In this document: one piece after another, positions 1 to 64,000 of the stretch | Layout: each line of letters opens with the position of its first letter | Position numbering within the stretch: position 1 is the first letter of the stretch | Assembly: GCA_037431425.1 (NCBI GenBank) | Contig: GCA_037431425.1_4129.1 | Length of the DNA stretch: 64,000 nt | Origin: a phage | Direction: 5' to 3' (one strand) | The notes under the pieces: model-generated | Told to the model about the DNA's origin: nothing | The model's database searches: none | Seen by the model: the letters and a program-made list of their open reading frames with translations, nothing else | Program-made: the position numbers and the translations under genes

Positions 1-31
1 TTATGTATTATATGCATATTGAGGACTGATT

Positions 32-862
32 ATGTCATTGGAAAAATTAATCATTTCCGAATTCCGAAAGTACATCATGGATTGTGATAGAGATATCCAG
101 CGTAAATTCAATGAGTATCTTGACAAATATCCATATTTGATGTTTAATCCATTTGAAACTCAAACCGATGTCAAACTTGGATTTTACATTGGGTTTACTC
201 AACGAATTCTACAACAATATGAGATGAAACAAGCAGAGGTTTGGGTAGAAACTGATTCGAATGAGACGAATGTTTTTTACCTGTACTCTTATTATGCGGA
301 AATTGTTAGTTCAATGACACTAGAAGGGTATCTATTCGTCAAAACATCTGATATTGAAAAAATATACATAGAACCTGTATCTTTGGATATGGTTGCCCAG
401 CTTCCAACTATCCAGCAAATGGATGCGAATGAATTAACATATTCAGTATTTGAGTACCTTAATAGAGATGATTTAACTCAAGAAATTGAGAATATGGTTG
501 CATCATATACTTCAACTCTTATATCTAATGGTTCACTTAGAATAGAACTGATTTACGACGATACTAGTACTAATGCAGTACGAGGTACTCGAATTGGAAA
601 AGTTACTATACGTGTTGTCCACAATGATGTAGTACTTGGTTATATTTCGAAACGTGGTCATGACTTGTGTATGATTAACGCATATGTTATTGACCGAAAA
701 GAATGGAACGATTTAATGCAAAAAATCGTAGACGGAAGTGGAATTCGTGATATAATGAGTAATGAAACAGTGATAATTAATCCTGATATTGACTGTGATG
801 TATATTTTCCAGTTCCTGGATTTACACTACGTAATTTTGGTAAATTAAAGGATACAAAATGA
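32..862 (+). CDS. hypothetical protein (276 aa)
   Basis: Long track ORF; stop overlaps next start at 859. Confidence 0.6.
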   Translation: MSLEKLIISEFRKYIMDCDRDIQRKFNEYLDKYPYLMFNPFETQTDVKLGFYIGFTQRILQQYEMKQAEVWVETDSNETNVFYLYSYYAEIVSSMTLEGYLFVKTSDIEKIYIEPVSLDMVAQLPTIQQMDANELTYSVFEYLNRDDLTQEIENMVASYTSTLISNGSLRIELIYDDTSTNAVRGTRIGKVTIRVVHNDVVLGYISKRGHDLCMINAYVIDRKEWNDLMQKIVDGSGIRDIMSNETVIINPDIDCDVYFPVPGFTLRNFGKLKDTK

Positions 863-1149
863 AAATTTTAGAAGTTTTACTTGAAAAAGATGCATCTGGT
901 ACTCTTTATGTTGGTAATGATTTCAGTCCTGATCCAATTGATATGATGCAGCGTATTCAATCACTGACCCAATCAATTTCAGTTAAACAACCTTTCCTAA
1001 AAGAATTGGAAATTCATTGCGATAAAGACATGGAGCAGCATGATAATGTTATTTCTGATATCAAAAATCTGTTGACAAAGAACGGATATGTGGAGTATAA
1101 TCCTCCTATCGTAATCGTTATCCCTGGCTTCATGAGAGGAACATTGTAA
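859..1149 (+). CDS. hypothetical protein
   Basis: Track ORF; ATG at 859 after aaagga; co-oriented compact array. Confidence 0.55.
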   Translation: MKILEVLLEKDASGTLYVGNDFSPDPIDMMQRIQSLTQSISVKQPFLKELEIHCDKDMEQHDNVISDIKNLLTKNGYVEYNPPIVIVIPGFMRGTL

Positions 1150-1418
1150 TGACGAAAGAAGAAATGAAATCTCGCTTAAGCGAACTGAAGAAAGAACGCA
1201 AACTAGTCCGTTTGGACTGGGACATTCTTAACAAAAAAGATGAGCAATCATATGCTAATTGGAGTTCTGATAAAGTTCGCAATGAACGTAGTAAAGAAGA
1301 CAACAAACAGTTTATGGCACTGTCCAAGCGTTTATCTGCATTAAATAGTGAAATTACAGGTCTACAGAAAGAAATTATTTCGATTTTACGAGATGAGATT
1401 AAATCACTATATGAATAA
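1149..1418 (+). CDS. hypothetical protein, charged/coiled-coil-like
   Basis: Track ORF; start overlaps previous stop. Confidence 0.55.
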   Translation: MTKEEMKSRLSELKKERKLVRLDWDILNKKDEQSYANWSSDKVRNERSKEDNKQFMALSKRLSALNSEITGLQKEIISILRDEIKSLYE

Positions 1419-1707
1419 ACATGAAGTATTAGTATTAGATAATAAATTCTATGTACCAAATAATGATAGTACTGAAACATATTATCTAATTAATAAAATT
1501 ATGACTGAAACTAATACTTGTTGTCGTCAAATCCCAGGAAAATATGAGTTCAGTCAGTCTATTGGCTATTATCGTTATAATCCATTGGAATCATTTACAA
1601 TTGACGTGTTGAAAGTTATTGACATTCTTGTACAGAATGGGTATAATGAAAAACATGTAAATAACTCAGAATTACCAGTTTCAAAAATCGTTATTTCTAA
1701 TAATTAG
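1411..1707 (+). CDS. hypothetical protein
   Basis: Track ORF 1348..1707; start moved to in-frame ATG 1411 (ATGAATAA overlap with upstream stop). Confidence 0.5.
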   Translation: MNKHEVLVLDNKFYVPNNDSTETYYLINKIMTETNTCCRQIPGKYEFSQSIGYYRYNPLESFTIDVLKVIDILVQNGYNEKHVNNSELPVSKIVISNN

Positions 1708-1709
1708 AG

Positions 1710-1738
1710 TTGGATAATAACAGATGATGTGATATAAT
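1710..1738 (+). promoter_or_regulatory. sigma70-type promoter (TTGGAT-N17-TATAAT)
   Basis: Read directly from sequence; precedes ORF 1821. Confidence 0.5.
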
Positions 1739-1820
1739 GTTTTTATCGGCAGATGTTAAAATGCAAACCATTCCTCAATGATGAGGGTTTTTCATTAAAA
1801 AGAAATAAAAGGGTATTAAA

Positions 1821-2030
1821 ATGGCTAAAGAAATTCACGCACAAGTACTAGATATCACCGACTTCGACCGCACTGTGAACTACATTCAATTCCAGATTCA
1901 TCAAGCTGAAGAAGCTCTTGCTGCATTCCATGGTACTGGTGCAAGGCCAATCCGTTTTGCTCACCTAGTTGCATGGAAGAAAAGTCTACAAGAAGAACTG
2001 TCTGAAATGCGTAAAGCAAATCGTAAGTAA
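1821..2030 (+). CDS. hypothetical small protein
   Basis: Track ORF between promoter at 1710 and terminator hairpin at 2039. Confidence 0.55.
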   Translation: MAKEIHAQVLDITDFDRTVNYIQFQIHQAEEALAAFHGTGARPIRFAHLVAWKKSLQEELSEMRKANRK

Positions 2031-2038
2031 TCTGTTTT

Positions 2039-2067
2039 CGCCCCATCAATTCTGGTGGGGCATTTTA
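2039..2067 (+). terminator. rho-independent terminator
   Basis: GCCCCATCAATTCTGGTGGGGC hairpin followed by ATTTT. Confidence 0.6.
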
Positions 2068-2093
2068 ATCACATAAATCAAGAGGATTAACAC

Positions 2094-2600
2094 ATGAGTA
2101 TCGAGTATTGGTTTTTGTTTGTGTGTATTGGAACACTTGCATTAATTACAATTGGATTAATTTTTAATACAATGATTACTGGAAGTAAGTACTTTAAAAC
2201 ATTCCAGCTTTTAATGTCAGCTATGCCATATAGTGCAGAAGCCGAAAAAACAATTTCTCTAATTTTAGATAAGTTCGATGCAAATCTGTTAGTTGCGAAA
2301 ATTTCGGATTGTGATACAAATATGGTATTTTATTCTACCGTCGATGAATCAGGTTCAAAATATGACAAATGTACATCTCCTATAGTTGCTGAAATTTTTA
2401 TTGGTTCAAAATATTATGCTTACGGGTATGTAAGAAAATATTATTCCGAAGCAAAAGCTGAGTTGACGAAGAAACGCCCATCGGTAAAAACATTAAAACG
2501 TATCATTGCGTTGGAAAATAAACTTCGTGGAGAAATTAATACAAATGAACCACCATCAGTAATTAAATCAAAAAATAATATTGTCGTGGAGTTAGAATGA
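2094..2600 (+). CDS. hypothetical membrane protein
   Basis: Track ORF; hydrophobic N-terminus; SD aagagga upstream. Confidence 0.55.
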   Translation: MSIEYWFLFVCIGTLALITIGLIFNTMITGSKYFKTFQLLMSAMPYSAEAEKTISLILDKFDANLLVAKISDCDTNMVFYSTVDESGSKYDKCTSPIVAEIFIGSKYYAYGYVRKYYSEAKAELTKKRPSVKTLKRIIALENKLRGEINTNEPPSVIKSKNNIVVELE

Positions 2601-2601
2601 G

Positions 2602-2889
2602 ATGCAGCCTGAAAAATCAAAACAGATCCTTATTGATGTACAAGCTAAATTATTAGATGTTATGAAAATCATCGATGAGTTACCACAGGGTTATAAGTTC
2701 AAAGTTCGTGAGATGTTATCGTGTGCCGAAACTGTTGTTTCTATGTATGATGATGTGCAGAACGGAGTTATTCCTGATATTTTAAACGATGATGTAAATA
2801 ATACCGAAGTGGAAGAGACGATCTCAGAAACAGAAAATGTATCTAATAAAAAAGTACTTGATATTAGTGGTATAAAAATTAATATCTAA
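2602..2889 (+). CDS. hypothetical protein
   Basis: Track ORF, tightly abutting previous gene. Confidence 0.5.
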   Translation: MQPEKSKQILIDVQAKLLDVMKIIDELPQGYKFKVREMLSCAETVVSMYDDVQNGVIPDILNDDVNNTEVEETISETENVSNKKVLDISGIKINI

Positions 2890-2967
2890 AATATTCAATA
2901 AGAGAATTAATGAGTTATTAAATAGTTAGAGATCAAAACACATACATTCGCAGTTACGTCAAAAATC

Positions 2968-3003
2968 ACTTTATATTACCCAGTACTAGTACTGGGTATT
3001 TTT
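2968..3003 (+). terminator. terminator-like hairpin
   Basis: CCCAGTACTAGTACTGGG palindrome followed by TATTTTTAT. Confidence 0.5.
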
Positions 3004-3016
3004 ATAAGGATATAAA

Positions 3017-3409
3017 ATGACTAAATCTGAACTATATGAAATGATAGATTTCATTTATGAAATGGTACAGGATGAAAAACACATCAATACTATTGGATCA
3101 GGTCCAAGACAAATTGGTAACCAAATGACATATTCTTTGTCCTTATGGTTACACCAACAATTCAATGTTGATTGTTTGTATTTCCGTCCTGATATTGGTG
3201 CATATTATTTTGTCAATTATGATGCACTAATGAAACAAAGCAAGCGACCAGTTGATGAATCATTTGTTACATACCCATTTTACCTTGCTGAATCAGAGGA
3301 AGATGAATTTCAAAAAGAAACCGTTTTAAGCAAAGGCGAAATTTGTATCCCTTACGCACTTAAAGATAAAATGATTTACATCACAGAAGTTATGAAAACA
3401 TGCTGGTAA
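3017..3409 (+). CDS. hypothetical protein with C-terminal EExFQxxTV module
   Basis: Track ORF; C-terminal EDEFQKETV motif shared with about 9 other ORFs here. Confidence 0.55.
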   Translation: MTKSELYEMIDFIYEMVQDEKHINTIGSGPRQIGNQMTYSLSLWLHQQFNVDCLYFRPDIGAYYFVNYDALMKQSKRPVDESFVTYPFYLAESEEDEFQKETVLSKGEICIPYALKDKMIYITEVMKTCW

Positions 3410-3456
3410 GTGCAATGAAACTCAGATATAATACTATGACTTACTAAGGAGAACAT

Positions 3457-4026
3457 ATGAACTTTATTAAATTCAACACATCTGAGTCAGAAGCATACTT
3501 TAATACAAATAATAAATTTAATATTATTCTTAAAGACGGAACGGTTGTTATCGGAGTATCATTGCTTTCATTTGATGGCGAAAAACTCGAAACTGTTTAT
3601 AAATTCACCAATCTTGATGGTGATTATTGGGATACATCAGATGTATCTAAAATTTGCACACATTATGTATTTGAATCTATTGAAGTTGGTGATGGCTGGG
3701 CATTGACCTGCAATGGTAATAAAGTATTTTCTGGTAACATATTTGGGGTAATTTCCAGTAAAGAAATAGTAGACCATCATCTTCATGTTCTCAATAATAA
3801 CGCCAACACTTATACACCTGATAATATCAAAATTCACGATATTGTAACATATATTGATTATAATGGTTTCAGACATAAAGCAATTGTAACTGAAATTAAA
3901 AAACCAAAAAATTATTTCGATCACGGTTTGATTGAAGTATATATGGTAGGTGGCGAAAAACAATACTTTGAACATTTCACTTATACTGGTTGGGATAGAT
4001 TCCTAACCGTTATTGAGGAATACTAA
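3457..4026 (+). CDS. hypothetical protein
   Basis: Track ORF; SD aaggaga upstream. Confidence 0.55.
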   Translation: MNFIKFNTSESEAYFNTNNKFNIILKDGTVVIGVSLLSFDGEKLETVYKFTNLDGDYWDTSDVSKICTHYVFESIEVGDGWALTCNGNKVFSGNIFGVISSKEIVDHHLHVLNNNANTYTPDNIKIHDIVTYIDYNGFRHKAIVTEIKKPKNYFDHGLIEVYMVGGEKQYFEHFTYTGWDRFLTVIEEY

Positions 4027-4027
4027 C

Positions 4028-4516
4028 ATGCCGATTCGTGGTGTACCAGACCCAATACGTGAAATTCTTAAGCACATTCGCATTGAAACACTAGAAGTTA
4101 ACATGCGTCGTTATAATATATATTACTTTAAAACTTCCGAAATGAGTTCTGTACAGATTGTCATTGGTACATCTATTAAGATTACTCGTGTACTTGATGG
4201 CAGTACTGACTTTGTTGAATACAACGTACTTACTAATAAAGTAACACATACATATAAATGGAGTGGATATAAAACTATTAAATATGAGTTTGACTTAGCT
4301 AGAACCGAAGAAGAACGATTCATGTTGAGTACTATAAATCCAGAAAACTATCCTGACATTGATACATTTTTGCTAATTTTAAAATTGTATAATAAAGCAA
4401 ATGAGAAAGCTAAAGAGTACAATAGAATCATGTATGAACGCAAAAAAGAACGTGTACAAAAAAGTTATGATCTGTATGATAACCCATACGTGAAATATAG
4501 TAAGGGAAAGAAATGA
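4028..4516 (+). CDS. hypothetical protein
   Basis: Track ORF 4013..4516 begins with TTG; ATG at 4028 preceded by GAGGA is the better start. Confidence 0.5.
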   Translation: MPIRGVPDPIREILKHIRIETLEVNMRRYNIYYFKTSEMSSVQIVIGTSIKITRVLDGSTDFVEYNVLTNKVTHTYKWSGYKTIKYEFDLARTEEERFMLSTINPENYPDIDTFLLILKLYNKANEKAKEYNRIMYERKKERVQKSYDLYDNPYVKYSKGKK

Positions 4517-4917
4517 ATAATGAAGTTCAAATTATCATTACTCCACCTATACAAAGTCTGGATGTAACCATTAGTGATTTTTTGGAAAAATACTATGAAT
4601 GGTTTAATGAAGATTCAGTCATTTATAACCATTCATTACCTGATGGTTTCGTTGAGCTTATTGAATTAAATGCCAAATCACTATACTTCTGTGTTGAATA
4701 CAATGATTATATGACAGATGAAGCATATCGTTTTCGTTGTACATTGTATCCTAACCATTTTTCCATTGGTTATAAAGACTATCAGTACTGCACCACAAAC
4801 TATAGTGTAGAGGAAGAATTTCAGTACAATTTACTTTATCCTGATTTAGATTATACGATTGCAGTACTGTTGACTAAAATCATGGATTTTTATAAAGATA
4901 AATATAATGCAGCCTAA
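4513..4917 (+). CDS. hypothetical protein
   Basis: Track ORF; overlapping start/stop with neighbours. Confidence 0.5.
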   Translation: MNNEVQIIITPPIQSLDVTISDFLEKYYEWFNEDSVIYNHSLPDGFVELIELNAKSLYFCVEYNDYMTDEAYRFRCTLYPNHFSIGYKDYQYCTTNYSVEEEFQYNLLYPDLDYTIAVLLTKIMDFYKDKYNAA

Positions 4918-5092
4918 GACATTCGATGAGTGGTATCAAATACATTACAATATAAATGCAGCAGATATATACTATTTTAAGCTTGAATTGTATATATCAT
5001 TGCGTGACCCAGTTGAGTACTATAACAACATTATCAATTGTGATGATTTTGGTACATATTTTAGTATTGCAGTTATGGATAAAATAAGATGA
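4907..5092 (+). CDS. hypothetical small protein
   Basis: Track ORF. Confidence 0.45.
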   Translation: MQPKTFDEWYQIHYNINAADIYYFKLELYISLRDPVEYYNNIINCDDFGTYFSIAVMDKIR

Positions 5093-5259
5093 CACACAAA
5101 GAATGGTTAGATGAACTAAAGTTCAAACATGATCATTTTGGCCTTGGTATACGCCAGAGTCATTATGATGTGTTAAAAGATAAACAACTTTTCAAATCAT
5201 TAGTACTTGATGAGGATAGTAATCACTGGTACATCTATGAGCTTGCGGTTAGAGATTAG
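5089..5259 (+). CDS. small protein of the MTHxEW family (56 aa)
   Basis: Manually found ORF below track cutoff; ATGA overlap at 5089; N-terminus MTHKEWLDE resembles the tandem ORFs at 6345-6831. Confidence 0.4.
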   Translation: MTHKEWLDELKFKHDHFGLGIRQSHYDVLKDKQLFKSLVLDEDSNHWYIYELAVRD

Positions 5260-5269
5260 AAGATATAGT

Positions 5270-5562
<293 letters not shown>

Positions 5563-5569
5563 TTTTTCA

Positions 5570-5597
5570 TTGACAACCTCAGTATATTTGCTATAAT
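5570..5597 (+). promoter_or_regulatory. sigma70-type promoter (TTGACA-N16-TATAAT)
   Basis: Consensus hexamers; precedes ORF 5632. Confidence 0.65.
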
Positions 5598-5631
5598 CAC
5601 TTCAGATGAATAAATCCACGAGGTATCCAAA

Positions 5632-5832
5632 ATGACAAAAGCAGAACTTGTTGCATTATTGGAATCATACCCTGATGATGCATGTATTGAAATTGTACAT
5701 ACTACACGACATTTTGACATTGAAGATGTAGTACGTTATAATGATAAAGGTGTACTAATCATGGAACTGTGTATTGGTGAAGTGAAAACTGTACCTGAAT
5801 CAGAAAAACGTAAAAAAATTAATCAGGAGTAA
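5632..5832 (+). CDS. hypothetical small protein
   Basis: Track ORF downstream of promoter at 5570; SD-like sequence upstream. Confidence 0.55.
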   Translation: MTKAELVALLESYPDDACIEIVHTTRHFDIEDVVRYNDKGVLIMELCIGEVKTVPESEKRKKINQE

Positions 5833-5836
5833 TATT

Positions 5837-6109
5837 ATGCATTTTGAAAAATTCAACACAAGTCGTGACACACGCATTGATGCTCTTTATGAAACCCAAG
5901 ACTCAATTAGTATTCGTACACGTAGTGGTGATGTATATCATGACTGTACTATTGGTTGGGAACAGGGAAGAACACGTAGTGCAGAATTCGATAACTATCG
6001 CTTCTACCAAGGGGACATCACAATCTGGCCTGAAGACGTAGAAGATATTGCAATTGAAGATGAACATAAAGATGAATTTATCAAATTTAATCCCGAAACC
6101 GAATCATAA
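5837..6109 (+). CDS. hypothetical small protein
   Basis: Track ORF; SD aggag upstream. Confidence 0.55.
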   Translation: MHFEKFNTSRDTRIDALYETQDSISIRTRSGDVYHDCTIGWEQGRTRSAEFDNYRFYQGDITIWPEDVEDIAIEDEHKDEFIKFNPETES

Positions 6110-6114
6110 ATAAC

Positions 6115-6239
<125 letters not shown>

Positions 6240-6246
6240 CAAAAGA

Positions 6247-6320
6247 CGGGGTATAGCACAATTGGATAGTGCAAGAGAATTCTAATCTCTAGGTTGGGGG
6301 TTCAAGTCCCTCTACCTCGG
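6247..6320 (+). tRNA. tRNA-Arg (anticodon UCU)
   Basis: Hand-folded: acceptor CGGGGTA/TACCTCG (one GU), D-stem GCAC/GTGC, anticodon stem AGAGA/TCTCT loop ATTCTAA, T-loop TTCAAGT. Confidence 0.75.
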
Positions 6321-6344
6321 CCTACTTCAATTAAAGGTTAAACC

Positions 6345-6509
6345 ATGACGCATGAAGAATGGATGAATGACATTAATTTTAGATATGCAGGTATCGGTAA
6401 CTGGAGAAAGTATCATTGGGAAATCATATCAGACCCAGCAGAATACGATAAACTTATGAATCATGAAGTGTATCCGTGGTTCTTTATTGAAATAATGGTA
6501 CGATTATGA
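6345..6509 (+). CDS. small protein, MTHEEWMNDINFRY family, copy 1 (54 aa)
   Basis: Manually found; SD aaaggtta; ATGA overlap with copy 2; near-identical N-terminus across three tandem copies. Confidence 0.5.
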   Translation: MTHEEWMNDINFRYAGIGNWRKYHWEIISDPAEYDKLMNHEVYPWFFIEIMVRL

Positions 6510-6666
6510 CACATGAAGAATGGATGAATGACATTAATTTTAGATATTCGGGTATCGGTAAATGGCTAAAGTATCATTGGGAATTCATTTCAGAGCCACA
6601 TCTGTATGATAAACTTATCAACGATTCTGCATATAAAATGTACTTAATTGAACTACTGGTACGAAC

Positions 6667-6670
<4 letters not shown>
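6506..6670 (+). CDS. small protein, MTHEEWMNDINFRY family, copy 2 (54 aa)
   Basis: Tandem paralog; ATGA overlaps on both sides. Confidence 0.5.
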
Positions 6671-6839
<169 letters not shown>

Positions 6840-6843
6840 AATC

Positions 6844-7284
<441 letters not shown>

Positions 7285-7312
7285 GTATCTTAACAACAGA
7301 AGGTATATTGAA

Positions 7313-7552
7313 ATGGGTAAGTATTTTGTGAGTTATAGTTATAATGTATCACGAAAGATTCCACGCGGTGACGGAATGGGATGGTCTTATGATGCATATA
7401 CTTTAAATGAGTCATGTATCATCGAATTACAAGAAAAAGACCTTGACATTTTAAAAATCAAACAATATATTCTTGATGTTGAATTGGCACATCGTACTGA
7501 TACCTATCCAGATGTAAACAACATCAGCATCTTAGTACTAACCAAAGTATAA
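7313..7552 (+). CDS. hypothetical small protein
   Basis: Track ORF 7283..7552 starts with TTG inside the promoter; ATG at 7313 with SD agaaggta is preferred. Confidence 0.5.
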   Translation: MGKYFVSYSYNVSRKIPRGDGMGWSYDAYTLNESCIIELQEKDLDILKIKQYILDVELAHRTDTYPDVNNISILVLTKV

Positions 7553-7622
7553 GATAAAAAGAACTTTACTAAATAATTCCACTGGAGATTAATATGTTTA
7601 AAGATGAACGTCCAGATTTGTA

Positions 7623-7661
<39 letters not shown>

Positions 7662-7667
7662 GAATTC

Positions 7668-8002
7668 CACAATCAGACGTATATGGTGTAAGTTACGTCG
7701 ATGCTATCCAGAACAAGATCTCTGGTACTCTAGGAAGTGGTGAATGTTAACCTAGACGGGTTTGATAATTGGACGATAGGCAATTATTACTTGACTAGCA
7801 GGTTGAAACTAGAGGTGACAGTCCTTCACCAAACTGGAAAGCCGGATGGACTTTTATTTAAAAGGGTAAGGCGTGGAAATATGTTTACTGTAGTTGCTTT
7901 TAGTAGCCTGTACGCCCCACGTCAAGGTAGTCGAAAGGCAAGTTAAAACGGGTGGTTATAAAGCTGAATTAACAGCGGCGTTTAAAAGCGTCACCATCCA
8001 TT
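7668..8002 (+). ncRNA. candidate structured non-coding transcript (or small basic protein)
   Basis: Promoter 7633..7661 upstream, T8 run at the end; locally GC-richer; track ORF 7737..7946 inside has a GTG start and unconvincing composition. Confidence 0.3.
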
Positions 8003-8023
8003 TTTTTAATTAAAGTTGGCTAT

Positions 8024-8390
<367 letters not shown>

Positions 8391-8401
<11 letters not shown>

Positions 8402-8420
8402 TATTCAGTACTGATATAAT
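8391..8420 (+). promoter_or_regulatory. sigma70-type promoter (TGGACA-N18-TATAAT) upstream of tRNA-Ser(GCU)
   Basis: CAGTACTG then TATAAT, 7 nt before the tRNA 5' end. Confidence 0.55.
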
Positions 8421-8426
8421 TAATTT

Positions 8427-8513
<87 letters not shown>

Positions 8514-8525
8514 TAAATTGTTCCA

Positions 8526-8612
<87 letters not shown>

Positions 8613-8662
8613 CTGATATTGTTATTATATGAGTTCTAACGATAATGAAACACTAGGAACAT

Positions 8663-8833
<171 letters not shown>

Positions 8834-8857
8834 ACGAAATTACAATAGGAAATTAAA

Positions 8858-9043
8858 ATGCAACTTTTAATTCTTTCAATATTGTATATTATTATAATGG
8901 TTCCGATATCAATACGTTTAATTACAGTTGAACGATTTTTATCGAAACATGGAAATAGATCTATGATATTTGTACCAATCGGGTTGATATTGTTTGGTAT
9001 ATTTTCATTTATAATGGGAATTAACGCTACATTCATTTCATAG
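8858..9043 (+). CDS. hypothetical small membrane protein
   Basis: Track ORF; hydrophobic; agga upstream; immediately after the tRNA cluster. Confidence 0.45.
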   Translation: MQLLILSILYIIIMVPISIRLITVERFLSKHGNRSMIFVPIGLILFGIFSFIMGINATFIS

Positions 9044-9052
9044 GAAACAAAT

Positions 9053-9310
<258 letters not shown>

Positions 9311-9412
9311 ATAAAAAGAACGAAAAGTAGACGGTCGTATTCAGTACTGAATCACCAGGGGAGGTTGTGATTCCCGATTCAGTAGCTTAAAAGCAGACCC
9401 GTATGTGCCTAA

Positions 9413-9465
<53 letters not shown>

Positions 9466-9466
9466 T

Positions 9467-9512
<46 letters not shown>

Positions 9513-9513
9513 T

Positions 9514-9647
<134 letters not shown>

Positions 9648-9649
9648 TA

Positions 9650-9833
<184 letters not shown>

Positions 9834-9913
9834 TAAATAATACAGTAAGATGGCCTCCCCTCCATATCATGAGAGTATAGAGACTTGTTGGTTATCTTAC
9901 TTTTAAACAAACT

Positions 9914-9987
9914 GCCTCAATAGCAAAATTGGTAATGCACACGTTTTGTAAGCGTGAGATTTTTCCGTTCGAGTCGGAATTGGGGCA
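9914..9987 (+). tRNA. tRNA-Thr (anticodon UGU), tentative
   Basis: Hand-folded: acceptor GCCTCAA/TTGGGGC (one GU), anticodon stem CACGT/GCGTG loop TTTGTAA, T-arm TTCCG-TTCGAGT-CGGAA; D-arm and variable loop slightly irregular. Confidence 0.55.
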
Positions 9988-10004
9988 CAAAATAAAGGCA
10001 CACT

Positions 10005-10421
10005 ATGACATACAATATTGTTAAAATGGTGAACTATGTATTAAAAAACAACTCATGGTCACTGCATGATGTACAATTAGAAGATATTGGTGAAGTTAGA
10101 GTATTTTGCTATGATGACGATTTGAACGAAACCACTGATTTGAGTAAATGTTTTAATATTTTTCTTGGTTATGAAATCAATAATCATTTTTATTCATTTG
10201 ATGTGTATTTTGAACGAGTTAAAATCAGAATTGCTAATGTAAATAGTGATTATTATGACACTAGAATTGAATTGAATTTTGATGATATAGATACTGAAGA
10301 AAAATTCTTTCAGTACTGTCTCGTAAACGATCTAAATGGATTGACATTTGAGGACATTAAAGCTATACTTAAAGTTCAAAGATTGATACCAGAAGAGGTT
10401 CTAAATCCCTTTAATGACTAG
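10005..10421 (+). CDS. hypothetical protein with C-terminal EEKFFQY module
   Basis: Track ORF; paralog-like to 10414..10779. Confidence 0.55.
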   Translation: MTYNIVKMVNYVLKNNSWSLHDVQLEDIGEVRVFCYDDDLNETTDLSKCFNIFLGYEINNHFYSFDVYFERVKIRIANVNSDYYDTRIELNFDDIDTEEKFFQYCLVNDLNGLTFEDIKAILKVQRLIPEEVLNPFND

Positions 10422-10779
10422 TTTAATAACTCGTATAATGCAAGATGTTCGTAAGAATCTTTATACTGGTAATTTTGATGATCCTAACATAAAAATATTA
10501 TGTTATGATGGATTCACACTGGTACATCCATCAGAATCTAATAATATATACATAGCATATACTTCTCCTAATCTTTTGTATCAATTTGATTTATATAGTA
10601 CATTAGCGAAAGTAATCTTAGATGTTTCAAAGGAGCCAATTTTTATAGCAGTACGTGATATTGAGTACACAGAAGAATCATTATTCCAGTACTCAACGAT
10701 AAATGACATTGGTGGGTTGACATTGGATGAGGTTAATGCTATAATAGCAGTCTCACGTTTGATTGATACTCACAATTAG
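10414..10779 (+). CDS. hypothetical protein with C-terminal EESLFQYSTI module
   Basis: Track ORF; C-terminus alignable with 10005..10421. Confidence 0.55.
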   Translation: MTSLITRIMQDVRKNLYTGNFDDPNIKILCYDGFTLVHPSESNNIYIAYTSPNLLYQFDLYSTLAKVILDVSKEPIFIAVRDIEYTEESLFQYSTINDIGGLTLDEVNAIIAVSRLIDTHN

Positions 10780-10788
10780 GAGATTCAT

Positions 10789-10980
10789 ATGTTCTGGAAT
10801 TTATTATGCTTGTTTGGTCGTACATTAGTTCTTGCAATTATTCATACACCTGGCATTCGTAATTATGTTTCTTATGAATTTAAGAAAAATTATCACAACA
10901 ATACTGAAGATCGTGCAACTAAGATGTGCAAAGACTTCAATGTAGATGTTCCACCATTCAAGAAGTACGAGGATGAATAA
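10789..10980 (+). CDS. hypothetical small membrane protein
   Basis: Track ORF; SD aggag upstream. Confidence 0.5.
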   Translation: MFWNLLCLFGRTLVLAIIHTPGIRNYVSYEFKKNYHNNTEDRATKMCKDFNVDVPPFKKYEDE

Positions 10981-11264
10981 TGGAATTTATTGTTGCACCT
11001 GATGAACTAAAAACATTCACGTTCCGAGACAATAACAATTATCCTTATACAAATCATTCATTGAATTCATTACATGTTATTTCAATCATTGCATCTGAAT
11101 ACAGAGACAATCCATGTATTGATTTTAAAACCACTGATGGTGAATATACATGGGTGATCCCAAAAGATAAATATAGTTATCAAGGGGCAGTAGAAATTCG
11201 CGACTCGATTCTACAGCAAATTGAAGATGGACATACTCATCCTAAACTAAACATTCAGTACTGA
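10980..11264 (+). CDS. hypothetical protein
   Basis: Track ORF; ATAATGG overlap with upstream stop. Confidence 0.5.
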   Translation: MEFIVAPDELKTFTFRDNNNYPYTNHSLNSLHVISIIASEYRDNPCIDFKTTDGEYTWVIPKDKYSYQGAVEIRDSILQQIEDGHTHPKLNIQY

Positions 11265-11380
11265 AATCGCTTATCAGAATAACTTCTAATAATAATTATT
11301 TTTCTCTACTATCTAACAGTATTTTACAAGAATTCTGTATTTTTGAAGTTGATTTTTGAACTTCTTATATGTTATACTTA

Positions 11381-11411
11381 CGGCTGATTCAATTATGAAT
11401 CAGCCTTTTTT
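11381..11411 (+). terminator. rho-independent terminator
   Basis: GGCTGATTCA-ATTATG-AATCAGCC followed by T6. Confidence 0.65.
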
Positions 11412-11429
11412 CTTATGAGGATTAATATA

Positions 11430-11846
11430 ATGAACAGAGAAGTTATTAGTTTAATGGATGAGTATATAAACCAAACGCATCGTTTGATATTTTTAAATGA
11501 ATTCGAGTCCAGAACAACGTATCATTCTGGAGAATATGAGATAACGACTGGATCATTTCTGAACGGATATATGGAGTTTTTTGAACAAAGCGATAATGTT
11601 TTTATTTCCATATCTGAAAAACATGGTGATGGTTGTGTTATTGATGTATGGCCCAATAAAGTAGAGATTGATACTTCACACAAAATTGTAATTGATGTAG
11701 ACGAATCATTATATGATTTAACTGAAGATATGTATATGCAGCTAAATTTTGTATATGACCTAACTAATATAAGTTATTGTAATTTAAGTAAATTATTTTA
11801 TATTTGTGGTGTATTACATAATAATACACAACAAAATAAAGGATAA
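11430..11846 (+). CDS. hypothetical protein with C-terminal EDMYMQL module
   Basis: Track ORF 11415..11846; ATG at 11430 preceded by gagga is preferred. Confidence 0.5.
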   Translation: MNREVISLMDEYINQTHRLIFLNEFESRTTYHSGEYEITTGSFLNGYMEFFEQSDNVFISISEKHGDGCVIDVWPNKVEIDTSHKIVIDVDESLYDLTEDMYMQLNFVYDLTNISYCNLSKLFYICGVLHNNTQQNKG

Positions 11847-11854
11847 ACATTTAA

Positions 11855-12259
11855 ATGTTGAAAATTCCACAACAGGCATTATCTATACTAATTGAAAATG
11901 GTGTAATATTTTCTGAAGGATGTAGTTCATTCTATACATGTGATGTGGACCAGTACACATTTGAATACCGTTCATTTAAAAATACATTGAGTGTTTCGTG
12001 TGAAGCTTCTGACAACATTGTACTTGTTGTTTCTTTCTATGGTGTACCAAAATTCTTCATTGATATATATTATGATTCTTTTAAGATACAAACATACGAC
12101 CATTTTCTTGGTGAAGTGCTCTTGCAAATGCCAATTGAACATGTTACTATAAATGAAGATATGTTCTTTCAGCTATCTACGGTATATGATATGTGTGGTT
12201 TGACATTTGACAACATTAATGGTATTTTTGAAATTGCCAGAACCCTACGAGGAAGATGA
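11855..12259 (+). CDS. hypothetical protein with C-terminal EDMFFQLSTV module
   Basis: Track ORF. Confidence 0.55.
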   Translation: MLKIPQQALSILIENGVIFSEGCSSFYTCDVDQYTFEYRSFKNTLSVSCEASDNIVLVVSFYGVPKFFIDIYYDSFKIQTYDHFLGEVLLQMPIEHVTINEDMFFQLSTVYDMCGLTFDNINGIFEIARTLRGR

Positions 12260-12260
12260 T

Positions 12261-12668
12261 ATGGTCAAAATTTTAAGTGACAATACAGTTGATATTGTTA
12301 TTGATGTACTTGAAAACAGTAATACATTTGAGAAGAAACACAGTACTGTATACTTCGGTAAAGATTGTTGGCTGAACTATACATCTGATAGTTCATTTAT
12401 AATTCATGTTGAAAAGGGTGATATTGGATTAACGATACATGCTTCCTATAATAAAACAATCACTGTTATTGCCAACAAGCCAAGTTCTTCTGATTTCTGG
12501 GATATTATTGATGATTGTGATCATTTCATGTCAACATTCTATAAAACAGAAGAAGAACATTTCATGGATAGTACTGTTCGAGAATTACAAATTCCATTTA
12601 AATTAATGAAAGCGGCAAGGGATTTTATTTCAAAATACAAAAAAACAGGAGTATGTGATGCAATTTAA
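12261..12668 (+). CDS. hypothetical protein with C-terminal EEEHFMDSTV module
   Basis: Track ORF 12207..12668; ATG 12261 after gaggaag is preferred. Confidence 0.5.
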   Translation: MVKILSDNTVDIVIDVLENSNTFEKKHSTVYFGKDCWLNYTSDSSFIIHVEKGDIGLTIHASYNKTITVIANKPSSSDFWDIIDDCDHFMSTFYKTEEEHFMDSTVRELQIPFKLMKAARDFISKYKKTGVCDAI

Positions 12669-13119
12669 TGGTAATGTTTCTAAAGTTGCTTTAGTATTTG
12701 AAAATTGTGAGTGTGTGTATATTGATGTAAAGGATGTTTTATGGATGCATATTGGTGATGAGAAGACACTTTGTAGTCGTTTTTCGAATGGACTGACAAT
12801 TAGTACTGGTATTGGTGAGTTTGGAATTGCGTTACGTAGTAATACTCCAGCGGATTTTATGGACAATACCACACTGTTGGAACGTTTAAAAATGCGTGAC
12901 GTTACACATGTTTATCTATATGATAATCAAGACGTAGAACGTCATTATGTTGTTGAATGGGCTGATTATAACATGAATGGGCAATATTCCGTAAACCAGC
13001 GTGTACAAATTACACCAGGTGGTAATATTGTATTTGTTAGTACAACAGGTAAATTAATCAACGTAGATGATAAAAATATCGATCTATTTACGTCATACGA
13101 TAGTTATAATTTGAGGTGA
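12655..13119 (+). CDS. hypothetical protein
   Basis: Track ORF. Confidence 0.5.
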   Translation: MMQFNGNVSKVALVFENCECVYIDVKDVLWMHIGDEKTLCSRFSNGLTISTGIGEFGIALRSNTPADFMDNTTLLERLKMRDVTHVYLYDNQDVERHYVVEWADYNMNGQYSVNQRVQITPGGNIVFVSTTGKLINVDDKNIDLFTSYDSYNLR

Positions 13120-13123
13120 TATT

Positions 13124-13486
13124 ATGAACTTGTGGATATTTACACTTATTTGTTGTATTACTATTGTACTTTGTCGTCTAATTCATGTATACTCATATCA
13201 TAAAGCGTTACGTATTGAGCAAGAGACTTACTTAAAAAAACAGCCACCGAAGAAGTTACCATCACCGTATGGGTTGAAACGTGAAATGCACTCCAAAAGC
13301 AAAGAGTGGGGATATGCAATCACAAAAAATGGGTATATTTACACAGCGAGTAATGGTTATTTTCAAATTCACCACAAATTAGAGGTAGCAGTTAAGATTT
13401 TGTGGGAAATGGAGGATATTGGTGGTTATGAGCGTACTAAGTTTGAATACATATCAGATGATCCAGGAACTTCGCGAGAAACATGA
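13124..13486 (+). CDS. hypothetical protein with N-terminal membrane helix
   Basis: Track ORF. Confidence 0.5.
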   Translation: MNLWIFTLICCITIVLCRLIHVYSYHKALRIEQETYLKKQPPKKLPSPYGLKREMHSKSKEWGYAITKNGYIYTASNGYFQIHHKLEVAVKILWEMEDIGGYERTKFEYISDDPGTSRET

Positions 13487-13631
13487 TATAATTATCGATG
13501 TTGAGAAGAAGGAAGTTGTTATGAAAAAGCAAGAATATCGCATATTAGATAACTTCCGTCTAAAATCATTTATAATGAAGTTCTGTACAGATGAACATCT
13601 TACTGGACGAGCAATACGTAAGGAGTTGTAA
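13458..13631 (+). CDS. hypothetical small protein, start uncertain
   Basis: Track ORF 13419..13631 overlaps upstream gene; internal in-frame ATG chosen. Confidence 0.3.
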   Translation: MIQELREKHDIIIDVEKKEVVMKKQEYRILDNFRLKSFIMKFCTDEHLTGRAIRKEL

Positions 13632-13632
13632 A

Positions 13633-13974
13633 ATGAACTTAAGTTCAACAATTCAGTTTTTGAGCAATAACTTTGATAGGATCATATCTCGCGGTGGGAT
13701 GATTGTACATCCAGATACAGACGAAATGTATATCATTGGATTTGATAAAAATTCTTATGATCAAGTGCTTGTAATTTCAAAGTTAGAAAGTTATAATGAA
13801 GTCGTTCAGTTTTGTTGTACCGAATTTGGTATATACATTAAAGATGCTGAAACAAATACGATTTCACATTATTTTTATCACACACTGATGGGTACTAAAG
13901 ACTTCGGATTAAAGTTTGATGATTTAGTACAATGTCATTATATGTTTAAAACCTTCCCTGTTAGTGGACACTAA
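13633..13974 (+). CDS. hypothetical protein
   Basis: Track ORF 13591..13974; ATG 13633 preceded by aaggag is preferred. Confidence 0.5.
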   Translation: MNLSSTIQFLSNNFDRIISRGGMIVHPDTDEMYIIGFDKNSYDQVLVISKLESYNEVVQFCCTEFGIYIKDAETNTISHYFYHTLMGTKDFGLKFDDLVQCHYMFKTFPVSGH

Positions 13975-13988
13975 GGAGTGTATCAAAT

Positions 13989-14774
13989 ATGAACAACATT
14001 TTCTTCAAAACTATTTCTTTCAAAAAAGAATCTTACTCATATTCCTATGTTGATGGTAATGTGCTTAATATTGTTCTGAATGGGGTAGATGTTCCTGTGA
14101 AATTCGACTCACATGAAGAAGCAGTCGATGGGGCAAAAGAATTGAATTCAATTCTCAATGGTGAAGATAGTCAAAAACAAAAGGTAAAATCCGATTTAGA
14201 TGCACTTTTGGAAAAAATCAAAAGTGGTGAAGTTCTTGAAATTTTAGAAAACTGTAATGAAAAACTACGTAAAGTAGTCAATGATGTTCATGACCAGATT
14301 CAAGAAAAAGCACTAGACCAAGCCTTTAAACATGTATCTAAAAAAGCTGAATCACGTATTGATAATATGGTCAAAAACATTGATGATGTACTTTCACATC
14401 TCTTTACCAAAGAATACGAATGTAACACAGACGAGCCAGTTACTGAATCTAAAAAAGAAAAACGCAACTTTGGTTCAAGTGATGATGTATTTGGTTTTTC
14501 TAATGTACGAACAAGTGCAGATGAACCAAAGGAAATCAGTGAGATGCTCATTGGTGACATGACAACAAAACAACTTCGTAATGAAATTGACAAGTTTGTT
14601 ACTACATCTATCAAATCTGAACGTGCACAAAATATGTTCAAAAGTATCAGTGCTAATTTTGGTACTGAAGCCACCGAACAAGCACTAAATGCATTTAAAG
14701 AATTGATTTATAATGTTGCCATTCGCAATCCAGAAAAAACACTCGAAGAAGTCCTACGAGAAAATTTCAAATAA
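13989..14774 (+). CDS. hypothetical acidic protein (261 aa)
   Basis: Track ORF; followed by bidirectional terminator. Confidence 0.6.
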   Translation: MNNIFFKTISFKKESYSYSYVDGNVLNIVLNGVDVPVKFDSHEEAVDGAKELNSILNGEDSQKQKVKSDLDALLEKIKSGEVLEILENCNEKLRKVVNDVHDQIQEKALDQAFKHVSKKAESRIDNMVKNIDDVLSHLFTKEYECNTDEPVTESKKEKRNFGSSDDVFGFSNVRTSADEPKEISEMLIGDMTTKQLRNEIDKFVTTSIKSERAQNMFKSISANFGTEATEQALNAFKELIYNVAIRNPEKTLEEVLRENFK

Positions 14775-14788
14775 TTAGATAAAAGTAA

Positions 14789-14815
14789 AGCCACTACTTT
14801 CGTAGTGGCTTTTTT
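14789..14815. terminator. bidirectional terminator between convergent genes
   Basis: AAGCCACTAC-TTTC-GTAGTGGCTT flanked by A-run and T-run. Confidence 0.65.
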
Positions 14816-14816
14816 A

Positions 14817-15971
14817 TTATGCGTTATAACCAACAATAACGACAGTACAATCAATTGGATTTACTACTTTAACAGTTACGTTATCATCTTCATCAAACTG
14901 TATTTCGCTATGAACTACCTGTTTGGTTGAAGAATACAATTGAACTTGTGGTAATACTTTACCATGTTCAGTAACTGGAATAGATAGTGAATACATAGAG
15001 TCTTCATCTTCTACCCAATCACTCTCCACATATTCCTTATGGAATGGGGTGGTGTGTAGTGTTTTGCCCATAATACGCAAAGACACAGGCGAATTATCGC
15101 TTTGGTTCACTGTAATATCACCTTTATCATCAACAGACATATCAACACCTATTTGGTGTAAATCATCGCTATATGCTTGGAGAACTAATTTATTACCACG
15201 TTTATGAACATCATATGGTACGACCGCAGAAAAAACTCCATCACCTGATGGTTGGAATTGCGTCAATTGAACCGGAGTAACATAATCAACATCCTCGCCG
15301 TGTTCTTGAACATCAAATTCAACAACTTTAGTGTTATAATATGGGGAAGTTAATGTGGCAGTACCTTTGCCTTTTTGTTGAATAGCATCTACTTGAATCG
15401 TAAACTCATCATCAACAATTTGTTTAGTGACGTATTCTTTCCCTTCTGGTAATACAAATTTAATTTCCATGCCATTGGTATCAATTTCAGAACCAGCATT
15501 GAATAGTTTACCACTAATTGATTTATCACCAACAAATACTGGTGAAATAATAATATTATCAATATCCCTATCAATAATACTACATTCTGGGGTATACATA
15601 TTATAAAGAGATTTTGAATTTCCTAAAATAGTTTTGTGTAGTAGGAATTTATAAACAAATCCAGTATCTGCCTCTTGCTGCTCATTAGTGTGTCCACGAA
15701 CAAAGAAACTGTTTCTATTAATTTCACTTAATAGTTCATCATTAGATTTACTATAATTTAGCAGATAACCTTTATTATCTTTAGTTGTTAGTTGGACTTT
15801 ACGGTAAATTATATTAGTTCTTGGGTCAACCAAATCATATAATTTGTGACTTCTCTGACGATAGATTCTAATATTTTTAAGTTTAGTTCCGTCATTAAGT
15901 ATCGCTCCATCAACGACATAACCACATTCGCCAAACTTGTATCTACCTGCTGACGCTATAGACCTTGACAT
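14817..15971 (-). CDS. hypothetical protein (384 aa); isolated minus-strand gene
   Basis: Long track ORF convergent with 13989..14774, sharing the hairpin at 14789..14815. Confidence 0.65.
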   Translation of the reverse strand: MSRSIASAGRYKFGECGYVVDGAILNDGTKLKNIRIYRQRSHKLYDLVDPRTNIIYRKVQLTTKDNKGYLLNYSKSNDELLSEINRNSFFVRGHTNEQQEADTGFVYKFLLHKTILGNSKSLYNMYTPECSIIDRDIDNIIISPVFVGDKSISGKLFNAGSEIDTNGMEIKFVLPEGKEYVTKQIVDDEFTIQVDAIQQKGKGTATLTSPYYNTKVVEFDVQEHGEDVDYVTPVQLTQFQPSGDGVFSAVVPYDVHKRGNKLVLQAYSDDLHQIGVDMSVDDKGDITVNQSDNSPVSLRIMGKTLHTTPFHKEYVESDWVEDEDSMYSLSIPVTEHGKVLPQVQLYSSTKQVVHSEIQFDEDDNVTVKVVNPIDCTVVIVGYNA

Positions 15972-16029
15972 TTATCCTTCCTTTGTTATAATTATTATAA
16001 CATATTTATTGTATAGATTAAAAAAATGA

Positions 16030-16058
16030 TTGACACGTGTAAGAAAAACTGATACTAT
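16030..16058 (+). promoter_or_regulatory. sigma70-type promoter (TTGACA-N17-TACTAT)
   Basis: Precedes ORF 16089 in the divergent intergenic region. Confidence 0.5.
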
Positions 16059-16088
16059 AACATTTAATTATTAAGTGAGGATTTTTGT

Positions 16089-16673
16089 ATGAATGTTATT
16101 GAAGATAGATTAGTACTGAAAAATGGAAAAATGACTGTTAAGTTATATAAAGACGAAGCTGATTCATTCATGGCAAAAGCTATTGAAAAATCAGAACGAT
16201 ATAAATTATTAGCACCTGCTAGTAAATCACCGTATGGTTTTAATCATGCCCATAGTCATTTTGTAGGAATGGTTTGTGAACATGCATCTTTAGTTCTTTT
16301 TAATGAAATTGAAAATAATACTGGTATTAAACTTAATATTGATCCTGCATTTCAAAATGATGCACGCGATGGGGAGTGTGATATTAAGGTAAACAACCTT
16401 CGTATAGAAGTAAAAGGTATTAAGTATAAATCATGGACCGACTTTGGACCGTGTGTCAGCACTCGACAGTTGAAAAATATCCAAAAAAAAGCTGACGTAA
16501 TACTATGGGTATTGTATAATGAGAAAAAACAAGAGTTCACGTTTGAGGGTTTCAACTATGTGAAAGATATTAGTTCTATCCCAGTTGTGCTCACGGGTGT
16601 CCCAGGGCGACCAATGATTGAAAATCATCCAGTACTGAGTATTATCAAACCACTTCAGGAGTTACCGTTATGA
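16089..16673 (+). CDS. hypothetical protein; weak PD-(D/E)xK-like motif (DGECDIK...EVK)
   Basis: Track ORF downstream of promoter at 16030; nuclease assignment is speculative. Confidence 0.5.
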   Translation: MNVIEDRLVLKNGKMTVKLYKDEADSFMAKAIEKSERYKLLAPASKSPYGFNHAHSHFVGMVCEHASLVLFNEIENNTGIKLNIDPAFQNDARDGECDIKVNNLRIEVKGIKYKSWTDFGPCVSTRQLKNIQKKADVILWVLYNEKKQEFTFEGFNYVKDISSIPVVLTGVPGRPMIENHPVLSIIKPLQELPL

Positions 16674-16897
16674 TTACAGCCACTGTATACCAAGATATCA
16701 ATGAAGAGTTTAATTCCAAAATTGCATTTTTACAATTCCCAGTTATCCCACCAGTTGGGGCAACATTAAATCTAACCATTTGTGGGTTTGAAAAATATTA
16801 CGAAATTCTAGATATTGAGTACTGTGCTGATGTGTATTCATGTAATAGTGAATTTGCCATTCCGGTATCAATCGATATTATCGTTAAAGAGGTTTAA
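16670..16897 (+). CDS. hypothetical small protein
   Basis: Track ORF; ATGA overlap. Confidence 0.45.
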   Translation: MITATVYQDINEEFNSKIAFLQFPVIPPVGATLNLTICGFEKYYEILDIEYCADVYSCNSEFAIPVSIDIIVKEV

Positions 16898-16900
16898 AAT

Positions 16901-17356
16901 ATGTTTAAAAATTTTATTGTTATTGTAGCAGTACTGTTTGGTGCATCATGTTTTATTACACCAGTACATGCAGAAGAACAACGTCAAACTATTAAAACTA
17001 TTGGTACTGGTAAAACACCACCTAAACGTACTGCGGAAGAATACATGCCGGAAATCCGTGAGCGTTATCGCCAGACATACAGGGAAAAACATGCAAATGA
17101 CAAACCAATCAAAAAGCACAAATGGGAAGTAGTTAAATCCCCTTCATTTTGTGCTGGTTATGCGAAGGTAAAGGTTGAACAACACAACAACCAGTACTAT
17201 AAGGATATGTATTACTTCTATGACTCCAGAATTTCTGACACTGATTTGATGGCAGGGAAGGTTGATAAAGAAGAATTTCTTCAAGGTTATGATATGATGG
17301 ACGATGCTAAGATCATGGAGTGTGTAGATGTGTATGAAAAATATAGAGGGTTCTAA
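16901..17356 (+). CDS. putative secreted protein
   Basis: Track ORF; N-terminus MFKNFIVIVAVLFGASCFITPVHA looks like a signal peptide. Confidence 0.55.
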   Translation: MFKNFIVIVAVLFGASCFITPVHAEEQRQTIKTIGTGKTPPKRTAEEYMPEIRERYRQTYREKHANDKPIKKHKWEVVKSPSFCAGYAKVKVEQHNNQYYKDMYYFYDSRISDTDLMAGKVDKEEFLQGYDMMDDAKIMECVDVYEKYRGF

Positions 17357-17817
17357 TGATACTACTAGTATTATTATCAAGCCCGTTTGCTTATTTTATT
17401 CTGTATAATATTTTTAGTAATGCTCATCATTTTAAATACGCACAAACAATTGCAAAACATGAAGGATGGTGGCATTTTTTTCCAGCACTACTGTGTTCAT
17501 ATATGTTCAATGAACGCTATTTTATTTTTCCAGAATATACAAAGTACTATTATGATACTAAAATAAATGGCATAATTGAGTACTGTCTACGTAATTATCT
17601 GAACAATACAGATAATGTTAAAGTGAATTTATTAAATGGAAATTCACCAAGAATAGTCTTTACATCTTACATAGAAGACCCCATTTACTTATATCTATAT
17701 GATTATAGTATTTCGGTTCGTTGTTCTATGCGTAGTAGTTGTGAGTACTTTATCTTACTACCTACACAAATAAGATTAATAGAAAAATACTTGAAATTGA
17801 TTGACAAAAAAGATTAG
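17356..17817 (+). CDS. hypothetical membrane protein
   Basis: Track ORF; hydrophobic N-terminus. Confidence 0.5.
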   Translation: MILLVLLSSPFAYFILYNIFSNAHHFKYAQTIAKHEGWWHFFPALLCSYMFNERYFIFPEYTKYYYDTKINGIIEYCLRNYLNNTDNVKVNLLNGNSPRIVFTSYIEDPIYLYLYDYSISVRCSMRSSCEYFILLPTQIRLIEKYLKLIDKKD

Positions 17818-17829
17818 TAGGGTTATAAT
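17801..17829 (+). promoter_or_regulatory. sigma70-type promoter (TTGACA-N17-TATAAT)
   Basis: Consensus hexamers; precedes ORF 17862. Confidence 0.65.
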
Positions 17830-17861
17830 CATAAGACTAACCGACAAAAGAGGAACTGAAA

Positions 17862-18320
17862 ATGGACGTATTGGCTACCAATTTCAAACGTAACACAGAA
17901 GAGCGTGAAGGATACCTTAGTATTAGCGATGTAGTTGATGATAACTTCAAACAATACATTTTTAATAGTGCGATTAAGTTAAAATGCACAAAGGATGCAC
18001 CAGACCGTAGTTTTACTAAATGGATTGCATATTGGGAAGATTCACCAATTGCAATTGAAATGACAGTTATTACAACAGTTCTGGAAACGGGATATATCAA
18101 AGCTATTGTAGTTGATAAGAAAGTCAGATCTCTTGATGAAATTAACCCATATCCAGCCCGAAATTCTAAAGTTTTTGGGTTTTTGGTTGAAGGTAAGTTT
18201 ATGATTGAAAAAGATGCAAAAGAATATGTAATTAATATGCTACAAACACCAACCGAGAAAAAAAAGGTCGTTGACCAGAATGCTATTGATTCCATCAAGA
18301 AAGCATGGGGACTTAAGTAA
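17862..18320 (+). CDS. hypothetical protein
   Basis: Track ORF downstream of promoter 17801..17829; SD aagaggaa. Confidence 0.6.
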   Translation: MDVLATNFKRNTEEREGYLSISDVVDDNFKQYIFNSAIKLKCTKDAPDRSFTKWIAYWEDSPIAIEMTVITTVLETGYIKAIVVDKKVRSLDEINPYPARNSKVFGFLVEGKFMIEKDAKEYVINMLQTPTEKKKVVDQNAIDSIKKAWGLK

Positions 18321-18321
18321 C

Positions 18322-18744
18322 ATGTTCACACTAAGTAATACAAAATATCTTTTTCTTATTAGTATTATTGGTTGGGTTATGGCTCCAGTGCTTAATGCAC
18401 TGGGGATTCCAGAGGAACACAAACTTGTCAATATTTCAGGTTTAATCCAAGCTATTTCGTGGTATTCATTAATCATATTTTTTGTGTGTATTAACACATT
18501 TGCACGCGAGTATCGACGCTTACTTTATTTTAAAGTTTTCGGAACCACATACTATAGTTTTCTTTATACATTTATTTTAGTTCCATGTGTAGTATATGCC
18601 TTTGTTTTTGATTACTATACATATATGTGGGTGTGTAGTACAATGTTTGTTATGTTAGAATATACAAGAACTATTCAAAACTCATATGCAGAAGAGTTTC
18701 ATGATCAAGAAGTCAAACGCAAATTAACGGAGCTAAACAAATGA
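18322..18744 (+). CDS. hypothetical multi-pass membrane protein
   Basis: Track ORF 18271..18744; ATG 18322 directly after upstream stop is preferred. Confidence 0.5.
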   Translation: MFTLSNTKYLFLISIIGWVMAPVLNALGIPEEHKLVNISGLIQAISWYSLIIFFVCINTFAREYRRLLYFKVFGTTYYSFLYTFILVPCVVYAFVFDYYTYMWVCSTMFVMLEYTRTIQNSYAEEFHDQEVKRKLTELNK

Positions 18745-19166
18745 GAGTATATAATAAAATTTGTATTTTTGTATTTTTAGTTTGTGCGTTCAATTCCTTT
18801 GGCTACTACTGCAACGAAAACAATATTTCATATGGATTAAATCCTTTGTGGTTTTCAATTTCAAATGTAGCTCAAACTGGTATTGCTATTATGTCTGCCC
18901 TTATGTTCTTTCCAATAGTTACGATGGATACTGATTATGAAAGGCTTGGATTTATCCGTGATACTGGTGACGAACCTTACAGTAGATTGATTGTGTTGTA
19001 TCCATTTATTGTTATATTAGGTACTAATATCCAACTTGGGTCTTTATCTAATAGTCTTACTTCAGCAGTCATTACCATCTTTGCATTCATATTTTTTATG
19101 GTACACAAATCAGTACTTAAATGGCACATCACTCAATTGGCAGAGAAGGGTACAGAAATCAGTTGA
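18741..19166 (+). CDS. hypothetical multi-pass membrane protein
   Basis: Track ORF; ATGA overlap. Confidence 0.5.
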   Translation: MRVYNKICIFVFLVCAFNSFGYYCNENNISYGLNPLWFSISNVAQTGIAIMSALMFFPIVTMDTDYERLGFIRDTGDEPYSRLIVLYPFIVILGTNIQLGSLSNSLTSAVITIFAFIFFMVHKSVLKWHITQLAEKGTEIS

Positions 19167-19225
19167 CGTGATGTATCGAGTCATATATAATTATTACATC
19201 AAAACGATCAAATGGTAAGGAACTT

Positions 19226-19477
19226 ATGAACATTGATAAGGTCAAAGAACTTAGTGCAGCACTAATTAAGAACGAAGAAGTATGTGAAGAACTTCGCAGT
19301 ACTATCAAAGTGGAGTATGCACGTCTTCAAGCTATGCTTCAGGAGTCAGAATGGGTTGTAACGAAATCTATCGAATCCATCTATAAGGATATCGAATCTC
19401 TTTTTAACAAGAAAAGTAAAATCGAATCTGATTCATATAACAAACGCAAAGAATTAAATTCAGTACTTGGAATCTAA
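19226..19477 (+). CDS. hypothetical small protein
   Basis: Track ORF; SD aaggaa upstream. Confidence 0.5.
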   Translation: MNIDKVKELSAALIKNEEVCEELRSTIKVEYARLQAMLQESEWVVTKSIESIYKDIESLFNKKSKIESDSYNKRKELNSVLGI

Positions 19478-19554
19478 AAAAAAGTATTTGACATAAAACA
19501 AAATATGGAGTACAGTGTGCTCCATATTTAATTATAAGATAAAAGGAAACCGTT

Positions 19555-19824
19555 ATGAAATCTATTCTCGTTGCAGTTAACCAGATTGCTTCTCCATCTT
19601 TCAACTTCAAACAAGCTGTTGCTGATAAATTGAAGAAAATCTGCCCCAACGCTGAATTAACGTTCTGTGTGTTTGATTCTGAAAAAGTATCAACGGTTGA
19701 TCTAAACTATATCATCAACGACATTAAAAGCATTTCAGGCGAAAGTAATTTAAACTTACTAAATGAGATTGCTGATGATTATGATCATACACTAGTAATT
19801 TCGGAGAAATATTCAATCAAATGA
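19555..19824 (+). CDS. hypothetical small protein
   Basis: Track ORF; SD aaaggaaa upstream. Confidence 0.5.
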   Translation: MKSILVAVNQIASPSFNFKQAVADKLKKICPNAELTFCVFDSEKVSTVDLNYIINDIKSISGESNLNLLNEIADDYDHTLVISEKYSIK

Positions 19825-20240
19825 TTAGATTACTTCAGTACTTAATCATTAAATTTTTTGGCTGTCATACAATTGAAGGAAAAGCTACACTTGCACATAA
19901 AATTTTTGTAGCATTGTGTACAGGTGATTATGACGTATTGAATAAGTACTGTAAATCTCAAGCATGTATTGATATAATGGCACTTCGTATCTATGAGTGT
20001 CAATTCAATAGATATAATTTTTACCAGTACAGATATGATAAACAAGAATTTGATAGTTTTGGAATGTTAAAAAATTTATGCAACAATAAAAAGAATATGC
20101 ATATATCTGAATTTATTGCTTTGTATTTTTATTTAAAAAGTTCATTGTTCATGAACACGAGTCAACTTTTTGATACTAGATTTAATGCATTCAAAGGTGA
20201 AGAATTTTACATATATAATAAATTCTTAGATAAGGTTTAA
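19821..20240 (+). CDS. hypothetical Cys-rich protein
   Basis: Track ORF. Confidence 0.5.
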   Translation: MIRLLQYLIIKFFGCHTIEGKATLAHKIFVALCTGDYDVLNKYCKSQACIDIMALRIYECQFNRYNFYQYRYDKQEFDSFGMLKNLCNNKKNMHISEFIALYFYLKSSLFMNTSQLFDTRFNAFKGEEFYIYNKFLDKV

Positions 20241-20241
20241 T

Positions 20242-20739
20242 ATGACAACAGTTTACATTGATAAACGATTAAATTTATTGATTACTGATTCTAGAGTTAC
20301 ATTAACCATACCACGAAACTTATTTGGTATTTTCCCACTAAAACCAAAATATCAATATGAAGTTGTTAATCAAAAAACTTTATATGTACATGACCGTTTA
20401 TTCAGTGCTAGTGGGACAATAAGTGAAATTGATAAAGTACTGAATTGGTTAATTAACAAAGAACCTGTTATACCGCACAAAAAACTAGGTTGTCATTGTG
20501 TTCTACTATCCAAAGATTATATCATTCACATGAATATATCTAATGGTAAGTTCACTAAGAAACTTCAATATCTTCATGAAGACTATACATTCTTTATGGG
20601 AAGTGGTGGAGAGTATATGGTAGATGCAGCAATACATGAAGACACTACGACTTTATGTAATAAAGTTTTTAGTACATTCATGGACGTTCATAACCATGAT
20701 TCTTTTACAGATAGTAATATTAATGTGTATAAATTTTAA
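20242..20739 (+). CDS. hypothetical protein
   Basis: Track ORF. Confidence 0.5.
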   Translation: MTTVYIDKRLNLLITDSRVTLTIPRNLFGIFPLKPKYQYEVVNQKTLYVHDRLFSASGTISEIDKVLNWLINKEPVIPHKKLGCHCVLLSKDYIIHMNISNGKFTKKLQYLHEDYTFFMGSGGEYMVDAAIHEDTTTLCNKVFSTFMDVHNHDSFTDSNINVYKF

Positions 20740-20760
20740 TTTCGTCAATAGGAGAAGTAG

Positions 20761-21726
20761 GTGAAAAAACTTGATTTGAATACAATTGCAGATGAAGTTC
20801 TGGATGAATGCTTTGGTAATGAAGAAGTGAATACGCTGGATGCGTTAGAACCAGTTCAAGAAAAAGATAACATTGACGAGAAAAATAATGGTAATTTCAA
20901 GTTTAATATTAGTCTTAAGCGACCAGCAAATGTAACAAATGAAGATATTATTCGTGATATTCAAGCAGGTATTAACGTAAAGAAAAATACTGAACTATTA
21001 GTTCGTTATAATTACGGTTTGATTATTGATGTTGCAAGTAAATGCACGTGTTATATTCCATTTGAAGATAAGATTTCATATGGCATTGAGGGATTCATGC
21101 GAGCATTAAAAACATTTGACCTTAGTAAGAATGTAAAGTTCGCTACGTATGCATCGTCAAGTATCTATATGACTGTATACAATGAAAGCTCAGATGCTAA
21201 TCATCTGGTCCACTTCCCTCGTTACATGAGTGTTAATAAGATACAAGTGAAACGCTTCTGTCATAATTATGAGCGTCAGCATGGTTGTCGTCCTACACCT
21301 GAAATTATTTCTGAAGAGACTGGTATTGAAATCCAGCACGTTAAGAATTGTTTATTATTCCAAAGTGAATATACTTCACTGGATGCACCATTGGATGGTG
21401 TTTCTGATGGGACGATGAGTGATATTCTGCATTCATCTGAAGGTGATTATAATCTTAATGTTGACAGTATTCGTGCACCGTTGCGTTATACCATCAACGA
21501 ACTAACTAATGAGTTGAGTGCTAAGGAATGTGAGATTATTCAACGTGTTCATGGATTAGGTGAATTTAATCCTGAAACACTACGTGAAATTGCTGATAGT
21601 GGTTTTATTGATGACAATGGTAAGTGTGTAAAATCCAGATCTTCGGTTCATCGTAAATACAGTGATGCTCTTAAGAAACTCAAGAAATTAGTGCTCGCTA
21701 AAGGGTACGAATACGAAGATTTCTAA
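20761..21726 (+). CDS. sigma70-family RNA polymerase sigma factor
   Basis: Region-2-like stretch LLVRYNYGLIIDVASK...GIEGFMRALKTFD...KFATYASSSI and region-4-like HTH near the C-terminus (ECEIIQRVHGL...TLREIA...KYSDALKKLKK); GTG start with strong SD aggagaag; terminator follows. Confidence 0.75.
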   Translation: MKKLDLNTIADEVLDECFGNEEVNTLDALEPVQEKDNIDEKNNGNFKFNISLKRPANVTNEDIIRDIQAGINVKKNTELLVRYNYGLIIDVASKCTCYIPFEDKISYGIEGFMRALKTFDLSKNVKFATYASSSIYMTVYNESSDANHLVHFPRYMSVNKIQVKRFCHNYERQHGCRPTPEIISEETGIEIQHVKNCLLFQSEYTSLDAPLDGVSDGTMSDILHSSEGDYNLNVDSIRAPLRYTINELTNELSAKECEIIQRVHGLGEFNPETLREIADSGFIDDNGKCVKSRSSVHRKYSDALKKLKKLVLAKGYEYEDF

Positions 21727-21733
21727 ATTGTAA

Positions 21734-21762
21734 AGGTTGGCATATGCCAACCTTTTTTATTG
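21734..21762 (+). terminator. rho-independent terminator after the sigma factor gene
   Basis: AAGGTTGGCATATGCCAACCTT followed by T-run. Confidence 0.65.
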
Positions 21763-22314
21763 GGACACAGAATAAATATATGATATAATAATTATGTACA
21801 ATCCTGTTGAATGCAGAAATGCATATAAATTAGAACCTGATCCTATCGAAAACGTAGATGGCAGATGAGCAGTTCAGCAGTGCGATGAGCAGAAGAAACC
21901 CGTCAGAAGTGGGCATAGTTTGAACCCCTCACGGCAATGCGGCTCAATAAAGAACTCCGATAAGCATACAGAGAGTTCCTAGATAGACATATAAGGAATC
22001 ACACCTTACCAGATTTGCTAAGGGAGTCTTGAAATAAGACAGCTTGAGCTTTGATTGTATAGAGTTTCAAGTGAGTGCTGGGATGAAAAGACCAGTGACC
22101 GTTGCATATGACCGTGATAGGGAGAAACAGAGCAACCCGCTTCCGTTTGTGATTGATCATTTTAACAATATAGATCCGTCCAAAATTCACGATACAATAA
22201 TATCCGATGCCATCAGCGTCAAGAAGAGACTTAATTGTCTCTTTTTTATTACTTTCATTCCCCTGTGGGGGGATGAAATAGTCCTCAACAAATCCCGTCA
22301 AGTATTAAAAGTCC

Positions 22315-22343
22315 TAGACAGTTATGAAACATTCGCGTATAAT
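22315..22343 (+). promoter_or_regulatory. sigma70-type promoter (TAGACA-N17-TATAAT)
   Basis: Precedes ORF 22408. Confidence 0.5.
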
Positions 22344-22407
22344 ACGTAGTATTAGAAGCGAACAGACATCTCGAAGAGATGGATGATTAACTATTAAGGA
22401 ATATCCA

Positions 22408-22617
22408 ATGAATTCAATCATATTTTTAGTAGTAGCTTTCTCTGTTAATTCCGGTGTACAAATAACCCCAATGAATTCCATGAATCAATGTATAGCAGTT
22501 CGTGATAGTACATACGAACAAGTAAACAAAAATATTAGAATGACAGTTAGTAAAGAACAAATGTGGTGTTACAATAGTAATACTAACGCAAAGCTTATTG
22601 TAGGACAAACTCAATGA
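22408..22617 (+). CDS. putative small secreted protein
   Basis: Track ORF downstream of promoter 22315..22343; signal-peptide-like N-terminus. Confidence 0.5.
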   Translation: MNSIIFLVVAFSVNSGVQITPMNSMNQCIAVRDSTYEQVNKNIRMTVSKEQMWCYNSNTNAKLIVGQTQ

Positions 22618-22844
22618 GTTATGGTGTTCGTTTTGAGATTCGCTCTATTGTTATTAATGATGATAAGAAAGCATCGTTAGATAGTGATATACGTGAAATT
22701 TATCTATCATGTATCCGTGCAAAATCTGAAGCAGATGCATTAGCACAAATGTATAGTTTTAACTTTTCAAACGGATTTAATTTGGAACGAGTTATTGAAG
22801 TGAAAAAAGTACTTATAGGTTGTAGCATAGAAGGAATCATGTAA
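22614..22844 (+). CDS. hypothetical small protein
   Basis: Track ORF; ATGA overlap. Confidence 0.5.
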   Translation: MSYGVRFEIRSIVINDDKKASLDSDIREIYLSCIRAKSEADALAQMYSFNFSNGFNLERVIEVKKVLIGCSIEGIM

Positions 22845-22845
22845 A

Positions 22846-23634
22846 ATGTGCACTATAGATGAACTGATTCGACGGAATTCAAAATATTACAAACCATCAG
22901 AAATTGTAGATAACATTACTAAATCAGAGTTCGGACCAAATACACGAAAACTAATTCATGTAATGTTACGTGATGGCTTTAAATGTGATTGTTGTGGTGA
23001 ATCCAATGTGGTATTCACTTTACATAAGCACAGTACTAAAGAACGTTATAAATTCAGACCTTATGTACTTAAAGGGAAACGCCTTGTACGCATGACGTTA
23101 GACCATAATGTACTGGACTGTCTTCAGGGCGGTAATGATAAAGAAAACATGACTGCACTGTGTGAGGATTGCAATGCATTACGCCAGCATAAATTTGCTG
23201 AGTACAGCGAGTTTAAGTTCTGGTATCATAATGCAGATCGTTCTATTGAACCTGACGTTAACTACTGCTTTATCGAGTACATTAAGAATGCAAAAGATAC
23301 ATACATTCTTAAATCTATGGAACCAATTACCGTGTTTCCAATGAACCTATACACTACATTAAAGAATAGTTTTATGGTAGGTGATATTGATGCATTCAAG
23401 TATTTTGACAAAGGTGCAAAACATTTTGAAGTTCAATGTCTTAGTACTGCACTATGTGAACTTATTAAAATTTACATAAAAGATTATTTGGGTATTGACA
23501 ATGTACGCGTACCAGAGTATACTTTTTCTATTGATTTCGATTGTGAATCAATCAAAGAGTTTGGGATTCTTTTCAATAAACAAATAGAACTTGCAATTCA
23601 AAACGAAATCAAGTACTATAATACTAACATTTAA
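22846..23634 (+). CDS. HNH endonuclease-like protein
   Basis: Track ORF; CxxC pair and LDHNVLDCLQGGNDKENMTALCEDCNALRQH fit the HNH motif. Confidence 0.6.
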   Translation: MCTIDELIRRNSKYYKPSEIVDNITKSEFGPNTRKLIHVMLRDGFKCDCCGESNVVFTLHKHSTKERYKFRPYVLKGKRLVRMTLDHNVLDCLQGGNDKENMTALCEDCNALRQHKFAEYSEFKFWYHNADRSIEPDVNYCFIEYIKNAKDTYILKSMEPITVFPMNLYTTLKNSFMVGDIDAFKYFDKGAKHFEVQCLSTALCELIKIYIKDYLGIDNVRVPEYTFSIDFDCESIKEFGILFNKQIELAIQNEIKYYNTNI

Positions 23635-23649
23635 TCAGAGGAAATTATT

Positions 23650-23832
23650 ATGCAAATCATCATTCTTATCGTAGGTATCATTCTTGGTGTATATGGTCAC
23701 TCCTGGATGAACGAGAAGTTCCCTAATACCCGTCCTGAGTATTGCAGTACGAATGTATACCAGAATGGTGAGAAACCAAAGGAAAGTATTGGTAAAAAGC
23801 TGGACAAAGTACTTGACGTTATCAACGAATAA
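23650..23832 (+). CDS. hypothetical small membrane protein
   Basis: Track ORF; SD gagga upstream. Confidence 0.5.
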   Translation: MQIIILIVGIILGVYGHSWMNEKFPNTRPEYCSTNVYQNGEKPKESIGKKLDKVLDVINE

Positions 23833-23841
23833 GGGTAAAGT

Positions 23842-24042
23842 ATGTTTAAATCAAATACAAATGTTGGTAAGAAGGTTAAATTACTTGAGGATGTATCCAC
23901 CTTGAGTGGAATTTTCCCAAGAGGTCACATCATGACTATTATTGCAGAAACATCCCGTGGGTGGGATTTGGAAGATGCTGATGGTAATCGCATCCTTGAG
24001 GCTGGATTCTATGGTCATCGTGAATATAAAATCATTGATTAA
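23842..24042 (+). CDS. hypothetical small protein
   Basis: Track ORF. Confidence 0.5.
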   Translation: MFKSNTNVGKKVKLLEDVSTLSGIFPRGHIMTIIAETSRGWDLEDADGNRILEAGFYGHREYKIID

Positions 24043-24051
24043 GGATGTAAC

Positions 24052-24135
24052 ATGACTTTAGAGATTGTCTTTGGTATTGTTAGCTTAGTCGTCTGTGTGG
24101 GTTGGTTTGGGTATCTGATGATTTTTGGTGATTAA
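24052..24135 (+). CDS. hydrophobic peptide (27 aa), tentative
   Basis: Manually found; SD aaggatg; entirely hydrophobic. Confidence 0.3.
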   Translation: MTLEIVFGIVSLVVCVGWFGYLMIFGD

Positions 24136-24138
24136 TAC

Positions 24139-24166
24139 TTGACATAAGATATCAGTACTGTATAAT
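24139..24166 (+). promoter_or_regulatory. sigma70-type promoter (TTGACA-N16-TATAAT)
   Basis: Consensus; CAGTACTG immediately upstream of -10. Confidence 0.7.
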
Positions 24167-24259
24167 GTTTATATCAAAGGGAATGCAGTGAAAGGAAAGA
24201 CAGCATAATCGTACTCGTCACTGTGTTCCTTTACTTTTAAATTAAATGAGGAATTAACT

Positions 24260-24568
24260 ATGTTTCAAACTAACACTCAAGGTTTTGTAATCATTGATTT
24301 GAATCAAAACAGCGGTAATTGGATGAAACCTACTGACGCATGTATGCAGTTTGATTTCTTAGGTTACAGAATTAGTGTAAGCACTGGTGCTTCTGTACTG
24401 AGGGGTGGTTGTATTGTTGAACATCTGGTAACTGATCCAGAAGGTCGTGAGTATGAAATCGCAGGTTCAGTACAAGATGCCATTATGTTTGTATGTCAGC
24501 GTGAAATGAATGGTTCGAATTCAAATGCACTGACTCATGCTCTTTCTCAAGAAGTGGAGATTCGTTAA
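24260..24568 (+). CDS. hypothetical protein
   Basis: Track ORF downstream of promoter 24139..24166; SD gagga. Confidence 0.6.
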   Translation: MFQTNTQGFVIIDLNQNSGNWMKPTDACMQFDFLGYRISVSTGASVLRGGCIVEHLVTDPEGREYEIAGSVQDAIMFVCQREMNGSNSNALTHALSQEVEIR

Positions 24569-24819
24569 TGAAATACATTGTAGCAGTACTCGTCGCATTT
24601 TTACTCACTGCATGTGATGCTTCAACCAAAGAACGCACAAGTGATTTTATTCTCCCGACTGAATTAAAAGAAGCCGGATGTAAGATTTATCGTATGCAAA
24701 AGGACGGTGCTGATGTAACCTTGTATACAGTTTATTGCCCTAATGCAAATACCAGTACTGGATACACTAGCGGTAAAACACGAGTCAATACTTCAGTGAT
24801 TAATGGAGTACAACAATGA
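24568..24819 (+). CDS. putative lipoprotein
   Basis: Track ORF; N-terminus MKYIVAVLVAFLLTAC carries a lipobox-like LTAC. Confidence 0.55.
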   Translation: MKYIVAVLVAFLLTACDASTKERTSDFILPTELKEAGCKIYRMQKDGADVTLYTVYCPNANTSTGYTSGKTRVNTSVINGVQQ

Positions 24820-25184
24820 GCCTTGATACAACCCGTGCAACAGATTTATTAACTCGTCTGAATGATGAAGAATATCTTGCTGAAATAAAGTACAAGCTTG
24901 ACAAACTGGTTCGAAGTGCTGAAGTAATTGAAGTTGAAGGTCACTTACCAATGGATCAATTCCATACGTTCAACGAAGAGATGGTTTATTATCCTAATGA
25001 AATTTGGATTGAGTGGCAACATTGGACTGGTAAAACACTACGTATTGAAGGGTATTGTGTGAAGTATGAACGTGATCCTGGTTATGTGACAAAAACTTTG
25101 TCAATTTGGTGTACAAAAACACATGAACTCGTTGAGGTGAATTTGAATTATATGAATGGCTTCCGTTGGGGTGATGTTAAATGA
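24816..25184 (+). CDS. hypothetical protein
   Basis: Track ORF. Confidence 0.5.
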   Translation: MSLDTTRATDLLTRLNDEEYLAEIKYKLDKLVRSAEVIEVEGHLPMDQFHTFNEEMVYYPNEIWIEWQHWTGKTLRIEGYCVKYERDPGYVTKTLSIWCTKTHELVEVNLNYMNGFRWGDVK

Positions 25185-25456
25185 TTAAAAAACTCTTGAC
25201 GGTGTTCTTTGTATTCAGTACAATGTTTCTTACAGCATGTAACGATGACGGCAGGTTAAGTGCAAAAGACTTAGCTCGATTAGATTGTGCATACACAGGT
25301 AAGTCTTTTATTAACGAGTATGAGGTATGCACACAATCAGGTCGTATCTGTGGTGGTTGGGAGAAACGTCAGGAGCGATTGTATGTATATGAATGTCCTG
25401 GACAACTCAACAAAGTACTAAGCACACAAAAACTTGTTTATGATAAGGTTGAATAA
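25181..25456 (+). CDS. putative lipoprotein
   Basis: Track ORF; N-terminus MIKKLLTVFFVFSTMFLTAC carries a lipobox-like LTAC. Confidence 0.55.
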   Translation: MIKKLLTVFFVFSTMFLTACNDDGRLSAKDLARLDCAYTGKSFINEYEVCTQSGRICGGWEKRQERLYVYECPGQLNKVLSTQKLVYDKVE

Positions 25457-25671
25457 TGACTACTAATGAAATGATGCAGGTTATTTGGGATAAAGGTTGT
25501 GATATTAAAATCACTAGTACTGATGTTCGTGTATTCAAAACTGAATACCTGGAGTACTTGGACCTTGATACTTATAATAATATTGTATCAATTGAACATA
25601 AAGGTGCAGTACTTGAAACTATTGATGTGGTTCTGAAGAAAGCAACAGACCTATTAGGTGCGTCAGTGTGA
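25456..25671 (+). CDS. hypothetical small protein
   Basis: Track ORF. Confidence 0.5.
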   Translation: MTTNEMMQVIWDKGCDIKITSTDVRVFKTEYLEYLDLDTYNNIVSIEHKGAVLETIDVVLKKATDLLGASV

Positions 25672-25822
25672 ATAATAAAGAGTGGGAAGAATACCGAAAA
25701 AAATGCCGAGAGTTTGATAAAGAACTAACTGGTACTATTAATGCAGTAATGGGTGTATCTGTTTTTATTGCAGTTGTGTCATTATTTGCTGTTATTATTA
25801 ATAAATTTTTATAGGAACTCCC

Positions 25823-26020
25823 ATGTTTACTTTATATCTCGCAGTGGTTCTTACTAATGGTGAAATCACTCGTACTATTGGTGAAGGTGTATATAAAACG
25901 CCTGAGCAATGTTACTCTGCTACACATTGGCCTCGTGATAGTGATGATACTCGTACCGAATTTAAATGCATGAAAGTAAAAGGTGATTTTGTTAACCTTA
26001 AAGTTATTGAGGATAAATGA
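25823..26020 (+). CDS. hypothetical small protein
   Basis: Track ORF; SD aggaa. Confidence 0.5.
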   Translation: MFTLYLAVVLTNGEITRTIGEGVYKTPEQCYSATHWPRDSDDTRTEFKCMKVKGDFVNLKVIEDK

Positions 26021-26535
26021 TGAATATTAATGAGTTGTTAATATTATTGTTTAATCGTGGAAATGATGTAAGACGTACTATCTATCAAGACAAAATACAC
26101 ATTGAAACTGATAAATGTTATGGTAAAACAACTCATGAGATTTTAAAACCGAACGGTAAACGATATGCCGACGTATGTTTTCATGAAAGAAGTGATGGTA
26201 GTGACATAATCAGTACTGATATTGTGTTTTATGCTAGATCATCGGCAGAATCGTATGAAATCGAACTTGTATATTGCCCTAGTTCAAAAGCACACAATAA
26301 GCGTCAGATATTGTATGATGTTTATTCACCACCAGGTGTAGCTGAACATTTTGTTATCGATTACAGTACTGAAGAAAGTGTGTTTCAACAGAGTTTGATT
26401 CATAACTTCCAGTTGAACGATCCAAATGTACCAAAGATGTTCAAACTACTCGATGTAATTGATGTTGATTTTGAATTTGTTATGTGCATCAGAACTTCTT
26501 TAATCGATGAATTTATGGAATTACTTAATATATGA
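26017..26535 (+). CDS. hypothetical protein
   Basis: Track ORF. Confidence 0.5.
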   Translation: MMNINELLILLFNRGNDVRRTIYQDKIHIETDKCYGKTTHEILKPNGKRYADVCFHERSDGSDIISTDIVFYARSSAESYEIELVYCPSSKAHNKRQILYDVYSPPGVAEHFVIDYSTEESVFQQSLIHNFQLNDPNVPKMFKLLDVIDVDFEFVMCIRTSLIDEFMELLNI

Positions 26536-26753
26536 ATCGTTACTACATTGTTTATGAGCATGTATCTGAGTTTAATAATATACGTGGATATAAGAAAGAA
26601 GTTCAGAAGATTGATGTATTTGTACATGCTTTTAATCCTACTCATGCACTAATGAAACTGTTTGATGAAGTAACTAAGTACAACACACCAAAAACACAAC
26701 GCTATGTTGGAACTGTACATAGTGTAATGCTTACTGAATATGATGGAGAATGA
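26532..26753 (+). CDS. hypothetical small protein
   Basis: Track ORF. Confidence 0.5.
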   Translation: MNRYYIVYEHVSEFNNIRGYKKEVQKIDVFVHAFNPTHALMKLFDEVTKYNTPKTQRYVGTVHSVMLTEYDGE

Positions 26754-26756
26754 CAA

Positions 26757-26975
26757 ATGAATTTATATCTTGTTGAAGGGTCAGTGCAAGTGTGCACCGT
26801 AGATGGTGAAGGTTATCGCTTTTCACATGTAGAAGATTTTAAGTACGTTGTACATGCGGAAGGTCAGTATGACGCAGAAATTCAGGTTAAAGAATCATTC
26901 CGTAATAAGAATGCCATTGGAAAATTCAAATACCAGAACTTACAATTCATTGTATGGCCCAGCATTAATGACTAA
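26757..26975 (+). CDS. hypothetical small protein
   Basis: Track ORF. Confidence 0.5.
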   Translation: MNLYLVEGSVQVCTVDGEGYRFSHVEDFKYVVHAEGQYDAEIQVKESFRNKNAIGKFKYQNLQFIVWPSIND

Positions 26976-26976
26976 G

Positions 26977-27183
26977 ATGTGGTGGTGTCATGGTGTCTAC
27001 AATGTCTATGAATATGGTAGATTCAAAATGAGCAGTACATATGCCAGACGTGTAAATGCGAAAAACCAAGTTGATGCTGCTTGTGAGATTGTAGAGTGGT
27101 ATGCAGAGTTCAATGCAATTGAATATATGTACGAAATAGTCACAATAAATGTTGTACAAATTGACACTTCTTTGATACAATAA
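26977..27183 (+). CDS. hypothetical small protein
   Basis: Track ORF 26848..27183; ATG 26977 right after upstream stop is preferred. Confidence 0.4.
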   Translation: MWWCHGVYNVYEYGRFKMSSTYARRVNAKNQVDAACEIVEWYAEFNAIEYMYEIVTINVVQIDTSLIQ

Positions 27184-27214
27184 CTTTATCAAAACAACTT
27201 CATCTGAGGATTTT

Positions 27215-27877
27215 ATGTTAGTAAATCTCAACTTTATCACTTCTCCTGATTGGGCATTGCGTGGTGTTTCTTTGAACTTTAAAGAAACTCATTTTGAACA
27301 CATTGGTGATTGTACTTTAGTTAATGCTACATTTGATCCACATCATCCTTTTTGGGCTAAAATTCACGATCCAAATGTAAACAATAGTACATCAGTCATG
27401 ACTATTGTTCAAACGAAACATCCTGGTATTCTTGCAGGCTACCGTCCTGAACATGCAATTGAACACTTCACTGATTACGATGTGGTTGATGAATATCCAA
27501 TGATCCATAAAGATGGAAGTTTATACACATCTGAAGACGTTCGTGCTATCTTTAATAGTACTGATGATATTCTACCAAGTGGACGAGCACGTCCTAAGTC
27601 TTATCTTATGCATTCATCTTATGGTGTAGCAGACACACTTGAGCAGATTATGAAGAAGTTCAAGAACCTAATTGAAGGTCCAGAAGAAATTGTTTTATGC
27701 TATCATCCAGTACTGAAATCTGACCAACCAGAGAGTGGTGGGTGGCGTTGGCATAAGAATGGTGAGTACATCGGAACTAAGCGTAGTAAAGAACGCTTTG
27801 AGTACTTGTATGATGAGCCAGATGTTGATGTTGTTTTGTGTTATAATTTTCTTAAGGTGAAAAAGAAATGTATCTAG
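27215..27877 (+). CDS. hypothetical protein (220 aa)
   Basis: Track ORF; SD gagga. Confidence 0.6.
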   Translation: MLVNLNFITSPDWALRGVSLNFKETHFEHIGDCTLVNATFDPHHPFWAKIHDPNVNNSTSVMTIVQTKHPGILAGYRPEHAIEHFTDYDVVDEYPMIHKDGSLYTSEDVRAIFNSTDDILPSGRARPKSYLMHSSYGVADTLEQIMKKFKNLIEGPEEIVLCYHPVLKSDQPESGGWRWHKNGEYIGTKRSKERFEYLYDEPDVDVVLCYNFLKVKKKCI

Positions 27878-28110
27878 TATTGAATTTTGTAGTTGTGTTT
27901 TTGTTTATGTTATATCCTACACTTGTAGCATTAGCCACTAAACGAACATGGACACACATTATTACTGTTTTCTTTCTTAACGTTGTTCTTGTATTTGTGT
28001 CTATTATTATTCCAATAAGCTTTACATATACTGACATTGTATTTGTATTACTCTTTGTGTTCAGTTATCTTATGCTCATTGATGAAAATAATATTGACAA
28101 ACGTTCTTAG
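27868..28110 (+). CDS. hypothetical membrane protein
   Basis: Track ORF; two hydrophobic helices. Confidence 0.5.
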   Translation: MYLVLNFVVVFLFMLYPTLVALATKRTWTHIITVFFLNVVLVFVSIIIPISFTYTDIVFVLLFVFSYLMLIDENNIDKRS

Positions 28111-28121
28111 AACTGTATAAT
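28094..28121 (+). promoter_or_regulatory. sigma70-type promoter (TTGACA-N16-TATAAT)
   Basis: Consensus hexamers with extended TG. Confidence 0.65.
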
Positions 28122-28164
28122 AGTTACTGTAGTTTAAAAACACTTTATTTTGAGGATATGAAAT

Positions 28165-28485
28165 ATGTTATCAGTATTGTTTTCGATTCCATCCCTAGTT
28201 CTGATTTGGCTTATTGTTTACGAATTCTTTATCACTGATGTTAATGATAAAAAAGAGTTTGTACAGTTGTTTCTGCTAGATTCACCGATTGTCCGAATTT
28301 ATTATACTATCGTTTGTGTTTCAGTACTTGTATGGATTGTGAGTTTTATTTTTCCATTGGGATCATTAGTATATACATTGAATTTTATGGAAAATGTAGT
28401 GGCTATTCTATGGCTAATTGCAGCATGGTATGCAGGTAATGTTAGTATTTGGATTGATATTTTAAAATCTAAATTCACAAAATAA
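28165..28485 (+). CDS. hypothetical membrane protein
   Basis: Track ORF downstream of promoter 28094..28121; SD gagga. Confidence 0.55.
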   Translation: MLSVLFSIPSLVLIWLIVYEFFITDVNDKKEFVQLFLLDSPIVRIYYTIVCVSVLVWIVSFIFPLGSLVYTLNFMENVVAILWLIAAWYAGNVSIWIDILKSKFTK

Positions 28486-28568
28486 TATTTAATAGTAAAA
28501 AAATACCCCTATGATATTAAATACTTGTATACTATATGTACAAATGTATTTTTCTATAGGGGTTTGTT

Positions 28569-28928
28569 ATGGGTAGATATATAAAATTAATAGCATTTGC
28601 TTGCTTATTATTTTCATGTTTTAGTTATGGTTCGTCATCTGTAACACAATGTCGTAGTTCGAATGGAACTATATATTCATTGACAAACGATCCGAATAAT
28701 GGTAAAAACATTGTTATCAATGGTGTAACTTATCGTGTTAAAGCTCAGAGTACCATCGGTAATAAAAAGATAACGACTTATGTAAATGATTCTGGAACAA
28801 TTGCGAATGTTATATTAATCGTTAACCCAATAACAGGTAATGGTGATATCTATATTGTGATTTATTTGGATACAGCATTACAACGAGAACTAAATTTGGA
28901 TGAATTAAATCTGCACTGCAAAATATAG
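28569..28928 (+). CDS. putative secreted protein
   Basis: Track ORF; signal-peptide-like N-terminus. Confidence 0.5.
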   Translation: MGRYIKLIAFACLLFSCFSYGSSSVTQCRSSNGTIYSLTNDPNNGKNIVINGVTYRVKAQSTIGNKKITTYVNDSGTIANVILIVNPITGNGDIYIVIYLDTALQRELNLDELNLHCKI

Positions 28929-28938
28929 GATATAATAT

Positions 28939-29316
28939 ATGCTCAATTCTATTGTGATTTGGTTTTTAAGTATTCCAATTATTTTATCTTTTGTAATTTC
29001 TATTTGTATGATTTTATATTTTATTTTTGCTGGGGTGTATTTTATTTTTACAAACAAAGATATTTTTATTTCTAAACTTGATTCTATATTTGCTTGTGAG
29101 TCGTTAGCTTATAATTTGTGGATAATTTGTTCTTGTATCATGGGTATGGCATTCCTACTACACGAATTTAATGTCATTGATGATAATGTTGTATATATTA
29201 GTACTGGGTTAGCATTATATCCAGCTACATGGTACTTGATTTATGTTGTCGATATATGGTATAGTACTTACAAAGAATACCAGTGTAAAAAGTCATCAAA
29301 AGTTGAGAGGAAATGA
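28939..29316 (+). CDS. hypothetical multi-pass membrane protein
   Basis: Track ORF. Confidence 0.5.
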   Translation: MLNSIVIWFLSIPIILSFVISICMILYFIFAGVYFIFTNKDIFISKLDSIFACESLAYNLWIICSCIMGMAFLLHEFNVIDDNVVYISTGLALYPATWYLIYVVDIWYSTYKEYQCKKSSKVERK

Positions 29317-29669
29317 TTATGAAAATTATCTTGTTTTTTGTATCTATGTTAGTTTGTGGTTTAGTGTCAGCAGAACCGTTGGAAGGTGTTGTTTGTACAG
29401 ATGGAAATACCAAACACACATATCAAGGTGATAGCTATGACCGCGATATCGTTTATATTGATGGTCAACAATACAGCTTTGTTAAAGAACATACCATTGG
29501 TGACATTAGTTTTACTGAGTTCGCGAAAGATGAGAATCCGAAGGAATTGGCATTTATTGAAGTTGATTTGTATGAAGACAGTAATGGCTCTCAATATGCT
29601 AAACTTGTATTGATGCGTCGTGGTGCAAAAGAAACAAGTTTTGGTGGTTTATGTAAATACAAGGACTAA
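29313..29669 (+). CDS. putative secreted protein
   Basis: Track ORF; signal-peptide-like MIMKIILFFVSMLVCGLVSAEP. Confidence 0.55.
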   Translation: MIMKIILFFVSMLVCGLVSAEPLEGVVCTDGNTKHTYQGDSYDRDIVYIDGQQYSFVKEHTIGDISFTEFAKDENPKELAFIEVDLYEDSNGSQYAKLVLMRRGAKETSFGGLCKYKD

Positions 29670-29674
29670 ATTTT

Positions 29675-29866
29675 ATGTTGATTTATCAATGTGACGGTAT
29701 TCGTGTTCTACAACATCCTTATCTTCAAATCTTTCATGTTCAGATGTTTATGGAAGGTGATAATCCGAGAACTTATGAACGCACATATGATTATTTCACG
29801 GTCAAAGAGTGCGACAACATCGATGAAGTACGACGATTAGTACATGAACTCCAAAACAAAGGTTGA
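29675..29866 (+). CDS. hypothetical small protein
   Basis: Track ORF ending inside the first PeSL-like module. Confidence 0.5.
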   Translation: MLIYQCDGIRVLQHPYLQIFHVQMFMEGDNPRTYERTYDYFTVKECDNIDEVRRLVHELQNKG

Positions 29867-29892
29867 CTTCGGTCAGCCTTTTTTGTTATAAT
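29858..29892 (+). promoter_or_regulatory. PeSL-like module 1: terminator hairpin with embedded -35 TTGACT plus downstream -10
   Basis: GGTTGAC-TTCG-GTCAGCC stem-loop, T-run, then TATAAT 18 nt after TTGACT. Confidence 0.65.
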
Positions 29893-29920
29893 TATTTTAT
29901 ATTCTAATGGAGTTTAAATT

Positions 29921-30361
29921 ATGTTAGTATATCGTTTTGAACTTAAATTTAGTTACATTGAACCTGATTTGAAACCAGCAACAAATGTTGGTCCATTTGC
30001 ACGGTATTCTTCAAAATATAGTACTAAAAATGGTTTTGACCGTTTGTATATGTCTACGCCTACGCAGTTCCAACCTGAACCAACTGATGATGGGATCTAT
30101 TCAATCAAATATGGATGGGCATTTGGCTGTCAAAGTTTGAATGATTTGTTTCGGTTCTTTACTATGGACTTGGGTAAATTACATCGTGCTGGGTTTGCTA
30201 TTTCCGTATATGACGTACCTGATAATCACGTTGATATTGGACGAAACCAGGTTCAGTTCCATTATAGGAGTGCAACTTTGGTTCGTATTATGTCTATTAA
30301 GGAAGCAAAGGATGAGTACCGCCATAGTAAAAGAATAATACATGAGGCTGTATATGGATAA
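29921..30361 (+). CDS. hypothetical protein
   Basis: Track ORF downstream of PeSL-like promoter; SD ggag. Confidence 0.55.
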   Translation: MLVYRFELKFSYIEPDLKPATNVGPFARYSSKYSTKNGFDRLYMSTPTQFQPEPTDDGIYSIKYGWAFGCQSLNDLFRFFTMDLGKLHRAGFAISVYDVPDNHVDIGRNQVQFHYRSATLVRIMSIKEAKDEYRHSKRIIHEAVYG

Positions 30362-30698
30362 GACTCAAATAGAATTAAAAAAATTTGTATCGTTCTATCT
30401 ACCAAATGATCCACGTAATTCACAAAAAGATTTTGAATATTATAATATCCTAAGTAAACAGTTAATGAGAAAGTTTCAACAGTGTTTAAGTATATTCAAT
30501 ACTGATGGTAGACGTAGATACCGAATCATTTCAATGAATGATGAAAACGCAAACTACTTTGATTATGATGTTGTTTTTAGAGCATATAATGATGACCGAA
30601 TTAAATTAAATTATGATCAAATAATATTTGATCTAAGTGCTATATCTGTTATAATTACTCACATCGCCGAGATTAATGGTTTTAAAGAGTGGTATTGA
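30354..30698 (+). CDS. hypothetical protein
   Basis: Track ORF 30342..30698; ATG 30354 is an alternative start. Confidence 0.45.
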   Translation: MDKTQIELKKFVSFYLPNDPRNSQKDFEYYNILSKQLMRKFQQCLSIFNTDGRRRYRIISMNDENANYFDYDVVFRAYNDDRIKLNYDQIIFDLSAISVIITHIAEINGFKEWY

Positions 30699-30712
30699 AT
30701 AGAGGACAATAT

Positions 30713-30979
30713 ATGAAGCTTAAATTGCAATATAATGGATTTACTTTACGTAATGATACTGAGTTTGTCAATCGTTCACCTGGTGCTGAACTTTTTTTGC
30801 GAGAGATGAACATTCCTTTCATCATCACTACTGTAGGAGATCGTGAAGTTTTACAATACGCAGAGCATCCTATTATTGATGTTCCTTGGTACTCTGAACA
30901 TATGTACATGGATATGGCACGTCGCTACAACTGTAAGTTCATAGTAGAAGGTGATAAAATTACAGTACAATTTAAATGA
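30713..30979 (+). CDS. hypothetical protein
   Basis: Track ORF 30689..30979; ATG 30713 after agagga is preferred. Confidence 0.5.
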   Translation: MKLKLQYNGFTLRNDTEFVNRSPGAELFLREMNIPFIITTVGDREVLQYAEHPIIDVPWYSEHMYMDMARRYNCKFIVEGDKITVQFK

Positions 30980-31120
30980 TGTGAATTGAAATGATCATTT
31001 AAGCATCATTGTAAATGTAGAAATGGTGTACATGAAGTATAATATAAAAAGGGAAATCATATATGGTTTCCCCTTTTTCTTATTACGTACAATTAAGGAC
31101 ATATATTAATTGAGGAAATT

Positions 31121-31693
31121 ATGAATCGTAAAGGTCGTTTTAAGGTATCAAAGAAGAACAAAAGTTCTAGATTTAAGCCTATAGTTTTAACCGTTAAAGC
31201 CAAAGCGGAATTAACTGCACTTAGTAAAAAGATCATTTCATCTAAGATTAAAGTATCATACGTAAATTCGGTAAAATATCGAAAGGTTAAACCACAAGAC
31301 CTACTCATTTCACTTATATTTGAACGTAATGATTTTGAGATATCAGTGGATGATTATAGAGCCTATAATGCTGGTTTCATTAATGTTACTTGTACTACAG
31401 AACTAACTGAATTAGAACATTTGTCATGTATAGTAAATCTCGATAAAGGTGTAGTGAAATACCACTTTGTACATTTTACTAATATTAATGATGGAAAGGG
31501 TGTACAATCCAGAACTATAGTACCTACATGTGATGTGACTAAATTATCAAAGCTCAATGACGAAGAATATTTTCAAGAAAGTACTGTAACTGAATATATA
31601 GATGAAATTATAGCAACTTACAAAGAATGTATATGGGTTTTAAATGCAATGAAGCCTAAATTATGTTTGATGAATATTGTACGTGATTTATGA
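31121..31693 (+). CDS. hypothetical basic protein with C-terminal DEEYFQESTV module
   Basis: Track ORF; SD gaggaaa. Confidence 0.55.
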   Translation: MNRKGRFKVSKKNKSSRFKPIVLTVKAKAELTALSKKIISSKIKVSYVNSVKYRKVKPQDLLISLIFERNDFEISVDDYRAYNAGFINVTCTTELTELEHLSCIVNLDKGVVKYHFVHFTNINDGKGVQSRTIVPTCDVTKLSKLNDEEYFQESTVTEYIDEIIATYKECIWVLNAMKPKLCLMNIVRDL

Positions 31694-31706
31694 ATAAGGA
31701 ATTGAA

Positions 31707-32150
31707 ATGTGTTGGGTAAATGTAAACAGTATTGAGCTTAATGAAAAAGATATTTTTGCATTTGTAAATTTAACAAATAATACAGTTCTAAAAGGTCGAT
31801 TGTTCAGTTCCAGCACTGGTGAAAAATGGATTTCATTGATGAATGATTGTGGTGAGATTTATAATGTGATGTCGTTACCACAATGGGTCTATAGTAACAC
31901 TGCGGATGATGTTCTTGCAGCAGTTATGCGTGAGTTTGAAAAACTTCCCGGTGGTGATATCAAAAACAAAGTTTTTAATGCCGAGCGTAAAAATTATACA
32001 GCACAGCAATTAGAATCACTCGCTATTGCTGCATATCAAGCTGCTATTAAGAAGCCAGAATGTGTTATTCTTAAGTATATTCCAGACTTAAAACTCACAT
32101 TGGAAGATATGGATGCATTCATTTTTACATCTGAACTTGAACAGTACTGA
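31707..32150 (+). CDS. hypothetical protein
   Basis: Track ORF; SD aaggaa. Confidence 0.55.
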   Translation: MCWVNVNSIELNEKDIFAFVNLTNNTVLKGRLFSSSTGEKWISLMNDCGEIYNVMSLPQWVYSNTADDVLAAVMREFEKLPGGDIKNKVFNAERKNYTAQQLESLAIAAYQAAIKKPECVILKYIPDLKLTLEDMDAFIFTSELEQY

Positions 32151-32263
32151 TTTAACTTTGGGACAAACCTTCCTATAATGATATAATTTTTTTGTCAGTT
32201 TATTTAAATGACATATGAAATATAAATATTATTGTAAAGTTTATCTCTTATAGGAGTTATAAA

Positions 32264-32647
32264 ATGGTTGATAAATGGAATAAGAAAGAACCATCTCATG
32301 ATGTGGATATTTCTGACCTAGATAATGAACATAAACACAAGTACCTAGATTCACTAGGACTACTAAAGCCGGACCAAAGTATTGCACATGATCGTCCTTC
32401 ACGTGAAAAAGCATTCAGTCTGGAATCTCTAGGTCATGAGCTAAATCGTGTGTTTGAAGAACACCCAATCTATGTACGTGATATTATTGAGAAACTTAAA
32501 GTAACTCCTAAAGAGCACTTTAAAGCAACTGTACACTCTGCATTCAATGCATTACATGAAGCACTTAAGAAAACTCACAACCTTCGTAAGATTCATGATG
32601 ATATTGTAAATGCAATTGAAAGTGAAAAGCATAAGTTCAAAAAGTAA
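32264..32647 (+). CDS. hypothetical charged protein
   Basis: Track ORF; SD aggag; followed by PeSL-like module. Confidence 0.55.
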   Translation: MVDKWNKKEPSHDVDISDLDNEHKHKYLDSLGLLKPDQSIAHDRPSREKAFSLESLGHELNRVFEEHPIYVRDIIEKLKVTPKEHFKATVHSAFNALHEALKKTHNLRKIHDDIVNAIESEKHKFKK

Positions 32648-32653
32648 TAGAAA

Positions 32654-32686
32654 GGGTTGACTTCGGTCAGCCTTTTTTTATATACT
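32654..32686 (+). promoter_or_regulatory. PeSL-like module 2
   Basis: GGGTTGACTTCGGTCAGCC + T7 + TATACT. Confidence 0.6.
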
Positions 32687-32711
32687 ATAAATATAATCAT
32701 AGAGAAAAAAC

Positions 32712-33983
32712 ATGAAATCTATGGAGAGAAATCAAATGCCAAGTAATTTTACTGATAAAAATGGTGGTAACATGGCAGGTCACTCGGATAAATGGAGTGA
32801 ACGCAACCGCCGCCCAAATAGTTACCAAGCAGGCCAAGGTTCCCGTGGCTCCAGAAACCAAGGAACGGGACTTGCTGGCAAGGCAAACGCAGAAGCAGGT
32901 GAAGTTAAGAGTACTGAGAACATGACTGAGCTAGAAAAGCTACGTTATGTTAATTCATTAGGACTTCTTAATGCTACACAAAAACAACGTCTAGCTGATA
33001 TGGAACGCGAAGAAAAAGAAAAAACAACTACTAAAGAAGAATCAAAACAGGAAGCACCGAAGCCGTCTAACCCTGTCAAAGAACTGTCTGATAAGTTAGG
33101 TAAGATCTTTGCAAATAAACCCCAACTTATTCAAGGTATTGTCAAAGAATTACAATCTGTACCTAAAGAAGAATTAAAAGTCAAAGCACAAGCTGTTCTG
33201 GATGCAATGAAAGGAAATACCAGTACTGAACCAACTGAAGTGTTCAGTACTATTATGCGTGCACTGGAAGGTAAACAACAAGGTGAAGAACGTGGTGATG
33301 AAGTAAGTCTTGAACGTATTCTTAAAACATTTGATAGTATTGGGAAAGAAGATCGTGTTAATGCACAACAGGTTAAAAATGTTCTAGCAAAATTGGAAAA
33401 CCGTCTAGAAGGTAAAGATGATAAGATTAAATTGGTATCTGATGTAGTTGACAATGCACTTAAATCTTATGTACAAGGTGAAAAGAGTCGTTTTGTGACC
33501 GCGATGGATGCAGCATTCAATACTATGAAAAAGTACGAAGCTGACCATGGTGAGAAGGTTACACCTGATGGTTATCTGATGCGTGATGATGAAGAAGGTG
33601 CAGTAGAACAGAATGATGTTCATTCTGACGAAGATATTGATGACATGGAAGCTGAACTGTCACAAGATCGCCAAATGACTGAAAAATCACACAACGAACT
33701 AAAGAAATTAATGCAGTGGGTCGCTGATGTTGGAGAAAAAGCGGGTGCTGATAAGAAAAGTATAAACCGAAATCTTAGTTGGATTAAAGATAAAGTAGGT
33801 AACAACGCTCGCAAACTACAAAAAGCATGGACTGATGTAGTGAATGGTGCAGTAGATATTGACGTTGAATCTGGTGAAGCATATGATTATGCATTGACTA
33901 CACTTGATGATTCTTTTCGTGACTACGAAAAAGGAAACGTGACTCCTTGGGAAAAGGACATAATGAGCAAATACGGCAAATGA
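32712..33983 (+). CDS. hypothetical highly charged, low-complexity protein (about 420 aa)
   Basis: Long track ORF flanked by PeSL-like modules; N-terminal start ambiguous (ATGs at 32712, 32721, 32736). Confidence 0.6.
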   Translation: MKSMERNQMPSNFTDKNGGNMAGHSDKWSERNRRPNSYQAGQGSRGSRNQGTGLAGKANAEAGEVKSTENMTELEKLRYVNSLGLLNATQKQRLADMEREEKEKTTTKEESKQEAPKPSNPVKELSDKLGKIFANKPQLIQGIVKELQSVPKEELKVKAQAVLDAMKGNTSTEPTEVFSTIMRALEGKQQGEERGDEVSLERILKTFDSIGKEDRVNAQQVKNVLAKLENRLEGKDDKIKLVSDVVDNALKSYVQGEKSRFVTAMDAAFNTMKKYEADHGEKVTPDGYLMRDDEEGAVEQNDVHSDEDIDDMEAELSQDRQMTEKSHNELKKLMQWVADVGEKAGADKKSINRNLSWIKDKVGNNARKLQKAWTDVVNGAVDIDVESGEAYDYALTTLDDSFRDYEKGNVTPWEKDIMSKYGK

Positions 33984-33991
33984 TAACAAAA

Positions 33992-34024
33992 AGGTTGACT
34001 TCGGTCAGCCTTTTTTGTTATGAT
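33992..34024 (+). promoter_or_regulatory. PeSL-like module 3
   Basis: GGTTGACTTCGGTCAGCC + T6 + TATGAT. Confidence 0.6.
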
Positions 34025-34052
34025 AGTGCTATCCACTATTGAGGCCAGAGAG

Positions 34053-34694
34053 ATGACAAAGCAAGAAATATTCAAAACTTTAATTGACATATTACGTCCA
34101 TCTAAATTACGGTGTGCAATGGAGTTTGATATTCCTTATGCTGAACAGGTAATCTTTCCACAAGTGAAATCGGCAGGACTTACGTTACTTGGTATGGGAA
34201 TGTACTCTGTAGTAGTTGAACATAAAAACTATCCAGGTCGTGCATTTAAAGTAACCACGTCACGATGGGATGGTTTTCGTGCTTATGCAAAGTACTGCAT
34301 TGAAAACGCAGGAACTAAATTTCTTCCTGTTATATACAGTGCAAATGAGCAAGGAAACTTCGGCTGGTATGAGATGGATAAGTATTACCCTATAATTAAA
34401 CAAAAAAATAATTACGATGATTTTGTGAGTACTAAAATTGGTGATTTATATTCGTATGCACATGCTGGACAATATGCTTCATCAATATCTAATATGCGTG
34501 GTAGTCCAGAAGAAATTGCTATTGCAACAGTTGTTGCGAACATAATGAAAGAGTTTCATGGTCGTTTTGTACCAGACATTCATTCCAGAAATGTAATGAT
34601 GGACAAAGATGGTAACGTATATATCACAGATCCTATTTCATGTGATGTACGGAGAGAAATACCAATCACACAAGAAGACCCAGTTTTTTATTGA
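34053..34694 (+). CDS. putative protein kinase-like protein
   Basis: Track ORF 34020..34694 (start inside promoter -10; ATG 34053 preferred); DIHSRNVMMDKDGNVYITDP resembles a kinase catalytic loop plus DFG-like segment; GRAFKV resembles the VAIK lysine strand. Confidence 0.55.
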   Translation: MTKQEIFKTLIDILRPSKLRCAMEFDIPYAEQVIFPQVKSAGLTLLGMGMYSVVVEHKNYPGRAFKVTTSRWDGFRAYAKYCIENAGTKFLPVIYSANEQGNFGWYEMDKYYPIIKQKNNYDDFVSTKIGDLYSYAHAGQYASSISNMRGSPEEIAIATVVANIMKEFHGRFVPDIHSRNVMMDKDGNVYITDPISCDVRREIPITQEDPVFY

Positions 34695-34757
34695 CAGAAC
34701 TTTAATACTGTTATATTATTTAAAAATGATAAACGAATTGCATCTAAGGGTAAAATC

Positions 34758-35039
34758 ATGCGTTCATTTGAAAACTTAATCGGAAAAAACCGTTTAGCAG
34801 AAATTGAAGCAGATGTAAAAGAATTGTCACAATCAAAAAGTTATATCCACTTAGATGAACTTTTTATTAAGTACGGTGAAATTGGATTTAAGACACTATT
34901 TGTTTTTACTTTGAAAGTACACAGTTTAAAGTACTTCGATTTAAGTTATAAAAATGGTCAACCGAATCTATATCATATGTATTATCTCAAGAATATAGAA
35001 GAAGCTCATTCCTTATTTTCTGAATATCTGAAGGTATAA
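34758..35039 (+). CDS. hypothetical small protein
   Basis: Track ORF. Confidence 0.5.
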   Translation: MRSFENLIGKNRLAEIEADVKELSQSKSYIHLDELFIKYGEIGFKTLFVFTLKVHSLKYFDLSYKNGQPNLYHMYYLKNIEEAHSLFSEYLKV

Positions 35040-35040
35040 A

Positions 35041-35379
35041 ATGGAACAATATTTTGAATTAATTAATAAAGTGTCATTCTATGTAGTGTCATTGACGTGG
35101 GTTTATTTCATGTTTTGCTACATTATTGCATTCTTCCGATATACTACTTTATATGAACGTATCTATTATGATGCACCAATTTCATTCTTGGTGTTCTGTG
35201 CATGTACGTGGGGAATATTAGAAGTACTGATATGTGGATATAGAACTGATGAATTAAATCTGGTATCGGTATTGACTGGGTTATCACTTGGTGTTATGAT
35301 ATCTTTCTTTCCAGTATGGTTGTTCTTTGAACTGATCCATCGCATTGATGTATGGCGTTCTAATATCCCTGAAAAATAA
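35041..35379 (+). CDS. small two-helix membrane protein, RxxIPE family, copy A1
   Basis: Track ORF; hydrophobic segments; C-terminal WRSNIPEK. Confidence 0.55.
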   Translation: MEQYFELINKVSFYVVSLTWVYFMFCYIIAFFRYTTLYERIYYDAPISFLVFCACTWGILEVLICGYRTDELNLVSVLTGLSLGVMISFFPVWLFFELIHRIDVWRSNIPEK

Positions 35380-35388
35380 GGATTGATA

Positions 35389-35730
35389 ATGATTTTCTAT
35401 ACTAATGCGTTTGCTTATGCTATTGCATCAATCTACATTGTGTACTTCTTATTTGGTGGAGTACTGTACTTCTTTAAGTACAAAACATTGTTTAACCGAA
35501 TGTATCCAAATCACCCAATTGTAGTAGTACTTTTGATAATTTCTGTTGCTCATATCATTGTAGAAACAATAATGGGTATCAGTGCAGTACATTACAGTCT
35601 AGGTACTATTGTAATTATTACTATGATCATAGCATACATTTTAGTAATGGGTTCTGGTTTATTTGGGAATGTAGCAATGAAAATGTATAATCGAATCAAA
35701 ACATTACGTGATAATCTACCGGAGCGTTGA
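35389..35730 (+). CDS. small two-helix membrane protein, RxxIPE family, copy A2
   Basis: Track ORF 35383..35730; ATG 35389 after aagga; C-terminal LRDNLPER. Confidence 0.55.
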   Translation: MIFYTNAFAYAIASIYIVYFLFGGVLYFFKYKTLFNRMYPNHPIVVVLLIISVAHIIVETIMGISAVHYSLGTIVIITMIIAYILVMGSGLFGNVAMKMYNRIKTLRDNLPER

Positions 35731-35731
35731 G

Positions 35732-36076
35732 TTGTATAATTTAAATTTAATATCATATATCATAACAACAATGTTTACTTTCTATGCCTTTGTTGGTATA
35801 ATCCTACTGTACTTTAAATTTTATAAAGTCTTTGACCGTTTATTTCCATCATTGGAACATGAATTCTTAGTGGTGATGTACATATGTTTAACGTGTATGT
35901 CTACATTTTTCACTGTATTTGATGGTATCATCGGTATTAAAGCTGAAGATCCAAATGGAAGTACACTTGTTGCCTTTATCCTGGTAGGATTCTTCGGCAC
36001 TTATATCACTTTCATTTCAACATGGTCTGTGGTTGATTATCTCATTAGATTACGAGATAAAATGCCAAATCGATAG
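35732..36076 (+). CDS. small two-helix membrane protein, RxxIPE family, copy A3
   Basis: Track ORF 35708..36076; TTG start at 35732 inferred from paralog alignment and ggag SD; C-terminal LRDKMPNR. Confidence 0.45.
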   Translation: MYNLNLISYIITTMFTFYAFVGIILLYFKFYKVFDRLFPSLEHEFLVVMYICLTCMSTFFTVFDGIIGIKAEDPNGSTLVAFILVGFFGTYITFISTWSVVDYLIRLRDKMPNR

Positions 36077-36085
36077 GGGATTGCT

Positions 36086-36343
36086 ATGTTTGCATTGCGT
36101 AATAAAAATACAAAAGAGATTCTATGTATCTCAGCAGTATGGGATTGTGCAGGAAGTGAAATGATCCTCGAAGAAGGTTCAGGTGATTGTGTTTATGTTG
36201 TTCAGGATCGTCGTGAACTTGAATCATTACTTGATGAATTTAATGCTGGTGGTAATCCTAAAAGTACTGAATTCCCTGTGATTATTAATCCAGCACCACC
36301 TGGTTCTTATGAAATTCTACAACTGTGGGAGATGGATAAGTAA
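36086..36343 (+). CDS. hypothetical small protein
   Basis: Track ORF. Confidence 0.5.
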   Translation: MFALRNKNTKEILCISAVWDCAGSEMILEEGSGDCVYVVQDRRELESLLDEFNAGGNPKSTEFPVIINPAPPGSYEILQLWEMDK

Positions 36344-36723
36344 TGCGTCAAATGTACAAAGTAACCGAGCTAAACAAGCGTCTGATTAAACAATCAATGT
36401 TCGAGGACAAAGAGTCTTATTATAACTTTAAACGTGCTGTAGAGGCTGCTATCCATATCCAGAAGCTTAAAGATAGTGGTTGTATTATTCTCGAAAATGG
36501 TTCTGATGTTGTAACGGATGACTTTAGTGTAGCGTTTGATGTTTCACCAGATGGTATACTATCAATGCCACGATTAGGAACTGGAAACATGACTGTTTGG
36601 GTCGGCTTCACTATGGGTAATGTACCAGACACGGTGTATGTAGATGATATTGAGTTGAAAGAAAGCTTCAAAAACTTATCTTATCTTGAACCACAATACG
36701 CACATGAAATGAATTTATTTTGA
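36343..36723 (+). CDS. hypothetical protein
   Basis: Track ORF; ATGA-type overlap. Confidence 0.5.
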   Translation: MRQMYKVTELNKRLIKQSMFEDKESYYNFKRAVEAAIHIQKLKDSGCIILENGSDVVTDDFSVAFDVSPDGILSMPRLGTGNMTVWVGFTMGNVPDTVYVDDIELKESFKNLSYLEPQYAHEMNLF

Positions 36724-36724
36724 G

Positions 36725-36752
36725 TTGACAAACAGATTTAGTACTGTATAAT
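36725..36752 (+). promoter_or_regulatory. sigma70-type promoter (TTGACA-N16-TATAAT)
   Basis: Consensus; TAGTACTG immediately upstream of -10. Confidence 0.7.
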
Positions 36753-36799
36753 GTTTACCAACGGGATGAATTTCCCATCCCTACTATCGAGGAATTACC

Positions 36800-37354
36800 A
36801 TGATTACTTTTAAGAAAACAGCTAACCATATCCATGAAATTTACATTAACGGTCATAAAGCTGGGCTTCTTCGCTTACTGGCACATCATCCTAATGTAGA
36901 CGTATCTGATAATGAACCTAAAGATTGGCGTGTCTTTTTCTTTGGAAAGTACAGTGATTTTCAAGTATCAAATCTGAAGAAGATTCGTTCAGTATGCACG
37001 TTAACTGAAATTAAAGAAAAGTTAGCAGAAGCACTGAAAACCAATCCAGATGGAATCCTTCCTCCTGATAACTTTGTAGATAAAGGTTATGCTTTAGCTC
37101 ATTTCAAAGATGGTACTATTCAATCTATTAGTACTGAATATGAATATCAATGGACTGAGTACTTCACTTATGGCTCACCTAATACATTGATGGCTTCACG
37201 TAGTAAATTGGAAGAAGTACTGACACGTATTAATGAACGCGAGCGTCAGTTCTATGACAAACCAGAAATGTGGAGTTCAACTCACATTGACCGTATTGAC
37301 TATGTTATTATGACTCCAATCTTTAACACTGCTTACTATGATTCTTTGAAATAA
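36800..37354 (+). CDS. hypothetical protein
   Basis: Track ORF downstream of promoter 36725..36752; SD gaggaa. Confidence 0.6.
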   Translation: MITFKKTANHIHEIYINGHKAGLLRLLAHHPNVDVSDNEPKDWRVFFFGKYSDFQVSNLKKIRSVCTLTEIKEKLAEALKTNPDGILPPDNFVDKGYALAHFKDGTIQSISTEYEYQWTEYFTYGSPNTLMASRSKLEEVLTRINERERQFYDKPEMWSSTHIDRIDYVIMTPIFNTAYYDSLK

Positions 37355-37365
37355 GGATAACTTAT

Positions 37366-37542
37366 ATGAAACTACGTACTCGTAATCGCCTGATGGATGC
37401 ACTGTACCATGAACAGTATTCATTAAATGAAGTAAAGAGACAGTTAATGTATACATATCAGTTACCTGCCCGTGCTGCGAAACAACGTGCTAAAGAATTA
37501 CTGAAAGAAGCTATCGAGTACTGGGAGTCTGATTCGTATTAA
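37366..37542 (+). CDS. hypothetical small protein (58 aa)
   Basis: Manually found; SD aaggata upstream. Confidence 0.4.
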   Translation: MKLRTRNRLMDALYHEQYSLNEVKRQLMYTYQLPARAAKQRAKELLKEAIEYWESDSY

Positions 37543-37581
37543 TATTACGTGATATGTCACATTAATTAAGTGAGACGATAA

Positions 37582-37833
37582 ATGAAAATTTTATTAGTTC
37601 TAATACTACTAATTGTTTTACCATTTACTTTAGTATCTCCTGAACTTGCATGGAATGTGTTTGTGTACTTGGTATGTACTATTGCGGTAAATGGTATCTT
37701 GTTCTTAGTTCTATTCATAAATGGAATAGGACACGGTGGTGGATGGACCAGTACTGCTAATATTGTACATAAAACCACTATGTCTTTATTTGTAGTGTGG
37801 AATTTATTCTGGACTTGGTTTGTGTTCTTCTAA
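37582..37833 (+). CDS. hypothetical membrane protein
   Basis: Track ORF; hydrophobic throughout. Confidence 0.5.
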   Translation: MKILLVLILLIVLPFTLVSPELAWNVFVYLVCTIAVNGILFLVLFINGIGHGGGWTSTANIVHKTTMSLFVVWNLFWTWFVFF

Positions 37834-37841
37834 TTAAAAAT

Positions 37842-38213
37842 ATGAATATAGATTTGAAAGGTTCAACACGAACTGTTATCCTTATTGGTGATTATGCTAT
37901 TAAGATTCCAACCTTTAAAAGTTGGAAGTTATTCCTAACTGGAATGATAGCGAACCTCAATGAACGTTCATGGATGCAGTACTCCAATCGTAGTGATAGT
38001 GGAATATCCCCTACGCTGTGGTCCTCTCGTACTGGTTTAATAACAATACAGAAACGTTGTAAACCTGTACAACATAGGGGTTTATTTTGGGTTGAGTTGT
38101 GTGCGTTGGCATCAAAATCAGAGTTGAATACTGACTTCTTCTATTCAGATGCGAAGCCAGAAAACTTTGGGTATCTGTGTGGTAAGTTGGTTAAACTTGA
38201 TTATGGAGATTAA
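37842..38213 (+). CDS. putative small protein kinase-like protein
   Basis: Track ORF 37797..38213 trimmed to ATG 37842; SDAKPENFG...LVKLDYGD resembles a kinase catalytic loop plus DFG; IGDYAIKIP is VAIK-like. Confidence 0.5.
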   Translation: MNIDLKGSTRTVILIGDYAIKIPTFKSWKLFLTGMIANLNERSWMQYSNRSDSGISPTLWSSRTGLITIQKRCKPVQHRGLFWVELCALASKSELNTDFFYSDAKPENFGYLCGKLVKLDYGD

Positions 38214-38214
38214 T

Positions 38215-38484
38215 ATGTACGCATTGTATAATAAAGAAAAGAAACGATTTGCTAAGGTTGAAATTTCGATTGATACATTTGACATGTTGGAGTACTGTAT
38301 TGTAACGGATTTATATGCTAACTTGTATTACGTTCTTGATGACGTATCAGTACTGCAACGATTGCTTGAGAATTCCAAAAGTCAATGCCAGGGCATCTAT
38401 GATGGTTCATCTTATGAAACACCTGAGTGTTCCTACGGCTATCTGGACGGGTATGAGATTGTGAAGTTGGGGATTGTTGAATAA
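38215..38484 (+). CDS. hypothetical small protein
   Basis: Track ORF 38149..38484; ATG 38215 after ggagatt is preferred. Confidence 0.45.
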   Translation: MYALYNKEKKRFAKVEISIDTFDMLEYCIVTDLYANLYYVLDDVSVLQRLLENSKSQCQGIYDGSSYETPECSYGYLDGYEIVKLGIVE

Positions 38485-38496
38485 ATGGATTAAACA

Positions 38497-38910
38497 ATGA
38501 AGAAGTGTATCACGTGTAATATTGAAAAAGACATTAGTGAATTTGGTATAAGAAAAGATACTGGGAAACATAGAAATACATGCAAAGGTTGTAGTAATAT
38601 TACCAGTAAGAAAACCAGAAATAAAAAAACTGATGTCAAAAAACTTGAAGAAATCAAAAGAAAAAATAAAGATTTCATGTCCAGAGTTAAATCATTTTAT
38701 GGTTGTAGTATTTGTATGATGAAGTATCCAGAATGTTTAGACTTTCATCATCTTGATCCGAATATCAAAGAACATACACCAAGTTCTATGTTCAGTAAAA
38801 GTCGAGATGCTATCAAAGATGAAATTCGAAAGTGTATGATTCTTTGTTCTAATCATCATCGCATGGTCCATTCTGGAAGACTATGCTTAATTGAAAGAAA
38901 AAAGGGTTGA
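38497..38910 (+). CDS. HNH endonuclease-like protein (homing-endonuclease-like)
   Basis: Track ORF; CxxC...CxxC and DFHHLDP...CSNHHRMVH fit an HNH/zinc-finger motif. Confidence 0.6.
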   Translation: MKKCITCNIEKDISEFGIRKDTGKHRNTCKGCSNITSKKTRNKKTDVKKLEEIKRKNKDFMSRVKSFYGCSICMMKYPECLDFHHLDPNIKEHTPSSMFSKSRDAIKDEIRKCMILCSNHHRMVHSGRLCLIERKKG

Positions 38911-38936
38911 CTTCTGTCAGCCCTTTTTGCTATAAT
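38904..38936 (+). promoter_or_regulatory. PeSL-like module 4
   Basis: GGGTTGACTTCTGTCAGCCC + T5 + GCTATAAT; downstream roughly 25 bp identical to module 6. Confidence 0.65.
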
Positions 38937-38966
38937 CATTTCATCGAAGCTTGAGGATATTAAAAA

Positions 38967-39449
38967 ATGAACTACTTAGATTTGATTAACTCATATGTAA
39001 TTAGCCCATATATTAACGATGAAAGTATTAAATGTGTAGTATCAGTTGAGGATCACCCAACTGGTGCATTAAAACTATTTGGTGCAGGTCAAATTAACAA
39101 CCGCAACGGGTATACATTTGAATATTTACCATCAAGTGATAAGTTTGGATGTTATGACCACGAAACAAATAAGGGATATATTTGGGGAACACACTTAAGT
39201 ATTGCACAATCTTCGCTTTTCGAAGACCATAATGGGTATATGTGGCGATATTTAGGTGCAGTACTGCTTGATATCGCCCGTAGGTATAAGAAGTGTATAA
39301 CATTAACTTATACTCATACAAATGAATATAAAAACGAAGTTCAAGTTATTGATGAGGATTTTTTTAAAAATATTCCTTATATTGATTTTAACTGTCAAAA
39401 TGGTTATGCTACATACCCAGCAAGTTTTGAAGGTGAAAGATACTTTTAA
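38967..39449 (+). CDS. hypothetical protein
   Basis: Track ORF downstream of PeSL-like promoter; SD gagga. Confidence 0.6.
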   Translation: MNYLDLINSYVISPYINDESIKCVVSVEDHPTGALKLFGAGQINNRNGYTFEYLPSSDKFGCYDHETNKGYIWGTHLSIAQSSLFEDHNGYMWRYLGAVLLDIARRYKKCITLTYTHTNEYKNEVQVIDEDFFKNIPYIDFNCQNGYATYPASFEGERYF

Positions 39450-39541
39450 AAAGAGTTGATTTAAAATGTATAAGTGATATACTTATCATATCAAGACGAA
39501 ACAACAACCAACATGTAAACGCTACTAATTAGGAGACACAC

Positions 39542-39952
39542 ATGATCAACAAACATTTCGCAGTTTCCAAAACTGTAACCATCGATAATGAATGGGAAAT
39601 TACCATTCTAAATGATACGGCTCGTGGACTACTGGCAGAGAATATTCTCCAGAAGTATATTGACTGTGAATCTGAGTTGATCATTCATGAACGCACTAAA
39701 TTTCTTCTAATTGGTGGAAAGAAATGTAAAGTTCTGGTATTCACCGACAAAATGACTCGTGCAGATATCATTACTAAATTGGTTAGTTCTTCACGTCATC
39801 GTCCGGGTGTTAATAGATCAATTGATGAGATTAAAGAAATGAAGCCAGGTGATTTATTCATTGTTGCAGGGTTTGATTCAAAAACAAGAAAAATGAGTAT
39901 TTCAGAAATGTATACTAATGCTGAAATGCGTAACAAATTCTTTTCTAACTAA
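39542..39952 (+). CDS. hypothetical protein
   Basis: Track ORF; SD aggaga. Confidence 0.55.
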   Translation: MINKHFAVSKTVTIDNEWEITILNDTARGLLAENILQKYIDCESELIIHERTKFLLIGGKKCKVLVFTDKMTRADIITKLVSSSRHRPGVNRSIDEIKEMKPGDLFIVAGFDSKTRKMSISEMYTNAEMRNKFFSN

Positions 39953-39987
39953 TCAACCCATGTAGTGTAATCTTATACACATTTTAG

Positions 39988-41205
39988 ATGGATAAAAATA
40001 TGATCTTCGAAACTGAAAAAACATTACTTGAAACTTACACTTTGGATAATCTAGTTAAACTTAACCTTGAACGACCAGATATCCAACGCAATTGGCAATG
40101 GAAAAATAATAACCAAAACAATCTTATTATTTCCATTCTAAAGAATTCTCCAATTGGTCAATTTTTAGTATGGAATGAAACTAGTTCAAATACGATGTAC
40201 ATCACTGATGGTCGTCATCGCTATACAGTAATTTCAAACTTCATGAACAATAAATTCCCAGTCACTGTTAGAACTGAAGATGGGACTAAGGATTATTATT
40301 ATGGTTCTGATGATCCAGTAGAAGAAGAAAGCATTTCACTGAAACTTGGTGGAAAGCGTAAAACATGGGATTTTTTATCTAAAGAAGAGCGTGATGCTTT
40401 TCGTGCAAAGGAAGTATCAGTAACATTCGTTCATACAGACGATGCTGAAAAGATTTCAGATATGTTTATTGCAATTAATACTGCATCATCTAATCTATGT
40501 AAAGTTGATTTGTTAGTATGTAAGCACCACACAAATACATATATGAAACGTATTGATAAGCTATTTTCAATTGAGTTTGGCAAAGATGAACCCATGGCAG
40601 CATTAGTGAGTGATTTTTACCGTGCAATCGGTCATTGTTGTGTTAATGGTAATCATGAGAAACACTTATCGAAGCTTAAAGCTAACCCTAAAGTACAGAA
40701 GCGTGAATTTTTTGAAATGTTCTTTATGGTCAAAGCGTTCGCGAAATTATGTGCTAGTGCACTAGATGGTAAGCTAAACTCATACCGTATGCCAAAGATG
40801 AACCAACAAATTGAAGAAGCAATTATTAGTACTGAATCTCTTAGTGAGAAACATGCTGATGCTGATTTTGTTCAGTTTGTTAATGCAGTTCGTGAGATGA
40901 ATTTGGTATCACCTGTAAAATCTGCACAAAAATTTCAATTTATCCATGAAGATATGAAGAATACCTTTAATAAGAGACTCTTTTGTATTTTGATGGGATT
41001 GTTTTATGCTTATGGTACAAGATTGCCATTACATTTTCGTGATGTATGGGGTGACATTTATAATGAAATGTCAGAAAAAAGTTCAGAACTACCTACTAAT
41101 GGAACCGATAGTCCTTCCGCAATTTTAGCTGGCATTGAAATGATTGAACCATACTTTAGTTCAGCATTTAATAATATTCCATTGAGTGCTTACGTGGGAA
41201 AGTGA
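39988..41205 (+). CDS. DUF262/ParB-like nuclease-domain protein (GmrSD N-terminal-like)
   Basis: N-terminal PDIQRNWQW and DGRHR motifs resemble the DUF262 signature (QR..W and DGQQR); stop overlaps the GTG start of the next HNH ORF. Confidence 0.6.
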   Translation: MDKNMIFETEKTLLETYTLDNLVKLNLERPDIQRNWQWKNNNQNNLIISILKNSPIGQFLVWNETSSNTMYITDGRHRYTVISNFMNNKFPVTVRTEDGTKDYYYGSDDPVEEESISLKLGGKRKTWDFLSKEERDAFRAKEVSVTFVHTDDAEKISDMFIAINTASSNLCKVDLLVCKHHTNTYMKRIDKLFSIEFGKDEPMAALVSDFYRAIGHCCVNGNHEKHLSKLKANPKVQKREFFEMFFMVKAFAKLCASALDGKLNSYRMPKMNQQIEEAIISTESLSEKHADADFVQFVNAVREMNLVSPVKSAQKFQFIHEDMKNTFNKRLFCILMGLFYAYGTRLPLHFRDVWGDIYNEMSEKSSELPTNGTDSPSAILAGIEMIEPYFSSAFNNIPLSAYVGK

Positions 41206-41414
41206 AAAAACGTGGTGTACTAAATACACCACAAAAACAATATCTTTTGAAAAGATATTCTTTGTGTTATCTTTGTGGACAGAAGATATCGGATTCAGAT
41301 ATACTACATTTTGACCATGTTCAATCATTAAAAGATGGTGGTAGTAATGAATTAAGTAATATACGACCAACGCACTCCATTTGTAATTTACGTAAAGGTG
41401 CTAAGAGTATGTAA
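41202..41414 (+). CDS. small HNH endonuclease
   Basis: CxxC followed by HFDHVQSLKDGGSNELSNIRPTHSICNLRKG (HNH); GTGA overlap with upstream stop suggests translational coupling. Confidence 0.65.
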   Translation: MKKRGVLNTPQKQYLLKRYSLCYLCGQKISDSDILHFDHVQSLKDGGSNELSNIRPTHSICNLRKGAKSM

Positions 41415-41463
41415 AGCTAATACTCCCCAAAGATGGGGAGTATATATAATTAAAGGGATTTAT

Positions 41464-42300
41464 ATGAGTATTAAAAATAAATTAGATCAGTATTATACAA
41501 ATCCAGAGTATGCTAAAAAATGTTATACTAAATCATTAGAGTTTATTTCGTCTCGAATGGACATTAATTCATCTTATTATATGGAGCCTTGTGTTGGGAC
41601 TGGTTCGTTTTATCTACAGTTTCCTGAATCCCGTCGATTTGGGTGTGACATTGATCCGGTACATCTTGATGAAAATGTTATCCATTCCGATTTTTTACTT
41701 GAATTTGGTATCAATGCAAGAAGTAAAGGTGAACCAATACTTGTTATAAGTAATCCACCTTTTGGGAAAATTTCTTCTTTAGCCATTAAGTTTTTTAATA
41801 AATGTGCATCAATGCCTGAAGTGAAATATATTTGTTTTATTGTCCCTATGACATTTCGAAAAGCAGCAACACAAAATAAACTCAATGAGATGTTTCACCT
41901 GGTATTAGATGAAGATTCACCAAATGACGCTTTTATACTGCACGGAGAACCACATCATGTACCATGCGTATTTCAGATATGGGAACGTAGGGATACAGTT
42001 CGTGAGAAACATGAGATTAAGAACAAATCAGACTATTTCGACTATTGTACTAAGGAAGAGGCTGATGTTTTTATAAAACGTGTAGGAACCAAAGCAGGTG
42101 AGTATGCCGAGCCAGGGAAAGAACACAAAGATGCAAGTATGTACTACATTAAAACTAAGTATGTTGATGAAATCATTAAGGTTTTGAAAAGTAAAGATTA
42201 CCTTGATGAGATAAAACGTATACGTAAAACCACAGCAGGGGTATACTGTGTGTCCAAATCTGAAATCGTTCTTAATATTGAAAAACGTTTGAATCTTTGA
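41464..42300 (+). CDS. N6-adenine DNA methyltransferase (NPPF-type)
   Basis: Track ORF 41398..42300 trimmed to ATG 41464 with SD aaaggga; motif I EPCVGTGSF and motif IV SNPPFGK. Confidence 0.7.
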   Translation: MSIKNKLDQYYTNPEYAKKCYTKSLEFISSRMDINSSYYMEPCVGTGSFYLQFPESRRFGCDIDPVHLDENVIHSDFLLEFGINARSKGEPILVISNPPFGKISSLAIKFFNKCASMPEVKYICFIVPMTFRKAATQNKLNEMFHLVLDEDSPNDAFILHGEPHHVPCVFQIWERRDTVREKHEIKNKSDYFDYCTKEEADVFIKRVGTKAGEYAEPGKEHKDASMYYIKTKYVDEIIKVLKSKDYLDEIKRIRKTTAGVYCVSKSEIVLNIEKRLNL

Positions 42301-42308
42301 AAATTATA

Positions 42309-42340
42309 GGTTGACTTCGGTCAGCCTTTATTGTTATAAT
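42309..42340 (+). promoter_or_regulatory. PeSL-like module 5 (upstream of denV)
   Basis: GGTTGACTTCGGTCAGCC + TTTATTG + TTATAAT. Confidence 0.6.
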
Positions 42341-42368
42341 CATTTTATATAACCAAGAGGATGATTAC

Positions 42369-42872
42369 ATGACACGCATTAATTTAGTACACGTTAAAGA
42401 ACTTGCTGACCAACATTTGATGGCTGAATATCGTGAACTTCCACGGGTGTTCGGTGCTGTACAAAAACACGTTCAAGCACGTAAGCGTGTCCGTGATTTT
42501 AAAATTAACAGTACTTATCTGTTAGGTTCAGGCCATGTGACATTCTTCTACGACAAGTTACTGTACTTACAAAAGCGTCATGTTGAGATTGTTAACGAAT
42601 GTTTGCGTCGTGGTATGAAGATTCAAAACACGGAAGTAAACGACATCAGCGGCTTCCCTGATGAGTTTTGTAATGACTACGTACCATCGGAGTCAGAGAT
42701 TAAAATGTCTCGTGACCGTTTGATTGAGAAGCTCCAGATGAAGCCTAAGTGGTATAAGTTTACTGCTGTTGAAATTCCACAGTACGTTAAAGATATGCAG
42801 AACGTAAAATCTAGTACTGATATGTTCGAAGAAATTGAAGAGCAAATCAAAGATGAAATGAATAATTATTAA
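42369..42872 (+). CDS. denV: endonuclease V, pyrimidine-dimer DNA glycosylase/AP lyase
   Basis: N-terminal half [35 protein letters not shown]...[10 protein letters not shown] closely matches T4 DenV as recalled; flanked by PeSL-like modules. Confidence 0.9.
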
Positions 42873-42876
42873 AGGT

Positions 42877-42911
42877 AAGGGTTGACTTCGGTCAACCCTT
42901 TTTGCTATAAT
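42877..42911 (+). promoter_or_regulatory. PeSL-like module 6 (downstream of denV)
   Basis: AAGGGTTGACTTCGGTCAACCCTT perfect 10-bp stem + T-run + GCTATAAT. Confidence 0.65.
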
Positions 42912-42939
42912 CATTTCATCAACTACAGAGGGTAACGAA

Positions 42940-43713
42940 ATGAACCGTACAGAAAAAGCACTTCAAATCGAAAAAAACTTCAACTCCATGATGGCAGCAC
43001 TGGAATGTCTTCTGGATACGCAAACTAACTCCATCAATTCTTTGATTGTATCAGGAAAAGGTGGTGTTGGTAAAACTTACAACGTTGACCAGCGTTTACG
43101 GAAAGCGGATGATAACTTTGAAATTGACTACAAAAAAATCAGTGGTAAAGTAACTACTGTGGGTCTGTACGAAGCACTGTATCGTTCACGTCATGCTGCT
43201 TCTGTACTGTTGCTGGATGATGTTGATATCTTCTCTGATGAGACTAACATTGACTTACTCAAAGCTGTATTGGATACATCTGAAAAGCGTGTAGTATCAT
43301 ATGCAACATCTGCTAAGTACCTTGAACAGCAGGGTATTCCTAAGCAGTTTGAATTCCGTGGTAAGGTTATTTTCCTGACGAACAAAAACCTGTCACAGAT
43401 TGCTAAAGGTAAAAGTAGTTTAGCACCACACATCGATGCACTGATTACTCGTAGCATCTTTGTTGATCTGCAACTGTTTACAAATGAAGAAGTAATGATT
43501 CACATTGAAAATATTATGAACAAAACAAACATCCTTGAAAACAATGGTGTTAACAAAAATGGTTGCAAAGCAATTCTGAATTGGATGCTGAACAATGAAG
43601 ATCGTCTGCGTAGCCCATCACTGCGTATGCCAGTACTGATCGCTGGTTTGTATAATAAATTTCCATACGACTGGGAGTCTATGGCAGAGAATATGTTCCT
43701 TGAGAAAATTTAA
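42940..43713 (+). CDS. P-loop NTPase
   Basis: Walker A SGKGGVGKT and Walker B-like VLLLDDVD; SD gagggtaa. Confidence 0.6.
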   Translation: MNRTEKALQIEKNFNSMMAALECLLDTQTNSINSLIVSGKGGVGKTYNVDQRLRKADDNFEIDYKKISGKVTTVGLYEALYRSRHAASVLLLDDVDIFSDETNIDLLKAVLDTSEKRVVSYATSAKYLEQQGIPKQFEFRGKVIFLTNKNLSQIAKGKSSLAPHIDALITRSIFVDLQLFTNEEVMIHIENIMNKTNILENNGVNKNGCKAILNWMLNNEDRLRSPSLRMPVLIAGLYNKFPYDWESMAENMFLEKI

Positions 43714-43775
43714 TTATATGTGTTGACGATTCTACTATAGTGTAGTTCTATAATACTTCATACTGGAGATACGAT

Positions 43776-44117
43776 ATGCTTGAGTTTTTTAATTCAAATA
43801 CAATGCTTGGTATTACTTTAATTTACATGTTTGTATTTTTGTTTTATCATTCAATTGTAATTAGTCTGTGGTATTTTAAAAGGAAAGTTGTTTTTAAATT
43901 GTATTCGTATGATAATGTATTCTTAGTTGTATATAGTATTGTACAAGGTGGGTTTATTTTATTTGGTATTATGACTTATTTCATTTATCGATTGGAAATT
44001 GATAATACACCACACATTACACAATATGTTGTGTTTTCGGGACTAATCGTGTGGTTGTTGACATGTGTCGTGTACTTTATTATTAAAGCTCGTGACAAAA
44101 TTAAAGGGGAATTCTAA
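43776..44117 (+). CDS. small two-helix membrane protein, RxKI family, copy B1
   Basis: Track ORF; first of eight tandem paralogs; C-terminal ARDKIKGEF. Confidence 0.55.
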   Translation: MLEFFNSNTMLGITLIYMFVFLFYHSIVISLWYFKRKVVFKLYSYDNVFLVVYSIVQGGFILFGIMTYFIYRLEIDNTPHITQYVVFSGLIVWLLTCVVYFIIKARDKIKGEF

Positions 44118-44455
44118 TGTTAACATTTTTTCAGTCAGATACAATGATTAGTATTACGTTGATTTATCTGTTTGGATTTTTCTTTTATCATGCACTAGTT
44201 GTAGTACTATGGTATTTTAAAAAGAATATAGTTTTCAAACTGTATCCTAAAGGAAACGTTTCATTACTTCTTTTCACTATTATCCAAGGTATCTTTGCAA
44301 TTTTTGGTATTACTGCACATTTAATTTATTGTGCTAATCCACATTTGAACTCAATATCACAATACATTGTATTTTTTGGATTACTAATTTGGGTACTAAT
44401 ATACGTAACTAATCTCATCATTAATGGTAGAGCTAAAATTCACGGGGACTTTTAA
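44117..44455 (+). CDS. small two-helix membrane protein, copy B2
   Basis: Tandem paralog; N-terminus nearly identical to B1; ATGA-type junction. Confidence 0.55.
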   Translation: MLTFFQSDTMISITLIYLFGFFFYHALVVVLWYFKKNIVFKLYPKGNVSLLLFTIIQGIFAIFGITAHLIYCANPHLNSISQYIVFFGLLIWVLIYVTNLIINGRAKIHGDF

Positions 44456-44802
44456 TGTTTGAATCTTATCTTGACTTTTTAAGGAATAGTCCAGTAGCAC
44501 ACTCACTTGCTGGGATTGTTCTATCAGGCTATATCACATTTTGGGTAGTTATGTTTCTAGGATGGTATTTTAAACGACAATTCTATAAGCGTAACGGTGA
44601 AGATTTTATGAATTCTGCTATTAATCAATCGTTGTTTGCATCAACATTGATAGCATCAATTGTAGCAACACTCACTGGTGCAGTTCTACCAGCATTCGCC
44701 GCAGTTTACGGCACACTTGGAGTGGTATGTTTATCTTTTATATTGATCATTAAACTTTGTTGTGTTATGATTGAACTTCGAAATAAGATACCGGAGGAAT
44801 GA
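44455..44802 (+). CDS. small membrane protein, copy B3
   Basis: Tandem paralog; C-terminal LRNKIPEE. Confidence 0.55.
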   Translation: MFESYLDFLRNSPVAHSLAGIVLSGYITFWVVMFLGWYFKRQFYKRNGEDFMNSAINQSLFASTLIASIVATLTGAVLPAFAAVYGTLGVVCLSFILIIKLCCVMIELRNKIPEE

Positions 44803-45137
44803 TGGAGTATTTTATTGATTTACTGCCGTGGTATATGAAAGTGAGTATTTTATACTATATTATTAGTACTGGATTCTACTTCCTGATGTGGTTTTTTAAA
44901 CGACCAATTTCAGTGTACATCGCTGATAACATGCTGCAATTAAAATTACAAGCATGGTTTTATATGGCGATGTTTATGCCTATTATTCACTACTCAATGA
45001 TTAGTCTAGGTTTACGTTCTAATGGTGAACCAATTGTATTAGTATTCTATTGGGCTTCAACTCTAGTATATGTCGGTTTGTTGTTATACCCAATCGTTCA
45101 TATATTACGTGCTAAAGTTCCTGATGCGAGGTACTAA
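44799..45137 (+). CDS. small membrane protein, copy B4
   Basis: Tandem paralog; C-terminal LRAKVPDARY. Confidence 0.55.
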   Translation: MMEYFIDLLPWYMKVSILYYIISTGFYFLMWFFKRPISVYIADNMLQLKLQAWFYMAMFMPIIHYSMISLGLRSNGEPIVLVFYWASTLVYVGLLLYPIVHILRAKVPDARY

Positions 45138-45451
45138 TGGATATAGTAACATTGATTTACACGTTGTATTCATTCTATTTTATTATGTGTTGGATTGGAT
45201 TTTTATTTGTACTGAAGACGTTTGATTATGTTGAAAGACAGATAAAAGAATTTTGTATTCCTTTTATTGGGTCAACCATAATTAGTATTACTTGTTTGTA
45301 TTATTTGGTATGTGATCCACCAGATAACACTGCAATGATTGACTTTATGTTAGCACCAACTACTGTTATTTTTTTATGTAGTCTGCTGCCACCTATTAGT
45401 CGTGGGTTAGCAGAATTTAGACGCAAACAAAAGCTTAAACGAGGGATGTAA
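45137..45451 (+). CDS. small membrane protein, copy B5
   Basis: Tandem paralog; overlapping start/stop. Confidence 0.5.
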   Translation: MDIVTLIYTLYSFYFIMCWIGFLFVLKTFDYVERQIKEFCIPFIGSTIISITCLYYLVCDPPDNTAMIDFMLAPTTVIFLCSLLPPISRGLAEFRRKQKLKRGM

Positions 45452-45819
45452 TGGAAATCACACTTATTATATTAACTTCTATGTTGTTTATTAGTACAGT
45501 TGTTATTATTGGCAAGTTCTTCTGTGTATCCTTCTTGGAAACCGTATATGATGAAATTGCAGATGATTATGAATTAGAAGCAGGATTTTTTATTACGTAT
45601 TGGGTTAGTTTATTACTGCTTATCACAGTATGGGTTTTGCATATATTCCAATGGGGTATGGTTGGTGATGATCCATTACTGGGAATTATTTGTGCGACAT
45701 TTGGGCTACTGACTGGTGCTGCCCACAATCTGATAGTAATTGTGCAAACTATAAAATGCGTATTAGTTCCACATTTTCAGAGAATGCACCAAAACATTAA
45801 ACGCCGCAAACGAGGTTAA
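45451..45819 (+). CDS. small membrane protein, copy B6
   Basis: Tandem paralog. Confidence 0.5.
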   Translation: MEITLIILTSMLFISTVVIIGKFFCVSFLETVYDEIADDYELEAGFFITYWVSLLLLITVWVLHIFQWGMVGDDPLLGIICATFGLLTGAAHNLIVIVQTIKCVLVPHFQRMHQNIKRRKRG

Positions 45820-45820
45820 T

Positions 45821-46183
45821 ATGAACGGGATAGAGTTATCTGTGTTTGGTCAATCGCTAATAATTATTAATACTTTCTTTTTCTCACTTAATGCATTTAT
45901 GTGTATTGGGAAGTATTTTCATAAACGACCATTATCAAATATATATGATGTAATTCAAACGAGATATAGTCCAGCATATACTATAGTTATTAGCAGTTTC
46001 AATTTTGGTTTTGTTTTATTAGTAATTGGAATGTTAACATCAACGTTGAATATCATCACATTCGGTCTTATGATATGTTCATTGGCATTAACATTAGTTA
46101 TATGTTGTTTAGTACTACACCTTATGGTTCTATTATATTTAAAGATATATGCAATTCACCACCGCTTAGGTACGAGGAAATGA
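45821..46183 (+). CDS. small membrane protein, copy B7
   Basis: Tandem paralog. Confidence 0.5.
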   Translation: MNGIELSVFGQSLIIINTFFFSLNAFMCIGKYFHKRPLSNIYDVIQTRYSPAYTIVISSFNFGFVLLVIGMLTSTLNIITFGLMICSLALTLVICCLVLHLMVLLYLKIYAIHHRLGTRK

Positions 46184-46184
46184 T

Positions 46185-46556
46185 ATGAGTTATCGTGAAG
46201 TATTTTCTATAATTTCAATTATTATGTTCAGTGCTGGGACATTGATTTGGTTATTATACTTTTTCTGTATTAATCCAGTGTATAATATGTTATGCAATAT
46301 TAAATCAAGTACTGGCTATATGACCTTTATGATCTTTATGGGATATTATTGTCTAAGCATTTTAGGTGTTTTTTTGGTTGTTATATTTGATCTAGGACCA
46401 AACAGGGACGGTCTGCAAATGTATGAGTTAATAACTATGTTTGGGTGTATGATACCAACTGCACTAATGTTTGTAGCTATTGGTGCTGGATGTATAAAGT
46501 TATACAATTATTTAAAATCCATTCATCATTACATTCATAATAAACGTATGTCCTAA
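46185..46556 (+). CDS. small membrane protein, copy B8
   Basis: Tandem paralog. Confidence 0.5.
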   Translation: MSYREVFSIISIIMFSAGTLIWLLYFFCINPVYNMLCNIKSSTGYMTFMIFMGYYCLSILGVFLVVIFDLGPNRDGLQMYELITMFGCMIPTALMFVAIGAGCIKLYNYLKSIHHYIHNKRMS

Positions 46557-46601
46557 TAAAAATCCAGTACTATTAAGTACTGGATTATTTGAGGTAGAGC
46601 A

Positions 46602-47249
46602 ATGAAATCGAAATTAGGTTTGTTTTACAGTAATTATTTTGTTAAGCAGCGTAAATTTATAAAGAAATACTTCTCTACAGAGAAGTCCGGTCCTATAATT
46701 TTTAAAAGATCAAAATATTATACTTACTTAGCTGGTGTTAAACAGTCTAAAAAATTTATTGCTCTATTAAATAAAAATAAAGTGAAAGCTTCTTATGTTG
46801 AAACCAGAAAAAATTCCCCTATAACTCCTAGTGATTTTATTGAGTACGGGTGTTTTTATATTGAGAATAATGGTAACACCTATTTTATGGATATTGATTG
46901 TAATACATCGAATCTTTTTAACATTGTAATAAAACCATCAAAACAATATAATGTTTATGGTGATGCTAATATAAAATTGATCAAAAACAAAGATTGGTTT
47001 GATTTTGAAATAAATGTTTTAGATGAAAATTTTGATGAAGTGCCCAGTAAACCTGAAATATGTGATATTCTAAATAGTTTAAAAGGTAGTAGCTACAATA
47101 TACCATCTGATTTAATGTTTCAGTACTCTTTAATAGATAAAGATATTGAAGATTATATTGCGTGTGCTAAAATCTTGAATTATCTGTATGATGAATTTAA
47201 AAAGAGTTCTAAAATCACAGCATTCACACTTTATAATATTTCTATATAA
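46602..47249 (+). CDS. hypothetical protein (215 aa)
   Basis: Track ORF; SD gaggtaga; followed by bidirectional terminator. Confidence 0.6.
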   Translation: MKSKLGLFYSNYFVKQRKFIKKYFSTEKSGPIIFKRSKYYTYLAGVKQSKKFIALLNKNKVKASYVETRKNSPITPSDFIEYGCFYIENNGNTYFMDIDCNTSNLFNIVIKPSKQYNVYGDANIKLIKNKDWFDFEINVLDENFDEVPSKPEICDILNSLKGSSYNIPSDLMFQYSLIDKDIEDYIACAKILNYLYDEFKKSSKITAFTLYNISI

Positions 47250-47259
47250 TTTAAAATAT

Positions 47260-47290
47260 TAAAGCCAGTTCTCTCGTACTGGCTTTAATA
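47260..47290. terminator. bidirectional terminator between 46602..47249 (+) and the RCC1-like array (-)
   Basis: AAAGCCAGT-TCTCTCG-TACTGGCTTT with flanking A/T runs. Confidence 0.6.
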
Positions 47291-48436
47291 TTATTTTTTC
47301 CAAGGAAGTAACGAAGTTGGTATTTTGATAGGTATATTTGATGAAACAACATCAGGAAAATTTGCATCCCCACAAACATACAAATTATCGTCTTCGTCTA
47401 TCAATAATATATAGTTGTAACTTCTACAAAACCCATTTAAACCTCTTCCCTCTAATGCAGATAAATTTATTTCAGTGAATTGTGTTATATATGTTTCATT
47501 TGAACCAACACCACATTGACCATTAGCATTTATACCACAAGTAAGCAATTTATTATTGTTTTGAATTATACATGATGGTCCAGCAAGGTTTGTACCTAGT
47601 TCACCTACAACGTTGACCTCACCTTGTAATGATAAATTTGGAATCACTGTACTCATTGGGACACGAGATGTATTTCCAACACCTGCTTGTCCTGAACCAT
47701 TAGTGGATGCTACTTTAACAGTACCGTCATTAAGAAAAATATAAGATGTTTCGATTGTATTAACTGCTTGAGTAGCTGATGTTATTGACGTATCCTGTTT
47801 GAATTTGAGTACATTTGTTGTTGTCGAACCAGAGATATATGTAGCACCTGCGTACCAATATGTTCCATCCTGGAGTACTAAACCAGTACTTCTAATTGAA
47901 CACCCAGCACTTCGAACATTTTCTATATGACTATATGTAAAGGTTGATACAATTGAAGATTCACCATTACCAAATACCCCACCAGTACCTGCACCACAGA
48001 AAAACCATTTACCGTTTTTCAAAAATACACGCATACAAGCAGAAATAACCACACTATCAATATCACTTGCAGTTACACCAAAATCGGTAAAGAAATGAGT
48101 TATATCAATCCAATTGCCACCAGTATTTGATGGGAGATGTGGAATTACAACTCTAGTCCCTGTGTACCAGATTGTATCATCATCTTTAATAACAAGCGTA
48201 CCTTGAACACCCCCCCAATACCTGGTTACATTAGTATTAACAAGTGTCCACTCATTAGATGATTCCGTTGAGCCATTACCACCTTGACCATATGATGATG
48301 AACCGCACCAGTATAAATTGCCATTTTTATTTAAATAAAATTTTGCATCAGCCGAACATTGTAATCTGTATTTGAATACAGTTTTTGGTGCTGGTGCAAT
48401 ATTTGCATACTTAATCATTCTTCCAAAAGGTAACAT
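47291..48436 (-). CDS. RCC1-like repeat (beta-propeller-type) protein, paralog 1
   Basis: N-terminus MLPFGRMIKYANIAP shared by all seven; Gly/Ser/Thr/Asn-rich with GxNxxGQxG-type repeats; own SD gagggag and TATAAT upstream. Confidence 0.7.
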   Translation of the reverse strand: MLPFGRMIKYANIAPAPKTVFKYRLQCSADAKFYLNKNGNLYWCGSSSYGQGGNGSTESSNEWTLVNTNVTRYWGGVQGTLVIKDDDTIWYTGTRVVIPHLPSNTGGNWIDITHFFTDFGVTASDIDSVVISACMRVFLKNGKWFFCGAGTGGVFGNGESSIVSTFTYSHIENVRSAGCSIRSTGLVLQDGTYWYAGATYISGSTTTNVLKFKQDTSITSATQAVNTIETSYIFLNDGTVKVASTNGSGQAGVGNTSRVPMSTVIPNLSLQGEVNVVGELGTNLAGPSCIIQNNNKLLTCGINANGQCGVGSNETYITQFTEINLSALEGRGLNGFCRSYNYILLIDEDDNLYVCGDANFPDVVSSNIPIKIPTSLLPWKK

Positions 48437-48484
48437 AATTTCTCTCCCTCATTCATTATACTGTATTTAACCCAATTAAGAAAA

Positions 48485-48503
48485 GCCAGTATCAAGTACT
48501 GGT
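48485..48503 (-). terminator. intergenic hairpin between RCC1-like paralogs
   Basis: CCAGTA-TCAAG-TACTGG preceded by A-run on + (T-run on - strand). Confidence 0.55.
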
Positions 48504-48509
48504 ATTTTA

Positions 48510-49859
48510 TTATTGTAATGGAATTTCAGTGAGTGTTTTATATGTACTTCCGTTATACACCCCTCTCCAATATACTTTACCATCAGTACTAACCACTAAT
48601 AATCCATATGTTGTAAACCCAAGAGTACCACCAACATACATAGCATCTTTGATTCTAATACCAATGTCTTCATATGTAAATGACGCGACTGCACCCGCTT
48701 GCCATGAAGGACTAGCGTAGTAATCACTATAAACACCATGTGCTTTATATATTGATGTTGTTCCTGGTTCAAAAATGACAGTTCCACAGTAGTTCATTCG
48801 TATTTTAGTACTGGATGAAGTTGGTACATTTATACCTACATCATCTTTTATCCCTGTGGTTAGGACGTTAAAACCACCCGCCACACGGTTGACGTCATTC
48901 GCACCGATTAAATACATACCAACGTTGTAGCCCATATAAAACACACTAGAGCTTCCATTCCAGAAAGAAAAACCACCACCATTCCCACAGCGATATAGTT
49001 GTGAATTTGAGCAGTACATCATACCTTCGTTTGTCGCATCAAATTCATCTGCTTTTCCTATTGTAGCTACAGTAGTCCAAGTTTTAATTACTTGGTTTGT
49101 ACTAGCTGGTGTTTGTATACCATATCGTATATTATACCCTTTACCGACTATTGTACCATCTTCTAATTTGGCATAAAGTACAGGTCTATTACCAACAAAA
49201 TACATATTATTGTGTGACATGTCTATTGTGCATCTTAATGAAACTACTTTTTGTTTCAATTGATTATCTTTAGTAAAAGAAGTAAAGTAGTAATCTGATG
49301 TTGAGTTGTTTATTAAACCTTGTATTGACAACCCCATATACCAGATTTCTCCCTTACTATTCAAAGCTGCCAAAATACAACTATATTTTGAAGTGTATGT
49401 TGGGTTTACTGAAGTTGCTGGTCCTTTGTCATATCCACCACAGAATACCATCTCCACAACTTCACCTACGTTAGCAAAATAAGAAGATACATTGATAAAA
49501 CCATTTGTTATAAAAGGTGCTGTATTTATACTTGAATGTGTGAATATCCCATTTGCATATACACCACAAAAATGATATGAACCATCATTATCTTGGACTA
49601 TTATTCCATTTGATAGTAACCAAAAATTGTTTACATTTTTTCTTACTAATTCGATTCCTGCCCCATTAGTTGGCGTTATACCAAAAGAAACATATTTTGT
49701 TTGACCAATTCCATATAAATTTCCATTTGATGCTAATATTGCACCAAACCAATTACCACCACCATTCTTGTTATGACCCATACCTATAGAATCAAATTTC
49801 TTAACAGTAGGAGCTTGTACTTTGTTCCCATAATTCACCATTCTTCCAAAAGGTAACAT
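48510..49859 (-). CDS. RCC1-like repeat protein, paralog 2 (449 aa)
   Basis: Conserved N-terminus MLPFGRMVNYGN; upstream aaggaggg SD and TATAAT; terminator hairpin. Confidence 0.7.
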   Translation of the reverse strand: MLPFGRMVNYGNKVQAPTVKKFDSIGMGHNKNGGGNWFGAILASNGNLYGIGQTKYVSFGITPTNGAGIELVRKNVNNFWLLSNGIIVQDNDGSYHFCGVYANGIFTHSSINTAPFITNGFINVSSYFANVGEVVEMVFCGGYDKGPATSVNPTYTSKYSCILAALNSKGEIWYMGLSIQGLINNSTSDYYFTSFTKDNQLKQKVVSLRCTIDMSHNNMYFVGNRPVLYAKLEDGTIVGKGYNIRYGIQTPASTNQVIKTWTTVATIGKADEFDATNEGMMYCSNSQLYRCGNGGGFSFWNGSSSVFYMGYNVGMYLIGANDVNRVAGGFNVLTTGIKDDVGINVPTSSSTKIRMNYCGTVIFEPGTTSIYKAHGVYSDYYASPSWQAGAVASFTYEDIGIRIKDAMYVGGTLGFTTYGLLVVSTDGKVYWRGVYNGSTYKTLTEIPLQ

Positions 49860-49906
49860 ATTTCCCTCCTTTATTCATTATACTATATTTAATACTAAAA
49901 GAAAAA

Positions 49907-49925
49907 GCCAGTACAGAGTACTGGC
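49907..49925 (-). terminator. intergenic hairpin between RCC1-like paralogs
   Basis: GCCAGTAC-AGA-GTACTGGC; T-run on - strand. Confidence 0.6.
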
Positions 49926-49931
49926 ATTATT

Positions 49932-51083
49932 TTAAATTGGTGAATCTTCAACAAATATAGTACTAGCAGTACCACCTGATACTGGGTTAGTACCACTTGA
50001 ATATATTTTGTTTCCATCTGTCATATATGTTTTACCATAGCAACTTTGGATTTTAACATCTTTGAAATTCAAATCAGGAGTAATAGATTTAGTGTAAGTT
50101 AATACGTTAGTAGTTGAACCTGTACTTAATTGTCCATAGTATGAAGTTGCAGAGTTATTACCAGCAACGTATACGCCAGTATCAGTAATAACAAAGTTCG
50201 AGTAATATCCGTACCCATATCCTATATCTAATATATTTCCTTGTGGTTGATTTACCACTGCTGTTGTCAATATTTGGGTTGTAGCCCCAGTACCAGTCGC
50301 TGCCTGACCATATGTTTGGTCACCACCTGTGTACACTGAAACAACTGACGTGCTTTTGTTTCTTGCAATACCTTGCACCATTCCATTAATTGTACTTATA
50401 AATGCAATAGTGTTAACAGTTGCTGGTAATCTGGATGACAATGTGAAGAATTTATAAGAAGTAGGACCGTCAGTGTTCCCATAAACTTCACCTGTGTAAT
50501 ATAATCTACCACTTTCAGCAATAAATGAACACATGTTTATACCTGCAATAATCCTTTTCGGTATCGCACCAGTTGGTATAATTGATTGTACTAAAGTAGA
50601 AAAACTACTAGTATAAGAATAATTACCAAGCTGTCCTCTTGTGTTATAACCACCACACCAAATGGTCCCATTACTCATAAGTATTGAAATGAAGTTATTT
50701 CCTAGTGATATTTCTGTAATTGTTCCTTGTGATTTGACTTGGTTAATAACGGTTTGCATAGAAGTCCATGCATTAACAGATGACGTACCCATACACACAT
50801 TGTATTGTTGTCCTGTGTATTGATATGTCCCATCTGACTTGTGAATCATTGTAGCATACTGACCACACCATACATCAGTGACATCAGATGCAGTTACAGT
50901 CCATGATGATCTGGCTATATTGTCACCTAAACCCAACTGACCATTTGAATTGTTACCACGGGTGTATAACTTACCATTACTACCCAATACCATAACCCAG
51001 TTATACCCTGCAACTAATTTTTTAATGGCAGCAGGGGATGGTGCAACATTCCCATAATCAAACATTCTAACAAAAGGTAACAT
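49932..51083 (-). CDS. RCC1-like repeat protein, paralog 3
   Basis: N-terminus MLPFVRMFDYGNVAP; repeats such as GNNSNGQLGLGDN. Confidence 0.7.
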   Translation of the reverse strand: MLPFVRMFDYGNVAPSPAAIKKLVAGYNWVMVLGSNGKLYTRGNNSNGQLGLGDNIARSSWTVTASDVTDVWCGQYATMIHKSDGTYQYTGQQYNVCMGTSSVNAWTSMQTVINQVKSQGTITEISLGNNFISILMSNGTIWCGGYNTRGQLGNYSYTSSFSTLVQSIIPTGAIPKRIIAGINMCSFIAESGRLYYTGEVYGNTDGPTSYKFFTLSSRLPATVNTIAFISTINGMVQGIARNKSTSVVSVYTGGDQTYGQAATGTGATTQILTTAVVNQPQGNILDIGYGYGYYSNFVITDTGVYVAGNNSATSYYGQLSTGSTTNVLTYTKSITPDLNFKDVKIQSCYGKTYMTDGNKIYSSGTNPVSGGTASTIFVEDSPI

Positions 51084-51130
51084 ATTTCCCTCCTTTATTC
51101 ATTATACTATATTTAATACTAAAAGAAAAA

Positions 51131-51150
51131 GCCAGTACTTGAGTACTGGC
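51131..51150 (-). terminator. intergenic hairpin between RCC1-like paralogs
   Basis: GCCAGTACTTGAGTACTGGC; T-run on - strand. Confidence 0.6.
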
Positions 51151-51157
51151 TTTCTTA

Positions 51158-52348
51158 TTACAATTTTCTAGGTGTATCCAGAACATATCTATTTGTTTTA
51201 GGGCCACCATCATCATAAGTTCCGGTTGAATATATATTTTTCATATCAGCAGTTAGGAAAGTACGCAACGAACCGCGATATATTTTTATTTTATCATACA
51301 TAGAATATGTTATTTCTGACGGCAATGGACATGCAGTAAATTTACCAATGGTAGCATCATAACCAACACCCAATGTACCAGCATAACTACTCGCATTTAA
51401 ACCAGTTGCATATACACCTGCACTCGTAACTAGTATACTAGATTGTGCTGGGTATCCAGTATGGATTGAATAATAAGTACCAGGTGGCAATGTGGCACTA
51501 TTATTTCCTAAAACTCCATTAACATTGCTAGATGTAGTTTTATTTCCCCATGCTCCATTATTAGCTAATCCACCAACTAGAAACTGACGTGCTCCTGTAC
51601 TTGGATTCTCTACTAAAGCACTGACAGCACCAAATGAACAAACAGTATATTGTAATGTTTTTGTATATGTGGTACTTGGCTGATATAAAGTATATTCATT
51701 AAATGGTGTCCATGTGGTACTAGTACTTATGCCAGATGTAATACCACCAATATATAAATTATTTTGTTTATCAAACAACATTACACAGTTATATGTTGAC
51801 ATTATTTGTGCAATATCAACATCTGGTGTTACAGCTTTAACAAATGAGCCATCGGTTATTTGTTGAGTTTTTCCAGTACCATCTGCGAATTGTCTAGCAC
51901 TATTCCACCCTGTACTCCATATTGTATTATTATCCATTAAGAAAGTAAACCACGTAGTACCTGCATACATTTGTTTAATTGAAGTACTTGAACTTTGTTT
52001 GTACAAATTTTCAATATATTGGTTATAACTTAAAAACGTAGTAGTACTAGTTTCTAAACCAATATGACTACCATATCCACAATAAAAATAATTTAAGTCA
52101 TTATCTTGAACTAACAAAGTTCCTTGTGTCATCCAGCAATCTTTGATATTTTCTCTAATTAATGTCCACGACCTTACTGCATTATTATTTCCTCTACCAA
52201 ACTTCCCCCAACTATTACTGCCTCGTGCGTATAGTTGACCGTCGGTATAAAGTACAACAACCTCAGTATCAGTTGGTATTATTTTCTTAATTTGAAGTGG
52301 GACGGGTACAATATTCCCGTACTTAACTATTCTTCCAAAAGGTAACAT
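51158..52348 (-). CDS. RCC1-like repeat protein, paralog 4
   Basis: N-terminus MLPFGRIVKYGNIVP; repeat GSNSWGKFGRGNN. Confidence 0.7.
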   Translation of the reverse strand: MLPFGRIVKYGNIVPVPLQIKKIIPTDTEVVVLYTDGQLYARGSNSWGKFGRGNNNAVRSWTLIRENIKDCWMTQGTLLVQDNDLNYFYCGYGSHIGLETSTTTFLSYNQYIENLYKQSSSTSIKQMYAGTTWFTFLMDNNTIWSTGWNSARQFADGTGKTQQITDGSFVKAVTPDVDIAQIMSTYNCVMLFDKQNNLYIGGITSGISTSTTWTPFNEYTLYQPSTTYTKTLQYTVCSFGAVSALVENPSTGARQFLVGGLANNGAWGNKTTSSNVNGVLGNNSATLPPGTYYSIHTGYPAQSSILVTSAGVYATGLNASSYAGTLGVGYDATIGKFTACPLPSEITYSMYDKIKIYRGSLRTFLTADMKNIYSTGTYDDGGPKTNRYVLDTPRKL

Positions 52349-52391
52349 ATCCCCTCCTTATTCATTATACTATATTTAATCAAAAATAAAA

Positions 52392-52410
52392 GCCAGTATC
52401 AAGTACTGGC
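52392..52410 (-). terminator. intergenic hairpin between RCC1-like paralogs
   Basis: GCCAGTATCAAGTACTGGC. Confidence 0.6.
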
Positions 52411-52424
52411 ATAGTTTTATAATA

Positions 52425-53531
52425 TTATTTCGGCATCGTAATTGCAGACCATGAATTTGTAGTAATTGGACCTGGTATGTACACTAAAGAACCACATGCA
52501 TAAATTTGTCTATTCCCATCATACACAACACTAAAGTTAGTACAAGTAAACAATGACGAATTTAATGGATTGTAAGTATCTAATGTTAGTGTATTCACCC
52601 ACTTATTTGAACCTAGACCACCTGACCTACCAAATGCACCAGTACTGTATATCTTACCTTCAGTTGTTGCATATATATTAACATATGAAGTTGAACTGGA
52701 TTTAGCTATTTTATGTATCTTACTATCAATAGCACTGGAGTTAAATGTAAAAGGATATATTTCTACGTTAGTTGATGAACCATTACCGAGTTGACCAGAA
52801 TACTGCAAGCCAGCGACGTATGTACCACCACCTGAATATGCTATAGTACTAGTACTGTTACCTCCCATTATTTTAACACTAGTTAAACGACTTACTAAAG
52901 TAGTGTACTGACCTTTACTAACACCTAGTGAACCATAACTACTAGTACCACATCCAATAAGGTTACCGTTGGATGTTAAGATTAATGTGTTGTTTTGTGT
53001 ACCATATATATCAGCAACTTCATTTGTACCAGTATTCAGTACTAACACAAAAGCACTCTGTGAATTAGGATATCCACCACCGAGTGAATAGTTACTGTTC
53101 ATGCCTCTTCCATAAACCTTTGTACCACTAGCATCTACGTAGTGCATCGTATCTGAACCAATTGATATCATTTTAATATTAGATATGTGTGGAAATGAAG
53201 AAGTAACATCTAAACCACCCAAGGGGATTGCAGTATTACCCGTACCTAACTGAGAAGTAACTCCGTGCATTCTGAACTCTTCTCCTTTGAGATACAGAAG
53301 ATTGTACCCACCAGCCCATGCATCAGAAACACCCTCTGCAACTAATATCCAATTATTTTTTTCCGCTGTACCAACGGCATTCAACTGCCAATATGAATTA
53401 TCTCCACATCCATATAATGTACCATCACTATATAGTACGTACAAATTATTGGTTCCACAAAATACTTTCTTGATCGTTATACCTTCTGGAGCTATATTTC
53501 CATAGGTCATTATTCTTGCAAAAGGTAACAT
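52425..53531 (-). CDS. RCC1-like repeat protein, paralog 5
   Basis: N-terminus MLPFARIMTYGNIAP; repeat GDNSYWQLN. Confidence 0.7.
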   Translation of the reverse strand: MLPFARIMTYGNIAPEGITIKKVFCGTNNLYVLYSDGTLYGCGDNSYWQLNAVGTAEKNNWILVAEGVSDAWAGGYNLLYLKGEEFRMHGVTSQLGTGNTAIPLGGLDVTSSFPHISNIKMISIGSDTMHYVDASGTKVYGRGMNSNYSLGGGYPNSQSAFVLVLNTGTNEVADIYGTQNNTLILTSNGNLIGCGTSSYGSLGVSKGQYTTLVSRLTSVKIMGGNSTSTIAYSGGGTYVAGLQYSGQLGNGSSTNVEIYPFTFNSSAIDSKIHKIAKSSSTSYVNIYATTEGKIYSTGAFGRSGGLGSNKWVNTLTLDTYNPLNSSLFTCTNFSVVYDGNRQIYACGSLVYIPGPITTNSWSAITMPK

Positions 53532-53576
53532 ATCCCCTCCTTATTCATTATACTATATTTAATACAAATAAGAAAA

Positions 53577-53595
53577 GCCAGTATCAAGTACTGGC
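53577..53595 (-). terminator. intergenic hairpin between RCC1-like paralogs
   Basis: GCCAGTATCAAGTACTGGC. Confidence 0.6.
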
Positions 53596-53601
53596 CTATA
53601 T

Positions 53602-54771
53602 TTAAACTGGCGAATCTAATATAAATTCTAAACTACTAATGCCACCATATGTGACATCTGTTCCCGTGCTATATACAAAATTACCATCAGTTATATAAGT
53701 TCGGTTATAACTACCTGCCATCTGTGACTTACTATAATCAAACCCATCAGGTACGATTGCTTTGGTATATACTAATGCATTAGTAGATGTACCAATACCT
53801 AACATACCAGCTTGTGTAGATTGATTGTAGCCGCAACAATATATACCATCTGTTGTAGCAATAACTTGGTTATAATATGAAGTATTGTTAGCAATGCTTA
53901 CTACATCACCAGGTGGCATTAGTGATGCTGTTTGTACCTCAAATGCTCTATAATCTTTGAGAGAACCATCTTTCCCATCTGCTTGTGCACCAAATATTCT
54001 TGAACCACCATTTGCGATGATAGTTTTACCAGTAGGATCAGTGCCTATTGCCATTGCCATTGAAGTACCATTATTCACATAGTACTTTATATTAATTGTA
54101 TTACTTAAGCTGGTAGGAGCACCATAATATATATTATATAACTTACTTCCTGAACTTGTAACTGCATTGACTCTTCCTGTATAAAATAACCATCCTTGGT
54201 TTGTAACATAACCGTGCATTAAATTACTTGCAAACAATTTAACAGGTAATTGATTTGCTACGGTAGGAACAGTACTTTTGACGAATCTACCAGAAACATA
54301 GTTAATTGTTGTTCCATCACCCAACTGACCATCCGACCCTACTCCAGTACTCCATATTGTTTGGTCTGATAGTAACACACTTGTAGTCTGATAACTAATG
54401 GCTATATCTAATATTGGTAATGTTAATGTATTGAATATAGGCATAGCAGATGTCCATATTGATACTCCTGACCCTTTCATACCAACAGTTGTTGAACTTC
54501 CACTGTACCATATTTCATTATTGCTTTTCTTAACAACTATCGACGTGGCTCCCATCCAAAAATCTTCAACACCAGAAGTACTAAAAGTCCATGTAGTAAC
54601 AGTATTTTTGTGACCTAAACCCAAAATACCATATGCATTATCACCACGCACATATAAATCACCACTGTTTGTTAAAACAGCAACATTATCGTTGTTAGCA
54701 AGTATTTTTTTAATATTTGGTTTAGCAGGTGCAATATTCCCGTACTTAACCATCCTCGCAAAAGGTAACAA
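53602..54771 (-). CDS. RCC1-like repeat protein, paralog 6
   Basis: N-terminus MLPFARMVKYGNIAP; repeat GDNAYGILGLGHKN. Confidence 0.7.
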   Translation of the reverse strand: MLPFARMVKYGNIAPAKPNIKKILANNDNVAVLTNSGDLYVRGDNAYGILGLGHKNTVTTWTFSTSGVEDFWMGATSIVVKKSNNEIWYSGSSTTVGMKGSGVSIWTSAMPIFNTLTLPILDIAISYQTTSVLLSDQTIWSTGVGSDGQLGDGTTINYVSGRFVKSTVPTVANQLPVKLFASNLMHGYVTNQGWLFYTGRVNAVTSSGSKLYNIYYGAPTSLSNTINIKYYVNNGTSMAMAIGTDPTGKTIIANGGSRIFGAQADGKDGSLKDYRAFEVQTASLMPPGDVVSIANNTSYYNQVIATTDGIYCCGYNQSTQAGMLGIGTSTNALVYTKAIVPDGFDYSKSQMAGSYNRTYITDGNFVYSTGTDVTYGGISSLEFILDSPV

Positions 54772-54816
54772 AATTAAATCTCCAAAATTAAAATAATTAT
54801 ATAGTATTTACAAAAA

Positions 54817-54842
54817 TACCAGTACATATTTCAGTACTGGTA
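54817..54842 (-). terminator. intergenic hairpin between RCC1-like paralogs
   Basis: TACCAGTAC-ATATTTCA-GTACTGGTA. Confidence 0.55.
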
Positions 54843-54847
54843 TATTA

Positions 54848-55969
54848 TTAAAAGGGCAACGGTAACTCAGTAAAAGAACTTACGTCCGGTAAACCATACA
54901 TTGAATTAGCATCACCACAGTAATACCACTTCGTAGAATCATGTACCACCGATAAACGCAGTGCACATAACACTTCCTGTATGTCATTAAACACCATCGG
55001 GACTAACTCATATGTATCTGCAAATGAAGATACACCACCACTCGCATGAAAAGTATTTGTCCCAGCATAAAATAACTGATTAGTGTTCTTACCCACAGCA
55101 AATGTAATCAAATTCCCATCATTCTCCCATAAAGAAGAAAACTTATCAACACTACCAGAAAGCTCTGTGTAAGTACTCGTAATGGCATTAACCGCCGCCG
55201 CATTACCCATCTGTTTATTCAAGTTCTGCCCAGCAATAAAATATCTCGTTCGTGCACTAGAATCAGTATATAATAACCCAGTGTTCGTGGTCATCATTCC
55301 AATGTCCTTAATCGTCATACCAGGCTGTGAATAACTTAGATACGAAGTTAAATTAACATTATTACCCAACGAACCGTTAGAACTCATGCCACAACGATGT
55401 AATATACCACTTGTATCAACGTAGATAGTACTAACACCACTCGTATACAACTCTTGTACATTATTCGCAATAAACACAGCAGTCGCCTTATTACTAACCC
55501 CACCAAATGATAGGTTATTATCAAATCCCTTAGCGTATAATTGATTATTAGTAGTCAATAATCCAATCGTGTAATAAGACATTTTCATATCCCTTACTGT
55601 ACTCAAATCTACTGCCCCAAATTGATACGTAACATCTGTCCATTTGAAAATCTGTGCACTACCAACACCACCCGTTTCAAACCATTTGTCACCACAGTAC
55701 AATATGCGATTATCCTTAGTAAAGATAACTGTTAACGCTCCACTACCACACGCAAACTTTACATCACTTCTAACCTTCGTCCAATCACGTACATAGGTAG
55801 TGGTGTTATTACCTATACCTAACTTGCCATAACGGTTATAACCACGCACCCATAAATCACCACTCTTAGTAATTAATAGTAATGCGTCTCCTGTACTTAT
55901 TATTCGAAATCCCGATCTAGGATCAGGTACAATATTCCCGTACTTAACCATTCTCCCAAAAGGTAACAT
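54848..55969 (-). CDS. RCC1-like repeat protein, paralog 7
   Basis: N-terminus MLPFGRMVKYGNIVP; repeat GYNRYGKLGIGNN; first gene of the minus-strand array. Confidence 0.7.
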   Translation of the reverse strand: MLPFGRMVKYGNIVPDPRSGFRIISTGDALLLITKSGDLWVRGYNRYGKLGIGNNTTTYVRDWTKVRSDVKFACGSGALTVIFTKDNRILYCGDKWFETGGVGSAQIFKWTDVTYQFGAVDLSTVRDMKMSYYTIGLLTTNNQLYAKGFDNNLSFGGVSNKATAVFIANNVQELYTSGVSTIYVDTSGILHRCGMSSNGSLGNNVNLTSYLSYSQPGMTIKDIGMMTTNTGLLYTDSSARTRYFIAGQNLNKQMGNAAAVNAITSTYTELSGSVDKFSSLWENDGNLITFAVGKNTNQLFYAGTNTFHASGGVSSFADTYELVPMVFNDIQEVLCALRLSVVHDSTKWYYCGDANSMYGLPDVSSFTELPLPF

Positions 55970-56013
55970 AATTCCCTCCTTTATTCATTATATCATATTT
56001 ACCCAAAAAACAC

Positions 56014-56042
56014 TTGACACCCTTTCAGTACTGTTGTACGAT
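56014..56042 (+). promoter_or_regulatory. sigma70-type promoter (TTGACA-N17-TACGAT) at the head of the small-ORF array
   Basis: Lies in the divergent region between the RCC1-like array and the small-ORF array; contains CAGTACTG. Confidence 0.5.
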
Positions 56043-56067
56043 AGAAGGAATATTAGGAGAACTACAC

Positions 56068-56295
56068 ATGACAAATACCCTTAAGTACTACCTCAATACT
56101 CTGCCCGACCTAGAGTACGGGAAGTTTCTCGCAGATAGTTCGTGGCTGATTGAGCTAAAAACACATAACAGCCCTGGATGCACCCTTATGATGAACAATG
56201 CTATTGATACCCTTATAGTGAGTATTTTACATAGCAATATCTACAAGGATAACAATAAACAATTAACAAAAATATTAGTACTGCTATCTCTATGA
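56068..56295 (+). CDS. small protein, first member of tandem small-ORF array
   Basis: Track ORF 56014..56295 trimmed to ATG 56068 with SD taggaga, downstream of promoter 56014..56042. Confidence 0.5.
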   Translation: MTNTLKYYLNTLPDLEYGKFLADSSWLIELKTHNSPGCTLMMNNAIDTLIVSILHSNIYKDNNKQLTKILVLLSL

Positions 56296-56495
56296 ATATC
56301 GAACAGTTCTACATCAATGCACTACCAACTAAAAGTCTTCAAGAAAGCCTACTGTATACACAAAAGAATTTTAAAAACTTCAAACGTTGCCCTAAACTAC
56401 TGAACTCGTACATGAATAATATCATAAGAAATGTTTTACAAGGAGAAGAAAGTATGCAATACTATCACATCATTATCCTTATATTGGAGTACTAA
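56292..56495 (+). CDS. small array protein (about 67 aa)
   Basis: Track ORF; ATGA junction; hydrophobic C-terminus YHIIILILEY. Confidence 0.5.
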   Translation: MNIEQFYINALPTKSLQESLLYTQKNFKNFKRCPKLLNSYMNNIIRNVLQGEESMQYYHIIILILEY

Positions 56496-56496
56496 T

Positions 56497-56706
56497 ATGA
56501 ATACCGAACATAAAGAATTCTACACCAAATACCTCAGCAACGAAGAACAATTGTTTCTAAGAAGTGTATCACCTTTACGTATAGATACACCACACGCCAG
56601 AGAATGCTTTAATAATTGTATACGTAGTACCCTAGAAGCAATCGAATATAATAACAAAAATATTATGTACTCCAGTTTAATCGGACTAATATACTTCTAT
56701 GAATAA
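56497..56706 (+). CDS. small array protein (HKEFY...LIYFYE type)
   Basis: Track ORF 56431..56706 trimmed to ATG 56497 after upstream stop; near-paralog of 59716..59925. Confidence 0.5.
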   Translation: MNTEHKEFYTKYLSNEEQLFLRSVSPLRIDTPHARECFNNCIRSTLEAIEYNNKNIMYSSLIGLIYFYE

Positions 56707-56890
56707 TCATAAAGATTTCTATTGCAGTAAACTACACAAACAATACAGAGATTCATTTCCCAATGAACCTATGGATATGAATAGTCCCTTTTATAACTTT
56801 GACTTCAGACTGGAGACACGTTATGCAATAGAACATCAATTTCCTGAAACTAAGTACTTATCTATCATGAACCTCATCTTTAAGTTCTAA
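56699..56890 (+). CDS. small array protein
   Basis: Track ORF; HKDFY N-terminal motif. Confidence 0.45.
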   Translation: MNNHKDFYCSKLHKQYRDSFPNEPMDMNSPFYNFDFRLETRYAIEHQFPETKYLSIMNLIFKF

Positions 56891-56942
56891 AAGGTGCACC
56901 AAGGACAGAGTATTTTAATATAGTAAGGCTAATTACACTACC

Positions 56943-57128
56943 ATGAATCACATAAGCTACTACTACCAACAACTATCCGACAGAGACAAGTACAGTCACA
57001 ACTCCCATGTGTGGTACTACAAACGCGGCAGTATAAGAGACAAACATCATTACTTCAGTGCTGCTATAACAGAAGTACTAACAACTAAGTACACGTACAG
57101 AGCAGTACTGAAACTTATCTCTATATAA
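56943..57128 (+). CDS. small array protein, LKLISI subfamily
   Basis: Track ORF; C-terminal YTYRAVLKLISI. Confidence 0.5.
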   Translation: MNHISYYYQQLSDRDKYSHNSHVWYYKRGSIRDKHHYFSAAITEVLTTKYTYRAVLKLISI

Positions 57129-57136
57129 GGTACTAT

Positions 57137-57322
57137 ATGAATACATTTGAGTACTATACCAATAAACTATCTATGCCTGAAAGATCTCATCTCTATGTGT
57201 GGAGAAATGCGTATAAAAACGGAAATAAACTTATACAAAGAAATTCCCTTACAGTGTGTACCAATTTAATTAACGCAGAGTACCGCACATATATTGAAGT
57301 ACTGAAACTCATCTCTATCTAA
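57137..57322 (+). CDS. small array protein, LKLISI subfamily
   Basis: Track ORF; NTFEYY N-terminus; C-terminal YIEVLKLISI. Confidence 0.5.
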   Translation: MNTFEYYTNKLSMPERSHLYVWRNAYKNGNKLIQRNSLTVCTNLINAEYRTYIEVLKLISI

Positions 57323-57330
57323 GGTACTCT

Positions 57331-57510
57331 ATGCAAGAATTCTATATCTATAATCTCCAGCACAAAGATAGATACAACTATAATCAATTCCAAAGGTACT
57401 ACACCGTCGGGAACATCAAAGATAAAAAACGATACCTACTATCATGTACTGTAGATGCACAAAACAAAAAGTACACGTACAGAGAAGTACTGAAACTAAT
57501 TTCTATTTGA
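57331..57510 (+). CDS. small array protein, LKLISI subfamily (59 aa)
   Basis: Manually found, just under the track cutoff; C-terminal YTYREVLKLISI. Confidence 0.45.
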   Translation: MQEFYIYNLQHKDRYNYNQFQRYYTVGNIKDKKRYLLSCTVDAQNKKYTYREVLKLISI

Positions 57511-57518
57511 GGTAATAT

Positions 57519-57707
57519 ATGAATACTTTTGAGTACTACTTCAATAAACTAAATTCCATAGAACAAAATATGTACAATTCATATATTAAGTACTATCAAT
57601 CATCTGCACCTGGAATTAAAAATATATCAATAAAGATTATCACTAACCGTGTACTGACATCTGAACGTTATATGTATATGGATGCACTGAAACTCATCTC
57701 TATGTAA
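57519..57707 (+). CDS. small array protein, LKLISI subfamily
   Basis: Track ORF; NTFEYY N-terminus; C-terminal ALKLISM. Confidence 0.5.
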   Translation: MNTFEYYFNKLNSIEQNMYNSYIKYYQSSAPGIKNISIKIITNRVLTSERYMYMDALKLISM

Positions 57708-57717
57708 GGAATAAACT

Positions 57718-57897
57718 ATGAACAATTTCTATATAGAACACATAACCATAAAAGACCGTTTCATGTACGACACCTTCGTGAAGTACTACAACCTCGCAAC
57801 TAACAGTACTAAAAATATCAATCTCAATAGCTGCATACACCAAGCACTAACAAAAGAAAATCCCTTCAGGGAAATCCTTGCACTTGCATCTGTATAA
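57718..57897 (+). CDS. small array protein (59 aa)
   Basis: Manually found; C-terminal FREILALASV. Confidence 0.4.
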   Translation: MNNFYIEHITIKDRFMYDTFVKYYNLATNSTKNINLNSCIHQALTKENPFREILALASV

Positions 57898-57907
57898 AGG
57901 AATTCAA

Positions 57908-58573
57908 ATGAAACTTAATCCACAAAGTAAACAATACCTTAAGCACTTTAAGTACCTCAACAGTATTCAAGCAGAATCTATTACATCTTCTTATACTTAT
58001 CACCCGAATATACTAAAGAAACGAAATAAAAAGAATAAATCCAGTACAGATCTAGTATCAAAGAACCTCAAATCGTACTTGAAGAAAAATAATATCTCTA
58101 TTCATTGTGCGAATATCTATAATACTGATTTAAAAGCATTGAGTACTAATACCAGCACAAAAACACTAAAGAATACATCTATCTATATCTATATGCACCT
58201 GGATAATATCCCGTGCACTATAATTCTATCTTTCGGGAATGTATACTTCTTCGGGAATTGTAATACCACCCATGATATCCGTACAGCACAATTCCAAATC
58301 GGAGATATGTACTGCATGGGTTCAGAAAAAATACACGATAACATGCATTTCTTCCAACAGCAACGTACAGAAGAAACTAATACAGTACTAGAATTCCTCA
58401 AAGAACTTCAAAACAAAGAATTATCTCAAGAAGAACTATTCATGTACAGCACCGTAATCAATAATCCAGAACTCTACAAAAACGCGTACAATCTAACAAA
58501 ACATGTGCAGGAACTTATTAGTACTAATAAGAAAATTCATCACCTCATGACATATATTGCAAACTATGCATAA
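57908..58573 (+). CDS. hypothetical protein (about 221 aa) embedded in the small-ORF array
   Basis: Track ORF 57878..58573 trimmed to ATG 57908 with SD aaaggaa. Confidence 0.55.
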   Translation: MKLNPQSKQYLKHFKYLNSIQAESITSSYTYHPNILKKRNKKNKSSTDLVSKNLKSYLKKNNISIHCANIYNTDLKALSTNTSTKTLKNTSIYIYMHLDNIPCTIILSFGNVYFFGNCNTTHDIRTAQFQIGDMYCMGSEKIHDNMHFFQQQRTEETNTVLEFLKELQNKELSQEELFMYSTVINNPELYKNAYNLTKHVQELISTNKKIHHLMTYIANYA

Positions 58574-58751
58574 AGAATACTACCAAAATAAACTCCCAAT
58601 GCATCTACAACACCTTGTACCAACAGAACCATTGGGTATAGAAAAAGACTACGAAAAAGACTACTTCATTAAGTGCACCAAATCCTCAATAGATATTGAG
58701 GACTATAATCGAGTACTGTATCACATCCTTTTACTAATATATAAGTACTAA
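58566..58751 (+). CDS. small array protein, KEYYQNKLPM subfamily
   Basis: Track ORF 58557..58751 (TTG) trimmed to ATG 58566; C-terminal LLLIYKY. Confidence 0.5.
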   Translation: MHKEYYQNKLPMHLQHLVPTEPLGIEKDYEKDYFIKCTKSSIDIEDYNRVLYHILLLIYKY

Positions 58752-58752
58752 T

Positions 58753-58947
58753 ATGAATAATGAATACTATAAAGAATACTACCAAAATAAACTCCCTATG
58801 TATCTACAACACCTTATACCAACAAAACCTATTGGCATAAAAGATCATGAAAAAATAATGTTCCAACAATGTTCTAAGTACATCCTAATAGACGATCACA
58901 ATCCATATATGCTGTACTATATAATAATGCTAACATTCAGGTACTAA
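58753..58947 (+). CDS. small array protein, KEYYQNKLPM subfamily
   Basis: Track ORF; close paralog of 58566..58751. Confidence 0.55.
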   Translation: MNNEYYKEYYQNKLPMYLQHLIPTKPIGIKDHEKIMFQQCSKYILIDDHNPYMLYYIIMLTFRY

Positions 58948-58948
58948 T

Positions 58949-59131
58949 ATGCACAAAGAATACTACACACAATTTCTCCCCAGTATATTTGAACACTACG
59001 CCAGATATAAAGTCCCACTGGATAACGATTTGGCAGTACTCGGATTCAATAACTGCATAGAACGCAGTATAGAAAATAGTAGTTCATATGACCAACTATA
59101 TAACACTATCCTACTTATATTCAGGTACTAA
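58949..59131 (+). CDS. small array protein
   Basis: Track ORF; HKEYY N-terminus; C-terminal LLIFRY. Confidence 0.5.
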   Translation: MHKEYYTQFLPSIFEHYARYKVPLDNDLAVLGFNNCIERSIENSSSYDQLYNTILLIFRY

Positions 59132-59132
59132 T

Positions 59133-59321
59133 ATGTTTAAAGAATACTACGCAAAATATTTCCCAATGTATCTCAGAACTAATCTATTAGATAAACCTCG
59201 CGATATCAATGCTCAAAACGATAAAGTGTACTTTATTATGTGCACTAAAGCATGTATACTAGATCATGACAGCTACCATCGAGTACTCTATCATACACTG
59301 TACCTAACATTCGTGTACTAA
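59133..59321 (+). CDS. small array protein
   Basis: Track ORF 59088..59321 trimmed to ATG 59133; FKEYY N-terminus. Confidence 0.5.
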   Translation: MFKEYYAKYFPMYLRTNLLDKPRDINAQNDKVYFIMCTKACILDHDSYHRVLYHTLYLTFVY

Positions 59322-59331
59322 AGAGAACATT

Positions 59332-59526
59332 ATGCAACACAAGTTCAAAGAATTCTACTTAAGCCGCCTGGAACTAAACTCCCAAATGCTTATACCACTA
59401 AAACCAATAGATATCAAGGATAAGAAAAATACCCAACAATTCATCTACCATACACAGTGTGCTATCTCCCCAGATTATAATACATATAAATTGTACTATA
59501 TCATCGCCCTAATACTCAGGTACTAA
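59332..59526 (+). CDS. small array protein
   Basis: Track ORF; FKEFY N-terminus; C-terminal ALILRY. Confidence 0.5.
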   Translation: MQHKFKEFYLSRLELNSQMLIPLKPIDIKDKKNTQQFIYHTQCAISPDYNTYKLYYIIALILRY

Positions 59527-59528
59527 TC

Positions 59529-59714
59529 ATGTATAAAGAATACTACACACAATTTGTTAAAGAAAACTACAAATATGCCGTCCCCATAAAACCCTTAAAT
59601 GCTAATGACCCAAATACTATATTCCTGTTTAATGACGCAATACGTACAGTACTCAATACTAAAGATGAACAAGTGCAGTACGTATTCTTACTTTTACTTA
59701 TATACAGACACTAA
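59529..59714 (+). CDS. small array protein
   Basis: Track ORF; YKEYY N-terminus; C-terminal LLLIYRH. Confidence 0.5.
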   Translation: MYKEYYTQFVKENYKYAVPIKPLNANDPNTIFLFNDAIRTVLNTKDEQVQYVFLLLLIYRH

Positions 59715-59715
59715 T

Positions 59716-59925
59716 ATGAATAAAGTACATAAAGAATTCTATTCCAGATACCTCAGCCTATCAGAACAAATGTTTATAAGATCTACACCACCATTAAGTA
59801 CTGATACTTACTTCGGTAGAGTATGCTACAATAAATGTGTACAAATGACTTTAAACGCAAACGACAATAATAACAGTACTAACCTGTACTCAGGCATCAT
59901 AGGTATACTATTTCTATATGATTAA
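59716..59925 (+). CDS. small array protein
   Basis: Track ORF 59599..59925 trimmed to ATG 59716; near-paralog of 56497..56706. Confidence 0.5.
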   Translation: MNKVHKEFYSRYLSLSEQMFIRSTPPLSTDTYFGRVCYNKCVQMTLNANDNNNSTNLYSGIIGILFLYD

Positions 59926-60100
59926 AGAATATAAAGACTTCTACATAAGAAAACTAACATTCGTCCCCGTAAGAATATACAAAGAATGCGACCCAAGATT
60001 ATACCTATGGCACTTCAATGAGTGCATAAAAGATTCTATATACCCTAAGAACTATAAAGAACAATTGTGCTCAGTACTAACACTAGTACTATCATATTAA
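59918..60100 (+). CDS. small array protein
   Basis: Track ORF; IKEYKDFY N-terminus. Confidence 0.5.
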   Translation: MIKEYKDFYIRKLTFVPVRIYKECDPRLYLWHFNECIKDSIYPKNYKEQLCSVLTLVLSY

Positions 60101-60113
60101 TAGAGATAATACT

Positions 60114-60326
60114 ATGAATAAAGAACATAAAAACTTCTATATAAGTAAACTAAAAGAAAATGAACAAGTATGGATTAGATCTATAATAGAACTGGCATTT
60201 AATAGATACGCACTGAATAGATGTACACAGATTGCTATAGACCCTTATCCCATTGAAGAGGATGAAAAGGATGTACAGTACAATCAGTACTACTATATCT
60301 TAATGCTTATATATAGACCTATATAG
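60114..60326 (+). CDS. small array protein, last member
   Basis: Track ORF; NKEHKNFY N-terminus; C-terminal LMLIYRPI. Confidence 0.5.
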   Translation: MNKEHKNFYISKLKENEQVWIRSIIELAFNRYALNRCTQIAIDPYPIEEDEKDVQYNQYYYILMLIYRPI

Positions 60327-60340
60327 GAAACTACACAGGC

Positions 60341-60426
60341 GAATTGCTAAAATTCAGCCTGCTATACGTCTGAATTGTTAAAATTCAGCCTGCTATACGT
60401 CTGAATTGTTAAAATTCAGCCTGGAC
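60341..60426. repeat. tandem direct repeat, about 29-bp unit x 2.5
   Basis: AATTG(C/T)TAAAATTCAGCCTGCTATACGTCTG repeated head-to-tail. Confidence 0.8.
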
Positions 60427-60467
60427 AAATGCGATCACCAGGATTCTCTCCAGGCTAAACACCGTAG

Positions 60468-60535
60468 TCATAAGTAATCATAAGTAATCATATATAAACA
60501 TTTATATGAGCATTTATAAGCATTTATAAGCACCG
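60468..60535. repeat. short tandem repeats
   Basis: ATAAGTAATC x2 then ATTTATAAGC x2. Confidence 0.7.
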
Positions 60536-61027
60536 TAGAATCACAGAATGATTATATATGATTCAGTACTGCCCCAAAAGTATTCAGTACTGAAGAATTA
60601 CCCCTGAATGATTCAGTACTGATATGCCACTAAGTAGGCAGAGGAAGTCTGCCGTACTTTGTAGTTTCCAAGCTCCTTTTCCATTTTGCAAATTACATCA
60701 AATGTAATCAAAAGTAATCACGTAATGATTAGTACTGAAATATTAGTTTCATCTTTTTTCAAATACCTTTTTACCCTTCGGGGTAAATGTATTTTTACCC
60801 ATTTACCTTTGGGGTAAAATCCCATTACCCCTTGAGGCTCCAGCAAAAAGTTGGAAAGTACTCCATCCTAAATCTCGATCCTAAAAATTTTGGAGTACCT
60901 ATGAAATAAAAGTTGGATCTTCGAAAGTTGAAATTTACGTTGGGACGTTTATGATTTGTGGGATATAATGATGTTTGTAGTCGGGTAGTTCTCAAGAATA
61001 TCAGTACTGAATGGTGAAAGAAAGTTA

Positions 61028-61055
61028 TTGACATTATGATTCAGTACTGTATAAT
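61028..61055 (+). promoter_or_regulatory. sigma70-type promoter (TTGACA-N16-TATAAT) in the non-coding region
   Basis: Consensus; TTCAGTACTG immediately upstream of -10; no obvious ORF downstream. Confidence 0.55.
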
Positions 61056-61383
61056 GTTCTACATAGAGAGATGAGTTGCTGCGAACAATTCATTTACTCT
61101 ACCTCCTGTCGTGAGACAGTACAGAAAAGATAGTTCCTCCTGTGGTGGTACATCTTTTTGAACCTCATATGAAAATCGTAATAACAGTACTGGTATTAAC
61201 AGAATGGTATCAGTACTGACTTTAATCTAATACATTATACCACCAGCTTGTGCTGGTGGATTCCCTCTAACAGTATTCAGTACTACATGATAGTCTTCAT
61301 CCTCCTAGGGTAACATAGTGAGGGCTATTGTGGGAGTACTGAATACTCCTTTCAAAAGATAGAATAATGGTATAGTACCGACG

Positions 61384-62000
61384 GATTTTGGGCGTAGTTA
61401 CCCTGGGTGTATTTTGGACGTAGATATGTCTAGCCCTCCAGAAGTCTGGAAGTAAAGATGGCTATCTATCTAGACGGCTAAACGGCTAGATTTCTAGATG
61501 GCTGTATGGCTAGACGTTTGGATGGCTAAACGGCTAAACGGCTAGATGGTTACACGTCTGGAAGTATAGACGGCTAAATCAAAATTTTTATTTTGTTTTT
61601 CCAATAGTTCCCCTACCGCGTGAGGATATTTTTTCCCCGCAGTATCTGGAGTTAGATTTTTCTGAATCTGGAATCATTATCTAATAAACTGGGGGCAATG
61701 TCAACCGCCTGGATGAATATTTTTAAAAAATAATCTAGTACTAAATTTTGGGCGTAACTATGCACCCGGTGGGCTTGAGTCTTTCTCGACTTGATGAAAT
61801 AATTATATCAGTACTGAAAAAATAAAGCAATACCCTAAACGCAAAAAAAATTTAATTAATTTGCTTGCTATTCTGGGCCGTACTATGGTACTATTAATTC
61901 AGTACTGAGAAAGTGCTTTTACCTGCTAGGGTGCGGGAGTGTATCCTTTTTAAATTTTATGAATTTTGGGCAGATCTCCGCACCCTGTGGGTTAGTGCCT
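61384..62000. repeat. dispersed copies of ATTTTGGGCG...CACCC(G/T)GTGGG element
   Basis: Copies near 61384, 61745, 61958, with a partial copy at 63940. Confidence 0.55.
61441..61575. repeat. iteron-like cluster of degenerate short repeats
   Basis: At least 8 copies of GGCTA(A/G/T)ACGG / ATGGCT(A/G)T units bracketed by CCAGAAGTCTGGAAGTA and CACGTCTGGAAGTAT. Confidence 0.75.
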
Positions 62001-62204
62001 TGTGTCCGGCTTATGTAGTAATTATACGCTTTTTCAGTACTGAGTCAATACCTAAAAACAAAATAATTGAAAATAATTTAACGCGTTTAAACGGCCCGTA
62101 AAGCCCTGGAATGATTAGAATGGTGCAAATGTATAGCTTAGGTGTAATATCTCGTTAGAATGCGACTGAGGCCGTTTTACGGGGTATAGGGATGATTTAG
62201 TGGA

Positions 62205-62296
62205 TTGATTCAGTACTGAATAATAGTACTCCTATATAGAAAGATAGTTCCCCTGGATGGTTGCAGTACTGAATAATAGTACTCCTATATAGAAAG
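62205..62296. repeat. direct repeat pair, about 38 bp
   Basis: CAGTACTGAATAATAGTACTCCTATATAGAAAGA occurs twice about 50 bp apart. Confidence 0.8.
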
Positions 62297-62329
62297 AAAA
62301 CTATTTTAAAAAGTATTTGTAGAAAGTAC

Positions 62330-62358
62330 TTGCACCGTACTGATAAAAGCGTATAATG
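62330..62358 (+). promoter_or_regulatory. promoter (TTGCAC-N17-TATAAT) plus conserved leader hairpin
   Basis: Followed by GAGAGCGGGAGCACTTCCCGCT stem-loop before ORF 62356. Confidence 0.6.
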
Positions 62359-62775
62359 TTTTACATCGAGAGCGGGAGCACTTCCCGCTACACATTAAGA
62401 GAGATTAAAACGATGGCGACTCAAATCAATAAAATTATTGCTAACCTGGTTAACTTCCGTGAAGAGATGAAAGGTCTTCCGGCTGAAACGGTAAAAATTC
62501 ACATTTCAGCTTATCGGGAACTTATTGCAATGTTACCGCTTAAGCGTGAACAATACGCCGCTACCGTGATGCTTGATGCGATGATCAATAAGATGATCGC
62601 CAGTGATTTAACGATGGTTTATCAGTACATGGGCGAAAATTTCGCGGTGTCTGGTAAGCCAGTACCAGGGATGGCAACTACTGAGGAATTGCACGGTTTA
62701 AATTTAAAACAAGATGCATGGGATAATATGCCTCGTTTCCTGGTATGGGCTGACAGTGGCAAAATTTACAAATAA
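62356..62775 (+). CDS. hypothetical protein (139 aa)
   Basis: Track ORF with own promoter 62330..62358 and leader hairpin; more G/C-rich codons than the rest of the window. Confidence 0.6.
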   Translation: MFYIESGSTSRYTLREIKTMATQINKIIANLVNFREEMKGLPAETVKIHISAYRELIAMLPLKREQYAATVMLDAMINKMIASDLTMVYQYMGENFAVSGKPVPGMATTEELHGLNLKQDAWDNMPRFLVWADSGKIYK

Positions 62776-62790
62776 GTTTAATAAAGTACT

Positions 62791-62819
62791 TGCCAACTAA
62801 GTTTAAAAGCGTATAATAC
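62791..62819 (+). promoter_or_regulatory. promoter (TTGCCA-N17-TATAAT)
   Basis: Same AAGCGTATAAT core as 62330 and 63496; leader hairpin GGGAAGTTTAAAAACTTCCC. Confidence 0.6.
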
Positions 62820-62896
62820 TTTACATCAGGTGCAACGGGAAGTTTAAAAACTTCCCTATAGGGGAATAGTTCCCCACTATATAAGAGGATTAAAAA

Positions 62897-63136
62897 ATGG
62901 CTAAATCAAAAATGTTCTTAGGTCACAAAAACAAAACTCATTGGAATGTAAGCCTTTGGATTAATAACGATGAATCATTATACCGGTTGGCCCTGGACTT
63001 TATTGCCGCTAATACTAATCGCAATGATGCGGCCCGTCATATGATGTTATTTTTAGAACAGACTGGACAAGATAAAACACCGGACGGATTCAAATATAGC
63101 ACTACTGCGATCCGTGCGGCGATGGTTGGAATGTAA
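62897..63136 (+). CDS. hypothetical small protein
   Basis: Track ORF with own promoter 62791..62819; SD agagga. Confidence 0.6.
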   Translation: MAKSKMFLGHKNKTHWNVSLWINNDESLYRLALDFIAANTNRNDAARHMMLFLEQTGQDKTPDGFKYSTTAIRAAMVGM

Positions 63137-63150
63137 TAGAATTTATTTAA

Positions 63151-63184
63151 AGTACTATCGCAAAAAATGATAGTACTTTATAAT
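63151..63184 (+). promoter_or_regulatory. palindromic operator-like site (AGTACTATC-N9-GATAGTACT) overlapping a -10 TATAAT
   Basis: Perfect 9-bp inverted repeat flanking a 9-bp spacer, ending at the TATAAT at 63179. Confidence 0.45.
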
Positions 63185-63221
63185 AGTGTTTTATTCATAC
63201 ACCAACGATAAGGGCAATAGC

Positions 63222-63488
63222 ATGAATATTAAGTATTTTGCGACGCGTGAACAAGCTCGGAAGGCGGCGAAAGTGGAAGGTGCAACGTTTAAAGATATGG
63301 GCATACAATCGGAACGTGGTAAACGTTGGGCCATTGTAAAGCGTAGTACAGCCAGATCATTACAGTACTGGTTAGCGGCTTTAAAAAGTCCTGCTAGTGT
63401 ATCGCGTCGAGTGGTAGAAATAAAGCTCGACCGTAAGGGGAATCGTGTTACCGTGTACCGTACTAAAAAGATAGCAGTACTTGAATAA
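63222..63488 (+). CDS. hypothetical basic protein
   Basis: Track ORF 63186..63488 starts upstream of the predicted TSS; ATG 63222 after aaggg is preferred. Confidence 0.5.
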   Translation: MNIKYFATREQARKAAKVEGATFKDMGIQSERGKRWAIVKRSTARSLQYWLAALKSPASVSRRVVEIKLDRKGNRVTVYRTKKIAVLE

Positions 63489-63495
63489 AAAGAAC

Positions 63496-63523
63496 TTGCA
63501 AACTATGTTTAATGGCGTATAAT
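63496..63523 (+). promoter_or_regulatory. promoter (TTGCAA-N16-TATAAT) plus conserved leader hairpin
   Basis: Followed by GAGAGCGGGAACACTTCCCGCC, near-identical to the leader at 62370. Confidence 0.6.
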
Positions 63524-63575
63524 GTTTTACATCGAGAGCGGGAACACTTCCCGCCTATAAACTGGAGTAATAAAA

Positions 63576-63806
63576 ATGACTAATATGTATATGACTGAAG
63601 TTAAAACCGTAAAAGATACTACCACGAATAAAACTACTTACTTACAGCGGATCTGCGGTGTATGGCAACGTATCAGCAAATCAAAGTACTATAAATTAAC
63701 ATCATATGCCAATCGTTCGGATTCATTCAGTACTGAAATAAAAGGTAATAAAGTACACCAATACGGCACTTATTATTATTATAGCCTGGACGCGATTGCA
63801 GTATAA
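63576..63806 (+). CDS. hypothetical small protein
   Basis: Track ORF with own promoter 63496..63523 and leader hairpin. Confidence 0.55.
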   Translation: MTNMYMTEVKTVKDTTTNKTTYLQRICGVWQRISKSKYYKLTSYANRSDSFSTEIKGNKVHQYGTYYYYSLDAIAV

Positions 63807-63836
63807 GTAGTTTACAAATCTTTACAATTGCCGGTA

Positions 63837-63865
63837 TTGACTTAAAATGTCAGTACTGGCATAAT
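63837..63865 (+). promoter_or_regulatory. sigma70-type promoter (TTGACT-N17-CATAAT)
   Basis: Contains CAGTACTG; near the window end. Confidence 0.45.
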
Positions 63866-64000
63866 GTATCTATTGAAACGAACAATTTGGCCCACGGGGT
63901 GCGGGAGTGTATCTATAGCAAAATTAGTTTAGTATAATTACAATTGTGCACCCGGTGGGTTAGCTGTTGTCATGGGGTATATTATGCCAGTACTTGATAA

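What the first reader, a model, noticed from the sequence alone, without database searches (positions are those of the whole stretch)
20761..21726. Phage-encoded sigma70-family sigma factor
The 321-aa product shows region 2 (core binding/-10 recognition: GIEGFMRALKTFD, KFATYASSSI, HFPRYM) and a C-terminal region-4 helix-turn-helix, with an acidic N-terminal extension. T4 itself uses gp55/gp33 rather than a canonical sigma70-family protein, so this implies a different or additional transcription programme. Candidate targets are the TATAAT-only promoters ahead of the RCC1-like paralogs or the CAGTACTG-containing promoters.
Basis: partly seen in the sequence, partly recalled or inferred. Interest (0 to 1): 0.7.

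Follow-up and report, generated by a model that had tools for sequence, protein, structure and literature searches.

The report
Jumbo-phage sigma factor, already annotated
The gene is a real sigma factor (a protein that tells the host RNA polymerase which promoters to use) carried by a giant E. coli phage; it is already annotated in public phage genomes but has never been tested in the lab, and I propose a specific set of promoters it may read.

Summary
The ORF at 20761-21726 (+) is real and belongs to the sigma-70 family. Pfam regions 2 and 3 pass their cut-offs. Region 4 falls below its cut-off because the helix-turn-helix carries a conserved 8-residue insertion. PHROG 351 "RNA polymerase sigma factor" matches at 3e-53, and the best fold matches are sigmaS and sigmaA.

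The window is an Asteriusvirus (RaK2-like jumbo myovirus), about 98% identical to phage ph0011. There the same protein (99.7% identical) is already annotated. [quoted passage not shown] I found no experimental study.

The gene looks early. It has consensus sigma-70 promoters upstream, a Shine-Dalgarno site and a terminator right after the stop.

The close relative ph0011 also carries a T4 gp55-like late sigma, so this sigma adds a programme rather than replacing one.

The better candidate is a second promoter class, [G/A/T][G/A]GACA-N16-(TGn)TATAAT: 23 sites at that spacing against about 1 at other spacings. It precedes replication genes, tRNA genes and the gp55-like gene. Its upstream box differs between phage clades, while the early TTGACA box does not.

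The sigma-to-promoter link is inferred, not shown.

The parts
20761..21726 (+). Sigma-70-family sigma factor gene (321 aa, GTG start, TAA stop)
   Evidence: ORF; Pfam r2 and r3 above cut-off; PHROG 351 3e-53; 99.7% identical to the ph0011 'RNA polymerase sigma factor'
20750..20754 (+). Shine-Dalgarno site AGGAG, 7 nt before the GTG
   Evidence: Read directly from the sequence
20761..20910 (+). Codons 1-50: acidic N-terminal extension with the conserved helix motif L(D/N)LNxIxDEVLDECF
   Evidence: pI 4.1; predicted disordered except helix 6-18; motif conserved across the family
20911..21198 (+). Codons 51-146: partial region 1.2 plus region 2 (core binding and -10 reading). FxTYA is conserved; the sigma-70 W433/W434 pair is replaced by S-S
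   Evidence: Pfam r2 covers residues 80-141; residue alignment to RpoD; family alignment
21199..21480 (+). Codons 147-240: region 3 and the region 3.2 linker (SLDAPLDGVSDGTMSDIL)
   Evidence: Pfam r3 covers residues 162-228; alignment to RpoD
21481..21723 (+). Codons 241-321: region 4 helix-turn-helix
   Evidence: Pfam r4 below cut-off; helices 254-264, 274-280 and 293-313 with pLDDT 81-88
21604..21627 (+). Codons 282-289: 8-residue insertion (FIDDNGKC) in the turn of the region 4.2 helix-turn-helix, predicted to form a beta-hairpin
   Evidence: Alignment against cellular sigmas; model; G281, D284 and G287 conserved across the family
21732..21755 (+). Intrinsic terminator (10-bp stem followed by a T run) 6 nt after the stop codon
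   Evidence: annotated as a terminator in phage UE-S1
19163..19191 (+). Nearest upstream sigma-70-type promoter, TTGACG-N17-TATAAT, followed by the early-leader motif TACATCA. Probable promoter of the operon that ends with the sigma gene
   Evidence: No + strand terminator is predicted between it and the sigma gene
17801..17829 (+). Consensus sigma-70 promoter TTGACA-N17-TATAAT further upstream
21762..21789 (+). Class-2 promoter GGGACA-N16-(TGA)TATAAT directly after the sigma terminator. It drives a ~450-nt non-coding repeat
   Evidence: A promoter occupies the same position after the RaK2 sigma gene
6115..6142 (+). Class-2 promoter GGGACA-N16-TATAAT ahead of the tRNA cluster
8210..8238 (+). 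Class-2 promoter AGGACA-N17-TATAAT
8392..8420 (+). Class-2 promoter TGGACA-N17-TATAAT ahead of the tRNA at 8427
22315..22343 (+). Class-2-like promoter TAGACA-N17-TATAAT
32160..32187 (+). Class-2 promoter GGGACA-N16-TATAAT

Best explanation
The gene encodes a genuine sigma-70-family sigma factor of an Asteriusvirus (RaK2-like, T4-related jumbo myovirus).

Architecture: an acidic N-terminal tail, a partial region 1.2, then regions 2, 3, 3.2 and 4. It has no region 1.1 and no non-conserved insert, so it resembles group 2/3 sigmas such as sigmaS.

Proposed mechanism:
1. Host sigma-70 holoenzyme transcribes the gene early, from consensus promoters upstream.
2. The product binds host core RNA polymerase in place of sigma-70.
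3. It directs the polymerase to a second promoter class, [G/A/T][G/A]GACA(a)-N16-(TGn)TATAAT. This class precedes DNA-replication and nucleotide genes, Clp genes, the phage tRNA genes and the gp55-like late sigma gene.
4. The gp55-like sigma then reads ATAAATA late promoters.

The result would be a three-step sigma cascade: sigma-70, then the phage sigma, then the gp55-like sigma.

What is shown: family membership, domain layout, gene context, the existence and genome distribution of the promoter classes, and the clade-specific divergence of the class-2 box.

What is inferred: binding to core polymerase, expression timing, and above all that this sigma, rather than another factor, reads the class-2 box.
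For: Identity:
- HMM, sequence and fold matches to sigma factors.
- The AlphaFold model has sigma2, sigma3 and sigma4 helical domains.
- Residues of the -11A pocket are kept (F119, D120, K126, F127, T129, Y130), and Y130, T129 and F127 are invariant in the family.
- Orthologs are annotated as sigma factor in ph0011, 121Q, PBECO4, RaK2, GAP32 and CBB.

Early expression:
- Consensus sigma-70 promoters lie at 17801 and 19163, with no intervening terminator and a terminator at 21732.
- The CBB paper places the ortholog in the early region.

Promoter class 2:
- RGACA-N16-TAYAAT occurs 23 times, against about 1 at each other spacer from 8 to 27.
- All 23 sites near gene starts are on the + strand, and 18 of 23 have a TGn extension against 19 of 71 early promoters.
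- The sites precede the DNA polymerase operon, primase, gyrB, a helicase, ClpP, tRNAs and the gp55-like gene.
- Early, class-2 and late motifs occupy different parts of the genome.

A phage-encoded reader is implied:
- Orthologous genes in three clades keep a promoter at the same place, but the box differs: ph0011 G[GA]GACA, RaK2 TGAAC[AG], CBB GAAACG.
- The counts are clade-exclusive (23/0/0, 2/12/1, 3/0/9), while TTGACn-N16-18 is present in all three.
- The CBB box matches TTGACA at only 2 of 6 positions.

This sigma is a candidate reader:
- It evolves fast (35-43% identity between clades, against 73-80% for DNA polymerase).
- Within its recognition helix, the most variable positions are 293, 294 and 297. 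By the alignment these correspond to sigma-70 R584, E585 and R588, which I recall from memory as the base-contacting residues.
- No fourth promoter class was seen, so three classes match three sigmas.
- No AsiA or MotA homolog was detected.
Against: - No experiment on any ortholog was found.
- The class-2 -10 element is a perfect sigma-70 extended -10, yet this sigma lacks the sigma-70 residues that read it: W433/W434 become S/S, Q437 becomes M, T440 becomes Y, H455 becomes Y and E458 becomes V.
- Region 2.4 differs between clades (IYMTVYN against IRQHMYR) although the -10 element does not change. That pattern is what T4 middle promoters show when host sigma-70 reads the -10 and a separate activator reads the upstream box.
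- JNE01 has the same three variable helix residues as ph0011 but uses a mixed box set (GAGACA, GGGACA, GGAACA, TGAACA, TGAACG). There is therefore no simple residue-to-base code.
- Timing labels (early, middle, late) come from motif type and gene function, not from RNA data.
- Only 84 kb each of RaK2 and CBB were examined.
Confidence: 0.55

Rival explanations
1. Host sigma-70 reads the class-2 promoters through their extended -10 element. An unidentified phage activator binds the clade-specific box, as MotA and AsiA do for T4 middle promoters. The phage sigma then has another job, for example standing in for sigma-70 on TTGACA/TATAAT promoters after host sigma-70 is inactivated, or reading a promoter set I did not detect.
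For: - The class-2 -10 is the sigma-70 optimum TGnTATAAT in all clades.
- The phage sigma lacks the sigma-70 residues that read -12 and TG, and its region 2.4 varies between clades while the -10 does not.
- JNE01 shows mixed boxes with unchanged helix residues.
- CBB has an HTH_37 'transcriptional regulator' two genes upstream of its sigma.
Against: - No AsiA or MotA homolog was found, though the single-sequence phmmer search has limited sensitivity.
- The neighbours of the sigma gene in this window have no DNA-binding domain hits.
- No fourth promoter class was left over for the sigma.
- The variable recognition-helix positions fit a co-evolving reader.
Confidence: 0.3
2. The protein acts mainly as a competitor for core RNA polymerase. 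It shuts off host transcription and has little promoter specificity of its own.
For: - The sigma-70 W433/W434 pair, which I recall from memory as a promoter-melting determinant, is missing.
- The N-terminal acidic helix is conserved and could mimic DNA or block DNA binding.
Against: - Regions 3.2 and 4.2, which are needed for initiation and promoter binding, are retained and conserved across 18 divergent clusters.
- Y130, T129 and F127 of the -11A pocket are invariant. A pure decoy would not need them.
Confidence: 0.08
3. The gene is a recently captured, decaying copy of a host sigma gene with no function.
For: All NCBIfam equivalog cut-offs are missed by a wide margin.
Against: - The ORF is intact with a Shine-Dalgarno site and a terminator.
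- Its GC content is 35.0% against 33.7% for the window.
- It is conserved at full length in every RaK2-like clade examined.
- Its nearest cellular relatives are only about 30% identical or less.
Confidence: 0.02

Closest known systems
Orthologous sigma factors of RaK2-like / 'group 2.2' jumbo phages (ph0011 WAE77363, 121Q ORF167, PBECO4, phAPEC6, RaK2 ORF244, GAP32, CBB_513)
   Same: Same gene. Identity is 99.7% to ph0011, 83% to the 121Q group, 43% to RaK2 and 35% to CBB. Gene context is the same: early region, near the tRNA cluster. These orthologs are annotated as sigma factor and are described in PMC5259590, PMC7824862 and PMC11895373.
   Different: Nothing of substance. This window is a slightly different isolate (about 97-98% DNA identity to ph0011).
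E. coli sigmaS (RpoS) and the C-terminal part of sigma-70 (RpoD)
   Same: Same domain order, 1.2-2-3-3.2-4. These are the best fold and sequence matches (5ipl_F at 2.5e-10; RpoD at 8e-16). The FSTYA motif, the region 3.2 acidic loop and the helix-turn-helix are all retained.
   Different: - Identity is only 20-30%, and every NCBIfam equivalog cut-off is missed (85 bits against 354).
- There is no region 1.1.
- The W433/W434 pair is replaced by S-S, and Q437, T440, H455 and E458 are changed.
- Region 4.2 carries an 8-residue insertion.
- The N-terminal acidic helix is specific to the phage family.
phiEco32 gp36 and Salmonella phage 7-11 gp47 (enterobacterial phage sigma-70-family sigmas tested in the lab)
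   Same: These are phage sigmas that bind E. coli core polymerase and read phage middle or late promoters. Related phages keep promoters at the same genome positions but with different sequences (PMC8948821), which is the pattern I see for class 2.
   Different: They come from small podoviruses. Their promoters look nothing like sigma-70 promoters (GTAAtg-N16-aCTA in 7-11; a single-element promoter in phiEco32). They did not appear among the matches to this protein. phiEco32 also needs gp79; I did not search for a homolog here.
Bacillus phage SPO1 gp28 and gp33/34 sigma cascade
   Same: An early-gene sigma replaces the host primary sigma and switches on middle genes, which include the next sigma (general knowledge; abstract of PMC13401047).
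   Different: The host is Gram-positive, the sigmas are not orthologous, and the middle promoters do not resemble the host -10. Here the -10 stays TATAAT.
T4 MotA/AsiA middle-promoter system and T4 gp55
   Same: The T4 middle-promoter layout is a sigma-70-type (often extended) -10 plus a phage-specific box replacing the -35 (from memory), the same layout as class 2 here. gp55-like late sigmas and ATAAATA late motifs are shared.
   Different: T4 has no full-length sigma-70-family protein. It remodels host sigma-70 with AsiA and MotA instead. No AsiA or MotA homolog was detected here. The gp55-like protein is a separate gene outside this window (ph0011 193825-194664).

Membership tests
Sigma-70 family (Pfam clan / TIGR02937 superfamily) | Region 2 (core binding, -10 recognition) | tested here: met
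   PF04542 at 25.7 bits against cut-off 24, residues 80-141. FxTYA and Y130 are conserved.
Sigma-70 family (Pfam clan / TIGR02937 superfamily) | Region 3 | tested here: met
   PF04539 at 40.3 bits against cut-off 25.3, residues 162-228.
Sigma-70 family (Pfam clan / TIGR02937 superfamily) | Region 4 helix-turn-helix, by HMM | tested here: inconclusive
   PF04545 at 16.5 bits against cut-off 24.1. HMM and phmmer alignments stop at about residue 279-281, where the 8-residue insertion begins.
Sigma-70 family (Pfam clan / TIGR02937 superfamily) | Region 4 helix-turn-helix, by alignment and predicted structure | tested here: met
   The alignment places SRSSVHRKYSDALKKL on the TRERIRQIEAKALRKL recognition helix. 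The model has helices 254-264, 274-280 and 293-313 with pLDDT 81-88. Foldseek alignments to sigmaS span 260-265 columns.
Sigma-70 family (Pfam clan / TIGR02937 superfamily) | Binds core RNA polymerase and confers promoter-specific initiation | not testable with these tools
   Needs biochemistry. No published test on any ortholog was found.
Primary / group 2 sigma (RpoD or RpoS equivalogs) | Score above the NCBIfam equivalog cut-offs | tested here: not met
   RpoD_Cterm at 85 bits against 354; rpoS_proteo at 70 bits against 379.
Primary / group 2 sigma (RpoD or RpoS equivalogs) | Conserved region 2.3-2.4 and 4.2 DNA-reading residues (W433, W434, Q437, T440, R584, E585, R588, Q589) | tested here: not met
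   The aligned residues are S, S, M, Y, R, S, H, R. Only the R584 equivalent is kept.
PHROG 351 (phage RNA polymerase sigma factor) | Profile match | tested here: met
   3e-53, 182.6 bits, residues 1-317.
T4 gp55 late sigma family | Match to gp55 profiles | tested here: not met
   This ORF has no gp55 PHROG hit. The gp55-like protein is a different gene, ph0011 193825-194664 (PHROG 12791 at 5e-154).
RaK2-like jumbo-phage sigma clade | Full-length match that includes the N-terminal acidic helix and the region 4.2 insertion G-x-x-D-x-x-G-K | tested here: met
   Eighteen 50%-identity cluster representatives score E<=1e-28 over residues about 1-315. The next matches are cellular RpoD at 1e-20, and those end at residue about 280. 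G281, D284 and G287 are conserved.

The most novel reading that the evidence does not exclude
In RaK2-like jumbo phages, a full-length sigma-70-family protein with a beta-hairpin insertion in region 4.2 has taken over the role that MotA and AsiA play in T4. It reads a -35-like box that has drifted from clade to clade together with three base-contacting positions of its recognition helix: GGGACA in Asteriusvirus, TGAACA in Alcyoneusvirus, GAAACG in Mimasvirus. It keeps a near-perfect extended -10 because it lacks the sigma-70 W433/W434 promoter-melting residues. This would make a natural series of orthogonal sigma/promoter pairs that all work on enterobacterial core polymerase.
Probability: 0.45. 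Interest if true: 0.5.

Novelty: already known. Interest (0 to 1): 0.3.

Why it matters
The existence of the gene is not news. [quoted passage not shown] What remains open is its function, because no ortholog has been tested.

If the class-2 promoters are its targets, these phages run a three-sigma cascade on host polymerase. That would be a different solution from T4's remodelling of sigma-70. The clade-specific box and helix variants would also offer ready-made orthogonal sigma/promoter pairs for E. coli engineering. The promoter coordinates given here make the question directly testable.

Tried and rejected
- A k-mer scan with a high-order Markov background hid every motif because the sub-words were enriched too. 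It was replaced by an order-3 background and upstream-region enrichment.
- I guessed the gp55 homolog among ten unannotated ORFs near the capsid genes. None matched. It was then found through a weak phmmer hit from T4 gp55 (E=0.055) and confirmed by PHROG.
- I searched for T4 AsiA and MotA homologs by phmmer against all six-frame ORFs of ph0011 and the window. Nothing scored below E=0.3. Sensitivity is limited.
- I looked for a fourth promoter class among 130 upstream regions lacking the three known motifs. By eye, only terminators, bare extended -10 sites and ORF-calling artefacts were seen.
- Rfam scans of the window and of the non-coding repeat found only tRNAs.
- I tested CAGTACTG as a sigma target. 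I rejected it because it is a palindrome, lies mostly in coding DNA, and in promoters sits between perfect sigma-70 hexamers.
- I tested the TATAAT ahead of the RCC1-like genes as a -10 element. I rejected it because it lies too close to the Shine-Dalgarno site.
- I looked for a simple residue-to-base code between the helix and the box. JNE01 does not support one.
- The word-indexed homolog search returned only 14 proteins. The full HMMER scan was needed to see the whole family.
Full report
**Observation.** Window 20761-21726 (+) is an uninterrupted 321-codon ORF. It starts with GTG, and an AGGAG Shine-Dalgarno site lies 7 nt upstream. A strong intrinsic terminator (21732-21755) follows the stop by 6 nt. 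Residues 1-50 are acidic (13 D/E against 5 K/R, pI 4.1).

**Family.** The evidence for sigma-70-family membership is as follows.
- Pfam Sigma70_r3 (40.3 bits, cut-off 25.3) and Sigma70_r2 (25.7 bits, cut-off 24) pass. Sigma70_r4 does not (16.5 bits, cut-off 24.1).
- PHROG 351 "RNA polymerase sigma factor" scores 3e-53.
- The best NCBIfam matches are RpoD_Cterm (5.7e-24) and RpoS (2e-19), but both fall far below the equivalog cut-offs.
- phmmer against PDB chains gives RpoD, SigA, SigB and RpoS at 1e-16 to 1e-11, covering residues 63-281.
- An AlphaFold model built from 14 sequences (mean pLDDT 68, domains 75-88) shows helical sigma2 (60-146), sigma3 (154-199) and sigma4 (234-313). Residues 1-49 and the 3.2 linker are disordered.
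- The best Foldseek matches are sigmaS and sigmaA in holoenzyme structures (5ipl_F at 2.5e-10).

The observation and the core interpretation are therefore confirmed.

**What is unusual in the protein.** Four features stand out from the residue alignment to RpoD and to cellular sigmas.
- *Kept:* the F-x-T-Y-A core and most -11A-pocket positions (F119, D120, K126, F127, T129, Y130), and the acidic region 3.2 loop.
- *Changed in regions 2.3-3.0:* the sigma-70 W433/W434 pair becomes S-S, Q437 becomes M, T440 becomes Y, H455 becomes Y and E458 becomes V.
- *Inserted in region 4.2:* an 8-residue insertion (FIDDNGKC, residues 282-289) sits in the turn before the recognition helix. It is predicted to form a beta-hairpin. 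This explains why the Pfam r4 model fails and why all cellular matches stop at about residue 280.
- *At the N-terminus:* a conserved acidic helix, L(D/N)LNxIxDEVLDECF.

A full HMMER scan of 1.84 billion cluster representatives found 18 clusters at E<=1e-28 that match over the full length. The next matches drop to cellular RpoD-like proteins at 1e-20. All 18 share the three family traits.

**Where the window comes from, and what is already known.**
- The window is 97-98% identical to Escherichia phage ph0011 (Asteriusvirus). It runs across that record's ends: ph0011 292753-347100, then 1-6639.
- The ph0011 protein is 99.7% identical and is annotated "RNA polymerase sigma factor". A 100% identical protein is in nr under the same name.
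- Orthologs are annotated in 121Q, PBECO4, phAPEC6, UE-S1, RaK2, GAP32, CBB, XaC1 and others. In all, 89 phage records match and 71 of them cover at least 80% of the protein.
- The CBB paper (PMC5259590) describes the ortholog CBB_513 in the early region. It also reports three promoter classes: RpoD-like; a "divergent" class with TGAAACG plus TATA before replication genes; and ATAAATA late promoters. It notes a gp55-like protein as well.
- Iyer et al. 2021 (PMC7824862) state that all group 2 jumbo phages encode sigma factors of two kinds: minimal ones, and "complete" ones close to RpoD.
- The Sharanji paper calls the sigma a hallmark of group 2.
- I found no experimental study of any ortholog.

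The finding is therefore already known as an annotation.

**Gene context.**
- Consensus sigma-70 promoters lie upstream at 15965, 17801 and 19163. No + strand terminator is predicted between them and the sigma gene.
- The promoter at 19163 is followed by TACATCA, a motif also found just downstream of the -10 in the strong early promoters.
- The neighbouring ORFs have no known function. The ORF just upstream (20242-20739) has a weak HslV-type peptidase hit.
- The gene's GC content matches the genome (35.0% against 33.7%).

I infer that the gene is early and is transcribed by host sigma-70 holoenzyme.

**An additional programme, not a replacement.** ph0011 193825-194664, which lies outside this window, encodes a 279-aa gp55-like late sigma (PHROG 12791 at 5e-154; PHROG 234 at 3e-17). 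The syntenic genes in RaK2 and CBB are annotated as gp55. ATAAATA is the most enriched 7-mer in upstream regions (23 regions against 1.9 expected).

**Promoter classes.** I fetched the whole ph0011 genome and found three classes.
1. *Early class:* A-rich upstream sequence, then GTAC, TTGACA or TTGCA, N16-17 and (G)TATAAT. These are concentrated at 0-40 kb and 260-340 kb.
2. *Class 2:* [G/A/T][G/A]GACA(a)-N16-(gTGa)TATAAT.
3. *Late class:* ATAAATA-type motifs, mostly between 100 and 280 kb, peaking at 180-240 kb.

Class 2 is not a chance pattern.
- RGACA sits exactly 16 nt before TAYAAT 23 times, against 0-2 times at each other spacer from 8 to 27 except N17, which has 5.
- All 23 sites near gene starts are on the + strand. 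Eighteen of the 23 carry TGn, against 19 of 71 early promoters.
- The sites precede the DNA polymerase operon, primase, gyrB, a helicase, ClpP, a Clp ATPase, the tRNA cluster and the gp55-like gene.
- In this window, class-2 sites are at 6115, 8210, 8392, 21762, 22315 and 32160.

**Comparison across clades.** I examined 84 kb each of RaK2 (Klebsiella) and CBB (Pectobacterium).
- Orthologous genes keep a promoter at the same place: the gp55-like gene, the ORF before DNA polymerase, the 243-aa ORF after it, RNase H, and SSB (which has two promoters in each phage). The upstream box differs by clade: G[GA]GACA in ph0011, TGAAC[AG] in RaK2 and GAAACG in CBB. All are followed by N16(-17) and TGnTATAAT.
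- The counts are close to clade-exclusive, while TTGACn-N16-18 is enriched in all three:

| Box (spacer N16-17 to TAYAAT) | ph0011 | RaK2 | CBB |
|---|---|---|---|
| RGACA | 23 | 0 | 0 |
| TGAAC[AG] | 2 | 12 | 1 |
| GAAACn | 3 | 0 | 9 |

- The three hosts are Enterobacterales, whose sigma-70 region 4.2 is (to my knowledge) identical. A box that drifts between phage clades therefore points to a phage-encoded reader. The CBB box matches TTGACA at only 2 of 6 positions.
- The sigma is a plausible reader. It diverges much faster than DNA polymerase (35-43% identity against 73-80%). In its recognition helix the highest-entropy positions are 293, 294 and 297. The framework positions S292, T/S295, L/V296, R298, R/K299 and Y300 are conserved. 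By alignment, 293, 294 and 297 correspond to sigma-70 R584, E585 and R588, which I recall from memory as the base-contacting residues.
- Two metagenomic contigs with intermediate sigmas (45% and 51% identity) show GGGACA, TGGACA and GGTACA boxes.

**Caveats.**
- JNE01 has a sigma 58% identical to this one, with the same residues at 293, 294 and 297. It nevertheless uses a mixed set of boxes: GAGACA, GGGACA, GGAACA, GGAACG, TGAACA and TGAACG. There is no simple code.
- The class-2 -10 element is the sigma-70 optimum in every clade, although the phage sigma's region 2.4 and 3.0 residues are neither sigma-70-like nor constant across clades. This is the same promoter layout as T4 middle promoters, where host sigma-70 reads the -10 and MotA reads the box.
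- I found no AsiA or MotA homolog, but the search method was weak. I also saw no fourth promoter class that could belong to the sigma instead.
- From memory, alternative sigmas lacking the promoter-melting residues require near-consensus promoters. That would fit the strict N16 spacing and near-invariant TGnTATAAT of class 2, but I did not check this against a source.

I put the sigma-to-class-2 assignment at roughly even odds or slightly better.

- CAGTACTG occurs 43 times in the window against 0.72 expected and at 168 sites in ph0011. It is a palindrome and lies mostly in coding DNA. In about seven promoters it fills the spacer between perfect TTGACn and TATAAT hexamers. That looks more like an operator or a genome-wide signal than a sigma element.
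- Each of the seven RCC1-like genes (47291-55969, minus strand) is preceded by a terminator and TTAAATATAGTATAATGAATAAGGAGG. The TATAAT ends 15 nt before the ATG, so its start site would fall inside the Shine-Dalgarno sequence. A late-type TTAAATA element is the more likely signal.

**Verdict.** This is a real sigma-70-family sigma factor that is already annotated and has been discussed in the literature. Its function is untested. The best-supported model is an early-made sigma that drives a clade-specific second promoter class and thereby the gp55-like late sigma. Novelty: already known. Interest: 0.3.

Noticed in passing
window, 43 sites, e.g. 7267, 7647, 24153, 61042; dense cluster at 60564-63858: The palindrome CAGTACTG is about 60-fold over-represented (43 sites against 0.72 expected; 168 sites in ph0011). 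Most copies lie in coding DNA, and some fill the spacer of consensus sigma-70 promoters. Over-representation of a palindrome is unusual for a phage. Its function is unknown; possibilities include an operator or a modification or packaging signal.
   Followed up: partly
window 21794-22309 (second copy at ph0011 198578-199101): A ~520-nt non-coding repeat occurs in two copies that are 94% identical. Each copy begins at the start site of a class-2 promoter (window 21762-21789) and contains a hairpin plus T-run terminator (22221-22246). It is richer in GC than its flanks. The folding z-score is -2.85. It matches no Rfam family, and its 101-aa ORF has no Pfam or PHROG hit. It is a candidate phage non-coding RNA of about 450 nt, right next to the sigma gene.
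   Followed up: partly
window 20242-20739 (+): The 165-aa ORF ending 22 nt before the sigma start has a weak match to the HslV peptidase family (PHROG 1040 at 8.7e-5). It begins MTT..., which would expose an N-terminal threonine as in Ntn hydrolases.
   Followed up: no
window 29858-29892, 38907-38936, 42311-42340, 42882-42911: Combined terminator-promoter cassettes, GGTTGACTTCGGTCAGCC-TTTTTTGnTATAAT. The -35 TTGACT lies inside the terminator stem, and the T-run forms the spacer. The same cassette occurs in phage CBB (L012 23019 and 23556).
   Followed up: no
window 62330-62357, 62790-62817, 63496-63523 (and ph0011 5-24 kb): A family of very similar strong early promoters: AAAGTAC-TTGCA-N16-GTATAAT-GTTTTACATCA. 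In ph0011 each is followed by a conserved 5'UTR hairpin, GGGGAGAA...TTCTCCCC, before the ribosome-binding site.
   Followed up: partly
window 47291-55969 (minus strand): Seven tandem RCC1-like paralogs (368-449 aa). Each has a near-identical upstream cassette: a terminator GCCAGTACT...GTACTGGC followed by TTAAATATAGTATAATGAATAAGGAGG.
   Followed up: partly
window 6153-9987: A cluster of six tRNA genes. Class-2 promoters directly precede two groups of them (at 6115 and 8392). tRNA genes in RaK2 and CBB are likewise preceded by their own clade's class-2 box.
   Followed up: partly
window 57468-64000 = ph0011 1-6639: The window runs across the ends of the linear ph0011 record. Identity falls to 89-95% there and the region is largely non-coding and repeat-rich. 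This may be the true genome terminus or a terminal-repeat region.
   Followed up: no

What the first reader, a model, noticed from the sequence alone, without database searches (positions are those of the whole stretch)
21780..22345. GC-richer segment without a convincing ORF between the sigma factor gene and the next promoter
After the sigma-factor terminator there is a -10-like TGATATAAT (21781), about 450 nt of locally G/C-richer sequence with only weak overlapping ORFs on both strands (22044..22349 +, 21999..22301 -), a hairpin AGAGACTTAATTGTCTCT plus T-run (22232-22256), and then promoter 22315..22343. It may be a non-coding RNA, a decayed gene remnant, or a small gene with an atypical start.
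Basis: seen in the sequence. Interest (0 to 1): 0.4.

Follow-up and report, generated by a model that had tools for sequence, protein, structure and literature searches.

The report
Large structured RNA gene in jumbo phages
The "empty" GC-richer stretch after the phage sigma-factor gene is a gene for an intricately folded non-coding RNA of about 450-505 nucleotides, from a family I could not find described anywhere; giant Rak2/121Q-like phages carry 3-5 copies each, a few bacterial prophages and defence islands carry one, and its function is unknown.

Summary
Window 21760-22302 (+) holds a self-contained transcription unit. It has an extended -10 promoter (TGATATAAT, 21781-21789), a body about 10 points richer in G+C than its flanks, an intrinsic terminator (22225-22247) and a very conserved 55-nt tail.

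It is not coding. Both overlapping ORFs are broken by stops and frameshifts in every homolog outside the closest relatives.

It belongs to a multi-copy family. 73 jumbo-phage records match, with 3-5 copies per genome (one record is split into fragments). There are five copies in Enterobacterales chromosomes and about 30 in metagenomes.

An alignment of 26 members supports about 17 helices and a 7-bp pseudoknot. 90% of cells are paired against 39-44% in slid controls. 57 of 100 pairs show compensatory changes. G-U pairs outnumber A-C about 2:1, which points to an RNA read from the + strand.

40 of 45 members carry their own TATAAT promoter. No Rfam 15 family matches and I found no paper describing it.

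Function is unknown. My best inference (about 0.35) is an abundant, early-made, trans-acting scaffold or decoy RNA acting on a host component. Two direct repeats that change together suggest a conformational switch or two alternative 3' ends.

Verdict: a real, apparently new large structured RNA family.

The parts
21760..21789 (+). Promoter of the RNA gene: -35 TTGGGA (21760-21765), 18-nt spacer, extended -10 TGATATAAT (21781-21789). The inferred start is about 21796-21798.
   Evidence: Consensus scan. 40 of 45 family members have TATAAT (at least 5/6) at the equivalent place, and 38 of those carry the TG extension. The start site is inferred, not mapped.
21797..22008 (+). 5' domain. Hairpin H1 with a GAAA loop (21811-21824). 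H2 (21837-47/21857-64, loop GAAAACGUA). H3 (21869-83). H4 (21886-90/21942-46) enclosing H5 (21900-03/21931-34) and a variable hairpin. H7 (21952-57/21973-78). H8 (21992-96/22004-08).
   Evidence: RNAalifold. Pair counts: H2 94.7%, H3 96%, H4 99%, H5 100%, H7 95.5% and H8 88% of cells paired, most with compensatory changes. H1 is only 63% paired because that region aligns poorly.
22017..22105 (+). Central domain, closed by the long-range helix H9 (22017-24 GCUAAGGG with 22099-105 CCGUUGC). It holds H10 (22026-30/22036-40), the long hairpin H11 (22043-52/22061-71) and H12 (22076-80/22093-97). It contains the near-invariant UAAGGGAG.
   Evidence: H11 is the most strongly covarying helix. H12 is 100% paired. 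H9 is 97% paired, but only one of its pairs covaries.
22054..22060 (+). Pseudoknot PK1, 5' strand: the apical loop of H11, AUUGUAU.
   Evidence: It pairs with 22192-22198. Cells are 98.9% paired and 4 of 7 pairs show compensatory changes. At least six sequence variants keep complementarity, including the divergent subfamily E.
22113..22191 (+). 3' domain. H13 (22113-17/22187-91) encloses two hairpins. H14 is GGGAG/CUUCC (22120-24/22140-44) with a conserved 15-nt loop, AAACAGAGCAACCCG. H15 (22147-49/22181-83) carries an optional module at its tip (22150-22180).
   Evidence: H13, H14 and H15 are 99-100% paired. H13 and H15 have several compensatory pairs.
22192..22198 (+). Pseudoknot PK1, 3' strand: AUACAAU.
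22206..22223 (+). Hairpin H16 (GAUGC-CAUCA-GCGUC, 22206-22220), whose 3' arm runs into direct repeat R1, CGUCAAG (22217-22223).
   Evidence: 85.7% of cells are paired on alignment A5.
22225..22247 (+). Intrinsic terminator: stem AGAGAC/GUCUCU (22225-30/22237-42) and a U-run to 22247. It is an optional insert in the family.
   Evidence: Terminator scan. The stem sequence varies with compensatory changes in 5 of 6 pairs. It is absent from D-type paralogs and several subfamily-E members.
22253..22278 (+). Conserved C/G hairpin H18: UUUCAUUCCCC-UGUG-GGGGGAUGAAA.
   Evidence: 87% paired, with U-G wobbles on the + strand. It is present in all complete members, including those without a terminator.
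22279..22302 (+). Conserved 3' tail, UAGUCCUCAACAAAUCCCGUCAAG, ending in direct repeat R2, CGUCAAG (22296-22302).
   Evidence: R2 is identical to R1 over 6-8 nt in all 29 members examined. The two change together across the family: CGUCAAG, UCGUCAG, UCUUCAAG, CGACAA, ACGAAG. The 5' arm of H16 can pair with R2 as well as with R1, 83.5% against 85.7% of cells.
22044..22349 (+). Not a gene.
   Evidence: In 25 homologs the aligned stretch has 1-11 stops in the corresponding frame, and only 11 of the 25 stretches are a multiple of three long.
21999..22301 (-). Not a gene.
   Evidence: The same test. The frame survives only in the closest relatives.

Best explanation
Window 21760-22302 (+) is a gene for a stable, highly structured, trans-acting non-coding RNA of a family I found described nowhere. 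I put this identity claim at about 0.9.

Shown directly:
- It has its own sigma-70-type extended -10 promoter.
- It has about 17 helices in three domains, locked together by a 7-bp loop-to-strand pseudoknot.
- It has an intrinsic terminator at 22225-22247, followed by a conserved hairpin and tail.
- Every Rak2/121Q-like jumbo phage genome holds 3-5 diverged paralogs at syntenic sites.

Inferred:
- Host RNA polymerase makes the RNA from the start of infection.
- There are two isoforms: about 450 nt ending at the terminator, and about 505 nt by read-through to repeat R2.
- The 5' arm of hairpin H16 can pair with either of the two identical repeats R1 and R2. That gives a conformational switch, or two equivalent 3' ends.

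Most likely mode of action (about 0.35, inferred): an abundant folded RNA that acts stoichiometrically on a host component, as a scaffold or decoy, during host take-over or in phage-defence conflicts. My reason is that single copies also work as portable accessory modules in prophages and a defence island, which carry no jumbo-phage proteins.
For: Family and conservation:
- blastn finds the element in 70-73 jumbo-phage records from nine host genera, 3-5 places per record.
- ph0011 has four paralogs, each in a CDS-free gap.
- In genera outside Asteriusvirus, only the element part of a sigma-gene-plus-element query is detectable at the DNA level.

Not coding.

Structure:
- RNAalifold predicts 75 pairs, 43 with compensatory changes.
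- For the curated structure, 90.1% of cells are paired against 39-44% when partners are slid.
- 57 of 100 pairs have double changes, against 13-24 in the slid controls.
- The covariation score is 0.376 against at most 0.089.
- The pseudoknot is 98.9% paired.
- An independent all-against-all column scan recovers the same helices and the pseudoknot.

Strand:
- 174 G-U cells against 78 A-C cells.
- Folding z-score is -3.7 on the + strand and -2.2 on the - strand.

Expression signals: 40 of 45 members have a TATAAT promoter.

Portability:
- Full copies scoring 134-201 bits lie in an E. coli island next to a DuOB/DUF488/mSLOG candidate defence system.
- Others lie beside serine recombinases or CI-like repressors in Citrobacter, Serratia and an Enterobacteriaceae MAG.

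Repeats.
Against: - There is no expression data for any member. The 5' and 3' ends are inferred from sequence signals only.
- The terminator lies upstream of the conserved tail, so the tail needs read-through to be part of the RNA. This is supported only indirectly: several relatives lack a terminator, and hairpin H18 has U-G wobbles.
- No partner is identified, and no protein gene is consistently adjacent. The scaffold or decoy mechanism is therefore an argument from context, not evidence.
- With fixed alignment columns, covariation for H16 and its alternative is weak.
- Bacterial copies are rare: 2 of 5426 E. coli genomes and 4 of about 185,000 species representatives.
Confidence: 0.8

Rival explanations
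1. A new large ribozyme. The invariant junction nucleotides would form an active site, and the identical motifs R1 and R2 would be two processing sites (cleavage or ligation) recognised through the same guide strand, the 5' arm of H16.
For: - The RNA is large, has a pseudoknot, and about a quarter of its positions are invariant and concentrated in junctions and loops.
- R1 and R2 change in concert, and the H16 arm is complementary to both.
- These phages encode an RNA repair and processing toolkit: RnlA ligase, polynucleotide kinase-phosphatase and CCA-adding enzyme.
Against: - No known ribozyme model matches, even at E <= 10.
- Several strongly promoted copies per genome fit a stoichiometric role better than a catalytic one.
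- Nothing in the sequence shows cleavage.
Confidence: 0.1
2. An RNA that assembles with itself or with its paralogs into an RNA-only multimer, as ROOL and GOLLD do. The pseudoknot and/or the arm-R2 pairing would form between molecules.
For: - Covariation cannot tell intramolecular from intermolecular pairing.
- Paralogs within one genome carry different pseudoknot sequences: AUUGUAU, AUCGAAU, GUCAUAU.
- Like ROOL and GOLLD it is large, phage-associated and has no protein partner. Their RNA-only complexes are described in the abstract of bioRxiv 10.1101/2024.12.08.627333, listed.
Against: I noticed no obviously palindromic conserved loop, though I did not search for one systematically. There is no sequence or model similarity to ROOL or GOLLD. 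This is speculation from analogy.
Confidence: 0.1
3. A replication-origin transcript: a structured primer RNA, like ColE1 RNA II or the T4 oriF/oriG R-loop RNAs. It would stay hybridised near the C/G-rich hairpin and be cut at R2 to prime DNA synthesis. Islands and prophages would carry a copy so as to be co-amplified.
For: - There are 3-5 dispersed copies in a 350-kb genome with T4-like replication genes.
- Each has a promoter, about 500 nt of folded RNA, and a G-run/C-run close to the 3' end.
- Copies in integrated elements would suit molecular parasitism.
Against: - The transcribed segment is GC-richer than its surroundings, not an AT-rich unwinding element.
- A terminator sits before the putative priming site.
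- A structure this elaborate, with a pseudoknot, is not needed for R-loop priming.
- The cumulative GC skew shows no inflection here.
Confidence: 0.07
4. A cis-regulatory leader (riboswitch or attenuator) controlling the downstream genes by read-through of the terminator.
For: The arrangement is promoter, structured RNA, alternative pairings, terminator, then genes on the same strand at 22408 onward.
Against: - The downstream genes have their own 11/12 promoter at 22315-22343.
- The syntenic copy between the endonuclease VII and baseplate genes faces genes on the opposite strand.
- Downstream genes differ at every copy.
- No riboswitch model matches.
Confidence: 0.03
5. A protein-coding gene (one of the two overlapping ORFs or a small atypical gene), or the decayed remnant of one.
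For: ORFs of 100-101 aa are open in the window. Some records annotate short hypothetical proteins across the element.
Against: - The frames are broken in most homologs and indels are not in threes.
- The substitution pattern is compensatory pairing, not codon-like.
- A decaying remnant would not be the best-conserved DNA of its neighbourhood across genera.
Confidence: 0.02

Closest known systems
GOLLD and ROOL RNAs (Rfam RF01998, RF03087)
   Same: Large (500-800 nt), ornate, protein-independent non-coding RNAs. They are often carried by phages or prophages, stand as their own transcription units, and have no known function. This description comes from my own knowledge plus the abstract listed.
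   Different: There is no sequence or covariance-model similarity. The hosts differ: Enterobacterales and Xanthomonas phages here, against Firmicutes, Lactobacillales and environmental sources. This family is multi-copy per genome and has the R1/R2 repeats. Multimer formation is untested.
The four ncRNAs of Pseudomonas jumbo phage PA5oct (PMC7318152)
   Same: PA5oct is a related giant myovirus. It has four ORF-free transcribed regions annotated at 236-619 nt, and the paper reports two of them as highly transcribed throughout infection. ncRNA004 ends 23 nt after a similar C/G hairpin.
   Different: They are not detectably homologous. nhmmer finds nothing and the covariance model gives at most 6.8 bits. 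Two of them lie in the terminal repeat.
ColE1 RNA II and T4 origin transcripts
   Same: A folded RNA of about 500 nt made from its own promoter, with a G/C-rich element near the 3' end (my own knowledge).
   Different: There is no homology. A terminator precedes the tail, the region is GC-rich rather than easily unwound, and no origin evidence exists.
Protein-sequestering RNAs (6S RNA, CsrB/CsrC)
   Same: Abundant, stand-alone, trans-acting RNAs that titrate a cellular protein. This is the mode of action I consider most likely here.
   Different: It has neither the open-promoter-mimic shape of 6S nor the repeated GGA hairpins of CsrB. Rfam models do not match. The partner is unknown.
phi29 packaging RNA (pRNA)
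   Same: A phage-encoded structured RNA whose covarying loop pairings form between molecules (my own knowledge). The pseudoknot here could do the same.
   Different: pRNA is 174 nt, single-copy and tied to the packaging motor. This RNA also occurs in prophages and islands that lack such a motor.

Membership tests
Any Rfam 15 family (4227 covariance models) | A score at or above the family's gathering threshold | tested here: not met
   In the whole window only six tRNAs pass. In 21700-22420 at E <= 10 the best hit is STnc390 on the sigma-gene terminator, 28.6 bits against a threshold of 50, and nothing falls on the RNA body. Subfamily E has no hit either.
Group I intron | A P3-P9 core with the P3/P7 pseudoknot, matched by RF00028, and insertion within a host gene with flanking exons | tested here: not met
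   There is no RF00028 hit at E <= 10. The helix order differs: H9 and H13 are closed domains bridged by one loop-strand pseudoknot. The sigma gene upstream is complete and no interrupted gene is present.
RNase P RNA / tmRNA | A match to the RNase P or tmRNA covariance models or to ARAGORN; P4 pseudoknot or tRNA-like domain with a tag ORF | tested here: not met
   No hits. Short resemblances to RNase P conserved regions that I recalled from memory were not supported by any model.
Small self-cleaving ribozymes (hammerhead, twister, pistol, hatchet, HDV-like) | The conserved catalytic core, matched by the Rfam models | tested here: not met
   No hit at E <= 10. The GAUGAG and GUC motifs are present, but the hammerhead core is incomplete.
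GOLLD / ROOL | A match to RF01998 or RF03087 | tested here: not met
GOLLD / ROOL | Formation of RNA-only multimers | not testable with these tools
   This needs biophysics or cryo-EM.
PA5oct ncRNA001-004 | Sequence or structure homology to the RNA-seq-defined transcripts | tested here: not met
   nhmmer gives no hit for ncRNA002 and ncRNA004. Covariance model R1, run with filters off on all four loci, gives at most 6.8 bits, E > 3.
Independent bacterial-type RNA gene | Its own sigma-70 promoter, conserved across homologs | tested here: met
   40 of 45 members have TATAAT, 38 with the TG extension.
Independent bacterial-type RNA gene | An intrinsic terminator | tested here: met
   The stem covaries. 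It is absent from a minority of members.
Independent bacterial-type RNA gene | A detectable transcript | not testable with these tools
   I found no transcriptome of an Asteriusvirus or a relative carrying the element.
Structured RNA (general) | Compensatory base changes above controls | tested here: met
   57 of 100 pairs against 13-24 when slid, and 0 of 500 shuffles reach the observed covariation score.
Type III toxin-antitoxin RNA (ToxI-like) | Tandem short repeats followed by a terminator and a toxin gene | tested here: not met
   The alignments show no tandem array, though I did not run the tandem-repeat finder. Downstream genes differ, or are convergent, at every copy.

The most novel reading that the evidence does not exclude
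A new class of large functional RNA used by giant phages. It would be either a ribozyme that processes itself at the two co-varying motifs R1 and R2, or a self-assembling RNA machine or switch. It acts without a dedicated protein, and bacteria have captured it into defence islands and prophages as a counter-weapon.
Probability: 0.15. Interest if true: 0.9.

Novelty: categorically new. Interest (0 to 1): 0.75.

Why it matters
New large, intricately folded RNA classes are rare. Those found before (RNase P, group I and II introns, tmRNA, and more recently GOLLD, ROOL, OLE and the omega RNAs) each opened a field.

This family is large, has strong covariation including a pseudoknot, and comes in several paralogs in every member of a whole clade of 350-kb phages. 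Those phages infect E. coli, Klebsiella, Salmonella, Erwinia and other tractable hosts, and several are being considered for therapy. The question is therefore open to direct experiment.

The copies in a defence island and in prophage accessory regions hint at a role in phage-host or phage-phage conflict carried out by RNA alone.

On the practical side, many deposited genomes annotate spurious "hypothetical proteins" across these loci. Those annotations should be replaced by an ncRNA feature.

Tried and rejected
1. Protein coding or gene remnant: rejected.

2. Known RNA families: the Rfam gathering and permissive scans of the window copy, a subfamily-E copy and PA5oct ncRNA004 found nothing relevant.

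3. Homology to the PA5oct ncRNAs: nhmmer and the covariance model were negative. The similar terminal hairpin of ncRNA004 stays a lead only.

4. An rrn-type boxB-boxA antitermination signal in the tail: I recalled a resemblance to UGCUCUUUAACAA. But the CUCUU part is not conserved in the family, and the convergent copies have nothing downstream to antiterminate. Dropped.

5. An rRNA mimic or antisense:
- blastn-short against an E. coli rrn operon gave one 15-nt perfect complement to 16S 1486-1500, in one member only (L027). It is not conserved in the window copy or in most others, so it is probably chance.
- The near-invariant UAAGGGAG is Shine-Dalgarno-like, but no start codon follows it, and it is predicted to lie in helix H9.

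6. Pairing of the tail with the 5' GAUGAG junction: RNAalifold proposed 3 invariant pairs, but variants of GAUGAG are not compensated. Not adopted.

7. A conserved neighbouring protein: there is none across the phage paralogs or the five bacterial loci.

8. Another copy in the window: none.

9. Pattern hits in an archaeal MAG (L038) and in metagenome locus L052 were chance matches.

10. Literature: six full-text searches, plus reading the PA5oct, UE-S1, Sharanji and virus-RNA-screen papers, found no description. The supplement of the large virus-RNA screen (PMC10690425) is not held, so an unnamed prior listing cannot be excluded.

Full report
**What is in the sequence**

The window is part of an Asteriusvirus jumbo phage. 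It is 99.3% identical to Escherichia phage ph0011 over the region.

- The sigma-factor gene (20761-21726) ends with a strong terminator at 21732-21755.
- Next comes TTGGGA-18-TGATATAAT at 21760-21789.
- About 430 nt follow, with G+C of 0.41-0.435 against about 0.30-0.33 in the flanks.
- Then come a terminator-like hairpin at 22225-22242 with a T-run to 22247, a second hairpin at 22253-22278, and the next promoter at 22315-22343.

**It is a repeated, widely conserved element**

blastn against about 50,700 phage records finds window 21798-22309 in 70-73 records. All are Rak2/121Q-like jumbo phages of Escherichia, Klebsiella, Salmonella, Erwinia, Yersinia, Pectobacterium, Cronobacter, Serratia and Xanthomonas. 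Each complete record has 3-5 places; one deposited as fragments has one per fragment.

In ph0011 I located all four copies, all on the + strand, each filling a CDS-free gap of about 700 bp:
- 314.8 kb, which is the window copy;
- 198.6 kb, 94% identical;
- 116.3 kb, 77% identical;
- 61.3 kb, about 83% identical in patches.

The copy after the sigma gene is syntenic in 35 Asteriusvirus records. In other genera the sigma gene is no longer detectable by blastn, but the element is. Another copy sits between the endonuclease VII and baseplate genes in four genera, facing genes on the opposite strand. The window holds only this one copy.

**It is not coding**

I examined the stretches aligned to the two ORFs in 25 homologs. 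All but the closest relatives have several stops in the corresponding frame, and many lengths are not multiples of three. Several careful annotations leave the locus empty. Others scatter short hypothetical proteins over it on either strand.

**It is a structured RNA read from the + strand**

Compensatory changes are visible by eye. One example is GAACUC/GAGUUC, which appears elsewhere as GAAGUA/UACUUC and as CAAGCG/CGCUUG.

- RNAalifold on 26 members predicts 75 pairs, 43 of them with double changes.
- An all-against-all column scan of 46 members recovered the same helices. It also found a 7-bp pairing between the apical loop of hairpin H11 (22054-22060, AUUGUAU) and the strand after H13 (22192-22198, AUACAAU).
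- That pairing is kept through at least six sequence variants, including a divergent subfamily.

For the curated structure of 100 pairs in 17 helices:

| Measure | Observed | Control |
|---|---|---|
| Cells forming standard pairs | 90.1% | 39-44% with the 3' partners slid 1-3 columns |
| Pairs with changes on both sides | 57 | 13-24 when slid |
| Covariation score | 0.376 | at most 0.089 when slid; reached by 0 of 500 shuffles |
| Pseudoknot cells paired | 98.9% | not applicable |

Four of the seven pseudoknot pairs are compensatory.

G-U cells outnumber A-C cells 174 to 78. The + strand folds with z = -3.7, against -2.2 for the complement. Together with the promoter and terminator orientation, this fixes the + strand as the RNA.

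Alignments are MAFFT-based. H1 and H16 align poorly and score lower.

**Expression signals are part of the family**

- 40 of 45 members have TATAAT (at least 5/6) upstream. 38 of them carry a TG extension, and most have a GGGACA or TTGGAA -35.
- Most members have a terminator hairpin whose stem covaries.
- The terminator is missing in one paralog type (ph0011 61 kb, 121Q) and in several metagenomic members.
- The following C/G hairpin and the 25-nt tail are always present.
- H18 contains U-G wobbles on the + strand.

I therefore infer that the tail is RNA. I also infer two isoforms in the window copy, of about 450 and about 505 nt. No transcriptome exists for any phage carrying the element, so the ends are unverified.

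**Two unexplained features**

First, the last 6-8 nt of the tail (R2, 22296-22302) are identical to the 3' arm of H16 plus its next 2-3 nt (R1, 22217-22223).
- The two change together across the family: CGUCAAG, UCGUCAG, UCUUCAAG (RaK2), CGACAA (a Serratia copy whose close relative has CGUCAA) and ACGAAG (subfamily E).
- The 5' arm of H16 can pair equally with R1 (85.7% of cells) or R2 (83.5%).
- With fixed columns the covariation statistics for either helix are weak.
- This points to a conformational switch, to two equivalent 3' ends, or to a contact between molecules.

Second, a conserved module of about 45 nt appears at different places in different members. It has the stem GAUYGAUC/GAUCCGUC and the loop UUUUNUACAAUAUA. 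It sits at the tip of H10 in some members, of H15 in others, and of both in one paralog.

**Distribution outside jumbo phages**

- Two of 5426 complete E. coli genomes carry a full copy, 68% identical over 91% of the query and scoring 201 bits with my model.
- In strain LR-29-1 it lies in an island of about 10.7 kb between ffs and ybaA. The island holds an IS3-disrupted integrase, a serine recombinase and a DuOB/DUF488/mSLOG-DUF4326 cluster that matches the PADLOC candidate system PDC-M45.
- A scan of one genome per species found four more copies: an Enterobacteriaceae MAG, Citrobacter amalonaticus and two Serratia. They sit next to large serine recombinases or CI-like repressors, which is the accessory region of prophages.
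- No protein gene is shared by all loci.
- A metagenome scan added about 30 members. Five form subfamily E, which keeps only the 3' core of about 250 nt and has a different 5' domain. They lie on phage-like contigs.

**Comparison with what is known**

- No Rfam 15 model reaches threshold, and none matches the RNA body even at E <= 10.
- The helix topology fits neither group I introns nor RNase P nor tmRNA.
- Six literature searches and four papers read gave no description of the family.
- PA5oct, a related jumbo phage, has four RNA-seq-defined ncRNAs, but they are not homologous by nhmmer or by my covariance model.
- The closest known kind is the group of large, phage-associated, protein-independent RNAs of unknown function (GOLLD, ROOL). 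This RNA is not a member of either.

**How it most likely works**

Shown: a stand-alone, promoter-driven, multi-domain RNA with a pseudoknot, in several diverged copies per phage, which is portable to prophages and islands.

Inferred:
- Host sigma-70 polymerase transcribes it early.
- Several strong promoters imply high abundance.
- It does not depend on jumbo-phage proteins.
- It acts in trans, since some copies face convergent genes and the genes downstream of the window copy have their own promoter.

From this I favour a stoichiometric scaffold or decoy acting on a host component, in host take-over or in defence and counter-defence (about 0.35). The rivals are a new ribozyme that processes at R1 and R2 (about 0.1), a self-assembling RNA (about 0.1), an origin or primer transcript (about 0.07), a cis leader (about 0.03) and coding DNA (about 0.02). 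None of these can be settled by sequence analysis alone.

**Verdict**

The locus is a member of what appears to be a new family of large structured RNAs. That the RNA exists rests on strong comparative evidence. What it does is open.

Noticed in passing
L033 (E. coli LR-29-1, NZ_AP027515.1 3466976-3491514, reverse complement), element at 11959-12563: An island of about 10.7 kb between ffs and ybaA carries a full copy of the RNA gene. It also holds an IS3-disrupted tyrosine integrase, a serine recombinase and a DuOB / DUF488 / mSLOG-DUF4326 cluster that matches the PADLOC candidate defence system PDC-M45. The jumbo phage ph0011 also encodes a DUF4326 protein.
   Followed up: partly
window 6153-9988: A cluster of six phage tRNA genes on the + strand: Ser-TGA, Arg-TCT, Ser-GCT, Met-CAT, Asn-GTT and Thr-TGT.
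   Followed up: no
window 22846-23634: A 262-aa ORF, annotated as an HNH endonuclease in ph0011, lies 0.5 kb downstream of the RNA gene. The other paralog loci I inspected do not have it as a neighbour.
   Followed up: partly
L027 (IMG/VR UViG 3300042256_000013), tail region; compare window 22248-22263: The segment UUACGACUUCACCCC, just before and inside the 5' arm of hairpin H18, is a perfect 15-nt complement of E. coli 16S rRNA 1486-1500. Related copies keep 13-14 pairs. The window copy does not, so this is probably chance.
   Followed up: partly
L051, L055, L062, L065, L066 (metagenome contigs): A divergent subfamily E shares only the 3' core of about 250 nt and has a different, itself conserved, 5' domain. 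One of its contigs (L065) encodes a tRNA-His guanylyltransferase, a phage-type RNA-handling gene.
   Followed up: partly
L040 987-1035 (PA5oct ncRNA004, record 246686-246734): The RNA-seq-defined 3' end of this unrelated ncRNA lies 23 nt after a C/G hairpin (AUUUCCUUCCC-AAAC-GGGGAGGAAAU). It falls right after the motif CAUAAG, which also occurs about 60 nt upstream. This echoes the hairpin-tail-repeat layout found here.
   Followed up: partly
Downstream of many family members, e.g. L007 about 915-935 and L018 about 6085-6100: A short motif, (A)TGAATTGAG(T), recurs 20-40 nt after the end of the element in Mimasvirus, Eneladusvirus and metagenomic copies. It is absent from the window copy. Its meaning is unknown.
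   Followed up: no
window 41420-41478 (- strand): A C/G hairpin, UACUCCCC-AUCUU-UGGGGAGUA, gave the second-best but non-significant hit of the covariance model (15.7 bits, E = 0.03). It looks like an ordinary terminator-type hairpin.
   Followed up: no
ph0011 copies at 314.8 kb and 198.6 kb (L001 6097-6620, L006 48577-49125): The sigma-adjacent copy and the endoVII-baseplate copy are 94% identical within ph0011. Most other Asteriusvirus genomes match the window copy at only about 84-85%. This suggests recent gene conversion between paralogs in this lineage.
   Followed up: no

What the first reader, a model, noticed from the sequence alone, without database searches (positions are those of the whole stretch)
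22846..41414. Three HNH-type endonuclease genes
ORFs at 22846..23634, 38497..38910 and 41202..41414 all show Cys pairs plus HNH catalytic motifs. The first two are free-standing, as expected for homing endonucleases, and may mark sites of gene mobility; the third is coupled to the DUF262 protein.
Basis: partly seen in the sequence, partly recalled or inferred. Interest (0 to 1): 0.4.

Follow-up and report, generated by a model that had tools for sequence, protein, structure and literature searches.

The report
Three phage HNH nucleases, one frameshift-fused
All three HNH nuclease ORFs are real in this jumbo coliphage: two are free-standing, come-and-go selfish-type nuclease genes, and the third is most likely joined to the upstream DUF262 protein by a conserved programmed -1 ribosomal frameshift that I found described in no paper and marked in none of the annotated records I inspected.

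Summary
The window is an Asteriusvirus jumbo coliphage (121Q/PBECO4 group), about 98% identical to phage ph0011. All three ORFs exist at the stated coordinates and carry intact Cys-pair plus His-Me/HNH motifs.

- **HNH1 (22846-23634):** a lineage-specific nuclease. Its nuclease module is an in-frame indel relative to phage A4. Together with the upstream 76-aa ORF it is missing from four related records.
- **HNH2 (38497-38910):** a minimal Zn-ribbon plus HNH gene, inserted as about 413 nt between a small gene and a terminator/promoter element upstream of denV. It is present in 17 of 38 related records. Other records show an empty site, and WPEC5 keeps a degraded remnant. This is the pattern of a free-standing homing endonuclease gene, but cleavage is untested.
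- **HNH3 (41202-41414):** probably not an independent gene. It lies in the -1 frame of the DUF262 gene, and a G_GGA_AAG slippery heptamer sits in frame at the end of that gene. The arrangement holds in 9 of 9 lineages, down to 22% protein identity. Several lineages have no usable start codon for the HNH frame. Single-ORF DUF262-HNH proteins of the same length are common.

The frameshift would give a 405-aa sensor-only protein and a 475-aa GmrSD-like nuclease. The gene sits beside an N6-adenine methyltransferase in a 3.4-kb island. The frameshift is the new result.

The parts
22614..22844 (+). 76-aa ORF that is present or absent together with HNH1
   Evidence: EC22.5-2, Turkey5 and JNE01 lack window 22605-23611 as one block. 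ECO103 4-12-1 shows the same match pattern. A4_183 is a 54%-identical homologue.
22846..23634 (+). HNH1: 262-aa HNH (H-N-N) nuclease. The N-terminal nuclease module is about residues 5-180; the C-terminal domain of about 82 aa has no assigned function.
   Evidence: phrog_35175 E 8e-181 and Pfam HNH E 0.017. Equivalent to 121Q gp170. Present in 31 related records. A4_184 equals MSTI plus residues 182-262. N-term is 90% and C-term 45% identical to allele P0155.
38215..38484 (+). Conserved small gene (121Q gp216 homologue) forming the left border of the HNH2 site
   Evidence: phrog_8563. 97-99.6% identical in all relatives compared.
38485..38897 (+). HNH2 insert of about 413 nt relative to the empty site of 121Q and SP27
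   Evidence: The gap between gp216 and denV is 67 nt (empty), 480 nt (HNH2) or 154 nt (remnant).
38497..38910 (+). HNH2: 137-aa Zn-ribbon plus HNH free-standing endonuclease. Its last four codons and stop are supplied by resident intergenic sequence.
   Evidence: phrog_2255 E 1.9e-31. At least 80% identical copies in 17 phage records, and about 40% relatives in FelixO1-like phages. Invariant motif residues.
38904..38945 (+). PeSL-like composite terminator hairpin plus sigma70 promoter (TTGACT-18-TATAAT); left boundary repeat of the island
38967..39449 (+). 160-aa island ORF, no family match
   Evidence: No hit in Pfam, PHROGs, PADLOC or NCBIfam. 81% homologue in L017.
39542..39952 (+). 136-aa ORF conserved immediately upstream of the DUF262 gene
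   Evidence: Homologues in L012, L014, L017 (76-90%), L022 (E 1.8e-13 to the window ORF) and GAP32 gp517 (2e-6).
39988..41205 (+). ParB-DUF262 plus NsnA-like middle-domain protein (405 aa); the zero-frame product
   Evidence: Pfam GmrSD_N E 8.6e-18. PADLOC NsnA 2.6e-15. Q33-R34-W38 and D74-G75-R78 are invariant. PDB profile hits to BrxU and SspE.
41196..41202 (+). G_GGA_AAG -1 slippery heptamer in the zero frame, immediately before the TGA stop
   Evidence: Occurs once per gene, in frame, at the 3' end, in 9 of 9 lineages. The heptamer is highly shift-prone in E. coli (PMC5009743).
41212..41232 (+). 8-bp hairpin 9 nt downstream of the heptamer (candidate frameshift stimulator)
   Evidence: -11.3 kcal/mol, z -3.55. 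Two compensatory pairs in L017.
41202..41414 (+). HNH3: -1 frame extension of the DUF262 gene, encoding a PF01844 HNH domain. Predicted fusion product is 39988-41202 joined to 41202-41411 (475 aa).
   Evidence: Pfam HNH 1.1e-11. Conserved at 46-68% in all related loci but unannotated in ph0011 and GAP32. 41 of the top 150 representative hits are single-ORF DUF262-HNH proteins.
41464..42300 (+). Gamma-type N6-adenine DNA methyltransferase (DQYYT, EPCVGTGSF, NPPF motifs)
   Evidence: PADLOC MTase_II 5.7e-34. phrog_5172. 69% identical to GAP32 gp519.
42308..42350 (+). PeSL-like terminator/promoter; right boundary repeat of the 3404-nt island
42369..42872 (+). denV (pyrimidine-dimer glycosylase); conserved right border of the variable junction
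   Evidence: Pfam Pyr_excise 1.8e-15 and phrog_1183.

Best explanation
The three ORFs are three different things in an Asteriusvirus jumbo coliphage.

(1) HNH1 is a lineage-specific HNH nuclease. Its nuclease module (about residues 5-180) is joined in frame to a small C-terminal domain that exists on its own in phage A4. With the upstream 76-aa ORF it forms an accessory cassette that some relatives lack. It is most likely a selfish, homing-type nuclease that is now nearly fixed.

(2) HNH2 is a minimal free-standing Zn-ribbon/HNH homing-type endonuclease gene. It is inserted between a conserved small gene and the terminator/promoter element upstream of denV. Relatives show empty, full and decayed states of the same site.

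(3) HNH3 is the nuclease domain of a GmrSD-like enzyme and is reached by a programmed -1 ribosomal frameshift. Ribosomes translating the DUF262 gene slip on G_GGA_AAG just before the stop codon and continue into the HNH frame. This gives a 405-aa DUF262 sensor/NTPase-only protein and a 475-aa DUF262-HNH nuclease in a fixed ratio.

The gene lies with a conserved 136-aa ORF and an N6-adenine methyltransferase in a 3.4-kb island bounded by two copies of the terminator/promoter repeat.

Inferred, not shown: the island acts as a restriction-modification-like weapon. The methyltransferase would mark the phage's own DNA, and the nuclease would attack host or competitor DNA.
For: Identity of the phage and the variable junction.

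HNH motifs and family hits.

HNH1 indel, domain deletion in A4 and mosaic alleles.

HNH2:
- Clean insert with the stop codon borrowed from the resident -35 hairpin.
- 17 of 38 records carry it.
- Empty 67 nt, full 480 nt, remnant 154 nt.
- The fEgEco12 paper lists Gp520 and Gp570 as absent from Ecwhy_1 (PMC13070987).

Frameshift:
- HNH is in the -1 frame, and G_GGA_AAG is in frame 0-6 codons before the stop in 9 of 9 lineages with 22-100% DUF262 identity.
- The heptamer occurs exactly once per gene. The synonymous-codon chance is 0.003-0.036 per lineage, even granting a conserved G-K peptide.
- There is no ATG, GTG or TTG before the CxxC in L023 and L024. In L012, L014, L022, GAP32 and L027 only internal starts exist.
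- Peptide conservation starts at the slip site.
- 41 of the top 150 representative hits are single-ORF DUF262-HNH proteins, mostly 405-480 aa and collinear with the fusion.
- The AF2 fusion model places the slip site in a low-pLDDT linker before a high-confidence HNH domain. BrxU is the top PDB fold match and the top PDB sequence match.
- 3' hairpins at 4-9 nt are present in four lineages, with two compensatory pairs between the window and L017.
- G_GGA_AAG is highly shift-prone in E. coli (PMC5009743).

Island boundaries and single strong promoter.
Against: - No protein-level or ribosome-profiling evidence exists for the fusion.
- In the window, ph0011 and L017 a GTG overlaps the stop (GTGA), so independent or coupled initiation is possible there. 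Some gene callers call a 70-aa ORF.
- A downstream hairpin is not universal: none in the GAP32 clade (L027), weak in L012 and L014.
- Homing by HNH1 or HNH2 is untested, and the flank co-conversion signal is weak.
- HNH1 is in 31 of about 38 records and has relatives in other jumbo-phage genera. This also fits a domesticated function.
- HNH2 does not reach any Pfam threshold, and its profile-profile match to the HNH family is weak (probability 10%).
- The R-M-like role of the island is inference only. L024 and probably L022 lack an adjacent methyltransferase.
Confidence: 0.78

Rival explanations
1. HNH3 is a separate small subunit. It would be translated from its own GTG by stop-start coupling (GTGA overlap), giving a two-protein DUF262 plus HNH system with no frameshift.
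For: A GTG at 41202 overlaps the TGA of DUF262. Gene callers call a 70-aa HNH ORF in L018-L021. Split sensor/effector systems with DUF262 exist, e.g. Menshen (PMC12065111).
Against: L023 and L024 have no start codon in the HNH frame. L012, L014, L022, GAP32 and L027 have only internal ones that would remove conserved residues. The in-frame G_GGA_AAG is conserved in 9 of 9 lineages where the surrounding sequence is not. No Shine-Dalgarno at a proper distance is evident in the sequence. Single-ORF fused relatives are the norm.
Confidence: 0.1
2. The DUF262/HNH split is a decaying gene, broken by a frameshift mutation in a once-fused gene, and HNH3 is not expressed.
For: Fused single-ORF relatives exist. 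ph0011 and GAP32 annotators saw no gene there.
Against: The same split at the same heptamer is kept in 9 lineages as far apart as 22% identity. The HNH frame is open and the catalytic C/D-H/N/H-C-N residues are intact in all of them. A random indel would not recur at a canonical slippery site.
Confidence: 0.03
3. HNH1, and less probably HNH2, are domesticated phage nucleases with a role in the phage's own cycle rather than active homing endonucleases. Possible roles are host DNA degradation, packaging or recombination. The indels would reflect ordinary accessory-gene flux through the terminator/promoter repeats.
For: HNH1 is at the same locus in 31 records, and its nuclease domain has homologues in Mimasvirus, Eneladusvirus and other jumbo phages. 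PeSL-type repeats are known to shuffle genes without any nuclease (PMC2839356, PMC4122927). No clear co-conversion tract was found.
Against: HNH2 shows the full homing-gene life cycle: empty, intact and degraded. It is patchy across both HNH1-allele clades. The HNH1 nuclease module is 90% conserved across alleles whose C-terminal part is only 45% identical, which suggests the module moved or was converted horizontally. The HNH2 family is the multi-copy free-standing HNH family of FelixO1-like phages.
Confidence: 0.25

Closest known systems
GmrSD-family Type IV restriction enzymes (GmrSD, BrxU, SspE)
   Same: N-terminal ParB-like DUF262 NTPase/sensor with QR and DGxxR motifs, then a helical DNA-binding middle domain, then a C-terminal His-Me finger nuclease on one polypeptide. 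BrxU (7p9k) is the top hit by sequence profile (5e-12) and by fold (probability 0.97).
   Different: The nuclease is a classical PF01844 HNH, not DUF1524. It is reached only by a -1 frameshift. The gene is phage-borne and sits next to an N6A methyltransferase. Dependence on DNA modification is unknown. The whole-chain TM-score to BrxU is low (0.19).
Programmed -1 frameshifting that makes two products from one gene (lambda G/GT tail chaperones, dnaX tau/gamma)
   Same: An X_XXY_YYZ heptamer: G_GGA_AAG, listed as highly shift-prone in E. coli (PMC5009743). From my own knowledge it is also the lambda G-T site. The result is a short product and a C-terminally extended product at a fixed ratio, and most lineages tested have a 3' hairpin.
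   Different: The gene class is a defence-type nuclease. In most lineages the stop codon directly abuts the heptamer. I found no report of recoding in DUF262 or HNH genes in the searchable literature.
Free-standing homing endonuclease genes of T4-like and FelixO1-like phages (Seg, Mob and HNH families)
   Same: Small intergenic nuclease ORFs with sporadic presence among close relatives at a fixed site, and degraded copies. The HNH2 family has about 40%-identical members in FelixO1-like phages.
   Different: No cleavage site or biased inheritance has been demonstrated. HNH1 is close to fixed in the genus.
PeSL composite promoter-terminator cassettes of T4-type phages
   Same: A GC-rich terminator hairpin overlaps the -35 box of a strong sigma70-type early promoter. 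It is repeated between genes and lies at the boundaries of indels (PMC2839356, PMC4122927).
   Different: Found here in an Asteriusvirus (RaK2-like jumbo phage), not a T4-like phage. The sequence is its own family. The role in recombination is inferred from position only.
Menshen NsnA / PD-T4-2 DUF262 proteins
   Same: The best PADLOC hit is NsnA, nearly full length (2.6e-15). It covers ParB-DUF262 plus a ParBDB-like helical domain.
   Different: No NsnB ABC-ATPase or NsnC effector gene is adjacent. The effector is the frameshift-fused HNH.

Membership tests
HNH / His-Me finger nucleases (Pfam PF01844 and clan) | Profile match above the curated threshold | tested here: met
   HNH3: PF01844 45.2 bits against 21.4.
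HNH / His-Me finger nucleases (Pfam PF01844 and clan) | Profile match above the curated threshold, for HNH1 and HNH2 | tested here: inconclusive
   HNH1: 15.7 bits against 21.4. HNH2: HNH_2 13.2 bits against 21. Both match PHROG HNH families strongly (8e-181; 1.9e-31). The HNH1 homologue GAP32 gp520 passes Pfam. hhalign of HNH2 to the HNH family gives only 10% probability.
HNH / His-Me finger nucleases (Pfam PF01844 and clan) | Conserved catalytic His (general base), Asn and metal ligand, framed by Cys pairs | tested here: met
   The residues are invariant in each family alignment.
Free-standing homing endonuclease gene | Stand-alone ORF between conserved genes, sporadically present at the same site among close relatives | tested here: met
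   HNH2: 17 of 38 records, with empty, full and remnant states. HNH1 plus ORF76: absent in EC22.5-2, Turkey5 and JNE01, with ECO103 4-12-1 showing the same match pattern. The nuclease domain is absent in A4.
Free-standing homing endonuclease gene | Cleaves the endonuclease-less allele near the insertion site and is over-inherited with co-conversion of flanks | not testable with these tools
   Only an indirect test was possible. Flank identity is raised next to HNH2 in fEgEco12 and WPEC5 but not in JP4 or WPEC3, so it is inconclusive.
GmrSD family (Type IV restriction) | N-terminal DUF262 (PF03235) with nucleotide-binding motifs | tested here: met
   GmrSD_N E 8.6e-18. Q33, R34, W38, D74, G75 and R78 are conserved.
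GmrSD family (Type IV restriction) | C-terminal DUF1524 nuclease domain in the same ORF | tested here: not met
   No DUF1524 hit. The nuclease is PF01844 HNH in the -1 frame. It works like GmrSD in architecture but is not filed as a member.
GmrSD family (Type IV restriction) | Cleavage dependent on modified DNA | not testable with these tools
   Needs biochemistry.
Programmed -1 ribosomal frameshift | X_XXY_YYZ heptamer in the zero frame within the overlap, conserved beyond what the protein requires | tested here: met
   G_GGA_AAG in 9 of 9 lineages, once per gene. Chance per lineage is 0.003-0.036.
Programmed -1 ribosomal frameshift | The downstream frame lacks independent initiation, and its conservation starts at the slip site | tested here: met
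   No start in L023 or L024. Only internal starts in five lineages. A GTG is present in the window clade.
Programmed -1 ribosomal frameshift | 3' stimulatory RNA structure 5-9 nt downstream | tested here: inconclusive
   Hairpins in the window, L017, L023 and L024 (z -2.6 to -4.9), with two compensatory pairs between the window and L017. Weak in L012 and absent in L027.
Programmed -1 ribosomal frameshift | Trans-frame protein observed | not testable with these tools
   Needs western blot or mass spectrometry.
Menshen (NsnABC) | NsnA followed by the NsnB ABC-ATPase and the NsnC effector | tested here: not met
   The neighbours are a 136-aa ORF, HNH and a methyltransferase.
PeSL promoter-terminator cassette | Terminator hairpin overlapping the -35 of a consensus early promoter, repeated at indel borders | tested here: met
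   Six copies in the window. Three have 11 of 12 promoter matches plus TG. They lie at the borders of the island and of denV. Function not tested.

The most novel reading that the evidence does not exclude
The conserved -1 frameshift may be a stoichiometry device. It would build a hetero-oligomeric, GmrSD-like enzyme from nuclease-less and nuclease-bearing DUF262 subunits. Together with its methyltransferase and the 136-aa partner this would form a phage-borne, selfish R-M-like or gene-drive module, used against host DNA or co-infecting phages. It would spread between jumbo phages with neighbouring homing HNH genes: HNH2-like and HNH1-like genes flank the same module in GAP32.
Probability: 0.3. 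Interest if true: 0.75.

Novelty: new variant of a known kind. Interest (0 to 1): 0.6.

Why it matters
HNH1 and HNH2 are ordinary in themselves. Homologues are already labelled 'HNH endonuclease' in GenBank. They do provide a clean natural series for studying homing in jumbo phages: empty, full, degraded, and full plus cargo.

The frameshift matters more.
- It adds a defence-type nuclease to the short list of bacterial and phage genes that use programmed -1 recoding.
- It explains why the HNH domain is left out of the ph0011 and GAP32 annotations and of the gene calls on several metagenome contigs, so DUF262 'sensor-only' proteins in phages may be mis-read.
- It gives a directly testable case where the ratio of sensor-only to sensor-nuclease protein is hard-wired.
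- It shows a GmrSD-like enzyme paired with a methyltransferase on a phage, which reverses the usual host-defence picture.

Tried and rejected
- IMG/VR scans with three DUF262 proteins found no usable loci.
- Rfam found only tRNAs in the window.
- PADLOC gave nothing for HNH1, HNH2 or the 160-aa and 136-aa ORFs. NCBIfam gave only sub-threshold IscB-HNH and DGQHR hits.
- The AF2 model of HNH1 from a 4-sequence alignment was poor (pLDDT 57), and its fold search was uninformative. The C-terminal domain of HNH1 remains unassigned.
- PDB sequence searches with HNH1 and HNH2 found nothing.
- hhalign of the HNH2 family against the DUF262-HNH family aligned the right motif but with only 10% probability.
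- Transcriptional slippage was rejected as the way the frames are joined. There is no homopolymer run before the stop, and the A6 run lies after it.
- Sequencing error was rejected because the split recurs in independent isolates and assemblies.
- Flank identity as a co-conversion test gave mixed results.
- Literature searches for recoding in DUF262, GmrSD or HNH genes found nothing relevant.

Full report
**Context.** The window is 33% G+C with nearly all genes on the + strand. It is about 98% identical to Escherichia phage ph0011, genus Asteriusvirus, the 121Q/PBECO4 group of roughly 350-kb jumbo phages. The finding spans part of a long run of small early-type genes.

**Observation.**
- ORFs of 262, 137 and 70 aa lie exactly at the stated coordinates.
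- HNH3 passes Pfam HNH (45.2 bits against 21.4).
- HNH1 and HNH2 fall below the Pfam thresholds (E 0.017 and 0.084). Both match PHROG families annotated as HNH endonuclease (phrog_35175, 8e-181, full length; phrog_2255, 1.9e-31).
- The HNH1 homologue in GAP32 passes Pfam HNH.
- Each family alignment keeps the Cys pairs and the D/H-H, N and C/H-N residues invariant.
- A profile and regex scan of all 549 stop-to-stop ORFs found no fourth HNH gene.

**HNH1 (22846-23634).**
- tblastn finds it at the same locus in 31 related records. These fall into two allele classes, 93-98% and 75-77% identical to the window copy, plus Ecwhy_1 (89%), which is cut at the end of its record. Only the nuclease domain has relatives (28-42%) in other jumbo-phage genera.
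- EC22.5-2, Turkey5 and JNE01 lack window 22605-23611 as one block. That block is the 76-aa ORF plus HNH1. In its place they have a 56-75 nt spacer carrying a TTGACA-17-TATAAT-like promoter. ECO103 4-12-1 shows the same match pattern as EC22.5-2.
- Phage A4 keeps the 76-aa homologue. In place of HNH1 it has an 87-aa ORF that equals MSTI plus residues 182-262 of HNH1. The nuclease module (about residues 5-180) is therefore an in-frame indel.
- Between the window allele and allele P0155, the nuclease part is 90% identical and the C-terminal part only 45%. P0155's C-terminal part is 90% identical to the A4 gene. So the nuclease module is shared across diverged resident alleles. This fits horizontal movement or gene conversion of the module.
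- The function of the C-terminal domain stayed unresolved. The AF2 model had pLDDT 57 and its fold search was uninformative.

**HNH2 (38497-38910).**
- The junction between the 121Q gp216 homologue (38215-38484) and denV (42369-42872) exists in four states:
  - empty, 67 nt (121Q, SP27);
  - HNH2 only, 480 nt (fEgEco12, WPEC3, JP4);
  - a 154-nt remnant keeping only nt 334-414 of HNH2 (WPEC5, isolated on the same host strain as WPEC3);
  - HNH2 plus a 3404-nt island, 3884 nt (window, ph0011).
- The insert is about 413 nt. It starts right after the gp216 stop. Its last four codons and its TGA come from the resident sequence AGAAAAAAGGGTTGA, which is the start of the terminator hairpin and -35 box.
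- Copies at least 80% identical occur in 17 of the 38 records that match this region. They are spread across both HNH1-allele clades. Relatives of about 40% identity are the free-standing HNH genes of FelixO1-like phages.
- The fEgEco12 paper independently lists Gp520 and Gp570, both annotated HNH endonucleases, as absent from Ecwhy_1 (PMC13070987). g570 is the HNH2 homologue.
- This is the expected pattern for a free-standing homing endonuclease gene, including decay. Cleavage and biased inheritance are untested.
- Flank identity is raised next to HNH2 in fEgEco12 and WPEC5 but not in JP4 or WPEC3, so that test is inconclusive.

**Boundary repeats.**
- The sequence GGGTTGACTTCGGTCAGCCCTTTTTGCTATAAT occurs after HNH2, before denV and after denV. 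It combines a terminator hairpin overlapping TTGACT, an 18-nt spacer and TATAAT.
- These three copies are the three best promoter-like sites in 38000-43200. Six copies of the hairpin core occur in the window, against none expected by chance.
- The island is bounded by two copies.
- This is the anatomy of the PeSL cassettes that mediate gene shuffling in T4-type phages (PMC2839356, PMC4122927).
- No comparable promoter lies inside the island. The island genes therefore probably form one transcription unit (inference).

**HNH3 and the frameshift.**
- Position and annotation:
  - The 405-aa upstream protein is a ParB-DUF262 protein with an NsnA-like helical middle domain (Pfam GmrSD_N 8.6e-18, PADLOC NsnA 2.6e-15).
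  - HNH3 lies in its -1 frame.
  - ph0011 and GAP32 leave the HNH stretch unannotated, as do the gene calls on several metagenome contigs.
  - The stretch is nevertheless conserved at 63-68% in the 75-76% relatives and at 46% in GAP32.
- The slippery site:
  - The DUF262 gene ends ...GTG GGA AAG TGA, so G_GGA_AAG (41196-41202) sits in the zero frame directly before the stop.
  - The same in-frame heptamer, 0-6 codons before the stop and followed by HNH in the -1 frame, is present in nine lineages: the window/ph0011, L017 (87%), L012 (76%), L014 (75%), L022 (34%), L023 (29%), L024 (25%), GAP32 (22%) and L027 (61% to GAP32).
  - The heptamer occurs exactly once per gene. Even if the G-K peptide is constrained, the codon choice has a per-lineage chance of 0.003-0.036.
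- Missing start codons:
  - L023 and L024 have no ATG, GTG or TTG in the HNH frame before the CxxC.
  - Five other lineages have only internal starts that would remove conserved residues.
  - Only the window clade has a GTG, at 41202.
- The fused architecture:
  - A full HMMER search of 1.84 billion representatives with the 475-aa fusion found 41 single-ORF proteins among the top 150 hits.
  - These have DUF262 at the N-terminus and HNH at the C-terminus, collinear with the fusion, and most are 405-480 aa long.
  - The fused architecture is therefore the family norm.
- Structure:
  - An AF2 model (pLDDT 78, pTM 0.68) puts the slip site in a low-confidence linker ahead of a high-confidence HNH domain.
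  - BrxU, a GmrSD-family enzyme, is the best PDB match by profile (5e-12) and by fold (probability 0.97).
- Stimulatory elements:
  - An 8-bp hairpin begins 9 nt after the heptamer (z -3.55). L017 keeps it through two compensatory changes.
  - L023 and L024 have their own hairpins at 9 and 4 nt. The GAP32 clade has none.
  - G_GGA_AAG is listed as highly shift-prone in E. coli (PMC5009743).
- Conclusion: with about 0.85 confidence for this step, HNH3 is expressed as a trans-frame DUF262-HNH fusion alongside a DUF262-only product.

**The island.**
- Its gene order is a 160-aa ORF, a 136-aa ORF, DUF262(-1)HNH, then a methyltransferase.
- The 136-aa ORF is conserved upstream of DUF262 in L012, L014, L017 and L022 and in GAP32 (gp517).
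- The methyltransferase has DQYYT, EPCVGTGSF and NPPF motifs, matches PADLOC MTase_II at 5.7e-34, and is 69% identical to GAP32 gp519. The DUF262 proteins of the same two phages share only 22%.
- Among the 'phages' collection only ph0011 and GAP32 carry the DUF262 gene.
- In GAP32 the module is flanked by an HNH2-like gene (gp516) and an HNH1-like gene (gp520).
- The working model is inferred, not shown. The module would be a phage-borne restriction-modification-like or competition system, with the frameshift setting the ratio of sensor-only to sensor-nuclease subunits. The neighbouring homing-type genes and PeSL repeats would provide mobility.

**Comparison and novelty.**
- HNH1 and HNH2 are new members of known kinds and are already labelled HNH endonuclease in several records.
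- The DUF262-HNH protein works like GmrSD, BrxU and SspE in architecture. It fails the DUF1524 criterion, so I do not file it as a member. It also lacks Menshen's NsnB and NsnC partners.
- I found no report of programmed recoding in DUF262, GmrSD or HNH genes in the searchable literature. That search covers open-access papers and bioRxiv only.
- Overall this is a new variant of a known kind, of moderate to good interest, and directly testable.

Noticed in passing
window 22000-22313: This stretch lies in a gap of about 680 nt after the sigma-factor gene that ph0011 leaves unannotated. It is 67-77% identical at DNA level to mostly unannotated stretches of distant jumbo phages (Erwinia SNUABM, Yersinia Yen9-04, Xanthomonas XbC2, Serratia BF, Salmonella 7t3/Munch). 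Rfam finds nothing there. It could be an unannotated small gene or an RNA element.
   Followed up: partly
window 29862, 32656, 33994, 38906, 42310, 42881 (+ strand): Six copies of a PeSL-like composite terminator hairpin and sigma70 promoter (GTTGACTTCGGTCAGCC...TATAAT), with none expected by chance. They may mark the module boundaries of this hyperplastic region.
   Followed up: partly
window 14817-15971 (- strand): The window has an extra 1.1-kb minus-strand gene (384 aa, phrog_10468 virion structural protein) that ph0011 lacks at this position.
   Followed up: partly
window 8661-9053; ph0011 302154-302678 (L004 3855-4379): ph0011 carries a NUMOD4-HNH endonuclease gene and extra tRNAs inside the tRNA cluster. 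The window lacks them and has tRNA-Met and tRNA-Asn there. This is a further HNH presence/absence polymorphism in the genus.
   Followed up: partly
window 49925-51048 and 52410-53511: Relative to ph0011 the window has two additional units of about 1.1 kb in the minus-strand array of paralogous RCC1/WD40-like ('DNA condensation') genes.
   Followed up: no
L029 (WPEC3) 3106-4934; L028 (WPEC5) 2782-3659: In WPEC3 and WPEC5 denV is shortened (438 nt). It is followed by a 216-nt ORF and a gene annotated 'endonuclease', 1551 nt in WPEC3 and cut at the end of the fetched stretch in WPEC5. That gene has no Pfam domain. This is another variable insertion next to the same junction.
   Followed up: no
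L011 (GAP32) 2345-6959: In Cronobacter phage GAP32 the DUF262(-1)HNH plus methyltransferase module is flanked by an HNH2-like gene (gp516) and an HNH1-like gene (gp520). All three HNH types of this window therefore cluster around one module in a different genus.
   Followed up: partly
L022 234-1487; L019 1-699: Large proteins with weak DUF723, CapR or DUF4379 hits lie near the DUF262 module, or in the same region, in two related contigs. Pfam re-scanning of the L022 protein gave nothing at E up to 0.01.
   Followed up: partly
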